Assembly (NCBI GenBank): GCA_021827525.1
Contig: JAKAVJ010000013.1
Span: forward strand, 9,191-73,190
Length of the DNA: 64,000 bases
Reading direction: 5' to 3'
DNA from: Candidatus Micrarchaeota archaeon
GTDB taxonomy: Archaea; Micrarchaeota; Micrarchaeia; Micrarchaeales; Micrarchaeaceae
The number at the start of each line of letters is the position of its first letter. Within the stretch, counting starts at the first letter, position 1. Positions 1 through 64,000 of the stretch are shown here, one piece after another. Made by a program: the position numbers and the translations under genes. A model generated the notes under the pieces. It had not been told where the DNA came from, searched no databases, and worked only from the letters and a program-made list of their open reading frames with translations.

Positions 1-8
1 CTGATTGT

Positions 9-112
9 GGGCTCCTGGCGCAACGGTAGCGCGCCTGCATGGCATGCAGGAGGTTGCGGGTTCAAAATGGGCGGATGGACAGCCATGCGCCATGAAAATC
101 CCGCGGAGTCCA
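9..112 (+). tRNA. tRNA-Ala(GGC) interrupted by a ~32-nt intron inside the T-loop (intron ~67..98)
   Basis: Acceptor GGGCTCC/GGAGTCC includes the G3:U70 Ala identity pair. D arm GCGC-AACGGTA-GCGC; anticodon arm CCTGC-ATGGCAT-GCAGG. T stem GCGGG (56-60) and CCCGC (100-104) become contiguous only after removing 67..98, giving the loop TTCAAAT. The flanks fold as helix / 3-nt bulge / 4-bp helix / 3-nt bulge / helix. No encoded CCA. Confidence 0.8.
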
Positions 113-147
113 CATTCTTCTTATATGGCGGCAGTGTGCAGACCGTC

Positions 148-168
148 AAAAAAGAAGAAAAAGAAAAA
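148..168 (-). terminator. Oligo-T tract downstream of hsp20
   Basis: On the minus strand the sequence right after the hsp20 stop reads CTTTTTCTTTTTCTTCTTTTTTG, the oligo-T type of archaeal termination signal. Confidence 0.4.
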
Positions 169-176
169 GTGCGCTT

Positions 177-632
177 TCACTCTACCTTCACGTCGCTGCC
201 CTGCAGCTCCTTGACCTTCTTCAGCTCTATCCTCAATGTTCCATTCTCATAGGTGGCCTTTGCGCTGTTGGGCACTATCTCTCCGGGAAGCTGTATGGCC
301 CTGTAGTAGCCTGACGACGCTCTTTCTTTCATGTAGTAGTCCTTGCCGCGCTCCTCGCTCTCTGAAGACTTGTCGGCGCGTATCACAAGCTCGTCCTTCG
401 TAGCCTTTATCTTTATGTCCTTCTTGTCCATGCCCGGCATGTCCGCCTTGACTATGAACGAGCTGTCCGTATCCTTTATGTCTATGCTTGGCATTGCAAA
501 TCCCTCGTTGAAGAATTCCTGCATGGCCCTGCTAGACCTTCCCATAAGAGCAAAGGGATTGGAAAACCAATCATCGAAGAAGCCCTTGCTGAAAGGGACA
601 GGCTTGTACCTCTTCTTTTCTTCGTCTGCCAT
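177..632 (-). CDS. hsp20: Small heat shock protein, Hsp20/alpha-crystallin family
   Basis: 151-aa ORF with an alpha-crystallin domain (SFIVKADMPGMDKKDIKIKATKDELVIRA ... ENGTLRIELKK). Divergent from the grpE-dnaK-dnaJ unit. Confidence 0.93.
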   Translation of the reverse strand: MADEEKKRYKPVPFSKGFFDDWFSNPFALMGRSSRAMQEFFNEGFAMPSIDIKDTDSSFIVKADMPGMDKKDIKIKATKDELVIRADKSSESEERGKDYYMKERASSGYYRAIQLPGEIVPNSAKATYENGTLRIELKKVKELQGSDVKVE

Positions 633-642
633 ATTATCACTT

Positions 643-661
643 TGTCAAATTTTATTTGACA
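643..661. promoter_or_regulatory. Perfect 8-3-8 palindrome TGTCAAAT-TTT-ATTTGACA in the hsp20 / regulator-grpE-dnaK-dnaJ divergent intergenic region (candidate operator)
   Basis: Read directly: the arms are exact reverse complements. It lies about 11 nt upstream of the hsp20 start codon, between A/T-rich TATA-like stretches for both divergent units. Confidence 0.5.
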
Positions 662-725
662 TATACAATTTTTTATTATATAAAAGGAAAAATATTTAAA
701 CATATCGCTGCATAAATATAATCGT

Positions 726-1178
726 ATGAAAAAAATTGTCATAAAATCTGTGGACAAGCCGGTTGAAGCCAAAAGCCCCGACGCGATCATATCGTGGTTC
801 TGCGAGGTATTCGGGCTTTCGGGATCTGGCGAGCCGGACAGCATAGAGTCTAACATACTCAAGAGGTTCTTGGTAGCCGCTGCAAGGAACGAGGGCATAT
901 CGAGCTCTGAGATAAAGCTAGGCAAAGATGTGCCGAGGAGCACAGTCATATACCACCTCAACAGGCTCATTGAGAGCGGCCTGGTAGTGAAGAAAGGCAG
1001 GAAGTACTATATGAGGGCGCAGGGCCTATCGACGTCGCTCGAAGAGGTCGAGTATGATATAGATCGGGAGTTCCAGCGTATGATAGACATGGCTAGGGAG
1101 TTCGACAGGCTGTTCGAAATGCGCTACAGGGGCTACGGCAAGATACTCAAGGGAGGCAAGGAGATAAAGGTAGAATAG
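726..1178 (+). CDS. Winged-helix DNA-binding protein, putative regulator of the Hsp70 operon
   Basis: 150-aa ORF with a wHTH-like segment PRSTVIYHLNRLIESGLVVKKGRKYY. First gene of the unit, ending 8 nt before grpE. Confidence 0.6.
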   Translation: MKKIVIKSVDKPVEAKSPDAIISWFCEVFGLSGSGEPDSIESNILKRFLVAAARNEGISSSEIKLGKDVPRSTVIYHLNRLIESGLVVKKGRKYYMRAQGLSTSLEEVEYDIDREFQRMIDMAREFDRLFEMRYRGYGKILKGGKEIKVE

Positions 1179-1185
1179 TGATTGC

Positions 1186-1785
1186 ATGACCCAAGGCAAG
1201 GAAGAAAATGGCGGCATTGAAACCGGTAAGGAAGAGAAGAAGGCAGAGGGCAGTGAAAAGGCTGCGAATAACGAGGGCAAAGCGAGAGCCGAAGATAATG
1301 GCGAATTGAAGGAGAGGCTTCTCAGGCTGGCTGCCGAGTTTGATAACTACAAGAAGAGGACAGCCAATGAAGTTAGTACAGCAAAACGCATGGGCGTTGC
1401 AGAACTGATGAAGCCGCTGCTGAACGTGCTTGACGAATTCGAGCTCACGATCATGGCACTTGGCAAGGTCAAGGATGATAATATCTCCAAAGGCATAGAG
1501 ATGCTTTACTCCAATTTCATTGAGGTGCTCAGGTCTTTCGGGCTGAAGGAGGTTGATGCGGATAGCGCATTTGACCCATACAAGCATGAGATAGTGCTCA
1601 CGCGCGAGGACGACTCGACGCCGGGCACAATACTAGAAGTAGTTAAGAAGGGGTATATGCTCGACGACAAGCTTCTGCGGCCTGCTTCGGTTATAGTGGC
1701 CAAGGAGAGGGAAGGCAATGCCGAGACCAAAAGCGGCACCGAAGGAAGCGGTGCAAACAAGGAGGAAATGAAAAAAGAAAAATGA
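1186..1785 (+). CDS. grpE: Nucleotide exchange factor GrpE
   Basis: LRLAAEFDNYKKRT signature and a C-terminal beta-domain (FDPYKHEIV ... GYMLDDKLLRPASV). Sits immediately upstream of dnaK. Confidence 0.93.
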   Translation: MTQGKEENGGIETGKEEKKAEGSEKAANNEGKARAEDNGELKERLLRLAAEFDNYKKRTANEVSTAKRMGVAELMKPLLNVLDEFELTIMALGKVKDDNISKGIEMLYSNFIEVLRSFGLKEVDADSAFDPYKHEIVLTREDDSTPGTILEVVKKGYMLDDKLLRPASVIVAKEREGNAETKSGTEGSGANKEEMKKEK

Positions 1786-1845
1786 TTAATAAGATTGCCA
1801 ATCTAAAACGTATTTACGCAGTTTTTGTTTGAGAGGTGTATAGAA

Positions 1846-3699
1846 ATGAAAGTTATTGGAATAGATTTAGGAACGAGCAACAGCGCAGCTGCTGTGCTCG
1901 AGGGAGGAAGGCCAACGATCATACCCAGCGGGGAGGGTGCAACGATGTACGGGAAGGCATTCCCCAGCTATGTGGCGTTCACGAAAGACGGGCAGAGGCT
2001 CGTGGGCGAGCCAGCGAGGAGGCAGGCAGTAGCGAATGCCGAGGGCACAGTTACCGCGTTCAAGAGGAAGATGGGCACCGATTATCTGTATAGGATATAC
2101 GGGAAGGAGTACAAGCCGCAGGAGCTTTCCGCCATGCTGCTGCAGAAGATAAAGAACGACGCAGAAGCGTTCCTCGGCGAGAAAGTTAGCAAGGCCGTTA
2201 TAACAGTGCCTGCATACTTCAACGACAACCAGAGGCAGGCCACGAAGGATGCAGGAGAGATAGCAGGCCTTGAGGTAGTAAGGCTGGTCAACGAGCCTAC
2301 AGCCGCTTGCCTTGCGTATGGACTGGACAAGGCTGACAAAGAGATGAAGATACTTGTATATGACCTCGGAGGGGGCACACTCGACGTAACCATAATGGAG
2401 TTCGGAGGAGGCGTATTCGAGGTCAAATCGACTAGCGGCGATACTCAGCTCGGCGGCACAGATATGGACAACGCAATAGTAGAGTTTCTGCTGGGCGAAA
2501 TAAAGAGGCAGAATTCCGTCGACATATCCAAGGATATACAGGCCATGCAGAGGCTCAGGGAGGCCGCGGAGAAGGCTAAGATAGAGCTCTCTACGGTCCT
2601 GACGAGCGAGATAAACCTCCCGTTCCTGACACAGGACGCCAACAAGAGCCCTGTGCATTTCACGTATTCGCTGAGCAGGGCGAAGCTTGAGAGCATAGTG
2701 CTTCCGCTAGTTGAACGCTCTACAAAGCCTGTCATGCAGGCGCTGAAGGATGCAAAGCTCGAACCCAGCAACATAGACAAGATAATACTGGTTGGCGGTC
2801 CGACTAGGATGCCTATAGTTCAGAGGTATATAGAACAGCTCCTGGGCAAGAAGGCAGAGAGGGGCGTAGACCCCATGGAAGCCGTGGCGCTTGGAGCCGC
2901 AATACAGGCGGGCGTCCTGACAGGCGAGGTCAAGGACATAGTCCTGCTGGACGTCACTCCACTGACGCTGAGCATTGAGACCCTTGGAGGCGTAGCGACG
3001 CACCTGATAGACAGGAATACGACCATACCGGTAAAGAAATCGCAGATATTCACTACAGCTGAGAATAACCAGACACAGGTCGACATACACGTGGTGCAGG
3101 GAGAGAGGGCGCTGGCCAAGGACAACATAGACCTTGGAAGGTTCCAGCTCACAGGCATACCTCCATCACCGAGGGGCGTGCCGCAGATAGAGGTCACGTT
3201 CGACATAGATTCCAACGGCATACTGCACGTAACTGCGAAAGATATGGCGACAAACAAATCGCAGAGCATGGATATAATCGCGCCCCACAAGATGAGCAAG
3301 GAGGATATAGACAAGAAGATGGACGAATGGAAGAAATATGAGGATGAGGACAAGAAGATAAAGGAGAACATAGAGACGAAGAACGGCGCAGAATCGCTTA
3401 TATACACAACTGAGAGCACCCTCAGGGAATACAAGGACAAGATACCGAAGGATGTCTATGACAGGATAAATGGCATAAAGGAGGACCTTGAAAAAGTGGT
3501 GAAGGCCGAGGACTATGAGGGCATGAAGAGCAAGAGCGAGGATCTGGGCAAGGCGCTGCAGGAGATAGGGTCCAGCATGTACAAAGGGGCGCAGGGACAA
3601 GGAGGGAGCCAGGGCCCAGGGCCAGATGCAGGGCAGGGCGGAAATGATGAGGGCAGCGGCGCTGCCGATGCGGACTTCAAAGTAGAGGGAAATAAATAG
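1846..3699 (+). CDS. dnaK: Hsp70 chaperone DnaK
   Basis: [19 protein letters not shown] and VGGPTRMP signatures. The ATG at 1846 follows a GAGAGGTG purine-rich site, so the ORF-track start at 1825 is probably 7 codons too long. Confidence 0.97.
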
Positions 3700-3721
3700 A
3701 AGCTAGACAGAAATGATATGA

Positions 3722-4831
3722 ATGGCTGAGGATTTCTACAAGGTCCTTGGGCTGGACAAGGGCGCCAGCCTGGACGACATAAAGCAGGCATACAGGAGGC
3801 TGGCGCTAAAGTACCATCCGGACGTCAACAAGAGCAAGGAAGCGGAGGAAAAGTTCAAGGAGATAAACGAAGCGTACGCAGTGCTCAGCGATCCGGAGAA
3901 GAGGAAGCAGTACGATGCATATGGACCCGACGCATTCAACCAGAGGTTCACGCAGGAGGACATCTTCAGGGGCTTCGATTTCGAGAAGGTGTTCAGGGAT
4001 TTCGGCTTCAACTTCGGCAGCGACGATTTCGGCAGCAGCATATTCGAGGATATGTTCGGGTTCTCGCACAGCGCAAGGAATGCGGACATGGGCAATGATA
4101 TACTTGCAAGGGTAAACATCACGCTCAAGGAGGCATACACAGGCACTGAGAAGAAGCTCAGGGTCAAGCATGTTGCCATATGCGAGACATGCGGAGGGTC
4201 GGGCGCCGAGCCAGGAAGCAGGGTAGTGAAATGCGACAAATGCAACGGCACGGGACAGGTGAAGATTACCAGGAGGACACCGTTCGGCATCATGCAGACC
4301 ATATCCGCGTGCCCGAAGTGCGGCGGCTCTGGTAAGGTGTTCGAAAAGGTATGCCATTCCTGCGGAGGCTCGGGGAAGAGGGTAGTAGAACAGACAATAG
4401 ACGTATCGATACCGAAGGGAGTAGAAGACGGGATGAGGCTCAGGGTCAGGGGAATGGGCGATTACGGCAAGGACAGGAGCGGGGATCTATACGTAGAGGT
4501 GCATGTGCAGAAGAGCCCTGATTTCGAGCGCAGCGATGAAAACATATACACCAGCGTGCATGTTCCTTTCTACACAGCGATGACGGGCGGTAGGATAAGC
4601 GTGCCGACTCTTGAGGGGAACAAGGAGATCGATATTGAAGAAGGCACGCAGCCAGATGCGAGAGTGGTGCTTAAGGGCTACGGCATGCCGCTCTTCAGGT
4701 CCAGCGGAAAGGGCGACGAGATAGTCACAATAAAGATAGACATGCCCAAGAGCCTGACGAAGGAGCAGAGGGAGCTGGCCGCAAGGTTCGAGGAGCTCGA
4801 CAAGAAAAAGAAAAGGTTCGGCCTTTTCTAA
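3722..4831 (+). CDS. dnaJ: Co-chaperone DnaJ (type I)
   Basis: J domain with HPD (KYHPDVN), a G/F-rich linker, and four CxxCxGxG zinc-finger repeats ([32 protein letters not shown]). Confidence 0.97.
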
Positions 4832-4945
4832 ATCCATGAGAGGCGGAGCTCCTGTGTATATTCCACAACAAGGAGCTATAGGCAAACTATTAATATCTGA
4901 CCTACTTATACCATATCGTACTTTTGCTTTCTTTTGGGGGTCAAC

Positions 4946-7009
4946 ATGGCTGATGCTATAACTGAGGGGATAAAGCTCAAGTTCGATGAGTTCTTCGAGC
5001 GGCATTACAAGGAAGCGATAGAGTCCCTGATGATCTCCTATCCGGAGAAGGTAAGCATCAAGGTTGACTTCAAGGACCTGGAGAAGTTCGACCCGGAGCT
5101 CGCCAACGAGCTGATAGATAATCCCGACATAGTAATGGCCGGGGCTAACGAGTCGCTCAGGGGCATGATGGCTGGTGTTGTCACAGATGAGCACGAGACG
5201 CACGTGAGGGTATTCGGCCAGACAGTCAATGTTCCTCTGGTGCAGGACGTCGGCTCAAAGTACATAAGCAAGATGATAATGCTTGACAGCCTCATAGTCA
5301 AGCGCTCTGAGATAAATCCCAAGGTAAAGATAGGCGCGTTCAAGTGCTCCTACTGCGGTGCATCGTTCAAGGTAGATGTAGAGAAAGACGAAGTGCCCGA
5401 GGTATGCCCGCAGTGCAAGAGGAAGGCGCTGAAGCAGATAGCTGAGGAATCGAGATTCATAAACCTGCAGAAGATAGCGGTGCAGGATCCGCTAGAAAAG
5501 CTAAGGGGAAACACGCCAACATGGCAGCTCGAGGTATGGATAGAGGATGACTTAGTCAATACTGTTATACCTGGAGACAGGATAGAGCTCACAGGTATAC
5601 TCAGGATAAGGCCAAGGCGCAATGCGAGGGGCAAGACCGAGAAGAATGTATATACGATGTTCCTCGACACGATATCGATAGTGCCGAAGCAGAAGGAGTT
5701 CGCCGAGCTGAACATAACAGAGGAGGATGAGAGGAAGATAAAGGAGCTCTCGAAGGATCCATCAATATTTGACAAGATAAGCACGTCTATTGCGCCCTCC
5801 ATATACGGCTACAAGGAGATTAAGCAGGCAGTGGCGTTGCAGCTCTTCGGCGGCACGCCAGGGAAGACGCTCGTCGATGGAGGGATAATAAGGAGCGATA
5901 TGCACATACTGCTCATAGGGGATCCCGGAAGCGCAAAGACAAGGATATTGCAGTCTGTGACAAGATTAGTGCCGAAAGGCATATACGTCAGCGGCAAATC
6001 CGTTACAGGAGGAGGGATGACAGCAGTTGCCGAGAGGGACGATTTTTCGGAAGGTGGCTGGACTCTAAAAGCGGGGGCACTGGTTTTGGGGAGTGGAGGA
6101 ATTGTATGCATAGACGAATTTGATAAGATAGGCGACGAAGACAGGGCCGCGCTCCACGAAGCGCTTGAATCGCAGACAGTAAGCGTTGCGAAGGCCGGGA
6201 TAATAGCGACCTTCAGCGCCAAGGCGGCGGTGCTAGCAGCTGCAAACCCAAAATATGGAAGGTTTGACCAGAACATGTATCCCGCTGAGCAATTCGATAT
6301 TCCACCAACACTTCTTTCCAGGTTTGACCTTATATTCCCTATAAAGGACATACTCGACGAGGCGCTCGACAGGGACATAGCCAAGCACATACTTACCCAG
6401 CACGAAGCCGCAGGCGCCAAGATAGCTGACATAGAGGACTATGCGCAGGTAGAAGAACCGCCAATAGATGCCGAACTGCTTCGCGAATACATAGCCTATT
6501 CAAAGCGGAATGTGTTCCCGCGGCTAAGTTCTGAGGCCATAGACAGGATAGAGAGCTATTATGTTGAGCTTAGGAAAAGCGGAGCTAAGCAGGGCGCAGT
6601 GCCGATAACGCCGCGACAGATAGAAGGCCTTGTGAGGATGGCAGAGGCGAGCGCAAAGACAAGGCTTTCGGAGATAGTAGAGGTAGGTGATGCGGACAGG
6701 GCCATAACGCTTTCTGAATACATGCTCAAGACATTGGCAGTGGATAGCGGAGGCAGGCGCGACATAGACACTATACTGACAGGCATGCCGAGGGAGAAGG
6801 TTGATAAACTCAACGCCATGCTTGCCATAATAAAGAAGCTCGAGGAGTCTGAGGGCAGCGCAAAGATACAGAGGATAGTAGAAGAAGCCGAGAAGGGAGG
6901 GATAGACGCAAACGTTGCCAATAAATATGTCAACGAGCTCGAGAGGAGCGGAGACATATTCTCCCCTAGGCCGGGAGTTATAAAGACGGTAAAGCACGAG
7001 TCTGAATGA
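4946..7009 (+). CDS. mcm: Replicative helicase MCM
   Basis: Zn ribbon CSYC..CPQC, Walker A GDPGSAKT, Walker B CIDEFDK, arginine-finger SRFDL, C-terminal wHTH. The ATG at 4946 is preferred over the TTG at 4934. No intein-sized insertion. Confidence 0.95.
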   Translation: MADAITEGIKLKFDEFFERHYKEAIESLMISYPEKVSIKVDFKDLEKFDPELANELIDNPDIVMAGANESLRGMMAGVVTDEHETHVRVFGQTVNVPLVQDVGSKYISKMIMLDSLIVKRSEINPKVKIGAFKCSYCGASFKVDVEKDEVPEVCPQCKRKALKQIAEESRFINLQKIAVQDPLEKLRGNTPTWQLEVWIEDDLVNTVIPGDRIELTGILRIRPRRNARGKTEKNVYTMFLDTISIVPKQKEFAELNITEEDERKIKELSKDPSIFDKISTSIAPSIYGYKEIKQAVALQLFGGTPGKTLVDGGIIRSDMHILLIGDPGSAKTRILQSVTRLVPKGIYVSGKSVTGGGMTAVAERDDFSEGGWTLKAGALVLGSGGIVCIDEFDKIGDEDRAALHEALESQTVSVAKAGIIATFSAKAAVLAAANPKYGRFDQNMYPAEQFDIPPTLLSRFDLIFPIKDILDEALDRDIAKHILTQHEAAGAKIADIEDYAQVEEPPIDAELLREYIAYSKRNVFPRLSSEAIDRIESYYVELRKSGAKQGAVPITPRQIEGLVRMAEASAKTRLSEIVEVGDADRAITLSEYMLKTLAVDSGGRRDIDTILTGMPREKVDKLNAMLAIIKKLEESEGSAKIQRIVEEAEKGGIDANVANKYVNELERSGDIFSPRPGVIKTVKHESE

Positions 7010-7020
7010 TAAATAGGATA

Positions 7021-7257
7021 GTGGTGCGCCGTAGCCTCCCTTCTGTTTTAGATGGCATTTGACTAAGCGGCTTCAAGCCTTGCACACTCACTGTGCCCAA
7101 GCTGGCACGTTTCATCCGTTCAGCGCGCTCGTAATGTCACAGCTATGCGCCTTGCCGGTATCGTTTCTGCTCCAGCCATGGGCGATTAGGCCCTGATGCA
7201 CTCTGTGTGGGGAGAGCTTCCTCCGTACGAAACGGTGAGCCATCCGCGCACCACCGC
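7021..7257 (-). ncRNA. Probable signal recognition particle (7S) RNA, compact
   Basis: Non-coding, GC-rich, about 235 nt. The termini pair (GTGGTGCGC at 7021-7029 with GCGCACCAC at 7246-7254). The minus-strand 5' end GCGCGGATGGCTCAC resembles the SRP Alu-domain 5' consensus. A minus-strand CAGGGCC...GGCTGGAGCAG resembles the helix-8 CAGG/GGAGCAG motif. A TTAAATAA box lies about 26 nt upstream on the minus strand. Confidence 0.5.
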
Positions 7258-7299
7258 TAATCTTATAAATAAGCAGTTATTTAAGCATTCTGAAGCCGA

Positions 7300-7767
7300 T
7301 CAGGTTGTGTTAAGCACCTTGGTGGCGTTGCTCACTGCACCGACAGCCTTGCCGGTGCTGTTTATTACGTGTGTCACTGTGTGCGACACGCCCACTATGT
7401 CCTTGAAGAAACCAACAATGCTGCTTATCAGGCCGGAGACTCCGGAAAGCGTAAGGGTGCCGGTGGTAAAGAAGCTGTATGCCACGGATGCAAGTATGAA
7501 CAGCAGTATGAGCACCAATATGGTCTTGATCACGTCCTTGAGGAACTTGAAACCTATGAATATGACCACGACTATCAGTATTATGCCTATTATTACTGAG
7601 AGGTATTTCGGTGGCGTGTAGCTCTGGCTTACTACCGAAGATATGTTCAGGGACGAGCTCGAAGCTGCGAACGATATGCTTCCCATTAGAAGCAAAGATA
7701 TAGCAAGCAGGATGTACATAGATTTGTGTTGCGCCATGCCATAACCCATATTGTTATCGTGTCTCAC
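7300..7767 (-). CDS. Hypothetical membrane protein (signal peptide plus about 3 TM helices)
   Basis: Hydrophobic segments YILLAISLLLMGSISFAA, LSVIIGIILIVVVIFIGF and ILVLILLFILASVAYSFF. The true start may be the internal Met at about 7737. The overlapping plus-strand ORF 7196..7621 runs into the ncRNA and is rejected. Confidence 0.5.
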   Translation of the reverse strand: MRHDNNMGYGMAQHKSMYILLAISLLLMGSISFAASSSSLNISSVVSQSYTPPKYLSVIIGIILIVVVIFIGFKFLKDVIKTILVLILLFILASVAYSFFTTGTLTLSGVSGLISSIVGFFKDIVGVSHTVTHVINSTGKAVGAVSNATKVLNTT

Positions 7768-7804
7768 TTTTAAAAACCTTTAGGCATGTCTTGCCCTAGA
7801 TGCG

Positions 7805-8002
7805 TTATGGTATCGCCAATTTTATGTCTGATGCGTCCACTGTTTTTCTCTTTGCATGCTGCGCCAATTTTACGGCTTTCTGAGCCACTTCGAATGCTGT
7901 CTTCTCAAGGTACTTCTTGAACTCTTGCTTTGCCTCCTTGCTCACCCTTGATGCTCCGGCATCCTTAAGCATCTTTTCCACAGAACTTTCTGAAATATAC
8001 AT
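7805..8002 (-). CDS. Archaeal histone (HMf family)
   Basis: 65 aa with the histone-fold pattern ...AGASRVSKEA ... LAQHAKRKTVDASDIKLA. Confidence 0.9.
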   Translation of the reverse strand: MYISESSVEKMLKDAGASRVSKEAKQEFKKYLEKTAFEVAQKAVKLAQHAKRKTVDASDIKLAIP

Positions 8003-8129
8003 AACACCACTTTATCCAAGAGCATGAAGCAATAGGCCCCATGCAGCCCAGATAATGTTTTATTCTAAGCACATTATTAAAACCTTATCTGACATAGTTG
8101 ATTATGCCTGAACATAGAGTGGGATTATT

Positions 8130-9776
8130 GTGAAAATAGCGCGCGCAAAAGTTAGTATGTATTATCTGCTGCTTGTTGCAATATTAGTTCTCGGATCGGC
8201 ATTGGCGATTGCACTTTATGCAGGACCTAATTACATGTATGACGACATATGGTATATAGAAGCGGCGCACCTGTTGGCACAGGGCAACAGCACCTTCATA
8301 CTATCTAAGTTCTCATTCGCATTCTTCAAAACGGTAATATTGGCGGTGTCATTCAAGGTTTTTGGGTATGGAAGCGTGCAGGCAATTCTACCCAATTTTG
8401 CATACTTTCTAGTAACCATATACTTAGTGTTTCTCATAGGCAAGCGCATGAACGGCTATGCGTTGGGATTGATAGCCGCATTCATCGCCGCGATAACCCC
8501 CTTCTTTGTAGCGCATGCCACTAGGGTGAACCCCGATGTTGACTTAGGAATGGTCCTTGCGCTCATATTATACCTTTTCTTCAGATATGTAGATACGTCA
8601 AAATCAAAACGGCATACTGGTTTGTATATGCCTTTTATGATAGGGCTTGCGACTTCATTTGCAGTATATTTTAAGATAGAGGGTTTTATTGTCATATTTG
8701 CTATGGTTGCATCTATCCTGGTTCTGTATATATACTTTAACACAAACGCTAAACGCGACATAAGGTATCGTAGGATTATGAACAAGCGGTTTATTGCATA
8801 TTCGGCGATTGGCCTAGTTGCGGGATTATCATTATACCTTTTGGTGTTTTACATATTCACCGGAAACCCTTTCTGGATTATTGGTGGCTATAATGGTGCC
8901 ATAACGCCTTCGGGTCTTAGTAGGCAAGCTATAATAGTGGGCTTACTCAATCCAAATACCCTGTACTTAAACAGTACCAACTTCGATCCAGACCTAGTCC
9001 CTCTCGGATTGGTGTATATCTTTGCAATTATAGGCACCCTACTAGGAGTGAAGAAACGCAATGCTGCGATATCGTTTATGAGCCTGATCACATGGATAAT
9101 ATTTCTCTACCTTTTTTTTGGGCCAGCATCACCATCACGATTTATAATCGTACCTACAGTAAGTAGGTTTTTTAGCTCTTTGATAGCACCTCTATCAATA
9201 CTCTCTGGTTATCTCGTATTATCAGTTTATAGGGGCGCCAATAGATATGTAGGCTCTAAGTGGAATTTGGGTCTGCTGCTATCCTTGCTTATGATAATCC
9301 TGCTGGTGGCTATAAACGTGCCTATGTATATCGGTTACCATGCATATGCATCTACAATACACAAAACTAGTAGATTATTTAGCAGCATTAACAGTGAACT
9401 ATTAAGGTTAGCCGCTGGCAGCAACATGACAGTATACCTGAATAATTCTGTTGGCTTCAGGCAGAATTTTAATTTAGGTATGCGATTTGTAAGCGGCTAT
9501 AGCAGATATGAAACCTTCTTTGATATCGCCGCTTCGGTTCAGAATGGTTTTACTGTATATGCATGCCCTAGCGTACTCCCATCACATGCATATCTAGTGG
9601 CTCTTACACCCATATATATGGCCGACAATTCTAGCGGTATCAGCAGCACCATAGAAAATTGGACTGGAAGCAACTGCACTCTAAACGAGGTCTGGAACTA
9701 TTCTGAGGAAAATAGATATTACATAGATATGTTGCCGCAAAGAGTAAGGATTTACAGCGTGACGGAAACACGATAG
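8130..9776 (+). CDS. Polytopic membrane protein, GT-C-type (PMT/ArnT-like) glycosyltransferase candidate
   Basis: 548 aa, GTG start, more than 10 predicted TM helices. The first extracytoplasmic loop carries the acidic motif YMYDDIWYIEAAHLLAQGN typical of GT-C enzymes. AT-richer than its neighbours. Confidence 0.45.
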   Translation: MKIARAKVSMYYLLLVAILVLGSALAIALYAGPNYMYDDIWYIEAAHLLAQGNSTFILSKFSFAFFKTVILAVSFKVFGYGSVQAILPNFAYFLVTIYLVFLIGKRMNGYALGLIAAFIAAITPFFVAHATRVNPDVDLGMVLALILYLFFRYVDTSKSKRHTGLYMPFMIGLATSFAVYFKIEGFIVIFAMVASILVLYIYFNTNAKRDIRYRRIMNKRFIAYSAIGLVAGLSLYLLVFYIFTGNPFWIIGGYNGAITPSGLSRQAIIVGLLNPNTLYLNSTNFDPDLVPLGLVYIFAIIGTLLGVKKRNAAISFMSLITWIIFLYLFFGPASPSRFIIVPTVSRFFSSLIAPLSILSGYLVLSVYRGANRYVGSKWNLGLLLSLLMIILLVAINVPMYIGYHAYASTIHKTSRLFSSINSELLRLAAGSNMTVYLNNSVGFRQNFNLGMRFVSGYSRYETFFDIAASVQNGFTVYACPSVLPSHAYLVALTPIYMADNSSGISSTIENWTGSNCTLNEVWNYSEENRYYIDMLPQRVRIYSVTETR

Positions 9777-9818
9777 ATGTATAACACCACGCAGGCACGC
9801 ATCGCAGATTGGTGGTCA

Positions 9819-9836
9819 TTGCATTTGCTCTGGTCG
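9819..9836. repeat. Direct repeat copy (TTGCATTTGCTCTGGTCG) of the tRNA-Glu 3' end plus flank; candidate distal att site
   Basis: 17/18 identity, with 14 exact (ATTTGCTCTGGTCG), to 12454..12471. That copy covers the last 11 nt of tRNA-Glu and 7 nt of 3' flank. Same orientation. Confidence 0.4.
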
Positions 9837-10272
9837 CCTCAACAACAGAAATAGCATTCACCTATGTCATACAGCGCAATATATTTCACTGGTATATAGA
9901 GTATTTACCATCATGGCTTTGTTGGAAATAGACATTTGAGTTTCAAGCATGTTAGGGTTTCGTCCGTAAGATATGATTTTAGCTGTTGAATTTTCCTATA
10001 TAATACGTATTTTACCTTTTTGCTATCTTCTTACTACTTCGCAATACTGTACATTCATGTACATCTTATCCAATATGCAATAAAGCAGGAAAATGCACCA
10101 GCGTCAGTCAGCTTCTGGTTCTTATATTTTAGGTTGCTTATCTTTCAATGATCGTCTTGCCGGTATAAGTAGACTTTATAGCCGAAAGGGAGAGGCCTGC
10201 TTTACATGCAATCCTTATTTATATCCATGGATGTATATTTAAAAATTCAATAACCCAATAAATCATGATTTA

Positions 10273-12426
10273 ATGCAATATAAGACGCAATCCAAATCAA
10301 ATAATAAATACTTTTATCAGTTGCTTTTAGTCTTCTTATTTGCATTTCTAATTTTGTCAAACGTTTCTTATGCTTCTGGGGCCGCGGCTCCCTACGATGA
10401 GCAATTAGGTATGACGCTAGTTGATAATTATACTGCTCTGGGATATAACGTAACCGCGGTAGCGCAGACATCAGGCACGAGTGGAACTGGACCAGGCTAT
10501 CTGCTAAATGGTTATTCCAATACAGGCTACTGGTACCAGGTGGGGTTATCATGGAATTGGGCGACGTTCTTTGGATATAGTCCTAACCAATTTTTGCTAT
10601 CTTATGAGGTATTTGCACCAAACGGCACATCAATTTATCCCTCCAATGGCGGCACAGGTTTACTTAACCTCTCTGGACCAGTCAATGAAGGGAATATTGT
10701 ACTGCTAAACTTATATCTTGAAAATAATACAGTGATATTTCTTGTAAAAGACTGGAATACTGGCGCTGAGGGTGTTACAACATTTCCAGCCTATGGGGCT
10801 ACGGAATTTGTAGGCAATCCTTATTCTGCTAATACTAACGGCTTTTTTACTGGACTAATGACAGAATGGTATGGTAATGATTCCAGTTTTCCTATACAGC
10901 AAAAGGTGACCTATTCGCCTTATGGAACCATTACATCGCCAGCATGGCTATGGGCTGATGAGTTCTATTGTGTCCAGCCTTGTTACCAAAAACAAGTAAT
11001 ATCATATAATTCAAGTAGCTCGCCGCTTTACCCCACGTCGTCGCATTACTTCACTTTGACCCCTGGTTCTACGGAGGAATATACTTATGGAGCAGTATTT
11101 ATTACTGGGACTACACCGCCTGCGCCATTTTATCTGTTATCTTCTAATATTAATAACTTAGAAGCCGATGAGGGAAGCACTTTGAATTATCTAGTAAACG
11201 TATCTGTTGCCGGTGGGACGCCGCCGTACAAATACAAGATAAATGTAGATGGCATTCCTAATCTAGTCCAGCCAGTAGTATCAAATCAGACTTCAGTAAC
11301 TATGGATTTAAATCTTACAACTGCTTGCATGAAATCCCATTATAATAATTCGTTAATCTGTTCCATAACTCCAGGTTCTTATTACTATAATGTCACAGCG
11401 ACAGACAATGAGGGGCAGACGGTAACAAGTCCACGCGCTCTAATTCAGTTAAACAATCCACCACAGATAACACTTAATATTCCAAAAACTACTATTGATG
11501 CAGGACAAGTATTAGATGCAGCTTATAATGTCACAGGAGGATCTGCGCCTTTTAATGTTTCATATTTCATAGATGGAAAAGGCATAGGAAAAAGCTTAGT
11601 AATACTAGAACCTGGTAATTATTCATTATATGCCGAAGTAACAGATGCTTTCGGAAAAACAGCAACTTCTCCTCAAGTGAATATTGTAGTCAATCGACAG
11701 CCTAGCATTTATGTCAATTATAGTAGCACTACCACGGACGTGAATACGCCACTGAACTTATATGCCAATGCTAGTGGTGGGACGCCGCCGTATAGCTATG
11801 CCTGGTATGTGAATAAACAACTGGTTGGTAGAGGTAGAACATATACATTTTCAGAAAACCAAGCAGGAACCTACATTATATATGCGAGCTTAACTGATGT
11901 AGCTGATTATGTGGTTAATTCATCTCGAACAACTTTGACCGTAAATGCGCGACCGGTCATAAGTACATTCAGAGTGATCCCTGCCTCAAGCTCATCCTTT
12001 GATGTAAATAATAGTGCAAGTGGGGCAGTGAATATAGCGGGTGGGACGCCGCCGTATAGCTATGCCTGGTATGTGAACGGGGTTCTGCAACCAAATTCCA
12101 ATAGCTCTAGCTATATTTTTGAGTCATTGAAAACAGGCGCGAATAATGTAAGCGTAACTGCTATAGACGCATATGGCAATGTAGTACGGGATAGCTTTAT
12201 TGTTGAAACAAGCCATAACTATTCGACTCTAGACGGTATTGTAGTATTAGTAGTGGTTATTGGTTTAATTGTATATTTGCTATATCGTAAAAGGGCCAAA
12301 CCAATCAAAGAAAAGAAACTGGTATCAAAAGTCAGTAGTAAATATCTGAATGTACTAAAGACGAGATATGCAAAAGGCGAAATAACAAAGAAGCAATATG
12401 ACAAACTACGAAAGGATTTAGAATAA
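10273..12426 (+). CDS. Secreted, membrane-anchored multidomain protein: thermopsin/G1-like acid-peptidase-fold domain, repeated PKD/Ig-like modules, TM anchor, cytoplasmic SHOCT tail
   Basis: Signal peptide LLLVFLFAFLILSNVSYASG. N-terminal domain with YWYQVGLSW and GLMTEWYG, at positions that parallel the Gln/Glu of the G1/thermopsin fold. Recurring GGTPPY(S/K)Y(A/K)W modules about every 90 aa. TM IVVLVVVIGLIVYLLY. C-terminal RYAKGEITKKQYDKLRKDLE matches the SHOCT pattern. Many N-x-S/T sequons. Confidence 0.55.
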   Translation: MQYKTQSKSNNKYFYQLLLVFLFAFLILSNVSYASGAAAPYDEQLGMTLVDNYTALGYNVTAVAQTSGTSGTGPGYLLNGYSNTGYWYQVGLSWNWATFFGYSPNQFLLSYEVFAPNGTSIYPSNGGTGLLNLSGPVNEGNIVLLNLYLENNTVIFLVKDWNTGAEGVTTFPAYGATEFVGNPYSANTNGFFTGLMTEWYGNDSSFPIQQKVTYSPYGTITSPAWLWADEFYCVQPCYQKQVISYNSSSSPLYPTSSHYFTLTPGSTEEYTYGAVFITGTTPPAPFYLLSSNINNLEADEGSTLNYLVNVSVAGGTPPYKYKINVDGIPNLVQPVVSNQTSVTMDLNLTTACMKSHYNNSLICSITPGSYYYNVTATDNEGQTVTSPRALIQLNNPPQITLNIPKTTIDAGQVLDAAYNVTGGSAPFNVSYFIDGKGIGKSLVILEPGNYSLYAEVTDAFGKTATSPQVNIVVNRQPSIYVNYSSTTTDVNTPLNLYANASGGTPPYSYAWYVNKQLVGRGRTYTFSENQAGTYIIYASLTDVADYVVNSSRTTLTVNARPVISTFRVIPASSSSFDVNNSASGAVNIAGGTPPYSYAWYVNGVLQPNSNSSSYIFESLKTGANNVSVTAIDAYGNVVRDSFIVETSHNYSTLDGIVVLVVVIGLIVYLLYRKRAKPIKEKKLVSKVSSKYLNVLKTRYAKGEITKKQYDKLRKDLE

Positions 12427-12453
12427 GGGAATTGCACACGCCTTCCTCGCAAA

Positions 12454-12471
12454 TTGTATTTGCTCTGGTCG
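12454..12471. repeat. Direct repeat copy overlapping the 3' end of tRNA-Glu (proximal att-like site)
   Basis: TTGTATTTGCTCTGGTCG; partner at 9819..9836. Confidence 0.4.
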
Positions 12472-12535
12472 GGATTTGAACCCGAGTTTCGGCCTTGAGA
12501 GGGCCGCGTCCTTGACCGGGCTAGACGATCAGAGC
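12461..12535 (-). tRNA. tRNA-Glu(CUC)
   Basis: 75-nt cloverleaf on the minus strand. Acceptor GCTCTGA/CCAGAGC with one terminal A.C mismatch; D stem GTCT/GGAC; anticodon arm CGGCC-CTCTCAA-GGCCG; T arm TCGGG-TTCAAAT-CCCGA; discriminator A. Confidence 0.85.
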
Positions 12536-12580
12536 ACTTACGGCGCGCTTTCCTGCGCGAATCTATGTTGTCTATTGGGA

Positions 12581-13372
12581 TTAAAGCCTTATTATTCTTT
12601 TTGCTGTCCTTGCGTTTAGTGAGTCCTCGTCAAGCTTCCATTCTATGAAGCCCAGAGGGTGCATGCCGGAATTGCCTGTGAACTTGCTAAGCCTCCCCAG
12701 CACCTCCTCCTTAACCGCCTCGTCCTCTTCGGGCTTGATTATGCCATGCTCTATTTCCTGCATCTGCTTGCCCACATTGTATATTGATTTGCTTAGGGTA
12801 GAGAAATCCTCGGCATTCATGTTTTTGATGGCTATTGATCTCTGCATCACTTCGAGTCTCTTTGAAGCCTCCAAGCAAGAGTATAGGAAGTCGAAGGGTT
12901 TTTTGTACAGGCCCATCTTTATTCTTGATACTGTCTTATTCATCGGTTCTTTGCGTTCCTGCATTATGATCGGCATTGTTAGAAGGTTGGATGATTTCTC
13001 GGGCCTTTTCCACCGCTTTTTGGGGCCATCATACTCGGCGAGTATTGCTTCTTTGACTTTGGCATCGAGATTCTGGCAAAGGCCGACATATGAGGATGTA
13101 GCTGCGGATATTATGTAGTACAGGTCGCTCGGTCCGATCTCCCTACCCTCCTTCAGCGTCGAAAGCACATTGCCTAGAACCCGTGCGGACCTCTTCGCCT
13201 TGCCTATGTATGTATCGACCTTTTCAGTATCCTCGCCTGCCTTTGAGATGGTATACGTGAGGGCGTACAACAACGCCTTTATCGGGAGTGAATTCATCCT
13301 GCATTGTATTTCCTTGGTCTTGTACTTGAAGCGGGGTTTCTTGGCTACGCTTTTTATTCTCTGCTGCGGCAT
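12581..13372 (-). CDS. Hypothetical protein, possibly the detached C-terminal part of a DUF460/COG2433-type protein
   Basis: 263-aa basic, helical ORF that starts 13 nt after the stop of the RNase H-fold ORF upstream. I recognise no motif in it. Confidence 0.4.
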   Translation of the reverse strand: MPQQRIKSVAKKPRFKYKTKEIQCRMNSLPIKALLYALTYTISKAGEDTEKVDTYIGKAKRSARVLGNVLSTLKEGREIGPSDLYYIISAATSSYVGLCQNLDAKVKEAILAEYDGPKKRWKRPEKSSNLLTMPIIMQERKEPMNKTVSRIKMGLYKKPFDFLYSCLEASKRLEVMQRSIAIKNMNAEDFSTLSKSIYNVGKQMQEIEHGIIKPEEDEAVKEEVLGRLSKFTGNSGMHPLGFIEWKLDEDSLNARTAKRIIRL

Positions 13373-13384
13373 CAGGTCACCAGT

Positions 13385-13858
13385 TCATCTCCTGTTGGAT
13401 TTTTTGTTTAGCATCGCTTCACTTATCGAGTATTTAGCTATTACCTTCGCCTTTATCAAATCGGTGCTGCTGATGCCTGCAGCGCGGCTCTTATGCTCTG
13501 CCTGCTTAAGCTTACTGGAATAGGTATTGTAAGCCTTCACTGCTGCAGCATATGCATCGAGCTCATGCTGGTTGTAGATGTTAGCGCCCTTTACCAGGAG
13601 TCGTTTCTCTTCGACTGTCAGATCCTTTTCTGGTGCAAAGATCCTTGAGCTGAATATGGCGTTTATCTTCCTGATCTCCTCGCCAATCTTCTTTTTATCT
13701 GTAGCTATTATTGACGGGGTACCATGTTTTTCTATAGTGCTTACAACCCATCCATCGTCGGCGAATTTCTTATGGGCGCAGCCGAGAAATCGGCCGTCAA
13801 GGCTTATGCATGCTACTGCAATAGTCTTCCCAGGATCTATCCCAACTATCATATGCAC
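13385..13858 (-). CDS. RNase H-fold (RuvC/YqgF-like) putative nuclease, DUF460/COG2433 N-terminal domain
   Basis: IVGIDPGKTIAVACISLDG ... PSIIATDK ... NQHELDAYAAAVKAYN matches the pattern I recall for the DUF460 family (GiDPG ... iAtD ... HerDAlAAA). Confidence 0.55.
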   Translation of the reverse strand: MHMIVGIDPGKTIAVACISLDGRFLGCAHKKFADDGWVVSTIEKHGTPSIIATDKKKIGEEIRKINAIFSSRIFAPEKDLTVEEKRLLVKGANIYNQHELDAYAAAVKAYNTYSSKLKQAEHKSRAAGISSTDLIKAKVIAKYSISEAMLNKKSNRR

Positions 13859-13866
13859 CGATACAC

Positions 13867-14955
13867 CTACTTCGTCTTGTTAATCGTGCTGAGCGTGTAG
13901 TTTATAGCCGAATCTAGGGTCTGCGGCAGTGTCTGGTACTTGCAGTTAACTATGAATGTCGGCAGCACGTTTATGTTGTACAATGACGCGAACTGTGACT
14001 GCGCGTCAAGAGGCTCGGATACGCTAGCGAGACAGTTGTCAAAGCTGGTCGTGTTGATGCCTGATGCCTGCACTACGCTGTACAGCACACTGCTGGATTG
14101 TGGAATAGATGTATCCACGGTGCTCAGATCGTCTATGAACTGCCCGAACTGCGGCTGGTGGGATGCACACACGAGATAATCGCCGAGGCGCTGCGTCGCA
14201 GCTACCCCGTACTGCTTGTAAAGGTTTATTGAGTAATCCGAGAATATGAAATAGTAATTCATGTTTATCTTGCCGGAATATTGAGAGGATGTGTTCATAG
14301 CCCTTTTTATTGCAGCTATGGTCCCTGGCGCGTATGGGTCGGTGATAAGGTATACAGGGATTGGCGTGGAGTAGTTGCACAGATACTTGTTGGTCAGGTC
14401 CACAGTGCCGAAAGAAACGGTAGAGTAATTGCTCAACATAGCGGGCTTTGCTGTAGACAGGAAGACGTTATCAAGGCTCAGGTTCTTGTATAGAAGGATG
14501 GATATGTTGTATTCGGTATTGTTCTCAAACGGGTCCAGGTATGGGATTGTCACAAGCCAGGTGCCGTTGGCCTGCATATAGTATGCATGTGATTTGTTCA
14601 TAAGAGAGTAGTATGGCAGTATTGATAGGGCAGAGCTGAAATTCTGGTAGCCTGCGAGCACCCTACCAGCAGCAGCTATAACGTTAGCTTGTGCAGTCGC
14701 ATTCTGCGAAGGCGAAGGCGCGCAGGTGTTATTCACTATGCCGTACTGGCAGTTTTCCAGCACCACCCCCTGCTTGAACACAGACAGTGCAAATGCAACT
14801 ACGACAAGCAGTATTACCAAAGCTATCAGGGTTATGTGCAGGTAGTCCAATCCGCCCATTCGTGAAGCACGTTTCACTATGAACACGGGTTCGCCTTTGG
14901 GCCCTGTGATGGCCTTTTTCGTTGTTCCACGTCTATTGTTCGCCATTGATTTCAC
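13867..14955 (-). CDS. Membrane-anchored extracellular protein with a DsbA-like thioredoxin-fold domain lacking the CxxC pair
   Basis: N-terminal anchor HITLIALVILLVVVAFALSVF. The C-terminal half follows the DsbA/Thioredoxin_4 layout (…VYLITDPYAPGT… / …LVCASHQPQFGQFIDDL… / …INVLPTFIVNCKY…), but DPYAPGT replaces the D-F-x-C-P-x-C active site. Confidence 0.5.
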   Translation of the reverse strand: MKSMANNRRGTTKKAITGPKGEPVFIVKRASRMGGLDYLHITLIALVILLVVVAFALSVFKQGVVLENCQYGIVNNTCAPSPSQNATAQANVIAAAGRVLAGYQNFSSALSILPYYSLMNKSHAYYMQANGTWLVTIPYLDPFENNTEYNISILLYKNLSLDNVFLSTAKPAMLSNYSTVSFGTVDLTNKYLCNYSTPIPVYLITDPYAPGTIAAIKRAMNTSSQYSGKINMNYYFIFSDYSINLYKQYGVAATQRLGDYLVCASHQPQFGQFIDDLSTVDTSIPQSSSVLYSVVQASGINTTSFDNCLASVSEPLDAQSQFASLYNINVLPTFIVNCKYQTLPQTLDSAINYTLSTINKTK

Positions 14956-14965
14956 CGCTTTAAGG

Positions 14966-15065
14966 CGGGCCTGGTGGGATTTTCACCGCCCTGCTAGGGG
15001 CAAATTTGAACCCACGACCTTCATCTTAGGAGGATGCCGCTCTATCCAAGCTGAGCTACAGGCCC
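14966..15065 (-). tRNA. tRNA-Arg(CCU) interrupted by a ~25-nt intron inside the T-loop (intron ~14980..15004)
   Basis: Minus strand: acceptor GGGCCTG/CAGGCCC; D arm GCTC-AGCTTGGATA-GAGC; anticodon arm GCATC-CTCCTAA-GATGA; T stem GTGGG/CCCAC joined only after intron removal (loop TTCAAAT). Same TTCA/TGAA central helix and AAN bulges as the tRNA-Ala intron. Confidence 0.8.
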
Positions 15066-15132
15066 ACCATTATTACTTAGAGTTATTGCAATCAAGTGTT
15101 TTTATTTGTTTCCGTCAATAGCCTTTAGCCAA

Positions 15133-17010
15133 TCACATCCTCTCCAGCGGCGTTATGCCGAGGGTCTTTAGAACTCCGCCCATCATCTCCTTGAAGGCCA
15201 TCACCAGAAGCAGCCTTGCTCTGCGCGTCTTCTCATCGGCCTTGAATATAGGTGAGCTCTCATAGAATTTGCTGAACGCCTGGGCGAGGTCATTTGCATA
15301 GTCGGTAAGAACATTGGGCCGCAGCTCGCGATACGATTTCTCTAGCATATACCTGCCAAGCATTAGCTGCTTCACTAGATCGAATTCCTGTTCGCTGGTC
15401 AATCCGCTGAAGTCGGCATCAGACGCCCGGAGCTGTTCGGCCTTTGAGTCCTCTATCAGCCTCGAAGCACGAGCATGCATGTACTGGCAGTATGGCCCCG
15501 AGTTGCCCTCGAAATTCAGCGCCCTTGACCAAGAGAATATTATGCGCTTTTCCGGAGATATCTTGAGGAACTCGAATTTTATGCCAGAAAGAGCTATGTT
15601 CTTTATTATGTACTCCTGCTCCTCCCTGTCCTTTACAAGCCTGTTGCTCATCAGCGCCGCAGCCTTCTTCTTGCTTTCTTCGAGCAGCTCGTCCGCAGTA
15701 AAACCTATCCATGTGCCCTTCCTGCCGGCAAGATGGCCCGTTTCAAGGTCCACCACGCCATATGCCACGTGCATCAGGTCCTTGCCCCTGCTGCCTTCCA
15801 TTTTCATTATGGAGAATTTCACCGCGGCCTGCTCGTTGCTCTGCCTGACGTCGATGGTATTTATCGCTTTGTTCATGTTGCCGAAGTCTTTGCTGTCGCC
15901 CTGCTGCGATGTTATGTACAATGCCTTGCCGTTGGGCTGCACGGTAAATATGGAATACCTGAATGGATTCTTCAAGAGGCCGAACTTCCACATGTGAAAC
16001 GCTATGTCCTTGGCCACATAAGTGGGCACGCCGTTGCTCCTTACCAGCACTTTCACTTTCTCCTTCGCATTGGAGATTTCCTTAGGCAAGCCCTCTATCC
16101 CGGTAAAATCGATCACAGTGCAATTCTCATACTTGCCTGTGCCCTCGCTTATAACTCCTTTTTCGCGCAGCACGGCAATGGCCTTGTCGAGCAGGCGCTC
16201 GCGCACTATATCCGATTCCCTTATCAGTACATCGTGGTATATGCCGTAATCGAATGAGGTCAGGTAATATGCCTCCACGCATTTGCCAGTAACATCCCTT
16301 GCAATCTTGGCCTCTTCGGTGCTATTATCTTCTATCTTCACTACGGCCTCGTTTATCATCTTGCTTATCCTTTCGTCCTTGGCCTTGGCATTCACTTCAA
16401 CATAGATATTGCCGAGCCAGTGATCGAATTTGCCTTCCTGCTTCTTTGCTGTGTCTATTATCTCAGGATGCATATACCCCCATACCGCCTGTGTCGCCTG
16501 AAGGCCGAGATCGTCTATGTAGTCCTCCCGCTCGACATATGCGCCGCAGCTCTCATGTATGTTTGCTATGGTATCGCCGAGCAATGCGCTTCGCAGATGC
16601 CCTATGTGCCATGGGTGTGCAGGATTGACACTGGGGTATTCAATTATCGCCCTGTCTGCCCCTGCTATGTCCGACCTCAGGCATCCCTCCTTTGCGGCCA
16701 GTATGCCAGATATTGCATCTTTTGCAACCATGCCCCTATCCAGTGTGAAGTTTATGAACCCTCCTTTTTGCTCTATCGAGCCCACATATTGTGGCCTTTT
16801 CATTGCAGCTATTATAGAATTTGCTACGTCTTCTGGGTTTCTCCCCTCCCGCTTGCCTATGCTCAACGCTATTGAGCAGGATATATCGCCGAAACCCTTT
16901 GACATGCCTATGCTGTTGTAAAGGTCTGCATCAGGAACGGCATTCCCCTTTATCGAATCGCGCAAAGAGCTGGCGATGCTTTCCTTTATAGCTATGTAAT
17001 CGAGTGGCAT
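15133..17010 (-). CDS. argS: Arginyl-tRNA synthetase
   Basis: 625 aa. HIGH-type motif PAHPWHIGHLRSALLGD, a DALR anticodon-binding C-terminus, and the characteristic C-terminal ...PLERM. Confidence 0.93.
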   Translation of the reverse strand: MPLDYIAIKESIASSLRDSIKGNAVPDADLYNSIGMSKGFGDISCSIALSIGKREGRNPEDVANSIIAAMKRPQYVGSIEQKGGFINFTLDRGMVAKDAISGILAAKEGCLRSDIAGADRAIIEYPSVNPAHPWHIGHLRSALLGDTIANIHESCGAYVEREDYIDDLGLQATQAVWGYMHPEIIDTAKKQEGKFDHWLGNIYVEVNAKAKDERISKMINEAVVKIEDNSTEEAKIARDVTGKCVEAYYLTSFDYGIYHDVLIRESDIVRERLLDKAIAVLREKGVISEGTGKYENCTVIDFTGIEGLPKEISNAKEKVKVLVRSNGVPTYVAKDIAFHMWKFGLLKNPFRYSIFTVQPNGKALYITSQQGDSKDFGNMNKAINTIDVRQSNEQAAVKFSIMKMEGSRGKDLMHVAYGVVDLETGHLAGRKGTWIGFTADELLEESKKKAAALMSNRLVKDREEQEYIIKNIALSGIKFEFLKISPEKRIIFSWSRALNFEGNSGPYCQYMHARASRLIEDSKAEQLRASDADFSGLTSEQEFDLVKQLMLGRYMLEKSYRELRPNVLTDYANDLAQAFSKFYESSPIFKADEKTRRARLLLVMAFKEMMGGVLKTLGITPLERM

Positions 17011-17014
17011 TGAC

Positions 17015-18559
17015 TCACACTTTTATGGTATCGTATCTTTTGAGCTCGAAAGGTATGCGATCTATTATATCCTGAGCTATTATATGGCTGCCTTTTTCAG
17101 CATATAATGCGTCACCGATTGCCGAATGCGCATAAACTGCAGCTACGGCGCTCTCGAAACTGTCCGCATGCACAGATGCATACGAACCTATCATACCAGA
17201 TAGCACATCCCCCGTACCCATGGTCGCCAATGCGGGCGTCTTCGCTATGTTTATCTTCAGGAGATCGCCATTGGTAATTATGGTCTCATTGCCTTTGAGC
17301 ACGAGCACGCAGTTATACCGCTTGGCAAAATCCAATGCAGACATCACTTTGTTGTGCAGGGTTTCTTTGGATAGATCAATACCCGATATGGACTTGTATT
17401 CGCCGTAATGAGGGGTCAGTATCATGTCGTTGCGTATCAGGTTCTGGTATTTCGTCAGTGCTTTCATTGCCCCTGCATCTATGACCATATGGTTTCCCAG
17501 CTCTCTCTCGTACTTTATTATTGCCATGAGCTTTTTGTAGGAGTACTTGAGGTTGGCTATGCCAGGGCCTAGCACCATTGCGGTATGCTTTGTATTGTGT
17601 ATTATCTCTATAACGCCTTCTAGCTCGGGAGACTCTTCGAAGCCCTTCACAATTATGCCGGGGGATTGCTGCCTTAAAAGCATTTCTATCTGTTTCGGCA
17701 CTGCAACAGTCACATAACCAGAGCTCAACCTTAGCGCAGCTATGGCCATATTGGCTGCACGCGCAGCTAGAACCGGTGCGCCGTGATAGTCCTTGCTGCC
17801 GCCTATTACCAGCACGCTGCCGCGTGAATACTTGTTTGCATATAGGTACGTAGGTTCGGTAGCAAGAGCCACATCTCCAGGCCCAGACAATACCTCTGCG
17901 GATATAGGCACGCCTATATCTATGGTGTTTAGACCCTGCATAGAGCTGTTCTTCGCTATACCTTTCTTTATCTTGTGCAACGCTAGTATCGCCGTAGGCT
18001 TGACGTGTATCACGTTCATTGTGCCTGTGTCCGGATCCACCCCCGAGGGTATATCTATAGATATGACCTCTTTCTTGGAATCGTTGACCATCTTTATCGT
18101 ATCCCTAACTAGCCCTGTGAGCCTCCCCCTGAGGCCTATGCCTATCATGGCGTCGATGACGGTATCGCTTTTTGACAGGTATCTCTTTAATGTATTTACG
18201 TTGCCTTCGTCTATCATATCTATGTTCATCATGTCTGATAGTATTCTGTAATTGAGCAATGCGGCCTTCCTGTGCATCTCGGATATGTTGCCGATTATTG
18301 CAACCCTCACATTGGTATAGTTGTAGAGATGCCTTGCTAGCGCCATTCCTACAGCGCCCTTGCCTCCGGTGCCGCAGAGTATGAGAAAGTTGTAGCCTTT
18401 CTTGCTCCGCATCAGGTACTCGGCTATTGCCGAGCCAGCGTTCTCAGTCATAATATTTTCCTCGAACCCCAGCGCCTCGGCATTTGCAAGCAGGGCGTAT
18501 GCACGCCTCTTGCTAAAGTACTTATGCGTGTATATTGTAAACTCTTTTAAACTTTGCAT
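17015..18559 (-). CDS. nnr: Bifunctional NAD(P)H-hydrate repair enzyme (YjeF_N epimerase plus ADP-dependent dehydratase)
   Basis: N-terminal LILCGTGGKGAVG (YjeF_N) and a C-terminal carbohydrate-kinase domain with GTGDVLSGMIGS. Confidence 0.85.
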   Translation of the reverse strand: MQSLKEFTIYTHKYFSKRRAYALLANAEALGFEENIMTENAGSAIAEYLMRSKKGYNFLILCGTGGKGAVGMALARHLYNYTNVRVAIIGNISEMHRKAALLNYRILSDMMNIDMIDEGNVNTLKRYLSKSDTVIDAMIGIGLRGRLTGLVRDTIKMVNDSKKEVISIDIPSGVDPDTGTMNVIHVKPTAILALHKIKKGIAKNSSMQGLNTIDIGVPISAEVLSGPGDVALATEPTYLYANKYSRGSVLVIGGSKDYHGAPVLAARAANMAIAALRLSSGYVTVAVPKQIEMLLRQQSPGIIVKGFEESPELEGVIEIIHNTKHTAMVLGPGIANLKYSYKKLMAIIKYERELGNHMVIDAGAMKALTKYQNLIRNDMILTPHYGEYKSISGIDLSKETLHNKVMSALDFAKRYNCVLVLKGNETIITNGDLLKINIAKTPALATMGTGDVLSGMIGSYASVHADSFESAVAAVYAHSAIGDALYAEKGSHIIAQDIIDRIPFELKRYDTIKV

Positions 18560-18660
18560 AGTATTAATTCTTTAATAATATTAAAAGACTTAGCGGTGTT
18601 TGAATCTCGAAGATATATAAGCAGGGCAATAAGCTCGTTGTCAGCATACCTTACGAAGTT

Positions 18661-19479
18661 ATGACTGCGCTTAACATAAAGGAGGGCGACGAGGTCGACT
18701 TCTTCAAGTATTCCGATACATACTTCCTTTTCGCCAAGAAGAGCGACGTAGTGAAGGCGATAACCAGCTTCAAGCCAGGGAACTCGCAGGCGAACAGGCA
18801 GCCGCAAGGGTTTCCCAAGGAGGTTGGTCGCATAGAGCTCAGTACTCCTGAGCTTGCGCTGCTGAAGAAGCTAGACACGATAAAATACAACGATAGAACC
18901 GAGGCGAAGGTGTTGGGCATGCTAAGCAGCGAGGAGAAGAAGGCGTTGCAGAGCCTGATTTCAAAGAAAGCAGTATCGCTGTTCAAGAAGGAGGATGCGT
19001 CAAGGTACAGCATAACAAAGAGCGTCTATGACAGGTTCCTGTACGGCAAGCGGGAGGAAAAACCAGAAGTCAGGGCGCCAGAGCAGGAGAAACACGCGGA
19101 GAGGGCAGTAGAAAAGACGTGGGTATCAAAGCTCAAGGAGCAGAACATGTATGCGGACCTGCTCGAGGCGAAGGGGTACATAGTGCTTTCCAATGAGGCT
19201 GAGGCCGCTGGACTATCGACTGCGCTTGAGGAGAGCATAAGGATGGGTCTAGTCGTAGGCACGAGGGCCTTCAATAAAAAGTTTTATGTAGCGCTGAAGG
19301 GTTTCGTCACCCAGAATGCACCTGCCATACTTAGGCTCATAGAGAAGAAGAGCGCAGATATAGCGGCCATAGCAAAGGGAGCAGGGTTGGAGGAGGATGC
19401 CGCCAGAACAATATTGTACCTGTTGGCTGAGAGCGGCGACGTCACTGAAGTAAGGCGGGACATATTCAAAGCTGCTTGA
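18661..19479 (+). CDS. AbrB/SpoVT-like N-terminal domain protein with C-terminal winged helix (hypothetical regulator); the N-terminus probably extends upstream of the first ATG
   Basis: Coordinates follow the ORF track. The in-frame upstream peptide ISKIYKQGNKLVVSIPYEV (from 18604) completes an AbrB-type motif (g..v.IP.ev...l.ikeGdev.f) that the ATG at 18661 would truncate. Confidence 0.55.
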   Translation: MTALNIKEGDEVDFFKYSDTYFLFAKKSDVVKAITSFKPGNSQANRQPQGFPKEVGRIELSTPELALLKKLDTIKYNDRTEAKVLGMLSSEEKKALQSLISKKAVSLFKKEDASRYSITKSVYDRFLYGKREEKPEVRAPEQEKHAERAVEKTWVSKLKEQNMYADLLEAKGYIVLSNEAEAAGLSTALEESIRMGLVVGTRAFNKKFYVALKGFVTQNAPAILRLIEKKSADIAAIAKGAGLEEDAARTILYLLAESGDVTEVRRDIFKAA

Positions 19480-19513
19480 ATCAGGTACTTGCAGGGCTAG
19501 ATTGTGCCATGTA

Positions 19514-19630
19514 TTATACTGCGGCGAAGTGGTTAACTATGATTAGTATTATCGCAAATACCACTATCGCTATTAGGACTACTTTCGGCCCGACCTTAGG
19601 GCCTTTCGATGGAGCGTCATAGAAACTCAT
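19514..19630 (-). CDS. Small tail-anchored membrane protein, Sec61-beta/SecG-like candidate (38 aa, below the ORF-track cutoff)
   Basis: Hand translation: MSFYDAPSKGPKVGPKVVLIAIVVFAIILIIVNHFAAV. The FYD...K.GPK.V motif followed by a single C-terminal TM resembles archaeal Sec61-beta. Confidence 0.3.
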   Translation of the reverse strand: MSFYDAPSKGPKVGPKVVLIAIVVFAIILIIVNHFAAV

Positions 19631-19825
19631 GATTCCCGCTTGAGACTGCGGGGTATACAATGTTGCCATAGCCTTTCACCTTTGCTGCATCTTACATATG
19701 CTATTTAATGTTCAACTTTAATAATGTTTCCCTGTCCTGCCTGTCTTCGATGCAGAAAAGCCATGCAAAGCCTGCAAGTATCGAGTATATATAGTTTTCA
19801 TTTTTAATAATGTATAGGTGCTTGG

Positions 19826-20359
19826 TTGGAAGCTGCTCCTATGACACACGATAACCCAATGGGTGGCGCAGTACAGAATGATGCCGAAAGCAGTGGAAAC
19901 AATCGGGAGATTCACCTTTCTAAACCGCTCGCCTTCTGGTTCGGCTTTCTAATCATAGGAGTAGTAATACTCGTGGCCGTAATGCCTTTGTTGCCGGATA
20001 TTGGTATGTCCTCTTTTAGTGCGGTACTCGGAGCCTTGGCTAAATATATACTATACTTGCCCGGATCTATAATCTTTCCGCTGATAGTAGCGTTGTGGAT
20101 AGGCGAGCGTGTAGGCATAGTAGAAAATAGGATCCATAACGCCTTGACAATAGGTCTTCTCAATGCGGTATATACATCATTGATATATGCAATAGGTATA
20201 TTCGTAGTATTTTTGGTGCTTCGTTATTCCGCAAATATGACTGCAATTGGAGTAACGCCACAGGGCTTCTTGGTATATTTGCTTGCTATCCCGGTCTCTA
20301 TACTCATAATACTAATCCCTACTTTCTCAGCAATGTCTGCTGCGAGGAGGGTAAAGTGA
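19826..20359 (+). CDS. Hypothetical polytopic membrane protein
   Basis: About 5 hydrophobic helices. The ATG at 19841 (MTHDNP...) is more likely than the TTG at 19826. Confidence 0.5.
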   Translation: MEAAPMTHDNPMGGAVQNDAESSGNNREIHLSKPLAFWFGFLIIGVVILVAVMPLLPDIGMSSFSAVLGALAKYILYLPGSIIFPLIVALWIGERVGIVENRIHNALTIGLLNAVYTSLIYAIGIFVVFLVLRYSANMTAIGVTPQGFLVYLLAIPVSILIILIPTFSAMSAARRVK

Positions 20360-20372
20360 TGCATGCATGTAG

Positions 20373-21548
20373 CTAACGCTTAGCCGAGCTGACTATCTTT
20401 ATTATGTCATTGTTCTTCAGTTTGTAATCCTTTGCTACCCTGACCTTCTTGAGTGCATCTATTGCATAAAGCATGTTTTTTGCTATATCAGTGTGTATTG
20501 TTCTTGCTAGGTCTAGAGCCGTTGACCCGTTCTCCATCAGTATGGCATCAGGCAGGACGTTGCCGTTATGGTCGGTATACTTGTTCTCGTCCTCCACAGG
20601 GTATACAACAATCAGGTTGAGCAGGTCGAAAACTATCGTGTTGAGCAGTCGTTGTACGCCCGACCCTCCGTTTGCCTTCATGAACCTTGACATGTAATCG
20701 AGCGCATCCTTCTGCTCTTTCGTGATGCCCTCCTTTGCCAACGTGAATGAATCCCCTCCATCATATGATACCACTCCGGCCTTGGCCGCCTTTTCTAGGG
20801 CAAGCTCTATGGCTGCGGAGCAACCGACAACATATTTCTCCCCATATTCTGCCTTCAGGCGTGCTAGGTTCTCCTTGGCGCCGGCCTTGTCCATCTTGTT
20901 TGCAGCTATGACCACGGGCTTGGACCTCTTCAGCAGCGCCTTTGAGAACGCCATTATGTCGTCGTCTGACCAGTTTATTCTGCTAGTCGATAGGAAGCAT
21001 TCCTTAGCCGCTTCTTCTATGTATTCCCTGCTAATCTTTAGGCCCGCGAGTACATTGTGCAGCGCCTCGGTTCCATCATCTGCTTTTGACATTGCATTCA
21101 TATGCTTCTTTAGTATGTCGTATAGCCAGGCATGCAGCTCGCTCAGCACCATTTTTATGTCTTCAGACGGACTGCACCCTTCACATGGATTGCCATTCTG
21201 ATCCGTACCGCCGCTGGCATCGACGACGATCACCAGGGCATCAGCGCCAGCCAGGTCGTTCAGGAACTTGTTGCCCATGCCTTTGCCCGAATGCGCATCC
21301 TTGACCAGGCCCGCCACGTCAATTACGTTTATAGGTATGCTCCGCATACCGTTTGAACAGCTGCCGCTCCTAGCGTTGCACTTCGCCCCTATCAGCTTTT
21401 CCGCACATGGGACTTTAACGTATGCGACGCCCATGTTAGGGTCTATAGTTGTGAAGGGGTAATCGGCTATCCCAACATCGTTGAGCGTAAGCGAGGAGAA
21501 GAGAGTGCTCTTGCCCTTGTTCGGCGCCCCTATTATTCCTATTATCAT
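20373..21548 (-). CDS. Obg-family GTPase (YchF/Ygr210-like) with C-terminal TGS domain
   Basis: G1 GAPNKGKST, G3 DVAGL, G4 NKMD. TGS-like C-terminus (...VAKDYKLKNNDIIKIVS). Confidence 0.8.
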   Translation of the reverse strand: MIIGIIGAPNKGKSTLFSSLTLNDVGIADYPFTTIDPNMGVAYVKVPCAEKLIGAKCNARSGSCSNGMRSIPINVIDVAGLVKDAHSGKGMGNKFLNDLAGADALVIVVDASGGTDQNGNPCEGCSPSEDIKMVLSELHAWLYDILKKHMNAMSKADDGTEALHNVLAGLKISREYIEEAAKECFLSTSRINWSDDDIMAFSKALLKRSKPVVIAANKMDKAGAKENLARLKAEYGEKYVVGCSAAIELALEKAAKAGVVSYDGGDSFTLAKEGITKEQKDALDYMSRFMKANGGSGVQRLLNTIVFDLLNLIVVYPVEDENKYTDHNGNVLPDAILMENGSTALDLARTIHTDIAKNMLYAIDALKKVRVAKDYKLKNNDIIKIVSSAKR

Positions 21549-21556
21549 GTTATGCG

Positions 21557-22900
21557 CTACCTGAATAGTTTTATCCTGACAACTTTCTTGTTCTTTAACT
21601 CGCGCAAGAAATAATAAATCACCATCAGCGACATTATCAGCACCACGCCTATCTCCAGGGCTTCTCTGGGCATGCCCGCAATGAACAGAAGAAGCAGCAC
21701 CACGCTAACTATTGTCAAGTAAGGGTATAGGGGTGTGCGGAAGCTCGCCTGTAGGTTCTTCTGGCGCCTGAAGTGCATTATGGCGAAGGCGCTTATCAGG
21801 TACGAGAAAAGCAGCCCGAAATTGCTTATTGCAGCTATTATGTATATGTTGCCCGAGAAGAGCATGACAACGCCAATCACTGCCGATATTATCACACCAT
21901 TGACTGCGACATCCCTCTTCTTGTCGTACTTCCTGGTGAGCTTAGGCAATAGATGCGCATCGCCGATCTGGTAGAGCACCCTCGAAGAGCTCAGTATCAT
22001 CGCCAGTGTCGCTGACGTAGTTGCAATCAATGCACCTATGTCGACTATCAGTGAGAGTGAATATGGAGCATGCACGTAATTCAGCGCGAACGCAAGCGGA
22101 TCTGCATTGATGGTGTATTTAGATGCAGGCACCATGGCCATTAGGGCAACCACTATCAGTATGTAGAACACCATGCTTACCACCACTGACAGCAGTATCG
22201 CTTTGGCGGCACCCTTGCCGCCTCCTTCGACGTCAGAAGTGAATGTGGATATTGACTGGAAGCCCGAATATGCGAAGAACACGGCTATGCTTGCTGCAAA
22301 TATGGCCGCAATGGTGTCTTTTGATGGTATTGCGGCGAAGTTGGAATAGTGGAAAGCGTGCGAATAGAACGCTATGAACATTGCAGCTATTATGAATATG
22401 CACAGAATGCCCAGCTTGAACAGCACTATCCAGAAATCCGCCTTGGCCGCCTTCTTGATGCCGAATATGTTCACTACAGACAGAACGAGTATCAGCGCCA
22501 TAGCAAACGCGTACTGGTAAGGCATGCTATGCATTCCCACCAGCTGGCCGAGGTATGACCCAAAACCCAGGGCTATGGCAGATATTGCCGTGGCGAAGCT
22601 GAAATAGAGCAGTATGCCTGTTATAAAGCCGAGCTCGCTGCCGAACGCCTCATAAACATAGGAAAACGAAGCGCCCTTCGCATGGGGCATTATTGTACCG
22701 AGCTCCCCATACTCGAAAGCTATGATTATTGCCAATACACCGACTAGCACGAACGCCAAAAGCGCCTCAGGACCTGCTAGGGCGATAGCCGTGCCGCTCA
22801 ACACAAATATGCCCGCACCTATTATGGCGCCTAAGCCGACCGCGGTTGCAACTCTTACGCTTATTTTCTTGCTGGGCATCGCATCAGACGATTTTTGCAA
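21557..22900 (-). CDS. Amino acid permease, APC superfamily
   Basis: 447 aa, about 12 TM helices. N-terminal GLGAIIGAGIFVLSG signature typical of APC transporters. Confidence 0.8.
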   Translation of the reverse strand: MQKSSDAMPSKKISVRVATAVGLGAIIGAGIFVLSGTAIALAGPEALLAFVLVGVLAIIIAFEYGELGTIMPHAKGASFSYVYEAFGSELGFITGILLYFSFATAISAIALGFGSYLGQLVGMHSMPYQYAFAMALILVLSVVNIFGIKKAAKADFWIVLFKLGILCIFIIAAMFIAFYSHAFHYSNFAAIPSKDTIAAIFAASIAVFFAYSGFQSISTFTSDVEGGGKGAAKAILLSVVVSMVFYILIVVALMAMVPASKYTINADPLAFALNYVHAPYSLSLIVDIGALIATTSATLAMILSSSRVLYQIGDAHLLPKLTRKYDKKRDVAVNGVIISAVIGVVMLFSGNIYIIAAISNFGLLFSYLISAFAIMHFRRQKNLQASFRTPLYPYLTIVSVVLLLLFIAGMPREALEIGVVLIMSLMVIYYFLRELKNKKVVRIKLFR

Positions 22901-23004
22901 TGCAAGTTATTAATTGTTTTGAGGTATGCGCACATAAAATGAATCTGCATCAAAAACCAGAAAAGTATAAATAGGTAGGGCAGCAATAACATTTTACATC
23001 GTAT

Positions 23005-23089
23005 GCAGGGATAGCAAAGCCTGGTCAAATGCGACGGGTTCAGGGCCCGCTCCCTTAGGGGTTCGAGAGTTCAAATCTCTCTCCCTGCA
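23005..23089 (+). tRNA. tRNA-Leu(CAG), long variable arm, no intron
   Basis: Acceptor GCAGGGA/TCCCTGC; anticodon loop TTCAGGG; 14-nt variable arm TCCCTTAGGGGTTC; T arm GAGAG-TTCAAAT-CTCTC; discriminator A. Confidence 0.85.
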
Positions 23090-23110
23090 CTGCTTCGATT
23101 ATTGAACAGG

Positions 23111-23129
23111 TTTTTGTTTGTTTCGGTTT
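23111..23129 (+). terminator. T-rich tract after tRNA-Leu
   Basis: TTTTTGTTTGTTTCGGTTT begins about 20 nt after the tRNA 3' end. Confidence 0.4.
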
Positions 23130-23193
23130 GAAAGGCCTAAATAGTATATAGCTACCAAAAGCTTTAAATAAACATATTGTTTATTATTAGTAT

Positions 23194-23799
23194 ATGAATA
23201 GTTTGATCGGGAAGATAGGGCGTGCAATCGAAAACTCACCGAACGGAATCGCCGAGCTAGAAACACTTGAGAGTCTGCAGCTCTGTGACAAATTTACCCT
23301 GAAAACGACGCTGAGCAGGTTGGGCAAGTCAAACAGGATTATACGACTGAAACGTGGGGTATACTCATCAAATCCGATAAGAGACACGTTCATAGCTGCA
23401 CAGTGCATCTACAATGGATATATTGGTTTTTCGAGTGCACTATATGTGCATAAGCTAATTGCAGAACTCCCATTCACTGTAACTGTAGTTACAACGTATA
23501 AGTCTGCCTCAAAGGTGATCGGAGCATATGAATTTAGGGCCATTGCGATGAAAGAAAAGGCAATCGGATTTGAGAGTATGGGGGAATTGACAGTTTCCAC
23601 TAGAGCAAAGACCCTATTTGATTGCCTTTATTTAGAGCGGTATTCAATAGAGAGGGATAAACTTATTGAGGCCTATAAACTAGCAAAATTAAGTTCAGAT
23701 GAACTAAGGGAATTTAATTCTTATGTGAAGCGCTTTGTTTCAGAAGGAAGGCGTGCCAAGTTTAACATGATAAAGAAAGAGATAGCTAGTAAAGGTTGA
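23194..23799 (+). CDS. abiEi: AbiEi-like antitoxin/transcriptional regulator (type IV toxin-antitoxin)
   Basis: N-terminal wHTH with the characteristic IIRLKRGVY motif. Its stop overlaps the start region of the nucleotidyltransferase gene. Confidence 0.7.
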   Translation: MNSLIGKIGRAIENSPNGIAELETLESLQLCDKFTLKTTLSRLGKSNRIIRLKRGVYSSNPIRDTFIAAQCIYNGYIGFSSALYVHKLIAELPFTVTVVTTYKSASKVIGAYEFRAIAMKEKAIGFESMGELTVSTRAKTLFDCLYLERYSIERDKLIEAYKLAKLSSDELREFNSYVKRFVSEGRRAKFNMIKKEIASKG

Positions 23800-23804
23800 A
23801 TTTA

Positions 23805-24608
23805 ATGGAGCTGGACTTAGAGGTATGCAGGACGATTGCCATTCGCTACGGGCTTCCCCTTCAATTTGTATTCAAAGAGTTCCACCTAATGGATGTTATA
23901 TCCAAAATAGCTGCAATTACGGTTCAAAAGCCCAACCCGTTGGTGCTCAAAGGAGGCACCGCGCTTAACAAAGTATATCTACAAAAGATGCAGAGGTTTT
24001 CTGAGGACGCCGACTTTGATCTTGTAACGAGGGACTCACACCAAGAGCTTTACAGATTTAGCAAAAAACTTGCAGGTGGAATCGATGGTTATCAGATCGT
24101 GGAGCTGCGCAAAGTGCGCTCTATAATACAGTTTTACTGTATGTATGATACCCCGCTGGGCGGAAAGGACCACGTCAGGATTGATATATCTCCAAAAAAG
24201 CTCCTCACTGCCAAGCCGTTGGAGAATAATATGATAATTTCAGAGTTCACGCACTCTTCTGTGAGTGGCATACCAATATATTCCATAGAAGATTTGACCG
24301 CACGCAAGATGCATGCGCTTGCAGACCGCGCAGAAGGCAAGGACCTATATGACGTCCACATGGCTCTGCCGATGTGCTCCAAGGAGGCGCTCAAGACTGC
24401 AATAGAATTGATGCTGAAATCGGAGGGTGAGAAAGGAACAGTAGATTTATTCGTGCAAAGATCTATCATGCGCCTGAAAAAGAGCGATCCGAAGAAAATG
24501 CGCAATCTTACGAATCCATTTATCCCGGCTGCAAGGAGGCCAAAAAGTTGGGAGGAGCTTAAGAATGATCTATTAGCAACGCTCGAATACTTCCAAAAGG
24601 GCCTCTGA
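23805..24608 (+). CDS. abiEii: AbiEii/AbiGii-family nucleotidyltransferase toxin (DUF1814)
   Basis: LVLKGGTALNKVY ... RFSEDADFDL motif of the AbiEii NTase family. An alternative TTG start at 23796 overlaps the abiEi stop. Confidence 0.75.
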   Translation: MELDLEVCRTIAIRYGLPLQFVFKEFHLMDVISKIAAITVQKPNPLVLKGGTALNKVYLQKMQRFSEDADFDLVTRDSHQELYRFSKKLAGGIDGYQIVELRKVRSIIQFYCMYDTPLGGKDHVRIDISPKKLLTAKPLENNMIISEFTHSSVSGIPIYSIEDLTARKMHALADRAEGKDLYDVHMALPMCSKEALKTAIELMLKSEGEKGTVDLFVQRSIMRLKKSDPKKMRNLTNPFIPAARRPKSWEELKNDLLATLEYFQKGL

Positions 24609-24773
24609 GTCCATGGGTTCGAACCTAGCACTTTACATATTTGGGCGTTAAAATGGCTCTTCTGCATATTCGCTCCGTTCGTCTAGGTATATTTTTGTAT
24701 AGCTATGCTTTTTATTTGTTACCCATCAAAATGGTATTGTGGTTTTATGGTAAACGAGACAAAGGAGGAAGAG

Positions 24774-24890
24774 ATGAATGTGTGCCCGGTATGCGGCAGG
24801 ACTGGCGAAAAGTGCGAGTGCAGCGAAGAAACTGCTAGCGGCGAGTCAGGATGCGGCTGCGGTGGCAACTGCGGCTGTGGAGGCCACTAG
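24774..24890 (+). CDS. Cys-rich micro-protein (38 aa, 9 Cys), putative metal-binding
   Basis: MNVCPVCGRTGEKCECSEETASGESGCGCGGNCGCGGH. The ATG at 24774 is preceded by AAGGAGGAAGAG (GGAGG 7 nt upstream), and a TATA-like GGTATATTTTTG lies at about 24686. An alternative start at 24747 is possible. Confidence 0.45.
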   Translation: MNVCPVCGRTGEKCECSEETASGESGCGCGGNCGCGGH

Positions 24891-26330
24891 TCAGCTTCTC
24901 TCCCTCTTTTCTATTGGGAATAATATTACTTCCTTTATCGATTTCTGGTTTGTGAGCAGCATAACCAGCCTGTCTATCCCTATCCCTATCCCGCCTGTAG
25001 GCGGCATGCCGTATTCCATTGCTTCCACGAAATCCATGTCTAGCGGTTCTGCTTCCTTGTCCCCCATCTTTGCCTTCTCTCCCTCCGCAGCGAAATTATC
25101 GCGCTGTATTATCGGGTTGTTCAGCTCCGAAAATGCGTTGGATATCTCCACGCCATTTATGTAGAGCTCAAACCTCTCTGCGAGCCTCGGGTTGCCGCGC
25201 TTGGGCCTCGATAGCGGCGAAGTCTCCCTAGGGAAGTCGGTTATGAATGTAGGCTGCACGCATTCAGGCTGCACCAAAAGCTCCAGCAGCTTGTCGTAGG
25301 CATGCGCCCTGAACCTTTTGCCCTTCTCGAACTTTATCCCATTGCTTTCGGCGAGCTTCAACAGCTCCTCATCACCCATAGACATCACATCCAATCCTAG
25401 CTTCTCGTTCAGGCTGTCTATGTATCCTATGCGCCTGAACGGAGCTTTGAAGCTGATCTTTTTACCCTGGTATTCTATGAACTCGCGGCCATAGAGCTTC
25501 TTTGTAAGGAATTCGAAAAGCCCTTCATTGAGCCTCATCATCCCTTCGTAATCCGTATACGCTTCGTAAGCCTCCATCATGGTGAACTCAGGGCTGTGTG
25601 TAGAATCAAAATCCTCGTTCCTGAAGGCTTTGTATATCTCGTACACCTTGTCCAATCCGCCTATTATGAGCCTCTTCAGATACAGCTCGTTTGATATCCT
25701 AAGATAATCTTCCTCCTTTATTGTATTGGTATATGTCTTGAACGGCTCTGCGTCTGCACCGCCATAAAGCGGCTGTATTACTGGAGTCTCAAACTCCATG
25801 TAGCCTTTCCCGTCCATGTATTCCCTTATGAGCTTGGTTATCAGCGAGCGCTTGAGCGCCACATCCCTAGATTCGTCATTGACTATCAGATCCAAGTACC
25901 TCTTCCTGTACCTGGTCTCTACATCCTGGAGGCCCTTCCACTTGTCCGGAAGGGTGCGCAGCGCCTTTGCTAGCAAAGAGTATTCGCTCACATTTATGCT
26001 TATCTCGCCGGGATTGGTCTTGAACACGTTACCGGTTATCCCTACAAAATCGCCGACATTATAGCCCTTTACTTCAGAGAACTTATCCTCGCCGAGCTTG
26101 CCGTAATCGAAATAGCCCTGTATCCTGCCGGTAGAGTTCATTACGTCGAGGAATACTAGCTTGCCAGCTTTCCTCATGCCGGATATGCGCCCCGCTACAG
26201 ATACAATCTTGTCCTCATACTCCCCAAACCTTTCACGGATGTTCTTTATGCTCACCGTCTGTTCAAAAGAGTACGGCAACGCTGAAAGCGTATTCGATAA
26301 TTCAACGTCTTTATTGTCCATAGGAATCAC
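24891..26330 (-). CDS. lysS: Lysyl-tRNA synthetase, class II type
   Basis: N-terminal OB anticodon-binding domain. Class II motif 2 (FRNEDFDSTHSPEFTMMEAY) and motif 3 (GIGIGIDRLVMLL). Confidence 0.92.
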   Translation of the reverse strand: MIPMDNKDVELSNTLSALPYSFEQTVSIKNIRERFGEYEDKIVSVAGRISGMRKAGKLVFLDVMNSTGRIQGYFDYGKLGEDKFSEVKGYNVGDFVGITGNVFKTNPGEISINVSEYSLLAKALRTLPDKWKGLQDVETRYRKRYLDLIVNDESRDVALKRSLITKLIREYMDGKGYMEFETPVIQPLYGGADAEPFKTYTNTIKEEDYLRISNELYLKRLIIGGLDKVYEIYKAFRNEDFDSTHSPEFTMMEAYEAYTDYEGMMRLNEGLFEFLTKKLYGREFIEYQGKKISFKAPFRRIGYIDSLNEKLGLDVMSMGDEELLKLAESNGIKFEKGKRFRAHAYDKLLELLVQPECVQPTFITDFPRETSPLSRPKRGNPRLAERFELYINGVEISNAFSELNNPIIQRDNFAAEGEKAKMGDKEAEPLDMDFVEAMEYGMPPTGGIGIGIDRLVMLLTNQKSIKEVILFPIEKRERS

Positions 26331-26368
26331 GTGTATGAGAGTATTGAATATATTTATTGCTTACGTGC

Positions 26369-26381
26369 AAAAAAAGAAAAA
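26369..26381 (-). terminator. Oligo-T tract downstream of the 182-aa wHTH gene
   Basis: The minus strand reads CCTTTTTCTTTTTTTG about 40 nt after the stop at 26420. Confidence 0.35.
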
Positions 26382-26419
26382 GGAAGGATTAGAATAGAGC
26401 CCGGACTCCCGAGCCCTAT

Positions 26420-26968
26420 CTAATGTGGGGGTGAAATAATTAGTGTTGTGGTCGTCTTGCCAGCATCATATTTGTAATACACCTTATGCCCCAGCTGATA
26501 CCTCTGCAGGATACCACGCTTGTACAGGCCGTTGAGCCTAGATGAGGCTGCGTTCCTGCCCTTGTACGACATAAGGGCCTTTATGTCATCGGCACATGCC
26601 ATGCCTTTAACCTGTATATACTCTATTATCTTAGAATCCAACCCGGATAGCGGTATTTCCTCATATTTGACAGGCTGCTGTATTCCAGGCACGTATGTAG
26701 GCTCTGCGGGCATCTCCTGGCCCTGCTCGGCATCTGCGGTGAGCGCAGATATATTGTCTGATATGTTCTTGAGCAGCATCGTGGTCTTCTTATTCTCGTC
26801 CATCACGTATCTAAGCAGAAGCAGCATGTTTGAGCTGTTCTCTTCGCCCTTGCTCTTTTCCTTGAGCTGCTCCATGTCATGGGCCCTAGCATCGGCAATC
26901 TTCTGGATCTCCTCCTTGATCTTCAGAAGCTCCTTTTCTATAGGCTTTTTCTGACCCATCCGAATCAC
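26420..26968 (-). CDS. Coiled-coil protein with C-terminal winged helix (hypothetical regulator)
   Basis: C-terminal IIEYIQVKGMACADDIKALMSYKGRNAASSRLNGLYKRGILQRYQ is wHTH-like. Start is either GTG 26968 or ATG 26959. Confidence 0.55.
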   Translation of the reverse strand: MIRMGQKKPIEKELLKIKEEIQKIADARAHDMEQLKEKSKGEENSSNMLLLLRYVMDENKKTTMLLKNISDNISALTADAEQGQEMPAEPTYVPGIQQPVKYEEIPLSGLDSKIIEYIQVKGMACADDIKALMSYKGRNAASSRLNGLYKRGILQRYQLGHKVYYKYDAGKTTTTLIISPPH

Positions 26969-27018
26969 ACGTGATTCTTACATAATTGGATTATGGAACA
27001 ATCATGATTGAATCATGA
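26962..27018. promoter_or_regulatory. Three related AATCA..TGATT palindromes between a TATA-like box and the wHTH gene start (candidate auto-operator array)
   Basis: GAATCAC-AC-GTGATTC (26962-26977), the perfect 12-mer CAATCATGATTG (26999-27010), and GAATCATGA (27010-27018). On the minus strand a TTTAAATATATAA box sits at about 27031-27045. Confidence 0.45.
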
Positions 27019-27097
27019 GTATTATTTGCAGTTATATATTTAAAGCTTTCTACAGGCTGTGATAAAAATGTTGAATAGCGGAAGCGCGATTTGTTGC

Positions 27098-28324
27098 CTA
27101 TCTGGTCAGCCAGCTGTTTTGCTTCCATATTGTCAATAGACCGTAGAACGTTGCAAAGAGTATTATGAGCATCGCTATACCGCCATATGCAAAAGTCTTC
27201 TTCCTCTTCCTCTTCACCCTAGTGGACAGTGCGATGCCGAATATTGCAATTGCTACAAAATCAAGCACCTGTATAGTGTAGTACAGTATGATTAATGGAT
27301 GTATGCGCGCGAAGTTGAGCGTTATTATATTATATGCTAGCAGCAGGTCGCGCGATATCTCAGTGTTTATTCCGTGGAACATGTATAGGTATATACGGGA
27401 CGCAAATAAGAGTATTGTTACTACAGGCAGCGCATACATGTACAACATCTCGAATGTATAAAACGGCCCTTTCTTTATATAGCGCATGTGGAGGAATTCA
27501 TCTAAGAAATACATATATCCTGCACGCGTCCACCTTACCATCTGCTTTACAAACATCTTGAGGTTTTTCTGCGATTCGGTCTTTACTATGACGTTGTAGT
27601 CTATGGCCGCCTTATATCCGAGGTTTAGCATATGGCTGGTTATGTGCCTGTCGTCTGAAAGCCCGCTCTTTATACCGAGAAGGCTGTAGTTCCTGTACTC
27701 GTCGGACTTCATGAAGCTGCTTATCAGATTGGTCTGGTACATGCAGCATCTTCCGTCCAGGACCATCACCGCCCCAGATTTTGCCATAGCTCTGAATGTG
27801 ATTTCCTTCAGCTTCTCAAAGAATTCTGATGCATAGGATATCCAGTTGCTGTTCAGGCGTATGGATATGCTTGTCCCCACCCCGCCGATGCCGGGGCCGA
27901 ACTTGGAGAGCATGCTCTTCACCGCGTGCTTTGGTATGGTAGTATCGCTGTCTACAAACATTACGTATTTAGTGGCAACATTTTCCATGCCGAGAGATAA
28001 TGCATGCCGCTTGCCGCCGCGCATCTTCGAGTATACAAATCTGCCGCCATGGTTCCTTGTTATGCTCCTATACGGCTCTAAGCTAGAATCGCCGACTACT
28101 ATGAATGGGCTTCCCTGCCTGCTTATAGAGTATATGCATCTCTCGAACAACTTGGGGTTCTCGTTGTATACAGGCACCACGATGGTAACGTCCCTTACAT
28201 CACCTTCGGGATTGTTGCCGCGTATCCTGTAGTTTATTGACCTTCTTGCATTCGATATGTAGTATATCAATGAGACGAGACCAAAGAATATAGAGAACAG
28301 TATGATATATAAGCCTATGAACAT
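27098..28324 (-). CDS. Membrane-embedded processive family-2 glycosyltransferase (cellulose/chitin/hyaluronan-synthase-like)
   Basis: VVPVYNE, the acidic motif FVDSDT, and the processive-synthase motif Q-x-x-R-W (KQMVRWTRAGY). Flanked by an N-terminal TM helix and C-terminal TM helices. Confidence 0.8.
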   Translation of the reverse strand: MFIGLYIILFSIFFGLVSLIYYISNARRSINYRIRGNNPEGDVRDVTIVVPVYNENPKLFERCIYSISRQGSPFIVVGDSSLEPYRSITRNHGGRFVYSKMRGGKRHALSLGMENVATKYVMFVDSDTTIPKHAVKSMLSKFGPGIGGVGTSISIRLNSNWISYASEFFEKLKEITFRAMAKSGAVMVLDGRCCMYQTNLISSFMKSDEYRNYSLLGIKSGLSDDRHITSHMLNLGYKAAIDYNVIVKTESQKNLKMFVKQMVRWTRAGYMYFLDEFLHMRYIKKGPFYTFEMLYMYALPVVTILLFASRIYLYMFHGINTEISRDLLLAYNIITLNFARIHPLIILYYTIQVLDFVAIAIFGIALSTRVKRKRKKTFAYGGIAMLIILFATFYGLLTIWKQNSWLTR

Positions 28325-28400
28325 TTGATTCGCCTGACTTAATCTTAAAATGCTTAACTTATAGAGAATGATATAAATAAAACATGATATGCTGCCGCAT

Positions 28401-30008
28401 TTACCTGCTTGAATTCAAAACCCACAATTCCGAGGTTCCGTTGCTCATGACAAGGTGGTAACCATTATGCAACACATATTCATCGAATGAGTTTGTATAG
28501 TTGTAGAATAATTGCGTATACGCACCGTTGGCGTATAGCTCGGAAAAGCATTTATTGAAGTCAACCAGCGCATATTCTGGTTTGAAGTACATTGTATTGG
28601 TTAGATTTTTTGGCAACTCTTCTATGTATACGCGGTTCGCTGTGTGTGCGGCTATAAAATTCATAGTTACCAAGGATGCATTATTAGGTACTCTCGCAAT
28701 TACCCAATTAAGCTGACTGATGCATGGATTGTTAATCGACGGGAGCACTGGAACACGTATTATTAAGCTCAATAGGAATATCGCCCACACCAATAGCAGA
28801 AGCGATGGCAATACTGCTCTATTCACTAAATGCTTGATACGCCACATGATGCTGTTAGAGTTAGGTTTGCTATCTGCCTTTGCTAGCAGCATGTAGCCGA
28901 GTATGGAAGCTATTATTGTGCCTCCAATAACATATGCGTAGTACTCAAGCAACAGGGTTCCGAAAAACATGTGCCTAAGAACAGCCACCTGTATTAGCCA
29001 CGGAAATATTAGTATAAGGAGCAGCACGGGCTCAACGAAGGACGTTATCCCAAATGCCACTACACCGAACAGTATATCCAGTATTATTAGCACACCTGTA
29101 TACAGGTTAGCCGGTGAAGCATGAAATGCCATCGTATTCAATTCGGCCGCGTATTCTCCTCTGGCGGAATTGCCAAAAAGTAGTTCGGCGATTGGTGCAC
29201 CGTCAAAAGGCAGCACCCTAAGGGTAGGTGGTACTTTAGCATAGCCGGTGGCATATGAGCTTATCAACACGTTTGCATATGTGAAGTATGCGAATAACGC
29301 AACAAGCGATGCTATTATTATTGCTGCTGCAAGAAACATCCGCTCTTTCCTAAGTGAAGCGCTGCTGCCGTGGAGAGCTTCGAAGTAGAGCAGGCCTATA
29401 CCGAGCACCAGGGTTGGAAATACTGCCGAGTCCATGACGGCCAGCGAAAGCACCAGAGTCAGATAAAACAATCGTTTATTGAGTTTCATATAGTAGTAGA
29501 ATAAGAGAAGTAGCATAGGTATTATCAAGAACTCTTCATGGAATTCAAATATTAGCATGCCCTGCATTCCGCCATTCAGCAGGTACGCTATGCCCAGTAT
29601 CAGGGCAAATTTGTTGTTGCCTGTAAGGCGATCTACTATGACAAATATGAGCACTGCAGTGAATGACAGCACTAATGATTCTATGAAAAATAGAGTGTAA
29701 GGAGATTGATATAGGTATACTAGAGGTGCTACAAAAAGCACCTCGTCAGGGGCTATGTGGTTGCTCACTACCAAGTACTGCAGGCCATATACTATTGCCG
29801 GATGGTGCAGCAGAAGATATATGCTCTGCATATCCCTGCCTATATCGTTATAGGTATACATGAATGCATTATAGTTATAAGCACCATACATGATCCAAAA
29901 GACTGTGCTTATAGTTGCTGCGACTATGATCAGGTATAGATATGAGGCCGCCTTTTCATACACGATATTCACCATTGACTTGCCAGCAATACAGCACGTA
30001 TATAACAA
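28401..30008 (-). CDS. Polytopic membrane protein, DUF2079-like (GT-C-like partner of the GT2 synthase)
   Basis: More than 10 TM helices. The segment YNDIGRDMQSIY...SNHIAPDEVLFVAPLVYL resembles the DUF2079 pattern as I recall it. The true start is probably the internal MVNIVYEK (about 29975). Confidence 0.45.
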   Translation of the reverse strand: MLYTCCIAGKSMVNIVYEKAASYLYLIIVAATISTVFWIMYGAYNYNAFMYTYNDIGRDMQSIYLLLHHPAIVYGLQYLVVSNHIAPDEVLFVAPLVYLYQSPYTLFFIESLVLSFTAVLIFVIVDRLTGNNKFALILGIAYLLNGGMQGMLIFEFHEEFLIIPMLLLLFYYYMKLNKRLFYLTLVLSLAVMDSAVFPTLVLGIGLLYFEALHGSSASLRKERMFLAAAIIIASLVALFAYFTYANVLISSYATGYAKVPPTLRVLPFDGAPIAELLFGNSARGEYAAELNTMAFHASPANLYTGVLIILDILFGVVAFGITSFVEPVLLLILIFPWLIQVAVLRHMFFGTLLLEYYAYVIGGTIIASILGYMLLAKADSKPNSNSIMWRIKHLVNRAVLPSLLLLVWAIFLLSLIIRVPVLPSINNPCISQLNWVIARVPNNASLVTMNFIAAHTANRVYIEELPKNLTNTMYFKPEYALVDFNKCFSELYANGAYTQLFYNYTNSFDEYVLHNGYHLVMSNGTSELWVLNSSR

Positions 30009-30159
30009 TCAAACCTGATCCGTCTAGTATTTGCAACCAGATACTAAGTACTAATTTCACATTTTAGTTTTTATATATTTTCATTCACATACATAATTGC
30101 CTTAAACGTAGAGTCACGAAGGCATTAACAGCAAGGCTTTGCAGTATAACAGATAAGTT

Positions 30160-30696
30160 ATGATGATGCTTATGCAGGAAGTGTATATACCAGCGGATAG
30201 GATAAAAAAGCTGAATACTAACAAGAGCCTCGAAGGCATAGAAAAGGCGTCTAAATGCCGCCTTGATGTAGAGGCTAGGGAAAATATGGTTAGAGTAGAG
30301 GGAGATGGCTATTCTGAATTCGTAGCGAAAAATATACTCATAGCCTTCGGCAGGGGCTTTGACGTATCCACGGCATGCCTTCTTGCCTCCGAGGATTACT
30401 ATTTCTCATATATAGACCTGGGCAGATTCATCAGCAGTGAGAAGAGGATAGAGCAAGTGAAAGCGCGCATAATAGGCGAACACGGGAAAGCGAAGAAGTA
30501 TATAGAGAGCGTAAGCTCAGCGCACATAAGCGTATATGGAGATACTGTAGGATTCATAGGCAGATCTGAGTGCATAAAAGAGGCAGAAGTGGCCGTAGAA
30601 ACGCTTATAGAAGGCAGTACGCACAAATTGGCGTACAGCAGGATGGAGGCGCTGCACAGGAAGAACAACCGCATCATTAAAGATGCGAGTTTCTAG
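30160..30696 (+). CDS. KH-domain RNA-binding protein (archaeal Dim2/Pno1-like)
   Basis: Two KH-like modules, including IIGEHGKAKKYIE (GxxG-type loop). Confidence 0.75.
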   Translation: MMMLMQEVYIPADRIKKLNTNKSLEGIEKASKCRLDVEARENMVRVEGDGYSEFVAKNILIAFGRGFDVSTACLLASEDYYFSYIDLGRFISSEKRIEQVKARIIGEHGKAKKYIESVSSAHISVYGDTVGFIGRSECIKEAEVAVETLIEGSTHKLAYSRMEALHRKNNRIIKDASF

Positions 30697-30704
30697 GTGA
30701 TTAT

Positions 30705-32342
30705 ATGGCTGCAAATAAAGCTGACGATATCTTTAAGGAATTCAAAGAGCACTCTATCTCAGAATTCTTCAAGAAGAACAGGCAGATGCTTGGATATTCG
30801 AGCATGGTAAGATCGCTTGTTACGGTAGTACATGAATATGTCACAAATTCTCTGGATGCTTGCGAGGAGGCAGGTATATTGCCTGACTTACGCGTTAAGA
30901 TAGATAAGCTAGGCGATACCAGGTACACTGTGCTTGTAGAGGACAACGGGCCCGGGATACCAAAGAGCTTCATAGGCAAAGCGCTAGCTACGGTGCTCGC
31001 CGGCACAAAGTTCCATAGGAATGTGCAGCAAAGGGGCCAGCAGGGCATAGGGGCTGCGGGCTGCACCCTCTTTGCGCAGATTACCACAGGGAAACCAATA
31101 CATGCAGTCAGCCATACCTCAGTAAACAGCGGATATTCTTGTGACGTTTCGATAGACACGATGCATAACAAGCCCATAGTGAGCAACATAGTACAGGAGG
31201 GAGATGCACCGCACACCGGCCTAATGGTGTCGGGCGAATTCGACGGCGTCAAATATGACAATAGTGACCATGGAGTCTATGAATATCTTAAGAGGACCGC
31301 ATTATCAAACCCCCACGTACAGATACATTTTATAGACCCGAATGGGCAGGAATCGACTTTCCTTAGGTCTGTTAATACTATTCCGGAAAGGCCGAAGGCA
31401 GCGCGCCTGCATCCTCTCGGACTCACAGTGAATGATATACTGGACCTGGCCCATGCATCTGGAAGCAGCAGGCTGTCTGCATTTCTCACTGATACTTTTT
31501 CGCGATTCAGCCAGGGCAAGGTCAATGAACTCAAGGATATAGTCGGAATTGATTTCTCGATGGATCCGAAGAAGATGACATGGGATGATGCAAGCAAGCT
31601 GGTTGATGGGTTCAAGAAAGTCAGGTGGATATCGCCGGAATCCGCACATATAGTGCCGATAGGCAAGAAATACATAGAGCTTACGCTCAAAAATATAATC
31701 AACCCAGAATTCATGAATGTCGTAGAGAGAAAGCCATCAGTCTTCAAAGGGGGCTTCCCTTTCATAGTTGAGGCAGCGATAGCGTATGGAGGCAGCTCGG
31801 GCAGGCAGACTGATAATGGCTATACTGGCAACATAATGCGCTTCGCCAATAGGGTTCCGCTGCTCTTTGATACCGGAAGCTGCGGCATAACCGAGGCGGT
31901 GAAGCAGGTACAGTGGAAGAGGTACGGCATAGATATGGATAACCAGCCCGTCAGCGTGCTTGTCAATATATCCTCGGTGTATATACCTTATTCCGGGGTT
32001 GGGAAGGAGGCGATATCGCCCGAGGAAGAGATAGTGGACGAGATAAAGCTGGCATTGATGGATGCTGCGAGGAACATACAGCACTATATTCATGGCAAGC
32101 AGCAGCTGAATTACGACACCAACAGGTACAAGACCATAATGCGCTACGTCAACCAGCTATCGCAGAACCTGAGCGAATTAACGGGCACGCAGAAGTCTGC
32201 GATACACGAAGCGCTCAAGAAACTCGTGATAGAGCATTATCCGCGCGTGAAGGAGCATGTATCAGGAGATGCAGGCAAAGGCTCCGATGAAGGAGAACAG
32301 GGCGAGAGCGGCGCAGAGGATCGTGAAGATGCTGAAGAATGA
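30705..32342 (+). CDS. top6B: DNA topoisomerase VI subunit B
   Basis: GHKL/Bergerat ATPase motifs HEYVTNSLDACEEAG and VEDNGPGIP, and QQGIGAAG. Transducer domain and acidic C-terminal tail. Confidence 0.92.
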   Translation: MAANKADDIFKEFKEHSISEFFKKNRQMLGYSSMVRSLVTVVHEYVTNSLDACEEAGILPDLRVKIDKLGDTRYTVLVEDNGPGIPKSFIGKALATVLAGTKFHRNVQQRGQQGIGAAGCTLFAQITTGKPIHAVSHTSVNSGYSCDVSIDTMHNKPIVSNIVQEGDAPHTGLMVSGEFDGVKYDNSDHGVYEYLKRTALSNPHVQIHFIDPNGQESTFLRSVNTIPERPKAARLHPLGLTVNDILDLAHASGSSRLSAFLTDTFSRFSQGKVNELKDIVGIDFSMDPKKMTWDDASKLVDGFKKVRWISPESAHIVPIGKKYIELTLKNIINPEFMNVVERKPSVFKGGFPFIVEAAIAYGGSSGRQTDNGYTGNIMRFANRVPLLFDTGSCGITEAVKQVQWKRYGIDMDNQPVSVLVNISSVYIPYSGVGKEAISPEEEIVDEIKLALMDAARNIQHYIHGKQQLNYDTNRYKTIMRYVNQLSQNLSELTGTQKSAIHEALKKLVIEHYPRVKEHVSGDAGKGSDEGEQGESGAEDREDAEE

Positions 32343-32371
32343 GAGCGTGCAAAGGGGCAATTGACAGCCGT

Positions 32372-34783
32372 TCACGTTAATATGTACGCATCGGGATTAT
32401 CGGCATCCAGCAGTTTTACCTGCCCTGCAGATATGTATATCCTTAGTTGTTCTGCCTCTGTGGAGAATGCCTTCGCCAGCGTATCCTTGAAGTTCATCAG
32501 TGCCTCAGAGTTAAGGAACGCCAGATACGTCTGCGCACCTGCGTACACGGGCAGATTTTTAAACTTGCTTGTGAGCGAATATATGACTACATAGACATGC
32601 TCACCGTTTATTGTAGCGGTCAGATCGGCTGATGTGCTTGCATCTATATCAGTGAATAAGAAGGCGTGAGTCACGAGCCACATCCTCAATTTCTTGAACG
32701 TTGCAAGGTACTGCATGTCGTGGCCGCTCTTGCTCAACCAGTCCTTAGGCGCGTAGAGTTCATCTAGACCGACAACATAGCCTGCGTTCATCAGTTGGTC
32801 GAGTATAACTTCAATATTGCTGTAGGTGAGCGAAACGGGTATGCCGTTGCTTCTTATGTTGTTGGCTATCGCTATCTTTATCTCATCCTTTGACAACGGC
32901 ATGTAGCGCCAGCGATAATACGCATTCAGCTTGTCGAAGGTGCTTACCACGTCGCGGGCCTTTAGCTTTATGTCCACGATGTTCTGCTTCGGCATTGCGG
33001 GTATGTCTATGTAGAATTCATCCCTGATTGGAGCCTTTACTACAGTAACGAGCAGGATCACCACTATAAGCACAACTATCAGGTCTATGTCCCTGCCGCT
33101 TATGGTTATCGATATCGGCTTGTTTGTCAAGGCGTATGTGAAGTTCTCAGACAGCATCTTTATGCTGAAGTTAAGTGTACCGAAGATCTCTGGCGTGCCC
33201 TTAGGCAACGTGTAGGTTATGGCGCCATTGCTTATCACGCCGCTCTGTGGATATTTACCGTTAAGCGTTATATTGTAGCTTACCCCGGATATAGGAAGCC
33301 CTGCGGACCTTATACCTAGTATGAACGAATTGCCAGAGAAGTTGGCAACAGGTGATGTTATGTTTATCGGCGGTACAGATATGTATGATGACGCGTAATC
33401 GGAGCCAGAAGCCCCTTGGAGCGAGACTACGTATTGTCCAGGTGGGAAGCTCACGTTTATCGTTTTTATGAACGTGAAGTTGCCAGAGGCAGAGACGAAC
33501 GGCACTACGACCGTCTGCACTTCTGCTCCCGTATTGTTGTAGACGGATATATGCGGCTCGATATAGACCTGCTTGGCTGAATGTGTGTATACTGTCATTG
33601 TAGTGGGTATTGTTTGCCCAGGTATTACGAAATCGGGCATAGCCATGCTGCCATTCAGCTGATATCGAGGCATATAGTTTAAGTAGTAGAATAGGCTATT
33701 GTTGCGTGCCATGAAGCTGCTGTTTTGGTACAGTATGATGCGGGCGAAGCTGCTGTTCAGCACGTTGGTTACGTTGCCTGATGCCAGTATGCCCGTATTG
33801 TTGAGCGCTAGTCCTATCAAGCCTCCTGAATTTGATATGCTCGCTACTCTTACACTTCCATATCCTGTAGCGTATTTGGGCACCCAGAAGTCCTCAGATA
33901 TCGCCTTGGCTATTCCTTCTGAAAGATTTTCCGGTGAGGCTGAATCGGGATAGTTTGAAAACGCGATTATAGAGCCGTTATAGTAATTCACATATGTGAG
34001 TCCGCCGTAAGTGTTACCTATAGCGAAGCTGAACGTAGTATTGTAGAAGAAGAAGTTCTCCATCGGTCTTGAATAGTACAGCTTTGCCAACGATGCATTG
34101 TATGCACGGGAATTTGTAGTCAGGTATGTCGGGAAATAGGAATTTGGCAGCACAATGGATCCAGAACCCACCACATCGCCAAAGTTCTTGCCTACGTATA
34201 TTATGCTCTCGCCTTTGTTAAGCAGGTGATCCAGCTGCGAATAATTCGACGTGTTGTTGATTGGTAATAGGAGCTGCTGAGGAAGCAGACCGCTGAGGAC
34301 TATCAGCACCGAATCATTCGGCATCGAGCTAATGCCGCTCAGCCCTACTGTGCTTATGCCTGACGGGCTGCTTATGATTCCGTACTTCTCCAAGTAGGCG
34401 GTAAGATCGCGCACTATTATGCTGTCGTTTGAGCAACTTATGCATTCGTTAGGAAGCGAAAGCAGGTATATGCCCGCAGGGGGGTGCTGCTTGTAAAGCG
34501 TTGCGTTTATGTAAACATAGGAAATGTTTTTAGTAGAATAGTCAAGCATGAAGTACGGAACCAGCGATGCACCGCTGTCGTAGTACAATAGATTGGACCC
34601 CGTGATGTATGCCGTGATATTGGGTATAAGAGTCACGACCTTTGTTGGAGGAGGCAAGGCGCGGAACAGGCTCGTAAGCTGCAGATATGCGTATAGGAAC
34701 ACCGCAGCTATGGCAATTACTATTACCAGTATTAGCAGTATTAGGAACTTTGATCTCTTGCCTTTCTGTCCCATATCAATCAA
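32372..34783 (-). CDS. Large bitopic envelope glycoprotein: N-terminal anchor, ~540-aa sequon-rich ectodomain, second TM, ~210-aa cytoplasmic domain
   Basis: TM1 FLILLILVIVIAIAAVFLYAY and TM2 IDLIVVLIVVILLVTVV. More than 25 N-x-S/T sequons in between. AAGGAGAG lies about 10 nt before the ATG. Last co-directional gene of the cluster. Confidence 0.6.
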   Translation of the reverse strand: MIDMGQKGKRSKFLILLILVIVIAIAAVFLYAYLQLTSLFRALPPPTKVVTLIPNITAYITGSNLLYYDSGASLVPYFMLDYSTKNISYVYINATLYKQHPPAGIYLLSLPNECISCSNDSIIVRDLTAYLEKYGIISSPSGISTVGLSGISSMPNDSVLIVLSGLLPQQLLLPINNTSNYSQLDHLLNKGESIIYVGKNFGDVVGSGSIVLPNSYFPTYLTTNSRAYNASLAKLYYSRPMENFFFYNTTFSFAIGNTYGGLTYVNYYNGSIIAFSNYPDSASPENLSEGIAKAISEDFWVPKYATGYGSVRVASISNSGGLIGLALNNTGILASGNVTNVLNSSFARIILYQNSSFMARNNSLFYYLNYMPRYQLNGSMAMPDFVIPGQTIPTTMTVYTHSAKQVYIEPHISVYNNTGAEVQTVVVPFVSASGNFTFIKTINVSFPPGQYVVSLQGASGSDYASSYISVPPINITSPVANFSGNSFILGIRSAGLPISGVSYNITLNGKYPQSGVISNGAITYTLPKGTPEIFGTLNFSIKMLSENFTYALTNKPISITISGRDIDLIVVLIVVILLVTVVKAPIRDEFYIDIPAMPKQNIVDIKLKARDVVSTFDKLNAYYRWRYMPLSKDEIKIAIANNIRSNGIPVSLTYSNIEVILDQLMNAGYVVGLDELYAPKDWLSKSGHDMQYLATFKKLRMWLVTHAFLFTDIDASTSADLTATINGEHVYVVIYSLTSKFKNLPVYAGAQTYLAFLNSEALMNFKDTLAKAFSTEAEQLRIYISAGQVKLLDADNPDAYILT

Positions 34784-34920
34784 CTCTCCTTAGGCTTCTT
34801 GACAAGGAGTTTCATGAACAGTTTCGTCAATGGGTTTGTGTTTTGGCCTATGCGCTTGACTATCGTATATACGCGTATGTACCTCACTCTCTTATTTATC
34901 CTGACAGAATATATCATCAG

Positions 34921-35652
34921 CTATCCCTTTACTTCTATATATCCCAACGAGACCATCTTGTTCAGTATCTGCTCCACGCGGGGCGGAACGACCTTGTAGT
35001 TCTTTGAGAACTCGTTTACGTCTATGGTGCTCTCATGCGACTCTATCCAGTCCTCTATCAGCGCCATGAGCGATTCGTCGGAATAGCTCTCCAATGCGTC
35101 TAGCCTGCGCTTCATGTCGTCGTTATCTGACTTGAGCTGCGCTGCAGATGCAGTAAGATTCTTGTTCGAATTGGTGAGCTCTATGTTGAGCCTCCTCAGC
35201 TCCCTGTGCTCAGTAAGCAGCGCTTCGTAATTGTTAAACAGCGCGCTGTAGTTTTGCGACAGCGAATTGATAACGTCGTCTATCGCTGAATCCAGGTATT
35301 GGAACAGCTCGGTCTGGTTTACCTCGTACTGGTCCGTTATCAGTGACAGTATGCTTATCAAATTCCTGAGGACGTAAAGCTTGCGCATCTTGCTGCTCGT
35401 GTCCTTTGGTATAGAGTACTGCACGGATACGCCGCTCTGCGACATAGTAATTATGAAGAACAGGAAGGGTCTTTTCTGTATGTCACGGCTCTCTATCCTG
35501 AATAGCACTAGGCTGTTCTGCATTACCGATATGTAAAATACCTGCAGCGAGGTCAGCCTCGTAGATATGGCTTCGAAGCTGCCCTTCAGGGTAGCGCTAA
35601 TCTGGAATGAATCAACATCTGGTTCAGTGATGCCTATATTTTCCTCAGTCAT
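34921..35652 (-). CDS. Soluble coiled-coil protein with C-terminal wHTH-like module (cluster-associated)
   Basis: Heptad-rich segment LTEHRELRRLNIELTNSNKNLTASAAQLKSDNDDMKRRLDALE. C-terminal VPPRVEQILNKMVSLGYIEVKG. Confidence 0.55.
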   Translation of the reverse strand: MTEENIGITEPDVDSFQISATLKGSFEAISTRLTSLQVFYISVMQNSLVLFRIESRDIQKRPFLFFIITMSQSGVSVQYSIPKDTSSKMRKLYVLRNLISILSLITDQYEVNQTELFQYLDSAIDDVINSLSQNYSALFNNYEALLTEHRELRRLNIELTNSNKNLTASAAQLKSDNDDMKRRLDALESYSDESLMALIEDWIESHESTIDVNEFSKNYKVVPPRVEQILNKMVSLGYIEVKG

Positions 35653-35696
35653 GGACTCACAACACTATCGTGTTTTAAATTATTAAAGCTGATGTA

Positions 35697-36107
35697 TCAT
35701 TTGCTAAGGCGCTTTGGCCTATCCTTCTCTGCTTTATGTTTCTGGATGCTCAGCGCAGGTATATAGCTTGCTAGTGACAGCGCATACATGAATACTATCA
35801 CTGCGAAGCCGTACAGCAGGGATATAGGATTGCCATGGGAGCTGAAGAAAAGAGCCAGCGTGAACAGCACACCTATTATTACGTAGGTTATCTGCTTGCG
35901 CACATACTTGTCGCGCTGCTTGCTGTATTTCAAGTAGCAGTCTTTGCATACTACTAGCCTGTAGTTGCGGTATTTATGGAATATTTTCCTATTGACCCAC
36001 CTTATCGCAGCAATCACATAATCCTCCTTTACGGGAAGACCTTCCTTCGCTTCGCCACATATTATGCACCTCGGCTCGGTTTTCTTGTCTTTGTTCGCCA
36101 TGTACAT
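35697..36107 (-). CDS. Zinc-ribbon membrane protein (cluster-associated)
   Basis: CIICGE...VCKDCY four-Cys ribbon followed by two TM helices. Its start overlaps the upstream stop by 1 nt. Confidence 0.55.
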   Translation of the reverse strand: MYMANKDKKTEPRCIICGEAKEGLPVKEDYVIAAIRWVNRKIFHKYRNYRLVVCKDCYLKYSKQRDKYVRKQITYVIIGVLFTLALFFSSHGNPISLLYGFAVIVFMYALSLASYIPALSIQKHKAEKDRPKRLSK

Positions 36108-36415
36108 CAGTCCAAGTCTATCGAGGCGTTATATACCCTCCCTGTCTCGGCGCTGCTCTTCTGCTCGTCAATCATCTCAATCGCTTGGCTTATTGTTATG
36201 TCATCCATTCCAATCCTCCTGAAGACGTTCTTCATCTTGTCACGCGTCAGGCCGCTCTTCTCTAGCATAGATGCGAAGGTTATGACATTTATGTGCCTGT
36301 GGGATTTCTCCATGGATGCGAGGAGCGCCGTTATGTTCTTCTCGCTGACACCAAAGGCTACAAGTATCCTCCTGAGCTCTATCCTGCCCACTATCAGCGT
36401 ATTTTTATCAGCCAT
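36107..36415 (-). CDS. Small soluble helical protein carrying the same short module as the ATPase C-terminal tail
   Basis: LEKSGLTRDKMKNVFRRIGMDDITISQAIEMI aligns by eye with the ATPase tail LEDAGMPTSEMVMFLKSMGIEDTMISRIMTYA. Overlaps the ATPase gene by 8 nt. Confidence 0.55.
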   Translation of the reverse strand: MADKNTLIVGRIELRRILVAFGVSEKNITALLASMEKSHRHINVITFASMLEKSGLTRDKMKNVFRRIGMDDITISQAIEMIDEQKSSAETGRVYNASIDLD

Positions 36416-37922
36416 TCTTACCAGCGTACGTCATTATTCTGCTTATCATCGTGTCTTCTATGCCCATGCTCTTGAGGAACATGACCATCTCTGAGGTTGG
36501 CATGCCTGCGTCCTCCAACGCTGACATAAGCTCAGACACCTTCATCGTCCTCTGCTGAGCGTCGAACTTTCCCATTATGCTGTCGATATTGTCCGAGCTG
36601 ACATTATAGTCTATGAGCTTGTTCCTGAGCTCATCCTTTTCGAACTGGTAGTTCCTCTGGACAACGTTGGCAGAGAGCTCAGCCCTAGTCAGCACGTCAG
36701 TAAGGTCTATAGTATATACATAAAGGGGCTCTTCGCCCTGTATCCTCTCCAGTATGAACGTCTCGGGGAACCTGAGCGATGTCTGGAACGCCATCTCTAC
36801 CGCAGCCTGCCCTACACCGAACTTCGTTATCTCGGACCGTATGAAATCGGAGAAGTTGAGGGAGCCCTGTATATAGTTTATGAACTTCTCGAACTTTATC
36901 CTCATTATAAAAGTAGTGCCGACGTTTGAGAATATTGCTTCATTTATGTCTGTCGGGTTCTGCGATGCCACTATTAGACCGAACTGGTACTTTCTTCCCT
37001 CCCTGACTATCATTATGGCGTCGCTCTTCTCATCGCTCGCGACTTTCCAGGCCTCATCTAGCACAACCATTGTCTTCAGCCCCTTGCTCTCACTCCATCC
37101 TTCGAAGCGCATGCGTTCCTTAAGCGTCTGCAGTATGAACAGCGCCGCAAGGGCCCTGAAGCGCTCATCCGGCAGGCCGGATAAATCTATGTCCACTAGA
37201 CCTGAGCCCGCAAGCTTTTCCAGGTCTATGGTGCTCTTCCTTGCAAAGTAGTCCTCGCCCTCCCGTGCGAATTGCCTAAGCCTGTATATGGTGTTCTCAA
37301 GCTCTGCAGGATACTCATACGTTCCATCCTGCAGCTTCTCCTCGAGAAGCGCTATCACATCCTTCAGCGTTGGCACCTCTATTCCAGGCAGCGGTGGCTC
37401 AGAAACGTTGAAGCCCTTATTGGTGTACGATTGTTCTATTGCCTCTTCTGTAAGCCTCTTCTGCTCTGGGAATTCGGATATGTCCGTGAGCAAATCTAGA
37501 GAGTTCATTATCTGCTTGGTCCTGTCTAGGGGCTTCATGCCTGATAGGTCAAGCAGGTTTATGAAATCGCCCCGGCCAAGCGAGACTATGGTGCCGCCGC
37601 TCTGTTTGACCCATGGCTTATATTCCGCGGCCCAGTCTATTATAACGGCACTGGTTCCCCAGACATAGTATGCACGAATGAGGAATGTCTTAATGAAGTA
37701 GCTTTTCCCTGAGCCGGTTATGCCCACTATAGCCATATGCGGATTCGTGAGGTTGGCGTAAGTCCATGCAAATGGTACATGAAACATCTTAGTAGTGCCT
37801 ATGTAGACGGTCTTCTGCGGATCGCCTACGAGAACTGATGATGGAGGCTCTGGGGGCCTTGATATGAACGCCCTCTTCGCTATCTCGTTGCTCATTATAT
37901 TCTGGAATCTTACCAATGTCAT
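36408..37922 (-). CDS. VirB4/TrbE/HerA-type (FtsK-HerA superfamily) secretion or translocation ATPase
   Basis: Walker A IVGITGSGKSYF, then IIDWAAEY and FINLLDL (VirB4-like 'iNPld' position), Walker B MVVLDEAWKV, and REGRKYQFGLIVASQNPTD. Confidence 0.8.
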   Translation of the reverse strand: MTLVRFQNIMSNEIAKRAFISRPPEPPSSVLVGDPQKTVYIGTTKMFHVPFAWTYANLTNPHMAIVGITGSGKSYFIKTFLIRAYYVWGTSAVIIDWAAEYKPWVKQSGGTIVSLGRGDFINLLDLSGMKPLDRTKQIMNSLDLLTDISEFPEQKRLTEEAIEQSYTNKGFNVSEPPLPGIEVPTLKDVIALLEEKLQDGTYEYPAELENTIYRLRQFAREGEDYFARKSTIDLEKLAGSGLVDIDLSGLPDERFRALAALFILQTLKERMRFEGWSESKGLKTMVVLDEAWKVASDEKSDAIMIVREGRKYQFGLIVASQNPTDINEAIFSNVGTTFIMRIKFEKFINYIQGSLNFSDFIRSEITKFGVGQAAVEMAFQTSLRFPETFILERIQGEEPLYVYTIDLTDVLTRAELSANVVQRNYQFEKDELRNKLIDYNVSSDNIDSIMGKFDAQQRTMKVSELMSALEDAGMPTSEMVMFLKSMGIEDTMISRIMTYAGKNG

Positions 37923-37926
37923 AACA

Positions 37927-38760
37927 TCATCCCTGCATGTCGAAGTTAGAGGCTATCTCGTTATACTGGGTAGGCAGCGAGAAATTGAAATTGAATATCG
38001 AATATAGCTCCCTGCCCACTATCTTTATTATCTGGATATCCAACGAGCTCAGCGCAACCTGCAGACGCGCTTCCTGCGCAGCAAGGTTGTCCAGGGCAGA
38101 TTTCTCAGTAACACCCACACCGACCGTCTCTATGTACATTATCGTCGATATAGGCTTCTCGCCCTGAGCTATCCTGTCCATCTGCGTCTGTATTATGCTC
38201 TGCTTCCTCTGAAGCTCTTCCATTGCGGTATCTGTCTGCTTGCCGCTTTGCGCAAGGCGCGCCATTTGGAACTCTATGTATCCTCTCTTGCCCTCGAGCG
38301 CATCGCGGGCCTTCTGCACGTCCCTGCCGCAGGAGAGCACGTGGAACTTGAAAGGAAAGTCTATGCCGCTAACCGCTCTCTCCCACCTGTCCGGCGCCTC
38401 TGCTATCCTTGAATCGACGTCTTCTTCTGGGTTCTCAGCCTTGAACGTGTACGCGAACAGGTTGGCCGTGAGGTAACCTATAGCGTAGTGTATTCCGCCT
38501 ACACTCTTCACTATTGCATCCTGCGACTTCACTATCTTATAATCCTTCATCGGCTGGAAAGTTATGCCCAGCATCCTTGATACTGCAGGAAATACGATGA
38601 AGTCTATCCAGTTGAGCATGAGTATAAGAACGACTGCTATCAGCAGTATTATTACGGCTATGATCCTGTATATCCCTGGACCGAAGTGAGGCAGGAAAGA
38701 GAAGGTTATCAGCACTATAACCAAGCTGAACGTAAGATATATTATCCCGGTAGAATCCAT
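37927..38760 (-). CDS. Bitopic membrane protein (2 N-terminal TM plus ~200-aa cytoplasmic domain), paralogue A; VirB3/VirB4-N-terminal-domain-like by architecture
   Basis: 277 aa. Same length and layout as the adjacent gene. 4 nt upstream of the ATPase gene. Confidence 0.6.
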   Translation of the reverse strand: MDSTGIIYLTFSLVIVLITFSFLPHFGPGIYRIIAVIILLIAVVLILMLNWIDFIVFPAVSRMLGITFQPMKDYKIVKSQDAIVKSVGGIHYAIGYLTANLFAYTFKAENPEEDVDSRIAEAPDRWERAVSGIDFPFKFHVLSCGRDVQKARDALEGKRGYIEFQMARLAQSGKQTDTAMEELQRKQSIIQTQMDRIAQGEKPISTIMYIETVGVGVTEKSALDNLAAQEARLQVALSSLDIQIIKIVGRELYSIFNFNFSLPTQYNEIASNFDMQG

Positions 38761-39593
38761 TATATCACTTCCTCCTCTATGTTCTTGTTTATCTGCGCGC
38801 TTATAGTTGTCACGGGTATCATGTGCTCAGGCTCAACGAACTTCAGTATCTCCTCGCCGGTCACTATTGTGGGTGTCACGCCGAATGTGGTGCTCACCCC
38901 TGATATCACATCGCGGGCCTTCTGCTGCACAGCGCTCACAGCCTCGTACTCCTTGGTGCCTGTAGCTGATATGCTGGCATACGTGACTAGCTCTAGGGAT
39001 GTGCCCTTGCTTATAGTATCCAGCATGTTCCTCCACATGGCTATCTTGCCCTTCGCGCGCTCTATCTCGACCGCTGGCGCACTCCTCTGGCTGAGCTCCT
39101 CTGCTGCGTTCTCCGCAGCGTTGACATTGTCCCGTATCGTCTGCAGATATGCATCCTTATCCATCACGTACATCTGCGTAGAGTATCTTACCGGATCCTT
39201 GCTTATGCCAACCAGCCTGCTGACCTGATTGGCAAACTCAAGCTTTTCCTCTGGCTGCATCTCAGTTGCAGATCGGTATATTGGTATGGTCACATATACC
39301 GTAGCTATGAATGTGTCCTTGACTTTGCGTATTATCGAATCTGCAGAAGCGGAGAGCCAGTATGTGTTCTCTTTGTCGAGCATTATGTGCTTGCTCCTCT
39401 GCTTTACCATAGGTATTATTAGATATGAATAGTACCTTGATGCGAAAGCCAGGACTACGAAAAACATCGCGACCATAAGCAGAACAAGCTTGGCAAAATA
39501 TGGGAATATTGCGAGAGGCAGCTCTATTGCAGCTGCAAGCACTATTATTGAGGCGAATAGTAACCCTAGAAATATGAATATCTTATTGTCCAT
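38760..39593 (-). CDS. Bitopic membrane protein, paralogue B of 37927..38760
   Basis: 277 aa. Two N-terminal TM helices, then a soluble domain with the same order of segments (beta-rich, then a helical coiled region). 1-nt overlap with paralogue A. Confidence 0.6.
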   Translation of the reverse strand: MDNKIFIFLGLLFASIIVLAAAIELPLAIFPYFAKLVLLMVAMFFVVLAFASRYYSYLIIPMVKQRSKHIMLDKENTYWLSASADSIIRKVKDTFIATVYVTIPIYRSATEMQPEEKLEFANQVSRLVGISKDPVRYSTQMYVMDKDAYLQTIRDNVNAAENAAEELSQRSAPAVEIERAKGKIAMWRNMLDTISKGTSLELVTYASISATGTKEYEAVSAVQQKARDVISGVSTTFGVTPTIVTGEEILKFVEPEHMIPVTTISAQINKNIEEEVI

Positions 39594-39654
39594 TTCAAAC
39601 CTTCCTGCTGCCGGATCCCTAGAGACCCTTTCGTAACCTTTTATCTATTTTAAC

Positions 39655-41313
39655 TTATATAAATGTTCTCATTCTGCCGCTCATCTGCGATGCACCGCCT
39701 ATGAACGTCGCTATCTGTGTCACGAACGCATAAGTTACTGCGATTATAAGCAACGGATAGAACAGTATCAGGAGCCAGAAGCTGCTCATTGCCGATTGCA
39801 CAGAGCTTACCTGCGTCACGAGCGGGCTATCAGGCGTTATGGCATTGGTTATCGCACCGGAGCCCTGGCCGAAACGGTTCAACTGAATAGAGGCGGTAGA
39901 GAGGGTGTGCAGTATGCTCGGCGCCGTGAAGTAATAAGCTATTGCGAACATGGTCGGCATTATTATGTAGAACCCCATTGCCAGTGCGATGAGCATGCCG
40001 CCTAGCGCCCTTGTCGGGAATATGGCCCTGAATATCACGCCAGGAACAAGGAATACTGGTATGGATGCAACCGAGAAGAATACTAGCAGGTAGTATTCGG
40101 CGTACAGAGCGGTTATGCCCTCTATTATGAAGGTTCCCAGCACCATAGAGGGCTCTATAACCAGCGCTTCCAGGGGCAGTGAGTACAATAGCGTCAGCAG
40201 TGATATCGGCGGCGCGCCTGTTATTGGAAAGGCTATTTCTACATTTAGCGAGGCGTAGAATGAATCCATGATCACAACATTGTATAGGCTGGAGAACACG
40301 CCTTCAGCCTGCTGTATTGTGGAGAGGATAAGATGGAAAGCGGTAGCGTACGGGTTTATGGTCCCCACAAAAAGCGACGGTATTATGCCGAACGCCACGG
40401 CGCTCACATACAGGAACAGCCCGACGATTATGGCGCTGGCAATTGCTTCATAAAGCTCGCCAATGCCGAAGTTGCGCATCCTGTCGTTCCTTAGGCCTGC
40501 TCCGACCATGAATATTATTGCCGCTATAGAGAATGCGACAAGTATCGCAGCGAAAGCTATGGGCGTCTCGGAGCTCCACGTATCGTAGACCTGCTCGTTT
40601 ATTGGGCAGTACCACGGTGCACTGCTCTCTATCTGCGATACTATCGAATTGGGCAGCAGCCCGCATCCCCCAGGTATTGACGTGGTTGTAGTGCTGACTG
40701 TTGCTGTACCAGAAGCAGAATTAGATGCGCTTTTCGATGCACTGTTCGAAGCGCCGTTGGATGAGCTTGACGCACCGTTAGAAGCACCGGATGCGCTTTT
40801 CGATGCACCGTTCGAAGCGCCGTTGGATGAGCTTGACGCACCGTTAGAAGCGCCGGATGCGCTTTTCGATGCACTGTTCGAAGCGCCGTTGGATGAGCTT
40901 GACGCACCGTTAGAAGCGCCGTTGGATGAGCTTGACGCACCGTTAGAAGAAGACGTCGGTGAGGTTTTTGACCCACATTTTACACCTCTAATTGGTTGAC
41001 CATTCTGAAAGCTGCATATTATATTTACCGACGGGCAGCCCGACGGGCAACCGCCAGAGCAGAGCGTAAGGCTGCCGCATGACACTTCTGTGTTGCATGA
41101 GCATTTTGGCAGGAACGAAAGGCTTTCGGATTGGGGCGCCTGCGCGGCAGTCATGTTAGAATAGGATATGTTAGAGTAAGATATGGAATGCTGTATAGGC
41201 ACGCTTGAGGTGCTACCAGTTTGCGCTGGCTGCATGCTTAGCGAGGCGTATGCGAATACAGTTATCACTGCAAATATCGCAGCGATTACCAATAATGGAA
41301 TTGCTCTGGACAT
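39655..41313 (-). CDS. Polytopic membrane protein, tandem paralogue 6 of 6, with Cys-rich ectodomain and Ser/Asn/Gly/Ala linker
   Basis: Signal-anchor; a 10-Cys segment CSCNTEVSCGSLTLCSGGCPSGCPSVNIICSF..VKC; (SSSNGASNGASKSA)n linker; membrane core with GELYEAIASAIIVGLF and IFRAIFPTRALGGMLIALAMGFYIIMP. Confidence 0.7.
   Translation of the reverse strand: MSRAIPLLVIAAIFAVITVFAYASLSMQPAQTGSTSSVPIQHSISYSNISYSNMTAAQAPQSESLSFLPKCSCNTEVSCGSLTLCSGGCPSGCPSVNIICSFQNGQPIRGVKCGSKTSPTSSSNGASSSSNGASNGASSSSNGASNSASKSASGASNGASSSSNGASNGASKSASGASNGASSSSNGASNSASKSASNSASGTATVSTTTTSIPGGCGLLPNSIVSQIESSAPWYCPINEQVYDTWSSETPIAFAAILVAFSIAAIIFMVGAGLRNDRMRNFGIGELYEAIASAIIVGLFLYVSAVAFGIIPSLFVGTINPYATAFHLILSTIQQAEGVFSSLYNVVIMDSFYASLNVEIAFPITGAPPISLLTLLYSLPLEALVIEPSMVLGTFIIEGITALYAEYYLLVFFSVASIPVFLVPGVIFRAIFPTRALGGMLIALAMGFYIIMPTMFAIAYYFTAPSILHTLSTASIQLNRFGQGSGAITNAITPDSPLVTQVSSVQSAMSSFWLLILFYPLLIIAVTYAFVTQIATFIGGASQMSGRMRTFI
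40724..40948. repeat. In-frame 66-bp tandem repeat (~3.4 units) encoding the Ser-rich linker
   Basis: The unit GATGCGCTTTTCGATGCAC(C/T)GTTCGAAGCGCCGTTGGATGAGCTTGACGCACCGTTAGAAGC(A/G)CCG starts at 40724, 40790 and 40856, followed by a partial unit. Confidence 0.9.
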
Positions 41314-41315
41314 GC

Positions 41316-42416
41316 TTACACCAAGTTACCAATAAGGGCCATGAAGCTGACCTTCTCGCCCATCACCTTTGAAAAGTCCACTATGAATGCGTCTAATATG
41401 GTGAAATTCAGGAAGGGCACGAAAGTGAGGCCCGCTATCACATACCCGTATTGCAGCAGGAGAGTCCCCAGATATGATGGGAAGCTTCCGGATATATATG
41501 TGGCGAACAGTCCTGCTACCAGGCCCGTAGCGCCTGATGCTAAGTTGTATATTCCCGCCAATGCGCCTGAGATTGTAGATGGGTTGCCCAATGAAACTAG
41601 CGTCTGCGTAGTTATGAAGCCATAGGTTACCGAGACCAAAAGGGGGAACACTATTCCGAGGCCCAAGCCGAAAGCTATCATTGCGCCGCCAAAGCTCCTT
41701 GATATGCCGAAGACCCATGCTATCAGACCTATTGCCATGAAAAGGGCTATGAAGAATATTGATCCGGATAGCAGTATCAATTGAACCTCGTTGAGCAGTA
41801 TCATAAACAGCAGCGCATTGAACGCAATGCCTAGAATTTCGTCCATAGATTTCGGGAATAGGCTATTGATGCCAAATGAGAAGCCGGTTCCGTCTGAATC
41901 GAATGGGACATTGACCTTGACGGAGAACCCGGGCGTGAGACCGGCAACGTATGATACGCCGTACAGCAGGCTGAAGTAGCCCTTCGATATCGCTATGAAG
42001 CTGCCCATGTCGCAAGCGGATAGGTTGAATATTGTATCGCTCGCAGCTCCTGTGCATGTGCTCGGAAGCAGATGTGCGCTGCTTACGGACTGGCTCGGAC
42101 TTAAGAACATCATCGAATATAACCCGAGAAATATCACAATCAGCATTATCCCTATGAGTGCCTCGTATATCTGGGCGCGCGCCCAGCTCCTGCCATTAGG
42201 GCTGTCCAAGGCGAAGCTGACTGCATAAATCAGTGCCGCAATCAGTATAACCACAATGACTGCAATCAGAGCTATGTCATACCACGGAGGTATGAAGCTG
42301 GTGACGAATGACTGAGGCGCGGAGGATGCCGCAGAAGCGGTGTGCAGCAGCATCACGGCTAGCATAGCAATCGCGACCGAGACCCGTATTGCACTTCTTG
42401 AAACCATGCCAATCAT
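41316..42416 (-). CDS. Polytopic membrane protein, tandem paralogue 5 of 6
   Basis: Signal peptide. AQIYEALIGIMLIVIF and the degenerate core motif LIAWVFGISRSFGGAMIAFGLGLGIVFP. Confidence 0.7.
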   Translation of the reverse strand: MIGMVSRSAIRVSVAIAMLAVMLLHTASAASSAPQSFVTSFIPPWYDIALIAVIVVILIAALIYAVSFALDSPNGRSWARAQIYEALIGIMLIVIFLGLYSMMFLSPSQSVSSAHLLPSTCTGAASDTIFNLSACDMGSFIAISKGYFSLLYGVSYVAGLTPGFSVKVNVPFDSDGTGFSFGINSLFPKSMDEILGIAFNALLFMILLNEVQLILLSGSIFFIALFMAIGLIAWVFGISRSFGGAMIAFGLGLGIVFPLLVSVTYGFITTQTLVSLGNPSTISGALAGIYNLASGATGLVAGLFATYISGSFPSYLGTLLLQYGYVIAGLTFVPFLNFTILDAFIVDFSKVMGEKVSFMALIGNLV

Positions 42417-42431
42417 CTATCCCTCTTCAGT

Positions 42432-43508
42432 TCACAGCACCCTCTTCAGCGTATTGCTTGAAGACAGGCTCGGCGCTCCGAGCGCGTCGCCTATCAGCTC
42501 CATGAAGTCGTACGAGACTATAAGCGATATTATGAGCACGAATATTGTAAATATCATCGGCTCGACTATGACATTTATAAATGGCGTGATTATATCGAAT
42601 GATATCATTTGAAGTACCGTGGTGAGGAAAGTACCTGTTGATTGTATGAAACTGCTTGGGCTGCTCAGGAACGAATTTGTATTTATTACAGGCAAAACCG
42701 ATGAGGTGGGCGATGCCTGCAGCATGAAGTACAGCAGGGTAGGGAACATGAGGTAGAACGCGATGAAAAGGCCCAGGAAGGCTCCGCCTGCTGCCCTTGT
42801 CCACGGAATCGTACGCAGTATTATTCCCAAGAACAGGAATATCGGGAATACTGAATAGATTATGGCTAGGAAAACTATGAGTGCTATGAAGAGCCCTGCA
42901 AGGCCCCCGGCAATGCCTATGAATAGGTTAAGTATGTGGTACAGAAGGCCGAAGGCCTTAAATGGTACGAAGCTTATGCCGAAATACAGCGGCATTATGT
43001 TCACCCTAAAATCACGCAGAAGCTGGAGGTAGTATGTCTCTGGTATGAAGTAAGTGGAGAGCGACCTGAATACGTCGACCGACGAGCCCGCAAGGAGCGT
43101 GCAGTCGTTGTAATACGTGTTGTATGTGCTTGACGGGCCTATCTTTATGAAACCTGATGGAGATATGGAGTATATTGCGCCGAAAAATATTAGGACTACA
43201 AGCAACGTCACGACTATCTCGCCCATCTCTGCCTTCGAGAACTGCACAAGCTTCTCGACCTTGAATGAATAGCCTATCATATACGTTATGCCTATCACCA
43301 GCGCCACAAGAGCCAGTATGAGCATGGATATGCCGAGCATGCCGCCATAAGAACTCGAATGAAGCACCGCATTGGACTGCACTATTGCGCTGTTGCAGAA
43401 TGCGGAGTTGGTCGCATCCCCTGTGCTAGCAGCAGAGACGTTGCCCAGAAGCAGCAGCAAGGCTAGAACCAGCGCCGCACCCTTTGCATATGCGTATGCC
43501 CTTCTCAT
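42432..43508 (-). CDS. Polytopic membrane protein, tandem paralogue 4 of 6
   Basis: Signal peptide. KAEMGEIVVTLLVVLIF and IILRTIPWTRAAGGAFLGLFIAFYLMFP. Confidence 0.7.
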   Translation of the reverse strand: MRRAYAYAKGAALVLALLLLLGNVSAASTGDATNSAFCNSAIVQSNAVLHSSSYGGMLGISMLILALVALVIGITYMIGYSFKVEKLVQFSKAEMGEIVVTLLVVLIFFGAIYSISPSGFIKIGPSSTYNTYYNDCTLLAGSSVDVFRSLSTYFIPETYYLQLLRDFRVNIMPLYFGISFVPFKAFGLLYHILNLFIGIAGGLAGLFIALIVFLAIIYSVFPIFLFLGIILRTIPWTRAAGGAFLGLFIAFYLMFPTLLYFMLQASPTSSVLPVINTNSFLSSPSSFIQSTGTFLTTVLQMISFDIITPFINVIVEPMIFTIFVLIISLIVSYDFMELIGDALGAPSLSSSNTLKRVL

Positions 43509-43515
43509 AATATCA

Positions 43516-44967
43516 CTATACGAACCTCGAAAGGCCTGCGAGGTTGGTATCGCCTCCGAGCAGGCCGGACAGGCCGATTATTGCAGTCAGTGTTATCAAT
43601 ATGTTCACAAGTGGCAGGACGTATGCGGTTATGCCCGTTATGCCGTATGCATTCAGCACCTGGAACATGGTGCCCTCCGCATTCGTTGGAGTGCATGCAG
43701 AAGGCAGATAGAAGTATGGCAGTGAGCTTGGCAGGCCTCCCGAAGCACCCTTTATTAGGGGCAGCAGGCCTTCTACAGCGGATGCAAAAGGAACCAGCAG
43801 TATGCCGGTATCCTCTGCCTGGGTCAGGGCCAGGTTGCCGCCGGGGGGCCAGCAGTTGTTTGCCTGCGCTATCTTCTTTATGCTTGGCTCCACGAAGAAA
43901 TTAGGGGTATAGTCGGGCAAGGCGGTAATGGAATTTGTAGTTATGCCGTTGAAGCCGTAGGCAGTGCTAAGCGTAATGCCCGTGGAGCCGATCTCGCTGT
44001 TCACGTTCATGCTGCTCAGCGATACATACTCAATTGCGAATACTGCTGGATAGAACAGCACCGCCCCTATGGCAACGGCTATGAAAAGCCCGCCTATCCT
44101 CCTAGTGAAGGGCGTCGCCCTGAATATCAGCCCTATGAACAGGATGTACGGCCATATGTACAGGAATATGATTATGAACAGGAGCTGGGCGACATCCATT
44201 TCAAGCGATGTGCCTAGAAGCTCGCCTATAACGCCCATGGGCTTGTACACCATTGAGTACCCTGCATAGGGTGTGTATGTAGCATTTATGAATGAGATGG
44301 CAGGATTTACGTCTTCTTCTGGAGGTATTATGCATGGCCCGGCGGGATTTATAAAGTCCTGCAGGCAGAATGACAGCGAGGGCGTGAGCGTCTCCATGTA
44401 GCCTAAGAAGAAGTCGACTTCGAAGAACGAATTAAGGTTTACTATGCTCTGGTTCGTAAGGTTTGCGATCACGACCCCTGCGGAAGCCAGCGGGTAGTCT
44501 ATGTTAGTCGTGGCGGTAGGATTGCTGGACTGCGTCGATATGTAGTTGCACAGCCCTCCGAAAGACGGGCCCGAAGAGCTAGAGAATCCTTTGAGCAGCG
44601 AAAACGAGCTTATACCGAAAGAGGGCGGTCCGAGTATGGAGAGCGGTGAATATGATTCTATTCCGCTGCACATGCTTGACATGCTCGATGTTGACATTGC
44701 GCCGCCGCTCGAAATTAGGGAGAATATATTGCCCGCAAACACCAGTATGGTGAGCACTATGACCGTTATGACAGCGGTGCCGGCAAGCTGGTAGAACTCG
44801 CCTCTTGCTGAATCCTTCACCTTCGTGCTGTTAAGCAGTATGCCCAGCACGTACCATACGCTCACTATCACCGAATCGAGGAGCAGCGCAAGCACGACTA
44901 TTGGCAGAAGGTCGGACTTCACAGTAGATATGGATGTTATCTGCAATAATATTCCAGGCGCTATCAT
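43516..44967 (-). CDS. Polytopic membrane protein, tandem paralogue 3 of 6
   Basis: RGEFYQLAGTAVITVIV and LIFRATPFTRRIGGLFIAVAIGAVLFYP. Large central ectodomain. Confidence 0.7.
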   Translation of the reverse strand: MIAPGILLQITSISTVKSDLLPIVVLALLLDSVIVSVWYVLGILLNSTKVKDSARGEFYQLAGTAVITVIVLTILVFAGNIFSLISSGGAMSTSSMSSMCSGIESYSPLSILGPPSFGISSFSLLKGFSSSSGPSFGGLCNYISTQSSNPTATTNIDYPLASAGVVIANLTNQSIVNLNSFFEVDFFLGYMETLTPSLSFCLQDFINPAGPCIIPPEEDVNPAISFINATYTPYAGYSMVYKPMGVIGELLGTSLEMDVAQLLFIIIFLYIWPYILFIGLIFRATPFTRRIGGLFIAVAIGAVLFYPAVFAIEYVSLSSMNVNSEIGSTGITLSTAYGFNGITTNSITALPDYTPNFFVEPSIKKIAQANNCWPPGGNLALTQAEDTGILLVPFASAVEGLLPLIKGASGGLPSSLPYFYLPSACTPTNAEGTMFQVLNAYGITGITAYVLPLVNILITLTAIIGLSGLLGGDTNLAGLSRFV

Positions 44968-44972
44968 TCAAA

Positions 44973-46613
44973 TCACAGATTGTTCCAGAACGACGCAGCA
45001 CCCTCTATTCCAGTATTCAATGCCTTTGTGAGGCTCATGGCGAACGCCACTGTTATGGCTATATTCAATGCAAATAATATAACACCTATGAATATGAACT
45101 GCGACATCAGGTTCACGATAGAGTTAGATATTGTTATAGGCGTATACGGATTGTATACGCCGGAAAGCCCAAGGCTGCTCACGCCTGAGATGAGGCTAAG
45201 CTCTGACGGCGCGGCTATGCCGAATGGAAGCGTCGAAGGCGAGCTGCTTGATGCGCTCGAGAAGAATGTTGATGGCAGCTGTGTCAATGTGAATCCCATG
45301 TTCAGGTACGGATAAAGGGGGTTCTGAACAGAGAATATCCAATGCACCATGTACGCATCGAGCGCTATGGTCAGCGGATATATCAGGTAGAGCGCTATCG
45401 CTAACGCCAAAACGGCGTTGGCTACGTTGCGCAGCCCTGACCCGCCCGCGCCGGTATATGCTATTGACCTTATTATTATGGCCACGGGAAGCAATAATGT
45501 GAATGCGGTAAGCTTTATGAGCGGCAGCGCTAGGTACTGCAGGAATAACATGCCTATGGTTATCACCAGTATCGGCGAGAACAGATCCATGTACAGATCA
45601 GCAATGAGATAATAGCCTATGCTTAGGTCGTACCCCTCCAGAACGTTCATAGATACGCCTGGCGCTATGGTAATCGTCGGTATTTCGAGCTTCCCCGACA
45701 GTTGCGCTGCCATATATGAGTATACTCTTGCATCTATGCTGAACGCTATCGAATCGGAATATATATTCGTGAGAAGCCTCAAGCCTGTGTTCATGCTAAG
45801 GTTGCCGATGTAGTAGTCTGAATACGTAAATGGACCGAGCGATGTGCCTGTAAGCTGCTGGCTTATTGACGAAGATATGCCGCATGCTGCGCTCGAGAAG
45901 AATATGAGCAGCGTTATTATGAGTGCGCTTATCAGGAGCTGCGTCATCTCAATCTTGGTTATGCCGGCGATGGTGCTCTTGGTCCTTGGGGGCATGATCC
46001 TGCCAATGGCATACAGAACTGCCATTACCATGAAGCCGATTATTATCACAAGGTAGTTTATTGGAAGCCAGTCGTTGGTGTAGTCTGAATTTCCGTACAG
46101 GGTGCACGCCTGTATGGGCTGCGATGGCGGCGGAGCCGTGACGGTTATGGCAGAAGCTGAGTTTGTAGATGAGGATGCGCTGTTTGAAGCGCTGTTGGAG
46201 GCGCCGGTGGAGGCGCTGTTGGAAGCAGAATTGGAGGCTGAGTTGGTGGGTGCACCGGGGGTCAGCACGGTCAACACTTGACCACTGCTGTATGTATTTG
46301 TCGATATATCGTAAGCATAAAAGTATTTGTAGGTGCCAGCTTGAAGGCTGCCCGCAGGATATGTATAGGTAGCCGTGCCGAATCCGAAAGCCAGTTCCTG
46401 GTTTTCGGTGGGGTACCTTATTTCGCACAGACGATTGAGTATAGTCTTACCCGGGCATTGGGCTGTTATTGTAACTGTGGATGTTGTGCTTGCTGGATTG
46501 GGGCTTATAGTAAGTGTAGGCGATGCTGCTTTGGCGACTGCCGATGAATGCACTAGCATTATTATCAGTATGAGTGCGTAAATGGGAAACATCCTTGTTT
46601 TTGCGCTTTTCAT
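44973..46613 (-). CDS. Polytopic membrane protein, tandem paralogue 2 of 6, with Ig-like ectodomain and Ser-rich linker
   Basis: Signal peptide; beta-rich N-terminal domain; NSASNSASNSASTGASNSAS linker; KIEMTQLLISALIITLL and IIIRSIAYTGAGGSG...LALAIALYLIYP. Confidence 0.7.
   Translation of the reverse strand: MKSAKTRMFPIYALILIIMLVHSSAVAKAASPTLTISPNPASTTSTVTITAQCPGKTILNRLCEIRYPTENQELAFGFGTATYTYPAGSLQAGTYKYFYAYDISTNTYSSGQVLTVLTPGAPTNSASNSASNSASTGASNSASNSASSSTNSASAITVTAPPPSQPIQACTLYGNSDYTNDWLPINYLVIIIGFMVMAVLYAIGRIMPPRTKSTIAGITKIEMTQLLISALIITLLIFFSSAACGISSSISQQLTGTSLGPFTYSDYYIGNLSMNTGLRLLTNIYSDSIAFSIDARVYSYMAAQLSGKLEIPTITIAPGVSMNVLEGYDLSIGYYLIADLYMDLFSPILVITIGMLFLQYLALPLIKLTAFTLLLPVAIIIRSIAYTGAGGSGLRNVANAVLALAIALYLIYPLTIALDAYMVHWIFSVQNPLYPYLNMGFTLTQLPSTFFSSASSSSPSTLPFGIAAPSELSLISGVSSLGLSGVYNPYTPITISNSIVNLMSQFIFIGVILFALNIAITVAFAMSLTKALNTGIEGAASFWNNL
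46149..46250. repeat. Low-complexity imperfect short repeats encoding (N/T/G)SAS linker
   Basis: Degenerate reiteration of GCGCTGTTGGAGGC-like units on the plus strand, in frame within 44973..46613. Confidence 0.7.
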
Positions 46614-46624
46614 CTAATCGCTCT

Positions 46625-47863
46625 TCATGCAAGTTTCATCCTTCCTATTCCAAGCCTCAGAGAGCCCCCTAGCAGCGACGCTATGTGCTGGACTATGACT
46701 ATGCCTATTATCAGGTCCAGTATGAAAAGTATGAACTGCAGTATCGCCACCAGGAAAGCCTGCGACAGTATTATGTTGAATGCCGGATATATGTCTGCAT
46801 AGCTAGCCATGCCGTATCCGAATCCTGTAAATATCTGGCTATTCGCGTTAGAAGCGTATAGCATGGTGTTGATAACGCTTATCGCCCCGCTGTAGAAGGC
46901 GCATTCTATTGGGTTCCATCCACTAGGGCAGGAATTTGACAGAGTAGGTATGGTTGTGGGCGGGATATAGCTGCTTATTGGAACGTTGATGGCAAGCAGA
47001 AGCGCAGGGTATACTAGCGACGCGCCTATGCCGAGCGCCAAGAAAGTGCCGCCGAGAGGCCTTAGTATTGGAATGGCTCTGAGCACTATCCCTACAGGCA
47101 AGAGGACGCCGAACCCTATTGCTATGATGGACGCCAAAAGGTCTTGCTGCACCTGCAATATTATCGTAACAGGGACTAGGATGACCTTTCCTATATCTGT
47201 AAGCAGAGAGAGGCCAGGGTCCGATATGGAGGATATTACGCTGCTCACATAGAGGTTCTCATCGACACCGAAATCGAGCGATCCTATTGTAAACACCGGC
47301 ACTATAGGGATGGGTATGTATAATGACAGCGTCATACTCTTCCATACGCCTATGCCGTCATATAGGCCGAGTAAATTGTAGAATGCGGTATCTACGTTCT
47401 GCAGCTCCGGGGTAAAGTAGGATGTTTGAAGCGCGGTGTAGACCATGCCTATGTTACTGGTTATTTCGCTGCTTGCTGTGCTGCTGCTAGTTGTCAACGA
47501 TGAGCTCGGCGCGCCGACATAGCTCGCAGCTATGCTGCTTAGCACTATGAACAGCGAAAATATCAAGACTATTATCAGTATGGACTTCACAGCCTCCCTG
47601 AGCTCGTTCTGGTACCATCCTTTCAGCGCGCTTATGTTGAAAACGCTGCCGAGCATGTATGATATAGCAACAAGCAGGAACGAGAACAGAACACCGAATA
47701 ATGCCAATGGTATCGCCGACACTACGCAGTTGCCAAGCGTGGTGTCCGAGCCGGTGACCAGGCAGTATGGAGTTGTCTGAAAGCTAGGGCTCGCGTACAC
47801 AGGCTTTGCTGCGAATGCTAGCAGCAATACGGCAAAAAGCATTACTTTGCTCCCGTGGCGCAT
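46625..47863 (-). CDS. Polytopic membrane protein, tandem paralogue 1 of 6
   Basis: Signal peptide. QNELREAVKSILIIVLIF and IVLRAIPILRPLGGTFLALGIGASLVYP. Confidence 0.7.
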   Translation of the reverse strand: MRHGSKVMLFAVLLLAFAAKPVYASPSFQTTPYCLVTGSDTTLGNCVVSAIPLALFGVLFSFLLVAISYMLGSVFNISALKGWYQNELREAVKSILIIVLIFSLFIVLSSIAASYVGAPSSSLTTSSSTASSEITSNIGMVYTALQTSYFTPELQNVDTAFYNLLGLYDGIGVWKSMTLSLYIPIPIVPVFTIGSLDFGVDENLYVSSVISSISDPGLSLLTDIGKVILVPVTIILQVQQDLLASIIAIGFGVLLPVGIVLRAIPILRPLGGTFLALGIGASLVYPALLLAINVPISSYIPPTTIPTLSNSCPSGWNPIECAFYSGAISVINTMLYASNANSQIFTGFGYGMASYADIYPAFNIILSQAFLVAILQFILFILDLIIGIVIVQHIASLLGGSLRLGIGRMKLA

Positions 47864-47929
47864 AGAATAATATAGGGACTAATATTTATAATCCATACTA
47901 TGTATGCATCGAGAGCGGCGAAGCGCACC

Positions 47930-48661
47930 TCACCTCTTCAGCAGCGCAAACCTCTTCATGTACATCTCGCTCTGCAGCACTACGAGAAACGGCAGTATGA
48001 ACAATGAGTTGAACACGACCATTATATAGCGTGACAGAAGAGTCCCTGTCGCCGCTATGAATATGAAATCAAACAGCGTTATCAGCACTATAGCTATAGC
48101 AAGCCATAGCAGGAAATAGTCGAAGCGCTTTATGATGAATCTCAGGCTTGCCATCATTGCCCTGCCTACGGGCTTCTCGTCTATGACTATGGAGCTGGGC
48201 GCATAGAAGAAGAAAGGAGCGAGTATCAGCGCAGCCGCATATGTGAACAGGCCTGAATGCCCTATTGAGAAAGACGCCATGTTGATCAGGTACAATATTA
48301 CAGCGTAGGCTATGAGCACTGCGAATGTGCTGCCTGTATATCTCTCCAGCCCGTCCATTATCTCCTTGCGTATCCTCGTGTGTATCCTGCCGTATTTCAC
48401 AAGTATGTTTATCGCTACGATAGCAAAGCTCAGGAAAAGCAGCGAGAAGAACACCGATGCCACTATTATCGACGCGCTGATTGCGTTGAGGTTGACGAAT
48501 ATGCTTGCAGTCCTTATGAATATCGCGCCGGCATCATTGTATGTTGGGAGCGGCGCGAGGCCAGGTATTATAAAAGCTATGAGGAATGATATCGAGAAAA
48601 GCAGTATCAGACGAAGGTGCTTCGCATAGAAGTCAAACGAATAGCTTAGCACGTTCACCAT
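47930..48661 (-). CDS. Six-TM integral membrane protein (cluster-associated, no recognised family)
   Basis: 243 aa, evenly spaced hydrophobic helices, basic C-terminus. Confidence 0.6.
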   Translation of the reverse strand: MVNVLSYSFDFYAKHLRLILLFSISFLIAFIIPGLAPLPTYNDAGAIFIRTASIFVNLNAISASIIVASVFFSLLFLSFAIVAINILVKYGRIHTRIRKEIMDGLERYTGSTFAVLIAYAVILYLINMASFSIGHSGLFTYAAALILAPFFFYAPSSIVIDEKPVGRAMMASLRFIIKRFDYFLLWLAIAIVLITLFDFIFIAATGTLLSRYIMVVFNSLFILPFLVVLQSEMYMKRFALLKR

Positions 48662-48698
48662 TTAATCACAAGAAGGATTAGGAAGGAAATATTAAAAG

Positions 48699-48722
48699 GG
48701 TTAATGGAAAAACCCATTAACC
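48699..48722 (-). terminator. 9-bp perfect stem-loop 3 nt after the stop of the pilin-like gene (possible attenuator or partial terminator)
   Basis: GGTTAATGG-AAAAAC-CCATTAACC. On the minus strand it is followed by CTTTTAATATTT. Confidence 0.45.
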
Positions 48723-48725
48723 TAT

Positions 48726-49115
48726 TTAGGAGCAGGCTGCGGTTATGCTGGCCACGGAAGCCGAGCTTCCCATTATCAGGCCGAGCAGGAACGGCGCTAT
48801 CTCTGCTATTATCACGCCTATGACCCCTCCCAGGATCATGCCCATGCCGTATCCCTGAAGCGTCGACTTGCTCTGGCCGGGCATAATGTGCGAAGCTGCA
48901 TAGAGCGCCGCGCCGCCTATCATCAGTGCAAGTCCCAGTATGAATATTGCCGTGTGCACTACGGTGTATATTATGCATATCTGCGAAGTCACAGTGCTTA
49001 CTATGCTGTTCCCTGCCGCTGACATCGTCGCTATGAAGCTAAGCATCAGAAGAGGCAGCATCAGCACCTTAATGTTACGGCTTAACCAATCCAAAAGACC
49101 GAATATTTTTGGCAT
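48726..49115 (-). CDS. Small two-helix membrane protein with long leader; VirB2/TrbC/CedA1-like pilin candidate
   Basis: 129 aa. Leader ending ...SFIATMSAAG, then helix ICIIYTVVHTAIFILGLALMIGGAALYAA, polar loop SHIMPGQSKSTLQGYG, and helix MGMILGGVIGVIIAEIAPFLLGLIMG. First gene of the cluster. Confidence 0.6.
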   Translation of the reverse strand: MPKIFGLLDWLSRNIKVLMLPLLMLSFIATMSAAGNSIVSTVTSQICIIYTVVHTAIFILGLALMIGGAALYAASHIMPGQSKSTLQGYGMGMILGGVIGVIIAEIAPFLLGLIMGSSASVASITAACS

Positions 49116-49143
49116 TCATACACCATTGACTCTTTTACGATAG

Positions 49144-49153
49144 TTTATATATA
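49144..49153. promoter_or_regulatory. TATA-like box TTTATATATA in the divergent intergenic region
   Basis: Centred about 34 nt upstream of the 49115 start codon on the minus strand, implying a short or absent leader. It could also serve the plus-strand gene at 49226. Confidence 0.4.
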
Positions 49154-49225
49154 GATAATAATAAAAATCTTTCTTAGTGAAGGGATATGTCCAGGTTTGG
49201 AGAATAAACGCATTATGGTTTTTTT

Positions 49226-51142
49226 ATGCAGATGCCGCAGTGGAAAGAGGATAAGGTTTACATGCTGATGTTCATGGTATCGATCGTGCTGCTTCTCTTC
49301 TCCGATGTCTCTATATTTACATACGGCTATCTCTCCGAGCAGCTCATGGCTGTCTCTTCTGCGCTGCTTGCATCTTTCTTTGTCTTCGCCATCACCTTCC
49401 TGGCTTATGGCGGTGCATACAGGAGAATTGCCCTTACAGCAAGCTTCATTGCGATGGTCGCCAGCATGGCCGCCTCGTACGCAATCCTTTATAGCATTGG
49501 ATATAGCTTCCTGTCCATAGCTAGCCTGATGCTGGACTACCCATTTACGTTTTTCCTGACGATCGCCCTGGTGCTATTCATATCCATAGGGAGGTATGCA
49601 GGCACATTCAAGATGTCCAAAAGGGCGAAGATGGCAGTTGCTCTCTCCATAGTGGTCATAATAGCGGTGCTGATGTGGTACTTCTACTTTTCAGGCAAGC
49701 TGATAAGCTCCAGCGTACCGGACGATGAGGAATTCCTAGCGCTGCATGCAGTGCAGAGCCTGATTTCTGGGTCCAATCCTTATGCCATGAACGTGTCTGC
49801 GCTTGAGCTATATGAATATCTACACGTAAATGGCAGCGTGGGCCTGCCAACGCTCACGACTTACAATAGGGTTGTGGGCTTCATGGACTATCCTGACCTG
49901 TACTTCCTCTCCCTCGTCCCGTTCTACATCCTGGCCAAGCCGTCGGTATACAGCTATTCGCACATATACATGCTCTACAGCTATGCATTATTCATGCTAA
50001 TTTTCCTCGTCGCGCTTGTATATGCTATTGAAAAGGATTACATAAGGCGTCCCAATTACTGGATAATAGTATTCGCAGCCATGTTCATGCTCTACATCTC
50101 CTCGGTTGTTGACTTCCTCATGTTCGCCCTGCTGCTGTTCGCATACAAGTACATAGACAACAAATACGCGTTCGTCCTGCTTGGCGTCGCAGCGTCTTTC
50201 CAGGAGGAGCTATGGATACCTGTGGTCCTGCTTGTGGCACTGAGGTTCAACAAGGGAATAGCAAAGGGCCTTTGGACAGCGGCTGGGACTGCCGCTACGT
50301 TCCTCGCAGTCAATGCGTACTTCATACTCCTCGCGCCGGGCCTCTATATCAGGGATGTTTTCGCACCGGTTGGAAACCTCCTATTCCCAAGCCCGTATGG
50401 CGTTTTTGGCTACATGCTTTTATATGCGTATCCGATGCCTCTGGGGGCGTTCTCGGTGCTGTTCTATTCGGTCATAATCGCAGGGGCCATATCGCTGGCG
50501 TATTCAGGCAGGAAGCTCCTGGTGGGAGTACTGAGCCTGCTGCCGCTTATGTTCCTTTATCACAGCATACCGACGTATTACTTCTTCTTCGGCACGTTTG
50601 CAGCGGTTAGCCTATATATTGGAAGGAATTCGCCCCCGAGCCTAAAGCGCAGGTCAGGCATTATGGCACATAGGAAGCGCTACAAGGCTCTCGCAGTCGC
50701 AGCAATAGTGCTCATAGTCGCATTCGATTCCGCATATGTATATGTGCAGCATGAGGCATATTCCAGCGCCAATCCTTTCGGGACTGTAAGCGGCAGCATC
50801 GTGCATGTGCATAACGAGACGTATTATAACCTGAGCGTGCGGTATCGTTCCAGCAGCGGCGCAAACTATTCCATATTTGCATACACATTCAACCGGGGCT
50901 TACGCATGATACCGAATGCCTACGGCCTCTTAAACCAGTCAGTATTGAAGGCGGGCGGGTCCGACAAGGTCAATGAAAGCGATTATGCAAGCCCTGTAAA
51001 TCCAAATGTCGCAAGGTTCCTGCCTGACAGTGAATCAAATCTGTCTCTGGAACTGGACAATTCCACCATAACCACGGCGGTGTGTAACATTTATTACAGG
51101 GGCTTCTACTACATCTGCCCAGCAACAACCTTACACAATTGA
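49226..51142 (+). CDS. Polytopic membrane protein with extracellular C-terminal domain, GT-C-like glycosyltransferase candidate
   Basis: More than 10 TM helices. Loop motif VPDDEEFLALHAVQSLISGSNPY (acidic motif plus G..PY, as in GT-C families). Sequon-rich C-terminus. Confidence 0.4.
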   Translation: MQMPQWKEDKVYMLMFMVSIVLLLFSDVSIFTYGYLSEQLMAVSSALLASFFVFAITFLAYGGAYRRIALTASFIAMVASMAASYAILYSIGYSFLSIASLMLDYPFTFFLTIALVLFISIGRYAGTFKMSKRAKMAVALSIVVIIAVLMWYFYFSGKLISSSVPDDEEFLALHAVQSLISGSNPYAMNVSALELYEYLHVNGSVGLPTLTTYNRVVGFMDYPDLYFLSLVPFYILAKPSVYSYSHIYMLYSYALFMLIFLVALVYAIEKDYIRRPNYWIIVFAAMFMLYISSVVDFLMFALLLFAYKYIDNKYAFVLLGVAASFQEELWIPVVLLVALRFNKGIAKGLWTAAGTAATFLAVNAYFILLAPGLYIRDVFAPVGNLLFPSPYGVFGYMLLYAYPMPLGAFSVLFYSVIIAGAISLAYSGRKLLVGVLSLLPLMFLYHSIPTYYFFFGTFAAVSLYIGRNSPPSLKRRSGIMAHRKRYKALAVAAIVLIVAFDSAYVYVQHEAYSSANPFGTVSGSIVHVHNETYYNLSVRYRSSSGANYSIFAYTFNRGLRMIPNAYGLLNQSVLKAGGSDKVNESDYASPVNPNVARFLPDSESNLSLELDNSTITTAVCNIYYRGFYYICPATTLHN

Positions 51143-51222
51143 TGGTGGAAAATGGAAAATGATATATAGTGTGCACAACAATACTTATCTGTCAGGTTTA
51201 AGCTTTAGAAGAAGGGTATAGC

Positions 51223-52929
51223 ATGTATGTATTGGGAGTATGGGACCAGCACGATGCCGGCGCGGCGCTCATAGACGATAAAAAGGTAGTATTCGCAGCA
51301 AACGAAGAGAGGTTCACCAAGCGGAAGCTGGAGATGAAGTTCCCGGTGCATTCAATACATGCGGCGCTCAACTTTGCTGGGCTGAAGCCCGGAGACATAG
51401 AGCACATAGCAGTGAGCACCACCGAGCTCACCAAGACGCTCGAGAGGCTGATGCCCTATTCGAGGGAATACTATTACAATTTCAGAAGGAGGAAGATACC
51501 TAAGCCTATGTTCGAGAACTTCAGGCACAACCTCAAGTATTCCATGACAGGCGTGGGCATATTGCCTGGCACAACAGCGCTGAGCAAGTACCTCCTTGCC
51601 AGGGAGCTGAGGCACATGGGCTTCAGGAAGTTCAAACTCCACGTAGTTGAACACCATGTAGCGCACGCGGCCTCTGCCGCGTTCACATCAGGACTCAGGA
51701 AGTCGCTCGTAATAACTCTTGATGGATTGGGCGATGGGCTGTCAGGATCAATAAGCGTATTTGAGAACGGGAATCTGGAGAGGCGCTTGCGCATACCGGC
51801 CAGGGATTCACTAGGGATCTTCTTCGAACAGGTCACAAACATAGTAGGCATGAGAGAGCTTGAGGACGAGGGCAAGGTGATGGCTATGGCCGATTACTCA
51901 TACCCGTTCGACATCGAGGAGAACAGGATGAAGGACTTCTTCAAGATAGAAGGCACAAACATAATGGCCAAGTACAGCCCTGTCAAGCAGTTCAGCGTGC
52001 TGCAGAAGATTGCGTGGTCGCTGCCAAGGGAGCAATTCGCATACATGGCGCAGCAGCTTCTTGAAGCCGCTATGCTGAAGTTTGTCGGCAACGCCATAAG
52101 CAGGTACAATATAGGAGATGTCGTGATGGCGGGCGGCACTTTCTCCAACGTCAAGGCGAACATGATGCTCAGGGGGATCGATGCCCTCAAGCATTGGTAC
52201 ATATTCCCACATATGGGGGATGGTGGAATTGCCCTAGGTTCGGCGATGTACGTCGGGCACATGCTTGCAGGAACCACATCGTATTCATTCAGCCCGTACC
52301 TTGGCAACATGTATACTGACGAAGAGACAGCCAGGGTGCTGAAGGGCGAGAGGCAGTTTGCAGTGCAGGAGGAAGGCCAGACCGAGCAGGCATCGCATGC
52401 TGCAGAGCTGATAGATAAGGGCAATTACGTATTCTGGTTTCATGACAGGATGGAGTACGGCCCCAGGGCGCTCGGCAACAGGAGCATATTGGCGCCCACA
52501 GGCTCTGACGAAGTGAAGGACAAGCTCAATATGTACGTCAAGAAACGCGAATGGTTCCAGCCGTTCGCGCCTTCGATCCTCGAGGAGGATGCAGCAAGAG
52601 TGCTCGAATATGATGGCAAGGGCGCCGACAAGTTCATGACGATGGCGTACATGGTCAAGAAGGATATGCAAGGGCTGACAAAAGCGGTCATGCACATAGA
52701 CGGGTCGGCGAGGCCGCAGATGGTAGGAGAGGAGAATCCGCTTTATTACAGGCTTCTTAAGGGGGTGAAGAACAGGTCAGGTGTAGGAATGGTGCTTAAC
52801 ACAAGCTTCAACATACATGGCATGCCGATAGTGCTGAGCCCCTATGATGCGGCCGAGACCATGAAGAAGACCAGAACGAAGTACATGTTCATAAACGGCT
52901 TTTTCGTTACCAACAAGGCTGGTGTGTGA
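51223..52929 (+). CDS. Carbamoyltransferase, NodU/CmcH family
   Basis: N-terminal ILG..DQHDAGAALIDD...ANEERFTKRK and VVEHHVAHAASAAF, characteristic of NodU/CmcH O-carbamoyltransferases. Confidence 0.85.
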   Translation: MYVLGVWDQHDAGAALIDDKKVVFAANEERFTKRKLEMKFPVHSIHAALNFAGLKPGDIEHIAVSTTELTKTLERLMPYSREYYYNFRRRKIPKPMFENFRHNLKYSMTGVGILPGTTALSKYLLARELRHMGFRKFKLHVVEHHVAHAASAAFTSGLRKSLVITLDGLGDGLSGSISVFENGNLERRLRIPARDSLGIFFEQVTNIVGMRELEDEGKVMAMADYSYPFDIEENRMKDFFKIEGTNIMAKYSPVKQFSVLQKIAWSLPREQFAYMAQQLLEAAMLKFVGNAISRYNIGDVVMAGGTFSNVKANMMLRGIDALKHWYIFPHMGDGGIALGSAMYVGHMLAGTTSYSFSPYLGNMYTDEETARVLKGERQFAVQEEGQTEQASHAAELIDKGNYVFWFHDRMEYGPRALGNRSILAPTGSDEVKDKLNMYVKKREWFQPFAPSILEEDAARVLEYDGKGADKFMTMAYMVKKDMQGLTKAVMHIDGSARPQMVGEENPLYYRLLKGVKNRSGVGMVLNTSFNIHGMPIVLSPYDAAETMKKTRTKYMFINGFFVTNKAGV

Positions 52930-54674
52930 TGTTCGGTGCAGGCGTCGAGGAATACATATTAACGCTCGGGGTCATTGTCTCATTCATAGGCTTCCTTTTC
53001 TTTGCCGCAAGAAGCAGGAGAGATATATCGCAGGCGTTGAAAAGTTCGGGCATAGACGGCAGGATGCTGCTGGCGGCGGCCGCAGTGGTTCTCCTGTTCC
53101 TAGCCCTTGAAATTTCTCTCGTGAAGCCGACGCAGCAGCTCTTCTTTGATGACGTGCTGTACCAGGGTGGGGCGCTTGACCTGCTTCACACAGGCCAGGC
53201 ATGGCAATGCAACTTCGGCTCGCCTACGCAGTGCTTCACCGGGCTGGTGTTCCATGAACCAATCGGCACGTCATTCAACATAGCAATCGCGTTCGCAGTT
53301 GCGGGCGTGCACCAGTACTCGGCGTACGGCATGTTCCTTTTCCTCAGCGCCCTCTCCGTGCTGCTCGTCTTCCTCATATCGATGCTCATATTCAGGGAGT
53401 TCTTATACAGCATATTCGCCGAGCTCATGTTTTCATTGAGCCCGGTTCTGCTTGTCTGGGCGCTGCCTACAACCTCAGACCTCACCATGCTCACCTATTC
53501 TCTCATCGCGGTTTTCGCGGCGGCGCTGTTCACATACAGGAAAAATCTTAACACGTTCGGCATGCTCATGTTCTCCATACCTTTATTGATGTACATGAAG
53601 GTCGATGCTGCAATATTCCTGGTTCTCATACCCCTGATGTATATAATGCTGGATGATGAATCGCTGTCAAAATCGTTGCGCAACAACATAAGGCGCATAC
53701 AAGAGAATATATTCAACACCAGGGTGCTGATCGTTGTGCTGTTTTTTGTAATAGCAGTTTCTGCGGAGTTCATGTACACAGCTGGAGAATACAGAGTTGG
53801 GACATATCGCTACAATAATACTGTCATACCGAACACCTGCGCACCTGCTAGCCCGGCGTATGTGAATGTGACGCAAAACATCGACTTCCAGAATTTCGAG
53901 GCTAACGTCTGCGCCAACACGCTTTTCTGGTTCGATGCATTCCAGGGAGGCAATGGATCCTACCATATAATGCAGCCCGTGTTCTTTACGTTCCTTGCGG
54001 CAATAGGCGCAATCGCTATGCTAGCTTACCGCAGGAAGCAGGCGATTTCGCTCCTGATATGGTTCTTCGTCTTCTTCGCCATTTACACGTCGTTCTATGC
54101 CGGCGCGGTGACATACGGAGTGGACTGGAGGTTCGTGCTGAGCATGATAACACAGGTTAGCATGTTTGGTGGGTTCGGTGCCGGTGCCATTATACTGGCT
54201 TCGAGAAGATGGGCTGGAATGAGGGGCTTTGCTCTCTCCCTGGCAGTAGTGGCGCTGCTTATTGCGTATTCGTTCTACACCATGGCGCCGAGCTTAGGCA
54301 TTAACCCATCCTCCATACCGCAGGCCCAGCAGGCGCGGTTCTACCAGAATTTCGTATATGGCAATGCGAAATCGATACCCGCATCATGCCTGGTTTTCAG
54401 CTTCGACCCCGAGCTCTTCAACCTGAATAACAGGAGCGCTATACAGTTCGGCAACATAACGAGCGCTTATACCCAGTCAGGCCTTGCCGCCTACCATGAC
54501 AAGTATCCGTGCCTGGTGGTCGATTACGGCTATTGGTGCTATACCTCCGGGTTCGAGGGGCTTTGCCACACGGTAAGCAGCACCTTCAACCTGACACAAA
54601 TAGCAACGGCCAGAGACAACTACTCCGGCTTTGCATATGCCTACGGCTTCTACAGGATAGATGGCTTGAAATAG
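52926..54674 (+). CDS. Polytopic membrane protein, GT-C-type (PMT/ArnT-like) glycosyltransferase candidate
   Basis: First loop FFDDVLYQGGALDLLHTGQ. More than 10 TM helices. Its start overlaps the carbamoyltransferase stop (GTGATG). Confidence 0.45.
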   Translation: MMFGAGVEEYILTLGVIVSFIGFLFFAARSRRDISQALKSSGIDGRMLLAAAAVVLLFLALEISLVKPTQQLFFDDVLYQGGALDLLHTGQAWQCNFGSPTQCFTGLVFHEPIGTSFNIAIAFAVAGVHQYSAYGMFLFLSALSVLLVFLISMLIFREFLYSIFAELMFSLSPVLLVWALPTTSDLTMLTYSLIAVFAAALFTYRKNLNTFGMLMFSIPLLMYMKVDAAIFLVLIPLMYIMLDDESLSKSLRNNIRRIQENIFNTRVLIVVLFFVIAVSAEFMYTAGEYRVGTYRYNNTVIPNTCAPASPAYVNVTQNIDFQNFEANVCANTLFWFDAFQGGNGSYHIMQPVFFTFLAAIGAIAMLAYRRKQAISLLIWFFVFFAIYTSFYAGAVTYGVDWRFVLSMITQVSMFGGFGAGAIILASRRWAGMRGFALSLAVVALLIAYSFYTMAPSLGINPSSIPQAQQARFYQNFVYGNAKSIPASCLVFSFDPELFNLNNRSAIQFGNITSAYTQSGLAAYHDKYPCLVVDYGYWCYTSGFEGLCHTVSSTFNLTQIATARDNYSGFAYAYGFYRIDGLK

Positions 54675-54683
54675 AAACGCTCC

Positions 54684-55364
54684 TCAGCCTATGTTCCTGA
54701 GTATCGTCCTCAATATCCTGAAGCCGTCCCTTACGGTATGCAGCTTGGCTTCGCCGTTCTCCCGCCGCTTCTCGTAGCTCGGCACCTCCAATGTCTTGAG
54801 ACCGCTCTTCTTCGCTTTTATGTTTATCTCTGTCTCTATTCCGAAGCCCTTCTCCTTTAGGTCCAGCTTTCTCAGGGCTTTCCTCGAAAAGCTCCTGTAG
54901 CCGTAGCACAGGTCAGTGTATCTTGTGCCGTAGAGCAGGTTCACTATGTGCACGAACGCCTTGTTGCCCAACACGCGCAGCTTCGGCATGTCTTCCGACC
55001 CTCCTCCGGTAAGGAACCTTGACCCAAGGCATACATCGTATCCGGATTCTATGCCTGTTACCAGAAGCGGTATCTCCTTAGGCTTGTTTGACAGGTCTGC
55101 ATCCATGGATATTATTATATCGCCCTTTGCTGCATGCATTCCCCTCACCAGCGCTGAGCCCTTGCCATAATCGTCGTACATGATTTTCGCGCCCATCGAT
55201 CTAGCTATGCGCACCGTCCTGTCCTTTGAATGCCCGTCAACGACTATTATCTCGTAGCTGTACCTGCTGAGCTCACCCTTAAGCTTGCGCATCAGCTCCG
55301 CTATGTTCTTCTCCTCGTTGAGTGTCGGTATCACTATGCTCACATGCGGTTTCAAAGTACGCAC
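54684..55364 (-). CDS. Family-2 glycosyltransferase, dolichyl-phosphate sugar synthase (Dpm1-like)
   Basis: VSIVIPTLNEE, IIVVDGHSKDRT, ISMDADLS. Confidence 0.8.
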   Translation of the reverse strand: MRTLKPHVSIVIPTLNEEKNIAELMRKLKGELSRYSYEIIVVDGHSKDRTVRIARSMGAKIMYDDYGKGSALVRGMHAAKGDIIISMDADLSNKPKEIPLLVTGIESGYDVCLGSRFLTGGGSEDMPKLRVLGNKAFVHIVNLLYGTRYTDLCYGYRSFSRKALRKLDLKEKGFGIETEINIKAKKSGLKTLEVPSYEKRRENGEAKLHTVRDGFRILRTILRNIG

Positions 55365-55522
55365 CGGTGGTGTATCTGCAGTGTGGTTGCGCTGCTGCGG
55401 CCCATCCTCTTGTATAATGCCTCCTTATGTATATATTTGTTAGCCTTACATTCCGGCATACTTAAATATCTAAAAAACAGAGTATACCATGTGAATATAC
55501 AGGAAGAGGGTGCATATCTGAA

Positions 55523-56584
55523 ATGTCTGTAGAGAGGATGATGGGCTTGGGCATGACCGCCCTCGAATCCAATTTCCGCACGCTCAGGAAGCCCTATAAG
55601 CTAAATTTTGCAGTGACATATTGGTGCCAGTCGCGCTGCCTCACGTGCAATATATGGCAGATGAAGCCAAAGGGAGAGCTCAATATCGACGAGATACGCA
55701 GTTTCGCGGGCAAGAACCCGTACTTCAAATGGATAGAGCTAACAGGTGGAGAGGTATTCATGCGCAGCGACCTTGTCGAGATTGCCAAGGCCTTCAGCGA
55801 AAGCTCGAAGCATCTCTACATACTGACAATGCCTACTAATTCCCTGTCCAACCATGACTTGATGTTCAGGGAGCTTGAGGAGATACTCGCCCTCGGCATA
55901 CCGAGGGTAGCGATAACTGTCAGCCTTGACGGCTATAGGGAACTGCATGACAGGATACGCGGCGTGCCGGGCAACTACGACAAGGCAATAGACACATTCA
56001 GGAGGCTGCAGGAAATGAAGAAGGAGCACAGCAACCTGTATTTCGTTTTCGGGTACACAATGAGCAAGTTCAACCAGGGCGAATTCGCCAAGACGTTCGA
56101 AGCCGTCAAGCGCGACATACCCTCGGTAAGCTATAACGATTTCCATATCAATCTGGGCCAGATATCTGATAATTACTACGGCAATTCCAATCTTGATATA
56201 AAGCCGAACGATTCGAAAGTTCTTGAGGAGCTAGGGTCGATAATCAGGAGCAGAAAGAAGGAATACGGGGCCATATCGCTAATAGAATCTGCCTTCCTTA
56301 GGAAGCTTGTGGAATACGCGAGGACGGGTAAGACGCCTATGAGGAGCAAGAGCCTCGAAGCGTCGCTGTTCCTTGACAGCTATGGCAATGTCTACCCCTC
56401 GATAATGTGGAACAGGAAGATAGGCAATATACGCGATACGAGATACAGCCTCGAGGCTATGTGGAACAGCAGCGACGCGAAGGAGGTAAGGAGGCTCATA
56501 CGCGAAGGCAAAGAGCCGAGCCAGTGGACATCCTGCGAGGCGTACCAGAGCATAATAGGCAGGATACCCAGCCTGCTCATCTGA
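55523..56584 (+). CDS. Radical SAM enzyme
   Basis: CQSRCLTCNIW (CxxxCxxC) near the N-terminus, followed by GGEVFMR. Confidence 0.8.
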   Translation: MSVERMMGLGMTALESNFRTLRKPYKLNFAVTYWCQSRCLTCNIWQMKPKGELNIDEIRSFAGKNPYFKWIELTGGEVFMRSDLVEIAKAFSESSKHLYILTMPTNSLSNHDLMFRELEEILALGIPRVAITVSLDGYRELHDRIRGVPGNYDKAIDTFRRLQEMKKEHSNLYFVFGYTMSKFNQGEFAKTFEAVKRDIPSVSYNDFHINLGQISDNYYGNSNLDIKPNDSKVLEELGSIIRSRKKEYGAISLIESAFLRKLVEYARTGKTPMRSKSLEASLFLDSYGNVYPSIMWNRKIGNIRDTRYSLEAMWNSSDAKEVRRLIREGKEPSQWTSCEAYQSIIGRIPSLLI

Positions 56585-56590
56585 TTGCAG

Positions 56591-57583
56591 TCATGCGTCT
56601 TGCAAGCCCATGCTGCTTATCTGCTTGCCTAGGTTCCTGAAATCTTCCTCTATCTTGGGCATGTTCGACTTGATCCTCACAGCTGCAGCGGGATGCAGGC
56701 TCAAGAAATAGCTTACGCCGTCCTTCTCGAGCATAGTGCCATGGACCGACGATATGCTCTTTATCCCTAGGACTTCCTTCGCAGCGACAGCGCCGAGAAG
56801 CACCACCAGCCTGGGCTTTATTATATCGATCTGCCTGTGCAGGAAGCTCCTGCATGCCGATATCTCCTTATCAGTAGGGATGCGGTTCTTCGGAGGGAAG
56901 AACTGCACAACGCTCGTTATGTACGTGTCTTCCCTCTTCAGCCCTGAAGAGCGTATGAGCGCGCTCAGCAGCTGGCCGCTCCTGCCTATGAAGGGGCGGC
57001 GCTCCGCATCCTCTTGCGCTCCAGGCGCCTGGCCTACGAACATCACCTTCGCGTTCAGCGGACCTTCGCCCGGCACGAAAACCCTGCTGAGGTTCCATGG
57101 GCTTATACTGCTTGGCAGCGACGAGTATTCGGCATTGAGCTCCGACATCCTGGCCTTGCGCATTATATATTCGTATGCGCACTGGAGTACGCCGATCTGC
57201 CAGCCGCTTTTTATTGCGTCCAATGCATCCCTATAGCTCATCCATGCATACCCTGTGTGCTCATTCGATATTATGACCTTCGCAGCGCTGCCAACTTCTG
57301 CGATGAATACTGTGAGCTCTTTCTCTTCCTTTTTTCCTTTGCCCGCATCTATCTCGTATACTGTGCTGCACCTGAAGTATCGGTCTATGCTGCCGGCGAG
57401 GTTGAGTCCCGATTCTTCGAGTGCTTCCCGCAGCGCGGCTTCCGCTTTGCCCTCACCATTTTTGATATGGCCTTTGGTTATGTCTAGCCAGCCTTCCCTC
57501 CTTTTCAGGAAAAGGAACACCGGTACGGATTTATTCATCTTGTATACAAGCATACCCGCATCGTGTTGCAATGTTGTCACCAT
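56591..57583 (-). CDS. Fusion protein: N-terminal Nudix hydrolase plus C-terminal family-4/5-type uracil-DNA glycosylase
   Basis: Nudix box GHIKNGEGKAEAALREALEESGL. UDG motif A GEGPLNAKVMFVGQAPGAQEDAERRPFIGRSGQLL and motif B region LSLHPAAA. Confidence 0.8.
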   Translation of the reverse strand: MVTTLQHDAGMLVYKMNKSVPVFLFLKRREGWLDITKGHIKNGEGKAEAALREALEESGLNLAGSIDRYFRCSTVYEIDAGKGKKEEKELTVFIAEVGSAAKVIISNEHTGYAWMSYRDALDAIKSGWQIGVLQCAYEYIMRKARMSELNAEYSSLPSSISPWNLSRVFVPGEGPLNAKVMFVGQAPGAQEDAERRPFIGRSGQLLSALIRSSGLKREDTYITSVVQFFPPKNRIPTDKEISACRSFLHRQIDIIKPRLVVLLGAVAAKEVLGIKSISSVHGTMLEKDGVSYFLSLHPAAAVRIKSNMPKIEEDFRNLGKQISSMGLQDA

Positions 57584-57617
57584 TGGATAGAACCCTATAT
57601 CGGAATAAGTCCTTATA

Positions 57618-59177
57618 TCATTTCCCTATTGAGCTGAGTATATTGTAGCTCGAGCAAAACATGTCCGAATAGGAGGTGCCGCGGAGATGGAAGAAGTTGT
57701 AGACGCCTGACTGGAAGTAGTTTATGGCGCTTATGTTGTGACTGCCAGTCGCGCTGCACTGCGACTCGTTAGTAAGGTCCACCTGCTTGAACAGCTCATA
57801 CCTTAGCGTGACCGCCGTGCCATTGGTGTAGTACGGTATCGAGAAGTAGTTGACCACAAAAGTATGGTTCTCCGATATCACTGTGCCTGTGTGCAGAGTT
57901 ATGCCGTTGTTGAACAGGATTGCACTCGATCTCAGCACTTTGCTATACGCTATATTGGGCGCGCCGGTCTCGGGCTCGCGGGTATAATTGACAATCACGT
58001 ATGTGAGGTTGCTCGTGTTCTTAGAGGACCCCAAGGAAAACGCGTAATCCGCACCTATGATACTCAGCTCGGTCACGTTCTGCCTGGAATTCGTCAGTAT
58101 GGATAGCACACCCTCGCCCAGCGCCGCATAGTTTACCGTTGTGCTGCTGTTGAACGTGTATGCAGAGGGGCTTATATACCCAGAATATGGAAGGGTGATT
58201 GCAAATGCAATTACACCGAATGCAAAGGCGAATGACGCCGGAACTGCATATGCACTTGCAGCGATGCGATTTGGAGAAGGCTTGCTCCTGTGAGATGCCC
58301 TGTGTTCATTTCTCTGTGCTTTTGGGATCTGCAGGCCGAACTTGTACGCTATGAGCATCATGATTATTATGGTCGCATAGAATATTATCTGCCCTATGAA
58401 CAGGTGGACCGTGGATATGGCAGTGCCTATCCCATAGAAAGCCCACACAAGTGCTATTGAAAACATCCTCAATATATTGAGAACAAACATCAGCGCTATG
58501 CCGCTTACCACCCATAGCGCCTTCCAGCCGGGCTTGCCATCGTAGAGGTAGGCTAGCGGAAGCAGGAACATGAACAGCGCTATGAATGCCCCTATGTCTG
58601 CGCAAGTAGATGCTATGGATATGGTCCCTGTTGAAGCACCTATTATCTTAATCCCGTCCTGGACTACTGACACTCCTGCGAGGCGCAGCGTGTTGAACAC
58701 AACGCCCGCATTGAGCATTGTGAACGATGCGTCCAGGTTTGTTACAGGCATGAGAAGCAGCGGCGAAGCAAATAGTATATAGAAAAGCAGGAACTTCATC
58801 CTCTTCAGACCAGGAGTACCGAATACCGCGAGGATTATGGCGGCGAGAACGAATATGAACAGGAATGCATCGACCCTGTAGCTCATGAAGATGAAAGACA
58901 GAGCGACCTTGGAATATGAAAGCAGTATTATATAGGCTACGAACACAGCAGAGGCTATGGCGAGGTCGGCCCTCCTGAGAGTTACCTGGAGCTTGTCGTC
59001 CTTCATGTAGAATATTATAAACAGAAGCGACATCAGCATTACTACTATCACGTAGGTCATGGGATTGGTGTCGGAAACCTGGAACTGTGTTATGGACAGG
59101 GAGTTGGCGATAGCGATGACAAACGCTGCCAAAACTATGAGCAGCCCTAGCAGTCTAATCTTACTCTTCTGCAACAT
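57618..59177 (-). CDS. Exosortase/archaeosortase-family transpeptidase-like membrane protein with ~210-aa extracellular C-terminal domain
   Basis: LRLAGVSVVQDG...ISIASTCADIGAFIAL (Cys), VLNILRMFSIAL (Arg) and TVHLFIGQIIFY (His), in the order and spacing of the exosortase Cys-Arg-His triad. About 8 TM helices. Confidence 0.6.
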   Translation of the reverse strand: MLQKSKIRLLGLLIVLAAFVIAIANSLSITQFQVSDTNPMTYVIVVMLMSLLFIIFYMKDDKLQVTLRRADLAIASAVFVAYIILLSYSKVALSFIFMSYRVDAFLFIFVLAAIILAVFGTPGLKRMKFLLFYILFASPLLLMPVTNLDASFTMLNAGVVFNTLRLAGVSVVQDGIKIIGASTGTISIASTCADIGAFIALFMFLLPLAYLYDGKPGWKALWVVSGIALMFVLNILRMFSIALVWAFYGIGTAISTVHLFIGQIIFYATIIIMMLIAYKFGLQIPKAQRNEHRASHRSKPSPNRIAASAYAVPASFAFAFGVIAFAITLPYSGYISPSAYTFNSSTTVNYAALGEGVLSILTNSRQNVTELSIIGADYAFSLGSSKNTSNLTYVIVNYTREPETGAPNIAYSKVLRSSAILFNNGITLHTGTVISENHTFVVNYFSIPYYTNGTAVTLRYELFKQVDLTNESQCSATGSHNISAINYFQSGVYNFFHLRGTSYSDMFCSSYNILSSIGK

Positions 59178-59282
59178 TGAATTTATCCTCGGCCGAAATG
59201 GGCATCATCACTATTCAGTAGTTACTCTTCTCTTCATCGGACATATAGATATTTAGGCTAATATTAATATAGCTTCTATTAT

Positions 59283-59723
59283 ATGCGCGCTAAAATTGGG
59301 TATAGGTATGTTGAGCACACTGCAGATGTGAAATTTGTAGCTTATGGCAAAGGCATTGAAGAATTGTTTTCCAATTCTGCAATGGCGCTCTTTAATATCA
59401 TGGCTGACACTTCGTGTGTAGGTGCGCACGGAGGGAACGGCAGGATTGCCAGGATAAGCGTGCGGGCTGAAGATGAGGACACACTGCTTTGGAGGTTCCT
59501 GCAGCGCTGCCTTTCTGCCCTGGAAGTTCGCGGGGATTTCGCATACGGCATAAGGGGCGTGCGCTTTACAAAAGGCAGGGAGCTAAGGCTGGAGTGCGGC
59601 CTTGAGTGCAAGGATATGGCAGTGGAATGCTCTAAGCTCGAGGCGAAGGGAATATCAAAGTACGACCTTGCCGTAAGAAAGGGCAGGGCAGGCTATTCCG
59701 CAAGCGTGGTGGTAGACGTCTGA
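59283..59723 (+). CDS. Archease
   Basis: YRYVEHTADVKFVAYGKGIEELFSNSAMALFNIM and the C-terminal ...VVVDV are typical of archease. Confidence 0.85.
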   Translation: MRAKIGYRYVEHTADVKFVAYGKGIEELFSNSAMALFNIMADTSCVGAHGGNGRIARISVRAEDEDTLLWRFLQRCLSALEVRGDFAYGIRGVRFTKGRELRLECGLECKDMAVECSKLEAKGISKYDLAVRKGRAGYSASVVVDV

Positions 59724-59731
59724 ATGGACGT

Positions 59732-59802
59732 AGCCAGGAGAGGGAATTGAACCCTCCTACACCGCTCTGCAGGCGGTTGCATAGCCAATCTGCCATCCTG
59801 GC
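59732..59802 (-). tRNA. tRNA-Cys(GCA)
   Basis: Acceptor GCCAGGA/TCCTGGC; anticodon arm ACCGC-CTGCAGA-GCGGT; T arm GAGGG-TTCAATT-CCCTC; discriminator U73 (Cys identity element). 71 nt. Confidence 0.85.
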
Positions 59803-59875
59803 GCGCGCTTTTCATATATCTTTTAGTGCGGTATTTATATTTTGCTTTGCAAATCGATATTATTAAGGGGATTGC

Positions 59876-61039
59876 ATGAAGGACTATTTAATAGAGGAGT
59901 CACAAGCAGGCTTGCCTCAGGAACTGATAACAAAGGTAGAGTACATGGACGCTAAAGCGCCCATACAGCAGGGGCTGTCAATGCTCAAGAAGTATCCTGC
60001 TGTGCTGGTGAATAAGAACGGCTCGTATTATGGCATAATGGATTCGAGGAGCCTGTACAGCACAAGAGGCAGCTTCAAGTTCTCGAAGAATCAATCGATA
60101 GAGAAGTACACCGCAAAGGTGCCTTCTATAGACGACAGCATGCGCATAGACGATGTGATAACCGCCTTCTATACATCAAAGGCTAAGGCGCTGCCATACG
60201 TTCTGAAGGGCAAGATAATGGGAGTGCTTGACAGGAACACTCTTGTAAAGATAATATTGTCGCTGGAGCTGCTCAACGACCAGAAGGTTTCTGATGCTAT
60301 GAGCACACCCGCCGTAGCGGCGAGCGATCAGATATCGCTCTCGCAAGCGAAATCCGTTATGGAGGACAACAGGATAAAGAGGCTTATAACTCTCCATGAT
60401 AACAAGTTTTCGGGCTTGATAACCTATTTCAGCCTGCTGAGCAACTACTACACCATCGACGAGCGCCTGCCGGAAAAGAAGACCGACAAGTACATGCCGA
60501 GCTCGATCAGGATAGCTGACATCATGGAGAAGAACCCCATAACCGTGAGGAATGATGTGGACCTCGCCTCCGCGGCAAGGCTGCTGGCAGAGAACAACAT
60601 ATCATCCCTGATAGTCACAAACAAGCAAGGCATGCCTGTAGGCATACTCACGGTTACGGACGTGCTCGAAAACGTCATAAACAGGAGGAGGCTGGAGGAG
60701 AACAGGATATTCATATCAGGCATAGACAAGACGGTAAAGGAGTATGAGCCTGAACTGAGGGAAGGGCTCAAGCAGCTGTCGCAGCAGCTTGAGAGGGTTA
60801 AGAGCATAAGCATACAGTACATAGCAATGAACATCAAGAGGACGCGCGGTAACAGGTACGATATAAAGGTTCGCGTTGCACTCAAGAACGGCGGCACCAT
60901 ATCTGTGAACGTCGCGGATTTCATACTGGAGCGCACATTCAATGAAGCCCTAGACAGCATAAAGAGGGACGTCATAAAGGCGAAGGAGCGCAAAATCGGC
61001 CTCAAGAGGCTGGATGTAGAAAATGATATGGGTGAATGA
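59876..61039 (+). CDS. CBS-domain protein (four CBS modules) with an extra C-terminal alpha/beta module
   Basis: Four repeats of the CBS pattern (e.g. VGILTVTDVLENV). The C-terminal ~100 aa loosely resemble an HPF/RaiA-type fold, with low certainty. Confidence 0.65.
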   Translation: MKDYLIEESQAGLPQELITKVEYMDAKAPIQQGLSMLKKYPAVLVNKNGSYYGIMDSRSLYSTRGSFKFSKNQSIEKYTAKVPSIDDSMRIDDVITAFYTSKAKALPYVLKGKIMGVLDRNTLVKIILSLELLNDQKVSDAMSTPAVAASDQISLSQAKSVMEDNRIKRLITLHDNKFSGLITYFSLLSNYYTIDERLPEKKTDKYMPSSIRIADIMEKNPITVRNDVDLASAARLLAENNISSLIVTNKQGMPVGILTVTDVLENVINRRRLEENRIFISGIDKTVKEYEPELREGLKQLSQQLERVKSISIQYIAMNIKRTRGNRYDIKVRVALKNGGTISVNVADFILERTFNEALDSIKRDVIKAKERKIGLKRLDVENDMGE

Positions 61040-61042
61040 AAA

Positions 61043-61519
61043 ATGGCAATAGGTGCAGGAAGGGGCTGCAAGTCCCAATCAAGCCTGGAGCTGCTCATAA
61101 CGCTATCCTTCGGGCTGATAATATTGCTGCCCATAGTAGTGCTCGCCTTCATACAGATATCGGCTTCCACATCGACGCTATCGACAACAGAGGCGCAGCA
61201 GGTTGCAAGCAAGCTTGCATCGGTCGCTTCAGTGGTGGGATCGCAGGGATCCCCAGCAAAGGAGGTAGTATCAATACAGATACCTCCTGACGTTCAGGCG
61301 ATAATGGTCGGCACGCCGAGCGGCGGAGTGGGCCACGAGATAATATTCAATGTGAGCACGAACGCCGGGGTAAGCTTCATAACGGCTTATACCTCTGTGA
61401 ACGTGAGCGGCAACCTTGCCAACATAGAGGCTACAGCTACTTATCTGATCAATGTGAGCGCACAGGACGCATGCCCGAGCGACGCGGCAGTGCCGTGCGT
61501 CTACATACAGGAGGAATGA
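61043..61519 (+). CDS. Archaeal type IV pilin-like protein (class III signal peptide)
   Basis: GRGCKS|QSSLELLITLSFGLIILLPIVVLAF: a basic residue, then a small residue at -1, Gln +1 and Glu +5, then a hydrophobic helix. Confidence 0.7.
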   Translation: MAIGAGRGCKSQSSLELLITLSFGLIILLPIVVLAFIQISASTSTLSTTEAQQVASKLASVASVVGSQGSPAKEVVSIQIPPDVQAIMVGTPSGGVGHEIIFNVSTNAGVSFITAYTSVNVSGNLANIEATATYLINVSAQDACPSDAAVPCVYIQEE

Positions 61520-61531
61520 CTGGGGCAGCGC

Positions 61532-62182
61532 TCACAGCCTCAGCGAATATATGTGCCTGTAGAGCTTCTTACCCTTCTTCATGCCGTAAAGCGTGTAGGA
61601 CCTCTCAGGCTTGAGCTTGTAGAGCGAGAAGAAGTATGACACGAGCTTCTTGTCGCTTATGTATAGGTCGTATCCCGAATTTATCCTCTCCTTCTTTGAT
61701 ATGAAGGCGTTGTTCCTCTCTATGTACGATTCCATCTTCTTCAGCATCCTCTCGACCAGAAACGTGTCGCCCCTCAGCTGCACCAGCGCCTCGTAGTACC
61801 CTGAGACCTTCCTGACGCAATCCCTGCACATCCATTTCCTTATCCTCAGGCCTATGCGCTTGTCGAACTCCACGGTGCTGCCTTCTACAGTGCACTTGAA
61901 CCGGAGCACAGCGTCTGTCTTGCTGTATGATACGACCTTGAAATCGCAATCAGGGGCCTTCAGCACAGTCTTGATGGCTGCGGTGAGCGCGCTCTTCGTA
62001 AGCTGGAAGTTGTCCATGCCTACGCGTATCCGCTCGCAAGACTTGCATTGGTACACTTCTGCGCTGTCCGGTATCTTGCGCTTGAGCCTGTCTATGGTGC
62101 AGTCCTCGCAGAACTCGCCGATGAAGCGTATATCGTCGCTGGACTTATTGCATATGGGGCAGTGTATGGCCATCTCGACCAC
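61532..62182 (-). CDS. NMD3-family (ribosome-associated) zinc-ribbon protein
   Basis: CPICNK...CEDC...CKSCERIRVG cysteine clusters at the N-terminus and overall size match archaeal NMD3 homologues. Confidence 0.65.
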   Translation of the reverse strand: MVEMAIHCPICNKSSDDIRFIGEFCEDCTIDRLKRKIPDSAEVYQCKSCERIRVGMDNFQLTKSALTAAIKTVLKAPDCDFKVVSYSKTDAVLRFKCTVEGSTVEFDKRIGLRIRKWMCRDCVRKVSGYYEALVQLRGDTFLVERMLKKMESYIERNNAFISKKERINSGYDLYISDKKLVSYFFSLYKLKPERSYTLYGMKKGKKLYRHIYSLRL

Positions 62183-63754
62183 CTAACCGAAGTGCTTGCT
62201 CAGTATGGCGCCGTATGCGGGCCTCGTTATTAGCACGCCGAGCAGAGCACCGATTATCGTAGCCTCTGAAAAGCCTATCACTGTTACCATGGAGGTTGAG
62301 AAGAACAGGGGCATCATCGCCATTATGAGCAGAAGCGCATCCATCCATATGATGTAGAACGCCTTGCTTATCAGGCCTTTTGCGGTAGTCTGCTCGCTGC
62401 CATGGGAGAGCATTTCGTCAGTTATTATGATCTGCGCATCCACACCAGTTCCGACTACCGCTATTATGCCCGCCACAGCCGCGAGGTCTATGGTGCCTAT
62501 CAGCCCTATTATCGACGTTATGACGAATAGCTCAGCGAAAGTCGTGAGCAGTATGGGCGCGACGAGGAACATCTTCTTGTACCTGAGCGTTATGAATATT
62601 GATATCGCGACTATCGCGACAATGCCTATGATGCCGCTGACTACCAGTGACTGCTTGCCCAGTGTGGGCGATACCGGAGAAGGAACACCGGGTATCACGG
62701 CTATTGGAAGTGCGCCGCCGCTCAGTATGCTCGCTATTGTCTTCTCCTGGTCTGTTGCATAGCTAAGCTGGTCGCTCTTGGGAAGCGTCAGAGGAGCGAC
62801 ACCGGATATCTCATAACTGTCGCTGACATTGCCAGTGGTGAGAGAGGGGTTGAGTATGGGAGCAGAAAGCAGCCCTACAAGCCCCCAGCTCTCTACTATG
62901 GTCTCGTTCGTCGCTATTGCGGTGAACTGGGGTGTCATGTTCGCATTGCTCTCGAGGTTTACCGTGCGGTTTGTGGCCATGAGATAGTCTATGAGGCTGC
63001 GGTTGAGGTTGTAGCTTGCATATATCTTTGTGTATCTCGGATTCGATGCCACGAACTTCTCGGCGCTGGCTATGCTCGCATTCGTATCTGAAACTGATAT
63101 GACAGGTATCGTCTGGTTGCCTAGGACAAGGGCGGATTGTATCATGCTCAACGCCCTGCTAGGTGAAAGCCCCAGGGATGAGTTGCCCAATATCGAAGAA
63201 TTTATGAGTATAAGCGCATTTGTCGGGCGGTCGAGGTACATGTAGAGCGGCTTGTTGGCCTGGCCGAACACGGCCTTGGCGAATGTGCTCATCGATGGCG
63301 CAGTTATGAAGAACTGGACGGCCCACGTATAGGTATTGTTGGCCAGCTGCGGCGATATCGAGCCTATGCTGCCCTTGAGTATATCTGACCCGTTTATCGC
63401 GGACGTGCCGTTGACAACGCCAACGAAGGTCCCCTGACTCTGTATGATGCTTATCGTGCTGTTCACATCAGCTTGCGATACCGAAGGTATCGTCACGTAT
63501 ATGTTCGAATTGCCCACTCCTTCTACCGTGACCTCCTTCAGCCCGAAAGTGGATACCCTCTGCTGCAGGTCCGCGATCATAGTGCTCATCGTTGTGGCGT
63601 TTGCGCTGTGCTCCAGCGACACAGGTATGAGCGTCCCTCCCGCAAAGTCTATGCCGAAGTGTATGCCGTAATGGACGTCGAGGAGAGCCAAGGCTGCTAT
63701 TATTACTACAAGTATTATTATCTTGTAGTCCTTCATATATGCTTTAAGGCTCAT
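62183..63754 (-). CDS. secD: Protein-export membrane protein SecD
   Basis: N-terminal TM, large periplasmic-type domain, C-terminal 5-TM bundle (…GIIAVVGTGVDAQIII…). Overlaps secF by 4 nt. Confidence 0.85.
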   Translation of the reverse strand: MSLKAYMKDYKIIILVVIIAALALLDVHYGIHFGIDFAGGTLIPVSLEHSANATTMSTMIADLQQRVSTFGLKEVTVEGVGNSNIYVTIPSVSQADVNSTISIIQSQGTFVGVVNGTSAINGSDILKGSIGSISPQLANNTYTWAVQFFITAPSMSTFAKAVFGQANKPLYMYLDRPTNALILINSSILGNSSLGLSPSRALSMIQSALVLGNQTIPVISVSDTNASIASAEKFVASNPRYTKIYASYNLNRSLIDYLMATNRTVNLESNANMTPQFTAIATNETIVESWGLVGLLSAPILNPSLTTGNVSDSYEISGVAPLTLPKSDQLSYATDQEKTIASILSGGALPIAVIPGVPSPVSPTLGKQSLVVSGIIGIVAIVAISIFITLRYKKMFLVAPILLTTFAELFVITSIIGLIGTIDLAAVAGIIAVVGTGVDAQIIITDEMLSHGSEQTTAKGLISKAFYIIWMDALLLIMAMMPLFFSTSMVTVIGFSEATIIGALLGVLITRPAYGAILSKHFG

Positions 63755-64000
63755 CTCAATACATCCCTCTTCTTTTTATACCAGAGCACGAACACAGTGT
63801 TGCCGAACCATGTGGTGAATATGTCGCCGATAAGGCCGGCGAGCACCACACCTGCTATCTCGAAATACGTAGGTATGAACGCTATGTATGATATCACGAA
63901 AAGTGCAGAAAAGACTATTATTGCTGTCGAAGTCATCGTCAGGCCTGTTTTCATCGAGCCAAATGCCCTCGATTCCGGGGTCTCCTCGCTTCTCTTGAGT
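63751..64000 (-). CDS. secF: Protein-export membrane protein SecF (C-terminal part; N-terminus lies beyond the window end)
   Basis: The frame stays open to position 64000 (…LKRSEETPESRAFGSMKTGLTMTSTAIIVFSALF…). Its position immediately upstream of secD supports the call. Confidence 0.75.
   Translation of the reverse strand, partial: LKRSEETPESRAFGSMKTGLTMTSTAIIVFSALFVISYIAFIPTYFEIAGVVLAGLIGDIFTTWFGNTVFVLWYKKKRDVLR

Follow-up and report, generated by a model that had tools for sequence, protein, structure and literature searches.

The window analysed here is a stretch of 64,000 nucleotides from a Candidatus Micrarchaeota archaeon (GCA_021827525.1 JAKAVJ010000013.1:9191-73190). An earlier reading of it, made from the sequence alone, had guessed correctly at a DPANN-type host. 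The locus is a 16-gene chromosomal operon of the acidophilic group of Micrarchaeota (DPANN). The ORF list and translations returned the 15 ORFs (g1 to g15) noted earlier, with matching positions and lengths, all on the minus strand, to which all coordinates below refer. The close packing seen earlier was reproduced: thirteen genes, g1 to g13, are separated by -8 to 66 nt, and gaps of 44 and 137 nt follow. The sequence-only reading had set g14 and g15 apart as two further genes. Both proved to be part of the conserved unit, and the 137-nt stretch between them is not empty: it holds a conserved 45-aa ORF, g14b, overlooked in the 15-gene list.

The flanks contain housekeeping genes (Topo VI-B, aaRS, carbamoyltransferase, glycosyltransferases), and the GC content of the cluster (0.46-0.51) equals theirs, in agreement with what had been noted on composition. 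Domain searches found no integrase, relaxase, VirD4, PilB/FlaI or FlaJ in the cluster or adjoining it, which upholds the absences listed before. NurA, VirB8 and VirB11 are likewise absent at the cluster. Only one of the 15 proteins, the ATPase g11, matched a Pfam family, and all the family links given below for the others score under the curated family thresholds.

Upstream of g1, the intergenic region (49116..49225) contains TTTTTATTATTATCTATATATAA, a TATA-like stretch rich in A/T that lies some 25-45 nt from the start codon and is read here as a putative archaeal promoter. The g1-g2 spacer (48662..48725) presents an inverted repeat, GGTTAATGG / CCATTAACC, and then a T-run, possibly an attenuator after the candidate pilin gene. 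That gene, g1 (48726..49115; 129 aa), codes for a signal-peptide-like leader and two hydrophobic helices parted by a K/R loop, with conserved Cys ahead of the first helix and at the very end of the protein; its orthologues elsewhere occur in 1-3 tandem copies per genome. A PDB sequence search with g1 alone gave nothing useful. The g1-like genes of L048 matched the NCBIfam T4SS_pilin_TrwL model (E 1.2e-5, 0.08 and 0.48), and hhalign matched the g1 family to R388 TrwL (probability 75.7%, E 2.4e-5), a type of score that TM-helix and signal-peptide similarity can inflate. Both matches support the proposed VirB2-like small component, and we regard g1 as a VirB2/TedC-like pilin candidate.

The second gene, g2 (47930..48661; 243 aa), encodes a 6-TM membrane protein found only in genomes with the expanded cluster; it had no Pfam match and, in NCBIfam, only a weak one to the BPSS1780 family (3.8e-4). 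Six polytopic proteins follow: g3 (46625..47863; 412 aa), g4 (44973..46613; 546 aa), g5 (43516..44967; 483 aa), g6 (42432..43508; 358 aa), g7 (41316..42416; 366 aa) and g8 (39655..41313; 552 aa). All-vs-all BLASTP (E 1e-8 to 1e-3) supports their paralogy, and each has its own 1:1 orthologue in the other long loci. In g4, the membrane core comes after an extracellular domain at the N-terminus and a low-complexity linker rich in Ser/Asn, and the first TM region is similar to g1 (BLASTP 0.003). In g8, the N-terminal ectodomain is rich in Cys, and the protein also has a long low-complexity linker (G/A/S/N); its orthologues measure 351 to 566 aa. Residues 44-101 of g7 weakly match the Mbov_0395 pilin-like conjugal transfer family (0.0096).

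We modelled g6, which has 81 orthologues, none of them annotated. The AF2 model (pLDDT 78.7, pTM 0.71) presents long helices throughout, and Foldseek found nothing significant (E > 0.3). Of the 50 top matches, 5 were chains from the TrwJ/VirB5-TrwI/VirB6 stalk complex of R388, the best being 7o3v_G (prob 0.69, TM 0.34/0.42, not significant). The output leaves the subunits unnamed, and by length (260-272 residues) these chains are probably mostly TrwI/VirB6. A comparison with the single R388 TrwI sequence in hhalign was negative. The g6 N-terminus matched the pilin family (hhalign 82.6%, a score open to the same TM-helix and signal-peptide inflation). Three orthologues from the polytopic family as a whole, attributed to it by elimination, matched NCBIfam CedA (best 5.3e-6). 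The VirB6-like component proposed earlier is supported by these weak CedA signals and by the pilin-like N-terminus, together with a fold likeness to VirB6 that is weak and not significant. The six-fold expansion is real and has precedents in tandem VirB6 paralogues of Rickettsiales and in the CedA/CedE and CedB/CedD pairs of Sulfolobales.

The next two genes, g9 (38760..39593) and g10 (37927..38760), encode 277-aa proteins described earlier as bitopic paralogues. The paralogy is supported (BLASTP 3e-4, weaker than in the polytopic set), but the single TM is not: the AF2 model of g10 (pLDDT 82.9) shows a two-TM N-terminal hairpin, then an alpha/beta domain. Some relatives of ~890 aa have this domain fused to the ATPase, and the family HMM of g9/g10 matches their first 250 residues (8.5e-10 for P0255, 2e-8 for P0251). 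These fused relatives in turn match NCBIfam CedB (7e-42 to 1e-26), with the g9/g10-like region inside the alignment. Directly, six family members matched VirB4_plasma (2e-5) and five CedB (1e-3). The top Foldseek matches of g10 were the R388 chains 8rtb_A and 8rtd_O/T/g (747-808 residues; prob 0.94, 0.94, 0.94 and 0.82), marginal at E 0.06-0.15 (TMq 0.34 at E 0.06); the output names complexes rather than chains or the matched VirB4 region, and we read the chains as TrwK/VirB4 by their length (823 aa in the R388 record). A PDB sequence search with the family profile gave nothing useful, and hhalign against the single R388 TrwK sequence was negative. The N-terminal domains of CedB and CedD are structural homologues of that of VirB4 (PMC11868833). 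Because the fused-relative link, the NCBIfam matches and the Foldseek matches, weak as they are, converge, g9 and g10 would each represent a split-off, membrane-anchored VirB4/CedB N-terminal domain.

The ATPase g11 (36408..37922; 504 aa) belongs to the FtsK/HerA superfamily and is of the CedB/CedD/VirB4 type. Its motifs GITGSGKS, VVLDEAW and REGRKY..ASQ were confirmed in the translation; it has no N-terminal domain of its own and ends in a helical domain of ~80 aa. Pfam matches were DUF87 (3e-15), AAA_10 (6e-13) and TraG P-loop (5e-11). In NCBIfam, CedD (1e-19), CedB (1e-17) and VirB4_plasma (3e-17) came first, followed by CD1110 (1e-16), TraC (3e-15) and HerA (2e-13), and the VirB4 models cover g11 by their C-terminal half only. 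In the PDB sequence search, the HerA central domain 8wiv (1e-10) matched residues 243-386, and the VirB4 C-terminal domain 4ag5 (2e-9) gave the longest coverage (57-326). This ranking bears out the VirB4-type affinity suggested before, and g11 is unlike the HerA-NurA ATPase. Among the matching plasmid records, 2204 of 2538 are conjugative, and F-type TraC and unnamed ATP-binding/DUF87 proteins were the commonest annotations among the 30 plasmid matches listed. Identity of g11 is 65-97% across 25 Micrarchaeota species genomes, and some orthologues carry inteins in Walker A or Walker B, as is typical of indispensable genes. Downstream, g12 (36107..36415; 102 aa) had been described as a helical protein; its HMM matches g11 residues 422-499 (E 5e-12; hhalign 96.8%), making it a free-standing paralogue of the ATPase C-terminal domain.

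Among the remaining genes, g13 (35697..36107; 136 aa) encodes an N-terminal CxxC...CxxC zinc ribbon and two TM helices, with weak matches to TIGR04104 and DUF983. The g14 protein (34921..35652; 243 aa) has an N-terminal domain, a coiled coil (Pfam ZapB-like, 4e-5) and a C-terminal CdvB-type winged helix (Pfam EAP30 wH, 0.011; profile match of residues 198-241 to the CdvB structure 2xvc, 0.017). Both genes are conserved in distant lineages as well. The small basic ORF g14b (34780..34917; MIYSVRINKRVRYIRVYTIVKRIG...) is called as a gene of 48-50 aa in L026, L028 and L030, and the sequences align by eye. Finally, g15 (32372..34774) was listed with 803 aa from the TTG at 34783; the ATG at 34774 is the more probable start codon, giving about 800 aa. 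It consists of an N-terminal TM, an ectodomain of ~515 aa, a second TM and a conserved cytoplasmic domain of ~210 aa. The ectodomain contains 26 N-glycosylation sequons (5.0 per 100 aa vs. a background of 0.79) and the cytoplasmic domain none. Orthologues occur in all genomes compared, distant ones included. It had no Pfam or PDB match, and PDB sequence searches with the g14 and g15 family profiles gave nothing useful. On comparison, g15 is a different protein from the known S-layer protein Micr_00292.

The order g2 to g15 is identical in 25 species-level genomes wherever the contig allows, including the cultivated Ca. Micrarchaeum A_DKE and a Mancarchaeum MAG, and it is constant across all sampled genomes of the acidophilic group. 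Thus, the cluster is conserved far beyond chance, and the synteny check proposed earlier came out strongly. Conservation this high would be easier to reconcile with a role essential to the lifestyle than with DNA repair on occasion. The distant lineages L081 and L101 have a minimal order –pilin, one polytopic protein, one g9/10-like protein, ATPase– and L039 has the same order without a recognised pilin gene. Therefore, the six-fold polytopic and two-fold g9/g10 expansion is derived.

We observed gene content, conservation, homology signals and membrane topology that place the T4SS/Ced-like reading, with its VirB2-, VirB6- and VirB4-like parts, on more than architecture, and fold and profile signals point to all three components. 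Individually weak, convergent evidence supports a relation, though a very divergent one, of the encoded machine to the bacterial T4SS and to the archaeal Ced DNA-import machine. We think it reasonably probable that the locus derives from a conjugation-type T4SS, has lost or lacks the relaxase, is fixed in the chromosome and passed on vertically, and that it is of the same class as Ced/Ted and specific to Micrarchaeota.

At the functional level, we infer the assembly, stoichiometry, substrate and direction of this machine as follows. The g1 pilin would be inserted in the membrane, its leader cleaved, and the product extracted into a pilus or a short conduit across the S-layer. The six ancient VirB6/CedA-like paralogues g3-g8 would form the channel in the membrane or the base of the pilus, probably assembled as a hetero-oligomer, with extracellular extensions supplied by g4 and g8. 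Membrane-anchored g9 and g10 may dock g11 beneath the channel; g11 would be a soluble hexameric motor, the counterpart of the C-terminal ATPase part of VirB4/CedB. The motor would drive pilus or channel assembly and macromolecule translocation during cell-cell contact. By analogy to Ced/Ted, the substrate would most likely be DNA that the cell takes up from its neighbours or hosts. The lineage-specific accessories g12, g13, g14, g14b and g15 could serve substrate handling in the cytoplasm and surface contact or adhesion outside. The function would thus be import or exchange of DNA or macromolecules, or host contact.

The strongest alternative, which we consider unlikely though worth keeping in view, is that the same T4SS-derived machine imports no DNA and serves the symbiont as an adhesive pilus or docking port on its Thermoplasmatales host, taking up or delivering proteins, lipids or metabolites. 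The strong conservation of g11, its intein-bearing orthologues, the large sequon-rich surface protein g15 and the g4/g8 ectodomains are in line with it. So are pili-like ARMAN-Thermoplasmatales connections (PMC5864196) and, in the micrarchaeon ARM-1, a barrel-like envelope structure of 21 nm taken for a docking complex (PMC11329633), both described without assigned genes. Patescibacteria, with a relaxase-less chromosomal T4SS (PMC12102498), would be a parallel. However, Ced and Ted, the only characterised archaeal relatives, both move DNA (PMC9905601, PMC11868833), the winged helix and Zn ribbon of the cytoplasmic accessories could handle nucleic acid, and none of the cluster genes looks effector-like.

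We find it improbable that this is an envelope machine functionally unrelated to T4SS that recruited a HerA/FtsK-type ATPase, for instance for S-layer or glycoprotein assembly or anchoring, membrane remodelling or division. Glycosylation-related neighbours (PMT_2-like, GT2, carbamoyltransferase), the ZapB-like coiled coil and CdvB-type winged helix of g14, and the lack of a recognisable family for most cluster proteins would suit it, and S-layer anchoring in A_DKE is explicitly stated as unknown. Against it, independent weak signals converge on VirB2/TrwL, CedA/VirB6 and the VirB4/CedB N-terminal domain, and the distant lineages keep the Ced/Ted order.

T4SS-type components generally derive from conjugative elements, and the plasmids that match the ATPase most closely are conjugative ones. 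Still, it is very improbable that the locus is mobile DNA in place of a core system, as the transfer module left by a plasmid or carried by an integrated conjugative element would be: integrase, relaxase, VirD4 and flanking tRNA/att structure are all absent, GC does not differ from the flanks, each genome has a single locus, with the same housekeeping neighbours even in different genera, and 2.9 million viral/MGE contigs held no relatives. A HerA-NurA repair or antiphage HerA system is hardly credible, despite DUF87, the HerA central domain, being the best Pfam match of g11 and PDB HerA chains matching it at 1e-10 to 1e-9, as the NurA, Mre11/Rad50, Sir2 and DUF4297 partners are absent, HerA models score under the Ced and VirB4 models, g11 sits among 12 membrane protein genes, and its split N-terminal domain appears VirB4/CedB-like and membrane-anchored.

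We found no prior description of the cluster in the searchable literature. As a very divergent T4SS/Ced relative, the operon is therefore a concrete, so far undescribed candidate for the exchange of DNA or macromolecules by these symbiotic archaea with neighbours or hosts. Two likenesses tie the preferred T4SS derivation to Ced and Ted. The resemblance of the g1 family to the polytopic N-termini parallels the pilin-like N-terminus relation shown by CedA1/CedA and VirB2/VirB6 (PMC9905601), and the gene order of the minimal Ced/Ted systems matches that of L081 and L101.

The cluster is real, strongly conserved and previously unannotated, and it probably represents a variant of the T4SS-derived machines of the Ced/Ted kind. 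A sequence-only reading had proposed a T4SS-like machine of this kind, and the gene content, topology, conservation and remote homology of the cluster back that proposal; its function is inferred. No description of the cluster was found in the Micrarchaeota and DPANN literature searched, although such an absence is not proof of novelty. In the NCBI annotation, all its products are named only 'hypothetical protein' or 'ATP-binding protein' (tags M1603_01645-01710). The tags from g10 to g6 number one more than expected, which means that NCBI calls an extra or split gene in this stretch. The MAG, represented here by an 80-kb contig, is labeled 'Candidatus Marsarchaeota' at NCBI, yet its relatives are all Micrarchaeota.

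At the gene level, the six-frame ORF list and the translations reproduced the 15 minus-strand genes exactly, from the pilin candidate g1 (48726-49115) down to the sequon-rich glycoprotein g15 (32372-34783). The packing is as tight as described: gaps from g1 to g13 span -8 nt (at g11/g12) to 66 nt (at g2/g3), and the next two measure 44 and 137 nt. The core-like composition also held, with a cluster GC of 0.46-0.51 that equals the flanks, and hydropathy analysis confirmed the membrane nature of g1-g10, g13 and g15. All-vs-all BLASTP backed the paralogy of the six polytopic proteins g3-g8 (E 1e-8 to 1e-3) and, more weakly, that of the 277-aa pair g9/g10 (E 3e-4). Four points of the description needed amending: the membrane topology of g9/g10, the g14-g15 gap, the kinship of g12 and the topology of g15. 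The g9/g10 proteins, called bitopic, are indeed membrane-anchored, but the AF2 model of g10 displays a TM hairpin of two helices and not one. The g14-g15 gap does measure 137 nt, but it is occupied by a conserved, very basic 45-aa ORF, g14b (34780-34917, minus strand; MIYSVRINKRVRYIRVYTIVKRIGQNTNPLTKLFMKLLVKKPKES), which other genomes of Micrarchaeota carry as a called gene of 48-50 aa. The start of g15 is probably the ATG at 34774.

Among the accessory proteins, the 102-aa helical g12 is paralogous to the last ~80 residues of the ATPase g11 (HMM 5e-12, hhalign 96.8%). The N-X-S/T sequons of g15 all lie within residues 41-555 (26/26), with none in 591-803; this confinement places its large domain outside and its conserved C-terminal domain in the cytoplasm. 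In two of the polytopic proteins, g8 (39655-41313) and g4 (44973-46613), long Ser/Asn/Gly/Ala tracts (ASNSASNS..., NGASSSSNGAS...) join the N-terminal ectodomains to the membrane core. Since orthologue lengths differ by ~200 aa, these linkers are likely variable stalks, possibly O-glycosylated. Orthologues of g14, the coiled-coil/winged-helix protein, are named 'cell division protein ZapB' in one source. By inspection, g1 has a TATA-like element ahead of it and a hairpin with a T-run behind it, a pattern that would yield surplus pilin transcript. Pfam scans of all 15 proteins plus 48 g9/g10 family members gave no match beyond the ATPase, and PDB sequence and profile searches with g1 and the g9/g10, g14 and g15 families returned coiled-coil matches or noise only.

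The motor carries the strongest family signal. The ATPase g11 (504 aa) cleared the Pfam thresholds of three families: DUF87 (the central domain of HerA), AAA_10 and the P-loop domain of TraG. Its NCBIfam ranking was headed by CedD (1.3e-19) and CedB (1.4e-17), followed by the mycoplasma ICE VirB4 (3e-17), the CD1110 VirB4-like family (1e-16) and TraC (3e-15), and it covered only the C-terminal half of the VirB4-type models. Its PDB sequence matches included the VirB4 C-terminal domain 4ag5, with the widest coverage. Conjugative plasmids made up 2204 of the 2538 plasmid records matched, and F-type TraC was one of the commonest annotations among the 30 plasmid matches listed.

Relatives of g11 were sought exhaustively among 1.8 billion representative proteins, and full-length ones of ~500 aa were found down to 37% identity. 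Orthologues with intein-like insertions in Walker A (P0204, 1196 aa) and exactly in Walker B (P0203, 1026 aa) were also present. Inteins at such sites are typical of highly conserved, important ATPases. Fused relatives of ~870-913 aa (P0240, P0242, P0248, P0255, P0266) contain two TM helices and a ~230-aa domain ahead of the ATPase. The g9/g10 HMM matched this N-terminal region in P0255 (8.5e-10, residues 1-248), P0251 (2e-8), P0283 (3e-4) and P0240 (8e-4). In NCBIfam, the fused relatives matched CedB (7e-42 to 1e-26). These alignments start at residue 69-128 and thus take in the g9/g10-like domain. At its C-terminus, the fused family presents a winged helix and a restriction-endonuclease-like domain; a relationship of the g15 C-terminus to this region was rejected, as there was no HMM signal.

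Direct comparisons of g9/g10 pointed the same way. Among their orthologues, which lack a P-loop, six matched VirB4_plasma (best 2e-5) and five matched CedB (best 1e-3), the two specifically T4SS-related families heading their NCBIfam ranking. AF2 alignments were built from the protein-search matches, and the g10 model, from 108 sequences (pLDDT 82.9, pTM 0.68), has two TM helices ahead of an alpha/beta domain. Its best Foldseek PDB matches were chains of the R388 inner membrane complex, 8rtb_A and 8rtd_O/T/g (prob 0.94, 0.94, 0.94 and 0.82; E 0.06-0.15). We read these chains as TrwK/VirB4 from their length (747-808 vs. 823 aa for TrwK), the output giving no VirB4 region for the alignment. An hhalign comparison of the g10 family with the single sequence of R388 TrwK/VirB4 was negative. 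According to published work on Ced (PMC11868833), CedB and CedD are both required, and each has an N-terminal domain that is structurally homologous to parts of that of VirB4. VirB4 is present only as a remote split homologue, with its C-terminal domain in g11 and its N-terminal domain in g9/g10. We conclude that g9, g10 and g11 would form a three-polypeptide, membrane-anchored motor of the VirB4/CedB type; the statistics are individually modest, and independent lines from sequence and models agree.

For the polytopic proteins, the signals were fainter. The g6 orthologues (n=81) had no annotation and no Pfam domain. For the g6 AF2 model (pLDDT 78.7, pTM 0.71), in which very long helices bundle together, Foldseek returned no significant match among 350,000 chains. 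Five of the top 50 matches of this model were chains of the R388 TrwJ/VirB5-TrwI/VirB6 stalk, at E > 0.3, the best being 7o3v_G (prob 0.69, TM 0.34/0.42, not significant); their lengths of 260-272 residues suggest that they are TrwI/VirB6. Neither hhalign of the g6 family against the single sequence of R388 TrwI/VirB6 nor a search of the polytopic proteins for Pfam TrbL/VirB6 gave a match. Among 95 family members scanned, CedA (3 members, best 5.3e-6) and TrwL (3 members) came first in NCBIfam, tied with a thylakoid-protein family that is unrelated and was also matched by 3/95. By elimination, the CedA matches belong to polytopic orthologues (3/~75) and not to g1-like proteins; none of the six window proteins matched Ced_CedA. 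In hhalign, the g1 profile aligned to the first 80 residues of the g6 family (82.6%), and the same pilin/channel N-terminus relation was reported for CedA1/CedA and VirB2/VirB6 by Beltran et al. (PMC9905601). Homology of the polytopic family to VirB6/CedA is probable from these sequence and model comparisons, with signals that are weak and that TM composition can inflate.

The pilin candidate was characterized from an alignment of 14 sequences from diverse loci (A6). The leader ends in A-x-A/Q-like motifs, a conserved Cys precedes the hydrophobic helix 1, which ends in '(L/V)YA.G', and a short K/R-containing loop leads to a second hydrophobic helix. Most members have another Cys within the last few residues, and the two cysteines suggest an N-to-C disulfide. 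Some VirB2/TrbC pilins are cyclized head-to-tail, and the putative disulfide is reminiscent of this. Against R388 TrwL, A6 reached an hhalign probability of 75.7% (E 2.4e-5), spanning helix 1, loop and helix 2. One distant locus, L048, has three tandem g1-like genes (g1-HMM E 1e-10 to 6e-17) that scored 1.2e-5, 0.08 and 0.48 over the same region against the NCBIfam VirB2/TrwL pilin model. Other family members weakly matched the conjugative small-TM families TIGR03745, pLS20_p028 and Mbov_0395. The window has a single g1 copy, whereas two or three tandem copies occur in L026 (3834-4704), L028 (2024-2886), L048 (6220-7512) and L098 (224-1279); one L026 copy is apparently frameshifted.

The window itself is archaeal, with an archaeal RNase P RNA (7020-7255, minus strand; Rfam RF00373, 88.6 bits) and tRNAs. 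Close relatives of g11 number >1100, and those with an organism name are nearly all Micrarchaeota, Micrarchaeia or (mislabeled) Marsarchaeota. Scanning one genome per GTDB species, we found 25 loci, one per genome, including the complete genome of the cultivated Ca. Micrarchaeum sp. A_DKE and a Mancarchaeum MAG. The check on synteny came out clearly: the order from g2 and g3 through to g15 is identical in every sufficiently long locus, and 1-3 tandem g1 genes precede g2 in loci centered further upstream. Every one of the six polytopic paralogues had its own positional orthologue, and so did both 277-aa proteins; for these, identity in the most distant genomes was 28-58%, against 65-79% for the ATPase. 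Thus, the duplications are older than the radiation of this group.

More distant lineages were reached with a metagenome scan seeded with distant ATPases. The full expanded cluster was present in eight loci (L049, L054, L056, L064, L071, L077, L079, L094). L081 and L101 presented a minimal Ced/Ted-like order of pilin-like gene, one polytopic gene, one g9/10-like gene and ATPase, and L039 had one polytopic and one g10-like gene ahead of the ATPase. Six others (L034, L037, L040, L048, L050, L051) carried the module g10-g11-(g12)-g13-g14-g15 with pilin genes nearby. This gene content indicates a core of pilin, channel and anchored motor, with g13/g14/g15 as an accessory set. Given these reduced forms, the six-fold and two-fold expansions and the fusion into one operon would be derived in the acidophilic Micrarchaeaceae-type group.

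We propose that g1 would be processed and polymerized into a VirB2-type pilus or conduit, with g3-g8 as a hetero-oligomeric channel or pilus base. Speculatively, the six distinct subunits could pair 1:1 with a hexameric motor. The g9/g10 proteins would tether g11, and g12-g14b may work on the cytoplasmic side, where the Zn ribbon of g13 and the winged helix of g14 point to possible nucleic-acid or partner binding. Surface contacts would be formed by g15 and the g4/g8 ectodomains. Ced and Ted suggest, by analogy, that DNA is the most likely substrate. A role in host interaction or uptake is a serious alternative, based on the extreme conservation and the DPANN lifestyle. Cryo-ET of Micrarchaeota has displayed pili-like links (PMC5864196) and a docking barrel (PMC11329633) with no genes assigned. 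Rather doubtfully, and as a tentative extension, the operon might encode the symbiont-side conduit of Micrarchaeota (the pili-like Thermoplasmatales links and/or the 21-nm docking barrel), in which a six-paralogue, VirB6-like hetero-oligomeric ring, driven by a three-part split VirB4 motor, would give the DPANN cell access to DNA or nucleotides of the host and to other macromolecules that it is unable to make. If true, the Patescibacteria T4SS would have in this conduit a counterpart that evolved independently in archaea.

The other readings fared worse than DNA transfer or host uptake. A repair or antiphage HerA, of the HerA-NurA kind, would fit the DUF87 domain of g11. However, the HerA model (2e-13) ranks below CedD, CedB, VirB4, CD1110 and TraC in NCBIfam, the stretch before Walker A has only ~55 residues where HerA has its HAS-barrel N-terminus, no NurA was found in the cluster or the examined flanking genes, and neither Sir2 nor DUF4297 is adjacent; this reading was rejected.

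An integrative conjugative element was rejected as well. No integrase, relaxase, VirD4, PilB/FlaI or FlaJ is present in the cluster, as the sequence-only reading had noted, or in the examined flanking genes of the 64-kb window, and there is no att/tRNA junction, patchy distribution or atypical composition. Scanning 2.9 million viral and MGE contigs with the ATPase and the fused family returned no relatives. The flanking genes are of housekeeping or envelope-glycosylation type. A Topo VI-B gene is convergent with g15 in the window and in other genomes, and DUF2079, a GT2 glycosyltransferase and a class II aaRS lie on the same side. On the g1 side are a highly polytopic 638-aa protein without a Pfam match (49226-51142, plus strand, divergent from g1), a carbamoyltransferase and a PMT_2-like protein. 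These three may be a glycosylation module tied to the cluster. The latter two are conserved neighbors in L030 also, and L028 has a different ~657-aa polytopic gene between its pilin genes and g2. Elsewhere in the window, a low-GC stretch (8000-12500; 0.39-0.41 vs. ~0.49) adjoins a tRNA-Glu (12460-12536) and holds two large ORFs, at 8130-9776 and 10273-12426, the second with Ig-like repeats (titin and SYG-2 matches, 3e-5); it may be a horizontally acquired surface/adhesin island. Finally, a type IV filament system was dismissed, as Pfam and NCBIfam gave no PilB/FlaI, PilC/FlaJ, class III signal peptide pilin or prepilin peptidase match in the cluster; A_DKE does encode a FlaK/PulO peptidase (Micr_00634), at another place in its genome.

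Cryo-ET has imaged filaments, nanotubes and docking complexes in DPANN archaea, with no genes assigned to them. The cluster makes it testable how these cells physically take material from their hosts, and it offers named candidates in Ca. Micrarchaeum A_DKE and, via a MAG, in Mancarchaeum, both of them cultivable genera. With it, DPANN would join Thermoproteota as carriers of 'domesticated conjugation machines' of the Ced/Ted class. At the mechanistic level, it would exemplify a VirB4 motor naturally split into three polypeptides, and its six-fold, anciently fixed expansion of putative channel subunits would inform T4SS channel stoichiometry.

Among bacterial systems, Patescibacteria (CPR), ultra-small episymbionts and the ecological counterpart of DPANN, carry a near-universal chromosomal, relaxase-less T4SS with VirB2-like pilins (PMC12102498). 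This parallel suggests a convergent use of conjugation-derived machines by episymbionts, although their T4SS is bacterial, with a full-length VirB4 of the MPF-FATA clade and other accessory genes. The Rickettsiales Rvh T4SS has tandem VirB6 paralogues, some with large extensions (PMC2653234, PMC7648143). It shares with the cluster the several-fold VirB6-like expansion in an organism that is obligately host-associated and has a reduced genome, and it differs in its bacterial diderm host, full VirB scaffold with VirD4, and effector secretion. The two expansions arose independently. In the comparison with R388 Trw (TrwL/VirB2, TrwM/VirB3, TrwK/VirB4, TrwI/VirB6), the TM hairpin ahead of the VirB4-like N-terminal domain in g9/g10 mimics VirB3-VirB4 fusions. 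Unlike bacterial conjugative T4SS, the cluster lacks VirB1, 5, 7, 8, 9, 10 and 11, VirD4 and a relaxase, and its envelope is that of an archaeal monoderm with an S-layer. Pfam and NCBIfam gave no match to VirB8, VirB11 or core/outer-membrane families in the cluster, which is expected for archaeal systems (PMC11868833). Nanohaloarchaea have giant SPEARE proteins in which VirB4-like domains have been described.

Ted (Thermoproteales) has, by description, the same three core parts (TedC pilin, TedA, TedB). The TedC signal peptide is cleaved by signal peptidase I (PMC9905601), an arrangement to which the g1 leader looks similar. TedB is a full-length VirB4-like protein, whereas the motor here is split, and Ted has neither a paralogue expansion nor g13-g15-like genes. 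Its loci carry ParA/VirC1-, Rad50- and HerA-like genes that the cluster lacks.

Ced (Sulfolobales) is a chromosomal T4SS derivative without a relaxase, composed of a polytopic VirB6-like protein, a pilin of two helices and a VirB4/HerA-like ATPase associated with the membrane, to which the parts proposed here would correspond. Its pilin resembles the N-terminus of the channel protein, as the g1 family does that of g6. The best NCBIfam matches of the cluster and its orthologues are CedD, CedB and CedA. The Ced paralogue pairs CedA/CedE and CedB/CedD are needed together (PMC11868833). CedA1/CedA2 are two-helix pilins that form a lipid-bound pilus; g1 has two helices too and its family aligns with VirB2/TrwL, and its leader looks cleavable, whereas CedA1 lacks one. 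Ced imports DNA, is inducible by DNA damage (UV) and depends on Ups pili in a crenarchaeon, whereas the cluster is known from its genes in a DPANN symbiont. All of its genes lie in one operon, unlike those of Ced, with six channel paralogues instead of one or two and six extra conserved genes (g2, g12, g13, g14, g14b, g15). CedB/CedD carry the TM segment and N-terminal domain together with the ATPase; here they are on g9/g10. Against the CedD/CedB models, g11 reached 63-70 bits for equivalog cut-offs of 600-700. With scores an order of magnitude below the cut-offs, a split motor and an expanded channel, the cluster stands outside both families, although Ced and Ted are the nearest systems known and it would work as they do.

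Follow-up and report, generated by a model that had tools for sequence, protein, structure and literature searches.

We find that six consecutive genes on the chromosome of a member of the Micrarchaeota (DPANN), here designated G1 to G6, are true paralogues as judged from their sequence profiles. They lie in one operon of ~16.7 kb, at positions 32372-49115 of the window (the whole stretch of DNA analysed, 64,000 nt), which contains U2, U1, G1-G6, D1, D2 and an ATPase, followed by the accessory genes D4, D5, E1 and E2 (Table 1). We consider it likely that the array forms the CedA/VirB6-type membrane platform of a chromosomal, T4SS-derived machine similar to Ced and Ted, with one copy of each paralogue in a hetero-oligomer. 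Existing annotation calls the genes no more than hypothetical or generic membrane proteins. We found no paper describing the operon, which is conserved across tiny symbiotic Micrarchaeota and may serve the exchange of material with their hosts.

Table 1. Genes and repeat of the operon, in window coordinates; functional names are predictions.
Feature	Position	Strand	Length	Description
U2	48726..49115	-	129 aa	VirB2/TrbC-type pilin candidate; first operon gene
U1	47930..48661	-	243 aa	Polytopic membrane protein, ~6 TM
G1	46625..47863	-	412 aa	CedA/VirB6-like paralogue 1
G2	44973..46613	-	546 aa	CedA/VirB6-like paralogue 2; variant loop motif
G3	43516..44967	-	483 aa	CedA/VirB6-like paralogue 3
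G4	42432..43508	-	358 aa	CedA/VirB6-like paralogue 4; shortest of the six
G5	41316..42416	-	366 aa	CedA/VirB6-like paralogue 5
G6	39655..41313	-	552 aa	CedA/VirB6-like paralogue 6
Tandem DNA repeat within G6	40724..40949			66-nt unit x3, 97% matches
D1	38760..39593	-	277 aa	N-terminal 2-TM hairpin and ~215-aa cytoplasmic domain
D2	37927..38760	-	277 aa	2-TM hairpin and VirB4-like non-ATPase domain
ATPase	36408..37922	-	504 aa	VirB4/CedB/HerA-type P-loop ATPase
D4	36107..36415	-	102 aa	Soluble protein
D5	35697..36107	-	136 aa	Cys4 zinc-ribbon-like N-terminus and two C-terminal TM helices
E1	34921..35652	-	243 aa	Cytoplasmic coiled-coil protein
E2	32372..34783	-	803 aa	Final operon gene; a convergent topoisomerase VI-B gene follows

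Paralogy and architecture of the array

The six ORFs occupy 39655-47863 on the minus strand with gaps of 11, 5, 7, 15 and 2 nt along G1 to G6, and each constitutes a separate orthologous group; no seventh array member was found within the window. Pairwise BLASTP matches among them are weak but colinear. When per-family alignments of 71-79 orthologues each were compared by HHalign, all 15 pairs matched with a probability of 96-99.5% and E-values of 4e-9 to 2e-22 (G1 against G2-G6, 1e-14 to 2e-22; G2 against the other five, 4e-9 to 8e-14), whereas the same profiles scored below 10% against the other membrane proteins of the locus, the sole exception being G2 with the pilin. A first-pass annotation made from the sequence had described six consecutive paralogous genes spaced by 2-15 nt, and both spacing and paralogy are borne out.

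The common core consists of a signal peptide and five TM helices and, judged from indirect topology indicators alone, runs from an N-terminus outside to a C-terminus inside. Within any one family, three membrane modules keep almost the same length (median SD 1 residue); the segment at the N-terminus and the loops between TM2 and TM3 and between TM4 and TM5, by contrast, differ by tens to hundreds of residues. These variable segments are predicted to be extracytoplasmic because only they contain Cys residues and carry net negative charge, which agrees with the earlier reading of inserts that differ widely in size and face outward. The predicted N-terminal ectodomain of G2 in the window measures 182 aa (family median 23 aa) and combines a beta-rich segment with an S/N/A-rich linker. 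That of G6 measures 249 aa (family median 74 aa) and combines a Cys-rich segment with an S/N/G/A-rich linker encoded by the tandem repeat, which can alternatively be parsed as 6.4 copies of a 33-nt unit. The whole of G6 has 516 aa in the closest relative, L003, against 552 aa here. The largest predicted extracytoplasmic loops of the array, rich in Cys and N-x-S/T sites, belong to G3.

A common motif, R-x5-R-x2-GG-x(12-16)-P, is present in 354 of the 381 members of G1, G3, G4, G5 and G6, including 71/71 orthologues of G1, but in only 4 of 7620 shuffled sequences. The first-pass annotation had listed its variants faithfully and had taken it to be common to the array. The motif itself stands, but it is not strictly universal, as the strict form occurs in none of the 71 G2 family members, which carry an insertion-containing variant (R-S-x-x-[FY]-x-G...L-R-x-x-A-N), and the first Arg is replaced by W in G5 of the window. 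The annotation had also called the motif an intramembrane or loop one, and an intramembrane position we do not support: both Arg lie in the TM3-TM4 loop, and charge and Cys distribution indicate that this short loop is cytoplasmic, which makes it likelier that the motif docks cytoplasmic parts than that it lines a pore. Two further features noted there, an E-containing junction after TM1 and a Gly in the tail past the final helix, recur as E97 and G344 of G4, each at least 90% conserved in an alignment of 44 sequences (orthologues of G4, G1 and G5 plus the six window proteins).

The six paralogues diverged anciently. Of 82 related Micrarchaeota loci, 73 contain the complete set in unchanged order, the cultured Ca. 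Micrarchaeum sp. A_DKE being among the genomes concerned, and the remaining nine loci are cut by contig ends or contain one split ORF. Variable use of paralogues has been proposed for VirB6 and VirB2 of Anaplasma and Rickettsia, and we cannot set aside, although we think it unlikely, that the six proteins are interchangeable alternative VirB6-like subunits of a T4SS-like machine, used per host, condition or for surface variation, and not parts of one hetero-oligomer. The ectodomains diverge strongly among paralogues and lineages, with the longest N-terminal additions at 237 aa (G1), 356 aa (G5) and 364 aa (G6) and with single members among 108 scanned matching Ig-like (Big_3_5), SprB and, very weakly, PKD domains. 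It is these add-ons that vary, however, and not the paralogue set, for which orthology is strictly 1:1 and order fixed in every complete locus. The repeat-encoded linker of G6 could change in length, and the pilin ranges from one to three copies (two or three in tandem in some genomes); against this, the TM modules are invariant in length, each family has its own conserved residues, and the 2-15 nt spacing suggests co-translation at fixed ratios. We favor a hetero-oligomer of G1-G6, probably ring-shaped, an inference whose only support is the strict 1:1:1:1:1:1 conservation.

Links to CedA, VirB2 and VirB4

In the Ced system, through which Crenarchaeota import DNA, CedA is the VirB6-like channel. 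Its NCBIfam model, NF041796 (Ced_CedA), was matched by 10 of 49 G4 orthologues (best E 3.6e-9; P0027, E 9.6e-5), always over the same TM3-loop-TM4-TM5 region, and no other family was matched by more than three of them. The G4 copy in the window gave E 0.22, with residues 172-313 on model positions 96-232 of 259. All these matches are far under the 330-bit cut-off of the model, cover only about half of it and come from one of the six families, a mixed set giving 1/108. At this level of evidence the G1-G6 family can be named only as a distant relative of CedA, by way of G4.

A direct link to bacterial VirB6 was not found in Pfam, PDB, Foldseek or HHalign searches. The Pfam TrbL/VirB6 family was matched by 0/108 array-family members, and neither the G4 profile against PDB sequences nor HHalign against single R388 sequences found anything. 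The AF2 model of G4 (pLDDT 77.9, pTM 0.70) is all-helical, with helices of 39 and 48 residues; a Foldseek comparison, as suggested at first pass, gave no significant match, TrwI/VirB6 ranking third (E 0.98, probability 0.21, TM 0.24-0.29). The parallel drawn there with the tandem VirB6 paralogues of Rickettsiales holds as a distant homology, through the match of G4 orthologues to the CedA model and through the further content of the operon, namely a TrbC/VirB2-type pilin, VirB4-like non-ATPase proteins and a VirB4/HerA ATPase.

U2, the putative pilin, combines a signal peptide with two hydrophobic helices linked through a P-G-x-x-K-G-x-x-Q-G loop; its mature part carries one conserved Cys close to either end. 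PF04956 (TrbC/VirB2) was matched by 16 of 34 family members (best 6.3e-7) and PF18895 (T4SS_pilin) by 10 of 34 (best 9.3e-7); the window copy alone was not significant against Pfam. In the array, the TM1-TM2 hairpin of G2 aligns with U2 (HHalign probability 83.7%, E 8e-6), and that of G5 weakly matches the pilin-like conjugal transfer model NF045849 (E 0.0096). U1 adjoins G1 in 68 loci and is strongly conserved (mean column identity 56%), without a Pfam match among 35 members.

D1 and D2 are paralogous (HHalign probability 96.8%, E 3e-10), and D1 has no match in Pfam or among PDB sequences. For the AF2 model of D2 (pLDDT 80.9, pTM 0.65), TrwK/VirB4 of R388 accounts for each of the six best Foldseek matches in the PDB (probability 0.95-0.99, TMq 0.32-0.37), before the probability drops to 0.21 for the seventh; the E-values of these six, 7e-3 to 8.5e-2, fall short of 1e-3. 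The output is silent on which part of VirB4 aligns. D2 has no similarity to the ATPase family, and we infer that its domain is the VirB4 N-terminal domain; D1 and D2, which lack ATPase motifs, look like a split-off version of it.

The ATPase (Walker A VGITGSGKS, Walker B VVLDEAW) has neither an N-terminal VirB4 domain nor a TM segment, and ends in a helical domain of ~80 aa to which D4 is homologous (HHalign 98.3%, E 1.8e-14; 97.2% in a second comparison). It matches Pfam DUF87 (57.4 bits), AAA_10 (48.9) and P-loop_TraG (42.3), all over cut-offs, and NCBIfam CedD (1e-19), CedB (1e-17) and VirB4/TraC families (3e-17 to 3e-15). Its residues 57-326 match the VirB4 C-terminal domain (PDB 4ag5). 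TraC genes on conjugative plasmids are matched as well: of 2538 plasmids with a match, 2204 are conjugative. Among the accessory genes, D5 is found in 55 loci and has a conserved CxxC...CxxC in its family consensus. E1 and E2 are kept downstream in 57 and 56 loci, respectively. E1 has weak Pfam matches to ZapB and EAP30, both under cut-off, and weak evidence makes a winged-helix-like C-terminus possible; E2 has no match in Pfam or PDB, and we read its sequence as an anchor at the N-terminus, a large ectodomain rich in N-x-S/T, another TM and a ~210-aa cytoplasmic domain.

It could be argued that the likeness to pilin, CedA and VirB4 is an artefact of hydrophobic composition and common folds, and that the operon encodes a non-T4SS membrane complex (novel secretion, surface layer, cell division or defence) with a generic HerA/FtsK-type ATPase. 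We regard this as quite improbable. The ATPase is as close to the HerA and DndH defence models (4e-20 and 7e-20) as to those of Ced and VirB4, but PADLOC models yield no match as good as E 1e-4 for any of the non-ATPase components, with D2 and D5 giving only isolated weak matches to GajA and Cas8b. Every membrane-protein link is under curated cut-offs and the G4 model lacks a significant structural match; yet U2 (Pfam TrbC/T4SS_pilin), G4 (NCBIfam CedA) and D2 (Foldseek TrwK/VirB4) agree independently, the named family being in each case the top recurrent match by a wide margin, while the other membrane families of the locus have no recurrent match. Neither a relaxase nor a coupling protein was recognised among the operon proteins scanned, but Ced and Ted are equally without them (PMC9905601).

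Chromosomal setting

The window carries housekeeping genes. The D1-ATPase module does not adjoin the array in about ten related loci. An integrated conjugative element, or a mobile island of another kind, could be suggested by the typical location of T4SS genes on mobile elements and by a speculation in the Mia14 paper on conjugative elements in genomic islands (PMC5498576), but is hardly tenable when chromosomal neighbours recur in divergent genomes (topoisomerase VI-B flanks 35 loci, carbamoyltransferase 23), orthologue identity (about 30-90%) tracks genome divergence, GC content is even throughout, the operon proteins scanned included no recognisable integrase or relaxase, and no relatives were found in IMG/VR viral contigs or, by tblastn with G4 alone, in plasmids. 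The machine is chromosomal and vertically inherited in Micrarchaeota.

Proposed working and comparison with Ced and Ted

In R388, extraction of pilin from the membrane and its polymerisation take place at VirB6. We suggest that in Micrarchaeota the six paralogues, one copy each, would build a hetero-oligomeric, probably ring-like platform, whose length-invariant TM modules and Arg/Gly cytoplasmic loop would dock onto D1/D2 and the hexameric ATPase. The long extracytoplasmic helices and variable ectodomains would then form an outward-facing base, at which the pilin could be pulled from the membrane and polymerised as at VirB6 of R388, and the resulting pilus or tube may carry macromolecules between the Micrarchaeon and a wall-less Thermoplasmatales host. 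The stoichiometry, the formation of a pilus, the cargo and the direction in which it travels are all inferred. Contact with any partner cell and involvement in transfer between host and symbiont are likewise inferred and have not been shown. The first-pass annotation had supposed a host-associated or DPANN organism, which fits the Micrarchaeota genome. The D2 orthologue P0304 belongs to Ca. Mancarchaeum acidiphilum, which is without nucleotide biosynthesis, and pili-like links have been described between ARMAN cells and Thermoplasmatales (PMC5498576).

Ced imports DNA, and only by analogy with it would DNA be the most plausible cargo of the Micrarchaeota machine. In Ced, CedB and CedD have N-terminal domains equivalent to portions of the N-terminal domain of VirB4 (PMC11868833), an arrangement that D2 appears to mirror here.

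Six tandem paralogues and their conservation

The six consecutive minus-strand genes that the first-pass annotation had noticed, without being able to name their family, were all recovered in the ORF listing (G1–G6, the array), separated by gaps of 2–15 nt, and they form the middle of a 15-gene minus-strand operon. As BLASTP among the six gave only weak but colinear matches, their paralogy was tested with profiles. Orthologues of every operon gene were pulled from 82 related loci, 80 of them from a pattern scan of one genome per GTDB species and two from an exact-protein look-up, and this gave six family alignments of 71–79 sequences each. All 15 pairs of families match in HHalign with probabilities of 96–99.5% (E 4e-9 to 2e-22), which confirms that the six genes are paralogues. 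Against the other membrane proteins of the locus the same profiles stay below 10%, with one exception, G2 against U2, a VirB2/TrbC-type pilin candidate encoded upstream of G1. The shared core motif is likewise real: in the general form R-x5-R-x2-G-G-x(12-16)-P it is present in 354 of the 381 members of the G1, G3, G4, G5 and G6 families, as compared with 4 of 7620 shuffled sequences. The G2 family has a variant of the motif with an insertion, and in the G5 protein of the window the first motif Arg is replaced by W. The acidic residue after TM1 and the G-rich tail, also described from the sequence at first, were found again as a Glu and a Gly; in an alignment of 44 sequences, made up of the six window proteins and orthologues of G4, G1 and G5, both residues reach 90% conservation or more.

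Positions of features in the window
Feature	Position	Strand	Remark
15-gene operon	32372-49115	-	
U2	48726-49115	-	pilin; first operon gene
U1			polytopic protein
G1	46625-47863	-	ORF listing
G2	44973-46613	-	ORF listing
Tandem DNA repeat inside G2	46173-46226		12-nt unit x4.5
G3	43516-44967	-	ORF listing
G4	42432-43508	-	ORF listing
G5	41316-42416	-	ORF listing
G6	39655-41313	-	ORF listing
Tandem DNA repeat inside G6	40724-40949		66-nt unit x3, 97% identity
ATPase	36408-37922	-	504 aa; next gene after D2
D4	36107-36415	-	HHalign to ATPase C-terminal helical domain
D5			zinc-ribbon protein, two TM helices
E1			coiled-coil protein
E2			803 aa; two membrane passes by reading of sequence
DnaK	1825-3699		
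DnaJ	3722-4831		
MCM	4934-7009		
Archaeal RNase P RNA	7020-7255	-	88.6 bits, just over gathering score 84
Protein with Ig_3 and SprB repeats	10273-12426	+	717 aa; probably surface protein
tRNA gene	12461-12535	-	
Exosortase/archaeosortase-family membrane protein	57618-59177	-	519 aa
tRNA gene	59732-59802	-	

Homologues come almost only from Micrarchaeota MAGs, including ARMAN-2-like sequences, Ca. Mancarchaeum acidiphilum (Mia14) and the cultured Ca. Micrarchaeum sp. A_DKE, and are annotated only as 'hypothetical' or generic 'membrane protein'. The A_DKE genome carries the whole operon and that of Mia14 at least the gene for D2, one of two TM-anchored proteins (D1 and D2) encoded directly downstream of G6. 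A profile search of 1.84 billion representative proteins gave 3128 relatives at E <= 1e-3, the best 150 of these 3128 all being close, and a word-indexed search with the six-sequence alignment gave 28 matches. Public records place the loci L018 and L019, both with the full Micrarchaeota-type array, under 'Methanothrix sp.' and 'Candidatus Acidiferrales bacterium', and several array loci under 'Marsarchaeota'; most likely these records are binning or labelling errors and not true occurrences outside Micrarchaeota.

All six genes are found in the same order in 73 of the 82 loci, the remainder being eight arrays cut by contig ends and one with a split ORF, and 57 loci have the full run U1-G1..G6-D1-D2-ATPase, in which U1 is a polytopic protein encoded upstream of G1. 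The duplication is therefore older than the sampled radiation, and no paralogue is dispensable. One could still imagine that the six are interchangeable paralogues that serve host range or surface variation, as in Rickettsiales, but their strict 1:1 orthology speaks against this reading, which we consider unlikely. We infer instead that they are six distinct parts of one apparatus. In about ten Micrarchaeota loci, among them L013, L024, L028, L029, L038, L040, L043, L046 and L076, the flanks extend for several kb but neither strand carries the D1-D2-ATPase-D4-D5 module beside the array. The operon is therefore made up of two modules that can be separated. In L028 the genes after G6 are unrelated ones on the minus strand, with topoisomerase VI-B still not far away.

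Inferred membrane topology and probable distant relationship to CedA

Each of the six families is built from three membrane modules, TM1-loop-TM2, TM3-motif-TM4 and TM5-tail, of nearly constant length among orthologues (median SD 1 residue); wide length variation is seen in the segment ahead of TM1, in the TM2-TM3 loop and in the TM4-TM5 loop. Hydropathy gives a signal peptide and five TM helices in G1–G6. Cys is almost confined to the variable segments, where several residues are conserved as pairs, and the same segments (the N-terminal segment and loops 2-3 and 4-5) carry a net negative charge. Lys and Arg are located in the short TM1-TM2 and TM3-TM4 loops and, for G1 and G6, also in the tail. 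From the signal peptide and this distribution of Cys and charge we infer an N-out, five-TM, C-in topology with the variable parts outside, on the understanding that charge, Cys and hydropathy are indirect indicators and that no dedicated topology predictor was used. By the same indicators the six proteins are polytopic (five or more TM helices), with a large extracytoplasmic loop and a cytoplasmic C-terminus. The VirB6 protein of Agrobacterium is reported to have the same arrangement, with five TM helices, N-out, C-in and a large central loop outside. The first-pass annotation had called the shared motif an intramembrane or loop motif; the loop part of this description stands, but charge and Cys place R...R..GG in a short cytoplasmic loop and not within the membrane.

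The window copies of G2 and G6 have long N-terminal additions, 182 aa in G2 (family median 23) and 249 aa in G6 (family median 74). The tandem DNA repeats inside these two genes encode S/N/G/A-rich linkers that sit between the N-terminal ectodomain and TM1. In the closest relative G6 is 36 aa shorter (516 vs 552 aa). Very large N-terminal ectodomains are seen in some lineages (L047, L048, L058 and L001), where individual paralogues reach 911 aa (G1), 818–853 aa (G2), 1045 aa (G4) and 887 aa (G5). A Pfam search of 108 members, 18 per paralogue, gave one Big_3_5 domain (Ig-like, 6e-15), one SprB (2.6e-4) and one very weak PKD (E 0.22), and the large ectodomains may be adhesin modules fused to platform subunits.

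Scanned directly against Pfam and NCBIfam, the six proteins of the window gave no significant match. Among 49 G4 orthologues, ten match the NCBIfam model NF041796 Ced_CedA ('DNA import protein CedA'; best E 3.6e-9), and no other family is matched by more than three of the 49. In the crenarchaeal Ced system for DNA import, CedA is the homologue of VirB6 (PMC9905601). The alignment covers TM3-loop-TM4-TM5 and pairs model positions about 96-240 of 259 with protein residues 172-313 or 192-333; the G4 copy of the window reaches only E 0.22, and G1, G2, G3, G5 and G6 are connected to CedA only through their HHalign matches to G4. As all scores of the G4 family lie far under the 330-bit equivalog cut-off, the sequence evidence supports a family of putative distant homologues of CedA, not of CedA orthologues. 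Other routes to VirB6 were not productive. The Pfam TrbL/VirB6 model (PF04610) matched none of the 108 members at E <= 1, the G4-family profile had no match among PDB sequences, and single R388 sequences (TrwI, TrwK, TrwL, TrwM, TrwG and TrwJ) gave nothing significant when each family profile was compared with them by HHalign, a null result that is expected for profile against single-sequence comparison at the distance of R388. The AlphaFold2 model of G4 is all-helical (pLDDT 77.9, pTM 0.70), and two helices of this predicted structure, with 39 and 48 residues, must reach out past the membrane. Foldseek of the model against the PDB listed no significant match; TrwI/VirB6 (8rt9_F) came third, with E 0.98, probability 0.21 and TM 0.24/0.29.

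The exceptional match between G2 and U2 involves the TM1-TM2 hairpin of G2 (residues 165-235) and U2 residues 42-106 (HHalign probability 83.7%, E 8e-6). A merged TM1-TM2 hairpin profile of all six families matches U2 with a probability of 35% (E 3.9e-4), compared with 0.5–4% for controls, and weak matches to pilin models were obtained for G5 and one further family member. A relationship between the CedA N-terminus and CedA1, and between VirB6 and VirB2, has been reported (PMC9905601), and the similarity seen here may echo it, although this is suggestive only.

Operon partners, inheritance and proposed mechanism

U2 has a signal peptide and two hydrophobic helices with a short basic loop between them. 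In its family of 34 members, 16 match PF04956 TrbC/VirB2 (best 6.3e-7) and 10 match PF18895 T4SS_pilin (best 9.3e-7); the window copy by itself is not significant in Pfam, and the U2 profile found no pilin of any kind among PDB sequences, where the presence of CedA1 and TedC chains is unconfirmed. Family matches and architecture together qualify U2 as a VirB2/TrbC-type pilin, and some genomes have two or three divergent tandem copies. Two Cys are conserved in the U2 family (noted at the window copy and loci L039, L001, L045 and L056), one immediately preceding helix 1 and the other at the C-terminus (C47 and C128 in the window), and a disulfide between them could link both ends of the hairpin. 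This would loosely recall the head-to-tail cyclised TrbC and T-pilins.

D1 and D2, of 277 aa each, are paralogues by HHalign, and each consists of a two-TM hairpin and a cytoplasmic domain. Their profile had no match in Pfam or among PDB sequences. With the AlphaFold2 model of D2 (pLDDT 80.9), however, the top six Foldseek matches in the PDB are all R388 TrwK/VirB4 (probability 0.95–0.99, E 7e-3 to 8.5e-2, about 190 columns), and the seventh falls to a probability of 0.21. Since neither D1 nor D2 resembles the ATPase domain, we infer from this model that they are counterparts of the VirB4 N-terminal domain, with the reservation that the aligned TrwK region is not reported by Foldseek. The N-terminal domains of CedB and CedD correspond to parts of the VirB4 N-terminal domain (PMC11868833). 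The ATPase has intact Walker motifs and scores above the Pfam cut-offs for DUF87/HerA, AAA_10 and P-loop_TraG; it matches the NCBIfam CedD, CedB, VirB4 and TraC models at 1e-19 to 3e-15, aligns over residues 57-326 with the VirB4 C-terminal-domain structure 4ag5, and finds TraC genes on conjugative plasmids, which account for 2204 of the 2538 plasmids matched. It is thus of VirB4 type, but HerA/DndH defence models score equally well, so that this protein cannot identify the system by itself. D4 duplicates the C-terminal helical domain of the ATPase (residues about 424-500; HHalign 98.3%, E 1.8e-14) as a free-standing protein with repeated 'G-[LMI]-x-x-[DE]-x-[IM]' helix motifs, and this domain, which occurs in a fused and a free form, may be a module that binds a substrate or a partner. 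U1, D4, D5, E1 and E2 are all conserved accessory proteins without an assigned family, and searches with U1, E1 and E2 gave none.

G1–G6 are thus encoded beside a VirB4-type ATPase and a VirB2-type pilin, in the order U2-U1-G1..G6-D1-D2-ATPase. The pilin, G4 and D2, each by a different method, lead to one and the same system, with which the ATPase is also compatible, and chance is thus an unlikely explanation. That the operon encodes some other complex, with only spurious similarities to type IV secretion, would require three independent links to be misleading, and we regard this as quite improbable. A defence system was rejected as well, the PADLOC match being strong only for the ATPase, with isolated weak matches for D2 and D5.

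The system is chromosomal and vertically inherited. Topoisomerase VI-B flanks it in 35 loci and a carbamoyltransferase in 23, and GC content is even across the window, whose housekeeping genes (RNase P RNA, tRNAs, DnaK, DnaJ, MCM, topoisomerase VI-B and tRNA synthetases, among them ArgRS and LysRS) mark it as core chromosome. A mobile island was rejected on these conserved housekeeping flanks and is very improbable. The type IV secretion system of a conjugative mobile element was rejected on the same flanks, on the operon proteins, none of which has a domain of a relaxase or of a coupling protein (VirD4, T4CP) that scores above cut-off, and on the lack of relatives among IMG/VR viral contigs searched with the G4 alignment and among plasmids searched by tblastn with G4 alone. 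The genes for the surface protein and the exosortase/archaeosortase-family protein may be relevant to cell-surface display; no link to the operon was seen.

The paralogy, the indirect topology indicators, the family links and the conservation are established here; the mechanism that we propose is an inference resting on analogies to Ced (PMC9905601, PMC11868833) and to the structure of R388 (PMC9259494). The six proteins would form one hetero-oligomeric platform above a hexameric ATPase, with the invariant cytoplasmic Arg/Gly loop and the C-terminal tails docking onto D1, D2 and the ATPase. The long outside helices could then serve as the base on which the U2 pilin is lifted from the membrane and polymerised, and the lineage-specific ectodomains might make surface contacts. 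With six fixed paralogues facing an ATPase that is presumably six-fold, a pseudo-hexameric ring suggests itself, an attractive but untested idea. By the precedent of Ced, the cargo may be DNA.

Mia14, which has a D2 orthologue, is without nucleotide biosynthesis, and descriptions exist of pili-like connections that join ARMAN to Thermoplasmatales cells (PMC5498576). We put forward, only as a tentative possibility, that the operon builds the pili or tubes long observed between ARMAN/Micrarchaeota and their wall-less Thermoplasmatales hosts, that these are the main route by which the auxotrophic DPANN partner takes up host DNA, nucleotides or other macromolecules, that six different VirB6-like subunits make up its core, a pseudo-six-fold hetero-hexamer that fits the hexameric ATPase, and that the whole is the archaeal counterpart of the essential CPR system. 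If this were true, the hetero-hexamer would be an architecture unseen in any described type IV secretion system.

How DPANN archaea acquire whatever they are unable to make themselves is a major unanswered question, and in Micrarchaeota no machine dedicated to transfer has been assigned so far. Our analysis turns about 15 'hypothetical' or generic membrane proteins into a concrete, testable candidate for a type IV secretion or Ced-like pilus apparatus. We found no description of such a system in Micrarchaeota or other DPANN, but subscription journals were incompletely covered and a prior mention is not excluded; nor did reading of the Mia14, A_DKE, Ced/Ted, nanohaloarchaeal and Patescibacteria papers show one.

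Comparison with known systems

The system is best classed as a Ced/Ted-like apparatus derived from type IV secretion, with new traits, namely a fixed six-fold VirB6-like heteromer (inferred), an apparently split VirB4 and its occurrence in DPANN symbionts. The archaeal Ced/Ted family thereby reaches past Crenarchaeota into DPANN, and the operon offers a natural experiment in the passage from a homo-oligomeric VirB6 platform to a fixed six-member heteromer and in the splitting of VirB4 into separate proteins.

Ced, of Sulfolobales and Desulfurococcales, comprises CedA, CedA1, CedA2 and CedB, plus CedD and CedE (PMC9905601, PMC11868833). Both systems are archaeal, chromosomal and derived from type IV secretion, both have a VirB6-like polytopic protein (for the operon inferred from CedA, the sole curated family matched by the six-gene family), a two-helix VirB2-like pilin and a HerA/VirB4-type ATPase, and both are without relaxase, coupling protein and outer-membrane parts. 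Paralogy is also shared, of the VirB6-like protein (CedA and the five-TM CedE in Ced) and of the VirB4-like protein (CedB and CedD, whose N-terminal domains correspond to different parts of the VirB4 N-terminal domain). The operon differs in having six VirB6-like paralogues in one fixed array where Ced has one or two, in carrying its putative VirB4-like non-ATPase domains as the separate D1 and D2, unfused to the ATPase, in a pilin nearer to the bacterial TrbC/VirB2 Pfam models, in scores far under the CedA and CedB equivalog cut-offs, in the extra conserved parts U1, D4, D5, E1 and E2, and in its occurrence in a DPANN symbiont lineage, whereas Ced belongs to a free-living crenarchaeon. Ted, of Thermoproteales, consists of TedA, TedB and TedC (PMC9905601). 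It too combines VirB6-like, VirB4-like and VirB2-like genes, the minimal archaeal set, at a single locus, and its pilin has a cleavable signal peptide, as seems to be the case for U2; its single TedA, however, has seven predicted TM helices, as against six five-TM paralogues in the operon, and its VirB4 is full-length.

In the inner-membrane complex and stalk of the bacterial VirB/Trw system of R388, TrwI/VirB6 is a pentamer, TrwK/VirB4 a hexamer of dimers and TrwL/VirB2 the pilin (PMC9259494, PMC11294453). The division of labour that we propose is modelled on VirB/Trw, where a polytopic VirB6 with long protruding helices lies above VirB4 and VirB2 is polymerised there, and the D2 model matches TrwK. 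On the other hand, G1–G6 show no detectable sequence similarity and no significant structural similarity to TrwI, the operon is without recognised VirB5, B7, B8, B9, B10 and B11, and its VirB6 is, by inference, heteromeric where that of R388 is homomeric.

The rvh system of Rickettsiales has four or five tandem VirB6 paralogues (PMC2653234, PMC7648143), and here too they belong to an obligately host-associated organism with a reduced genome, some of them with large lineage-specific extensions. In contrast to our operon, rvh is a bacterial, double-membrane, effector-secreting system, and its paralogues are recognisable members of the TrbL/VirB6 family. The two VirB6 expansions are independent, an analogy and not a shared ancestry of the duplication.

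Finally, Patescibacteria (CPR) have a chromosomal type IV secretion system of monoderm type, with VirB4, VirB3, VirB6 and VirB2 arrays and without relaxases, whose genes are reported to be essential for epibiotic growth in one cultured species (PMC12102498). That system is bacterial and homologous to Gram-positive conjugation machinery, and a six-fold VirB6 expansion is not reported there (PMC12102498). Both are nevertheless conserved chromosomal systems kept by ultrasmall epibionts, and the parallel with the essential CPR system suggests that ultrasmall symbionts of both domains have convergently retained machines derived from conjugation.

Follow-up and report, generated by a model that had tools for sequence, protein, structure and literature searches.

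A probable, divergent pilin of the VirB2 family in a T4SS-like system domesticated by Micrarchaeota, with a putative filament and cargo

In the genome of a Candidatus Micrarchaeota archaeon, a cluster of 15 co-directional genes opens with one encoding a small protein of 129 aa, and the locus raises the question of whether this protein is a pilin of the kind employed in conjugation and, if so, what type of machine it could serve. The cluster runs from 49115 down to 32372 in the window, which is the whole stretch of 64,000 nt that was analyzed (GCA_021827525.1 JAKAVJ010000013.1:9191-73190). A first-pass annotation, made from the sequence alone, had likened the protein to conjugative pilins of the VirB2, TrbC and CedA1 type on the basis of its architecture. 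The matter touches upon the contacts between DPANN archaea and their hosts: filaments and nanotubes have been seen by cryo-ET (PMC8975820, PMC11329633), those nanotubes that were found in the co-culture of ARM-1 being attributed to the host (PMC11329633). A full-text search of the literature returned no paper that links Micrarchaeota to VirB2, VirB4 or T4SS, and Micrarchaeota papers that were checked make no mention of VirB, pili or secretion systems. What is described here is a probable pilin, a divergent one of the VirB2 family, which would belong to a T4SS-like system that has been domesticated, that is undescribed in the searched literature and whose filament and cargo are putative; a recognizable core, formed by pilin and ATPase, stands among otherwise novel components. 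We consider it probable, if only just, that the 129-aa protein is a divergent pilin of the VirB2/TrbC superfamily and the major subunit of a chromosomally fixed, T4SS-derived machine that is found only in Micrarchaeota in these searches.

The gene and the architecture of its product

The open reading frame occupies exactly the positions that the first-pass annotation had assigned to it, on the minus strand, which had been left unstated. The gene and the signals on either side of it are the following:

48726 to 49115, minus strand: pilin-like open reading frame of 129 aa, gene 1 of the cluster, with an ATG start; the span includes the stop codon at 48726-48728
49144 to 49153, minus strand: TATA-like box TATATATAAA, 29-38 nt upstream of the ATG, read off the sequence, with a putative function
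48699 to 48722, minus strand: terminator-like hairpin with a 10-bp stem, then T-rich CTTTTAATAT, beginning 4 nt past the stop (z = -3.07)

The neighbor upstream of the pilin-like gene is transcribed divergently, and this arrangement, together with the TATA-like box just upstream, bears out the proposed position at the head of the cluster. As read off the sequence, the location of the box implies that the 5' leader of the mRNA is very short, if there is one at all. The pilin-like genes of many other loci likewise have a hairpin or T-tract just past the stop, with z < -2 in 19 of 58. Homologues at E<=0.01 number 54 in a database clustered at 90%, with identities ranging from 98% to approximately 45% and 17 invariant columns; since these homologues exist, and since the start and the gene order are kept in other genomes, the open reading frame is, by comparison, a real gene and not a chance reading frame.

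All of the strings quoted in the first-pass annotation were found in the translated product (IATMSAAG at residues 28-35, SHIMPGQSKSTLQGYG at residues 75-90, and the tail GSSASVASITAACS), whose parts are laid out as follows:

49014 to 49115, minus strand: Sec-type leader, residues 1-34, by hydropathy and homologue alignment, with predicted cleavage
48885 to 49007, minus strand: helix alpha-1, residues 37-77, by the AF2 model m2d302f991bd7 and alignment
48870 to 48884, minus strand: loop M78-P79-G80-Q81-S82, followed by K83, by the AF2 model and alignment
48771 to 48869, minus strand: helix alpha-2, residues 83-115, Gly-rich GYGMGMILGGVIGVIIA, by the AF2 model
48729 to 48770, minus strand: C-terminal tail, Ser/Ala-rich, with Cys128 as its penultimate residue, by alignment

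Kyte-Doolittle windows delimit hydrophobic segments at approximately residues 16-33 (the leader core), 46-72 and 88-114, with a polar trough at residues 70-93 between the two long ones. The AlphaFold2 model of the mature part, built on an alignment of 23 sequences, has a pLDDT of 79 and consists of helices 37-77 and 83-115 connected by a 5-residue loop, M78-S82; in the full-length model, the leader is fused into one long helix. Hydropathy, model and alignment all confirm the parts that had been described earlier, namely a leader, two long hydrophobic helices, a short polar and basic loop and a Ser/Ala-rich tail, and the two-helix architecture is a direct observation. Helix alpha-1 carries the conserved Cys47 and the invariant residues F58, L64, G68, Y72 and A73, and the best-conserved stretch of the family runs from the loop into the beginning of helix 2 (HIMPGQSKG.LQGYGMGM).

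The leader combines a basic n-region (K3, R13 and K16) with the hydrophobic core VLMLPLLMLSFIA, and alignment with homologues places the -3/-1 motif at S-A-A|G, where relatives have ASA|Q, VSA|Q or AMA|D. A signal-peptidase-I site is thereby predicted after Ala34, yielding a leader of approximately 34 aa and a mature part of approximately 95 aa. It had also been claimed that a class III (prepilin) signal is absent, and this holds, the small-residue cleavage motif being located after the hydrophobic core and not before it. Archaeal type IV pilins possess a short basic N-terminus, a PibD/FlaK site that precedes the hydrophobic helix, and a single N-terminal helix with a globular domain; an assignment to this class was considered and rejected, the protein being an all-helical hairpin in which the cleavage motif follows the core.

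The protein family and its similarity to conjugation pilins

A library of 1.84 billion protein representatives yielded 304 clusters at E<=1e-3, and the closest protein, with 98% identity, comes from 'Candidatus Micrarchaeia archaeon'. When one genome per GTDB species was scanned, 60 loci were obtained, nearly all of them labeled Micrarchaeota or Marsarchaeota, including those of the cultivated Ca. Micrarchaeum A_DKE (NZ_CP060530.1, complement 823179-823565) and of a Mancarchaeum MAG; the part of the A_DKE annotation table that precedes the pilin locus holds no TrbC, VirB or PF04956 entry. Two cysteines, C47 and C128 in the query, are present in all 99 sequences checked (42/42 close and 57/57 diverse members), one near helix 1 and the other near the C-terminus, and this strict co-conservation suggests a Cys47-Cys128 disulfide that would join the two ends of the hairpin. 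The pilin-like module also occurs in tandem, as 4-7 copies, and forms the C-terminal part of long proteins; P0056, for one, has an N-terminal region of approximately 240 aa followed by four such modules. This behavior is consistent with a unit that undergoes repeated insertion and assembly. In some genomes, the gene itself is tandemly duplicated. The positive-inside rule and the tandem-module proteins lead to the prediction that the loop is cytoplasmic while the protein is membrane-bound.

These same features must be weighed against the possibility that a VirB2-related subunit is retained in the membrane, where it would be a stoichiometric component of a translocation channel powered by the ATPase, similar to the part that VirB2 plays in channels, with no extracellular pilus being formed. 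The evidence from homology and gene linkage would be identical for such a channel and for a pilin, a conserved Gly-zipper helix next to a highly conserved cytoplasmic loop is compatible with packing inside a membrane complex, modules in tandem fusions or at the C-terminal end of large proteins could be mere anchors, and filaments derived from Micrarchaeota are unreported (PMC8975820, PMC11329633). However, a subunit confined to the membrane would leave the extracellular pair of cysteines without a ready explanation, the tandem duplication of the gene also speaks against it, and a first gene with its own terminator suggests production in large excess, as for polymer subunits. A membrane-retained channel subunit is therefore held to be unlikely, while being the main rival to the pilin reading.

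The likeness to conjugation pilins emerges when the family is considered as a whole. The sole Pfam families matched at E<=1e-3 by 57 diverse members were TrbC/VirB2 (PF04956, 13/57) and T4SS_pilin (PF18895, 2/57); at E<=0.1 these figures were 23 and 17, every other family being matched by two members at most. PF04956 was by far the family most often matched among the 42 close and 57 diverse members, followed by PF18895. One homologue, P0023, which is 66% identical to the query across 70% of the query length, scored 29.8 bits against PF04956, above the gathering cut-off of 27.9, with positions 7-96 of the 98 in the profile being aligned. In order to exclude artefacts of hydrophobic composition, the same 57 sequences were scanned in reversed form: TrbC was matched by 0/57, and a single T4SS_pilin match was recorded at E = 0.005, with nothing below 1e-3. 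The query itself has no pilin match at E<=0.1 in Pfam, where its sole match is Ycf66_N at 0.035, and the pilin models of NCBIfam were unmatched by it. The VirB2/TrbC likeness that had been proposed from architecture thus stands at the level of the family profile, but not for the query alone.

Profile-profile comparisons were performed with hhalign, using as a reference six annotated VirB2 sequences of alpha-proteobacterial origin, from conjugative plasmids. The diverse family alignment placed its last helix on the last helix of VirB2 with an E of 5e-4 and a probability of 30%, the VirB3 control giving an E of 0.14; the close-family alignment gave no significant result against the same six sequences. 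A search of PDB sequences at E<=10 with both the protein and the family profile produced two chance matches and no conjugative pilin, and similarity to CedA1/TedC was unseen in these searches, assuming that the Ced and Ted pilus entries are included in the PDB copy. Foldseek searches of the PDB for conjugative pilus subunits, a check named along with the original proposal, returned generic helical hairpins for both the full-length and the mature models: all matches had E>0.4, the top ones were hydrophobic hairpins of pore-forming toxins, and a conjugative pilin was absent from the best 50, the two-helix fold being too simple to discriminate; the outcome lends the pilin reading no support. In addition, tblastn of the best Pfam-matching homologue gave no match in 72,556 PLSDB plasmids.

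On the profile evidence, the family of the 129-aa protein is distantly related to bacterial conjugation pilins, and homology at this level is directly observed. It could be argued that the protein is rather an unrelated, Micrarchaeota-specific two-TM hairpin or anchor, the Pfam pilin matches being hydrophobic artefacts and the ATPase cluster being unconnected with T4SS. Such an explanation would accommodate the query's lack of a direct pilin match, the generic hairpins retrieved by Foldseek, the lack of T4SS signatures in the other proteins of the cluster, and the many functions that HerA-clade ATPases have. It is difficult to reconcile, however, with the drop of the TrbC signal from 23/57 to 0/57 upon reversal, with the fact that no other family, membrane ones included, is matched at E<=1e-3, with a P0023 score above a curated cut-off along the full profile length, and with VirB4-type matches (VirB4-like, CD1110-family, TraC, 4ag5) that cover the longest part of the ATPase. 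It is regarded as improbable.

The gene cluster and its chromosomal setting

A relationship to conjugation pilins evokes the question of which other components of a T4SS can be recognized in the cluster. Downstream of the pilin-like gene, its genes are:

47930 to 48661, minus strand: polytopic membrane protein of 243 aa, with no family match above cut-off
39655 to 47863, minus strand: six paralogous polytopic membrane proteins of 412, 546, 483, 358, 366 and 552 aa, 23-25% identical
37927 to 39593, minus strand: two 277-aa paralogues, with a mutual hhalign probability of 93.7%
36408 to 37922, minus strand: P-loop ATPase of the VirB4/CedB/HerA clade, 504 aa, without TM segment, by Pfam, NCBIfam and PDB
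32372 to 36415, minus strand: four downstream genes for proteins of 102, 136, 243 and 803 aa, their order being kept in loci L071, L072 and L047

The Pfam matches of the ATPase are DUF87 (HerA-central, 2.9e-15), AAA_10 (6e-13) and the TraG P-loop (5e-11), and in NCBIfam it matches CedD, CedB, TraC and VirB4-like proteins of the CD1110 and mycoplasma ICE families, each with a score under the cut-off of the respective family. The best NCBIfam scores, 70 bits for CedD and 64 bits for CedB, are to be set against cut-offs of 600-700 bits and concern the C-terminal half only. The VirB4-type models (VirB4-like, CD1110-family, TraC) match residues ~38-370, and HerA, CedB and CedD match residues ~210-390; likewise, in the PDB, the VirB4 C-terminal domain 4ag5 is matched at residues 57-326, and HerA proteins are matched in the C-terminal half only. 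A DNA-binding HhH or wHTH domain, sought in the ATPase C-terminus and in the 102-aa protein, gave no significant match.

Immediately upstream of the ATPase gene lie those of the 277-aa paralogues, each of which has two N-terminal TM helices and a cytoplasmic domain; the idea that they represent a split VirB4 N-terminal domain was abandoned when a similarity search gave no signal. The 243-aa membrane protein gene is always second, after the pilin gene, in long-form loci. The six polytopic paralogues share the motif FPIFL..GI.LR.IP.TR..GG.F, and their homologues, none of which is annotated, come, where named, only from MAGs labeled Micrarchaeota or Marsarchaeota. They would be the natural candidates for a platform of the VirB6/CedA kind, but have no VirB6/TrbL signal (hhalign against VirB6 at E 0.29-0.4; PF04610 in 0/62 family members) and no match in the PDB, and their identification with VirB6 was dropped, a non-significant 'PIF…TR' motif resemblance being its sole remainder. 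Their N-termini, with a leader-Cys-TM-loop-TM arrangement, align with the pilin profile in hhalign with an E of 0.0027 (101 columns) or of 4e-4 (27 columns) and probabilities of 11-35%; a pilin-like character of these N-termini is not significant and suggestive only. A relationship of CedA with CedA1 and of VirB6 with VirB2 was noted by Beltran et al. (PMC9905601), and the paralogue N-termini could be a weak echo of it. Among the distal genes, the 136-aa protein has a CxxC zinc ribbon and a TM segment, the downstream 243-aa protein has a coiled coil, and the 803-aa protein comprises an N-terminal TM segment, a large, sequon-rich ectodomain, a second TM segment and a cytoplasmic tail. VirB6, VirB3, VirB8, VirD4 and relaxase were unrecognized in the cluster proteins.

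The link between the pilin-like gene and the ATPase gene was examined through gene order in other genomes, and the same genes follow the pilin gene in 48/60 loci. In locus L047, the pilin gene leads directly to the two 277-aa genes and the ATPase gene, followed by the four distal genes; tblastn gave the order pilin-277-277-ATPase in L032 as well, and placed both 277-aa genes downstream of the pilin gene in L024, a short contig. No other evidence ties the pilin to the ATPase module as strongly as this direct succession. The pilin gene is co-inherited with that of the VirB4-like ATPase, a linkage that is directly observed and is both tight and ancient, and in some genomes it directly precedes the ATPase module.

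Conservation of the locus extends further, since the full order of 15 genes is kept in genomes whose pilins are only 43-55% identical, and the cluster is flanked each time by carbamoyltransferase and glycosylation genes on one side and by topoisomerase VI subunit B on the other. Its GC content is like that of the surroundings, and Pfam and NCBIfam scans found no integrase, relaxase or VirD4 among the cluster proteins and some neighbors. Given this unremarkable GC content, and with none of the three proteins seen in the cluster, the locus is taken to be a system fixed in the chromosome; synteny, too, led to the rejection of a mobile element. The term 'conjugative' that had been attached to the protein is hence doubtful, in that the locus is chromosomal and syntenic and relaxase, coupling protein and integrase were unseen among its genes. 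The window belongs to an archaeal chromosome, of Micrarchaeota (DPANN): it carries an RNase P RNA of archaeal type, and the topoisomerase VI subunit B gene adjoins the cluster.

One could nevertheless propose an integrated conjugative element, with the cluster as its mating-pair-formation module and the 129-aa protein as the true conjugative pilin that transfers the element, as VirB2-like and VirB4-like genes lie in one cluster and archaeal conjugative plasmids are known in which only VirB4 and VirD4 are recognizable (PMC12857230). The constancy of the housekeeping flanks at such low pilin identity, the occurrence in approximately 60 species-level genomes that are nearly all labeled Micrarchaeota, the GC content, and the failure to see integrase, relaxase or VirD4 among the cluster genes all oppose this proposal, which is considered very improbable. 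Both a conjugative element and a hydrophobic artefact are thus much less likely, and a channel subunit retained in the membrane is the explanation with which a pilin has mainly to compete.

A proposed assembly and its counterparts in known systems

If the protein is indeed the major pilin of a fixed T4SS-derived machine, its expression and assembly could proceed as follows. Its position as the first gene, with a terminator-like hairpin or T-tract past the stop, is the signature of a major subunit; its own TATA-box promoter, and a terminator that may be partial, or attenuating, would provide the subunit in excess over the machine. After Sec-dependent insertion, signal peptidase I would cleave the precursor behind Ala34, and the 95-aa product would form a helical hairpin in the membrane with both ends outside and the MPGQSK loop in the cytoplasm, a topology that fits the even TM count per unit in the tandem-module proteins. 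Pilins of the TrbC type are cyclized head-to-tail, and the Cys47-Cys128 disulfide, by tying the open ends of the hairpin, may be a functional counterpart of this cyclization. VirB4 drives the dislocation of VirB2 from the membrane; by analogy, the VirB4-like ATPase and its two membrane-anchored 277-aa partners might pull subunits out of the membrane, which could then assemble, with the polytopic paralogues as their platform, to give a tube or channel that contains lipid. Such a structure might reach the Thermoplasmatales host and serve contact, the uptake of DNA or other host material, or both, rather than plasmid conjugation.

Comparison with TrbC/VirB2 pilins (PF04956; VirB2 of A. tumefaciens and TrbC of RP4) reveals several common elements: a long Sec leader with an A-x-A cleavage site that Gln often follows; a mature part of ~70-95 aa in which a short basic loop connects two hydrophobic helices; a gene at the head of an operon that also encodes a VirB4-type ATPase; and HMM similarity at the level of the family. 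Unlike these pilins, the Micrarchaeota family has a conserved Cys pair and belongs to archaea with a single membrane and an S-layer, and it takes profiles to see the likeness, which even then extends to no more than part of the family. With regard to bacterial T4SS as a whole, homologues of VirB1, B3, B5, B6, B8-B11 and VirD4 are unrecognizable, and the locus is chromosomal and vertically conserved.

A second comparison is with TedC, of Thermoproteales, and CedA1, of Sulfolobales and Aeropyrum, which are the pilins of Ted and Ced, domesticated archaeal T4SSs for DNA import (PMC9905601, PMC11868833). The resemblance lies in archaeal, chromosomal systems without relaxase, in which a helix-loop-helix pilin is accompanied by a VirB4/CedB-like ATPase and by one or more polytopic partners; a leader of the signal-peptidase-I type is common to TedC and the 129-aa protein. 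However, the membrane partners in Micrarchaeota are six paralogues of a new family and not a recognizable CedA, TedA or VirB6, CedB and CedD have a TM and N-terminal domain for which the ATPase has no equivalent, and the organism is an obligate episymbiont, so that the cargo may not be DNA for repair.

In Patescibacteria, chromosomal T4SS loci without relaxase and with arrays of VirB2-like pilins are essential for epibiotic growth (PMC12102498, PMC12857230). The parallel with these CPR bacteria includes an ultra-small episymbiotic cell, a reduced genome, a T4SS-like chromosomal locus lacking relaxase, and pilins recognized by PF18895 and PF04956 (PMC12102498, PMC12857230). Pilins are multiplied in both, as arrays in CPR and as tandem genes and tandem-module proteins in Micrarchaeota. 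In contrast, the CPR loci retain VirB3, VirB6, VirB8 and often VirD4 (MPF-FATA type), whereas only pilin and ATPase are recognizable in Micrarchaeota; the two also belong to different domains of life, and essentiality has been shown for Patescibacteria, whereas the Micrarchaeota system is known from its genes.

A broader proposal, tentative and rather doubtful at this stage, is that Micrarchaeota and perhaps other DPANN archaea possess a vertically inherited, remodeled T4SS, in which a disulfide-stapled VirB2-like pilin builds a docking or uptake conduit, for DNA or lipids, to the Thermoplasmatales host, as an archaeal counterpart of the essential Patescibacteria system, and in which the six paralogues and the 277-aa pair replace VirB6, VirB3 and VirB8. 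A VirB2-like subunit and a VirB4-like motor, present across approximately 60 species-level genomes nearly all labeled Micrarchaeota, are a concrete candidate for the DPANN-host connection. If the pilin reading is true, T4SS-derived machines extend to a third archaeal lineage, and the parallel with Patescibacteria suggests that conjugation-type pili serve symbiosis in both lineages, whether this use is convergent or shared. The Cys pair, for its part, suggests a disulfide-based alternative for the joining of pilin ends. The presence of a homologue in the cultivated A_DKE renders the question of host contact directly testable.

Arrangement of pilin modules and of pilin loci

Members of the pilin family are found not only as single-module proteins, and P0055, P0056, P0057 and P0094 are polyproteins that carry between four and seven whole pilin modules in tandem. 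In these proteins every copy of the module has its own cysteine pair and its own conserved loop, and in P0056 the four modules are preceded by an N-terminal region of approximately 240 residues. About 30% of the best 150 representatives are proteins 200-1200 aa long that have one module at their C-terminus. In one genome (locus L003), two near-identical pilin genes lie in tandem, at 9424-9813 and 10001-10390.

The locus itself also occurs in a short form. At L047 (9917-18238) the module composed of the two 277-aa paralogues and the ATPase comes immediately after the pilin gene, and the four distal genes come next, while the 243-aa gene and the six polytopic paralogues are missing from the locus itself. 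In L032, tblastn revealed this pilin-277-277-ATPase order as well; in L024, it revealed the two 277-aa genes with the pilin gene. In the window, a further conserved protein of the cluster is encoded immediately downstream of the ATPase gene and a 102-aa gene:

35697-36107, minus strand: 136-aa protein with an N-terminal CxxC…CxxC zinc ribbon and C-terminal TM helices

The pilin gene of the Micrarchaeota cluster, together with genes that lie downstream of it, is also present on two contigs, L028 and L029, that bear the labels 'Acidiferrales bacterium' and 'Methanothrix sp.'; the presence of a Micrarchaeota-type cluster in these MAGs is probably due to binning contamination.

The six polytopic paralogues

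In two of the six paralogues, Cys-rich N-terminal domains are followed by long Ser/Asn/Gly/Ala repeats (SNGASSSSNGASNGAS…), which look like glycosylated stalks:

about 40640-41000: low-complexity repeat in the minus-strand gene 39655-41313
about 46100-46280: low-complexity repeat in the minus-strand gene 44973-46613

Comparison of the family with VirB6 by hhalign aligned its conserved FPIFLY.GIVLRTIPWTRAAGGAF with the conserved GPIFIA..LFE.TR….W of VirB6, at an E-value (0.29) that is not significant, and this segment match is the sole hint of a relationship between the six paralogues and VirB6.

Neighboring genes and other features of the window

Genes of glycosylation type adjoin the cluster, and a protein matching the exosortase/archaeosortase family is also encoded in the window:

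51223-52929: carbamoyltransferase
52926-54674: PMT_2-like gene
54684-55364: GT2 gene, assigned by synteny with a 226-aa Glycos_transf_2 gene in locus L001
55523-56584: radical SAM/SPASM gene
57618-59177, minus strand: 519-aa polytopic protein (Pfam Exosortase_EpsH, 6.6e-24)

The match of the latter protein implies that some surface proteins of the organism undergo sortase-type processing.

One additional ORF has an N-terminus that resembles an archaeal class III (type IV pilin) signal:

61043-61519, plus strand: 158-aa ORF, …RGCKSQSSLELLITLSFGLIILLPIVV

It has no Pfam match at E<=0.01; if its class III signal is real, the organism would possess a type IV pilin in addition to the VirB2-like protein. 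Lastly, the GC content of positions 8001-12000 (0.39-0.41) is clearly below that of the remaining window (0.45-0.53).
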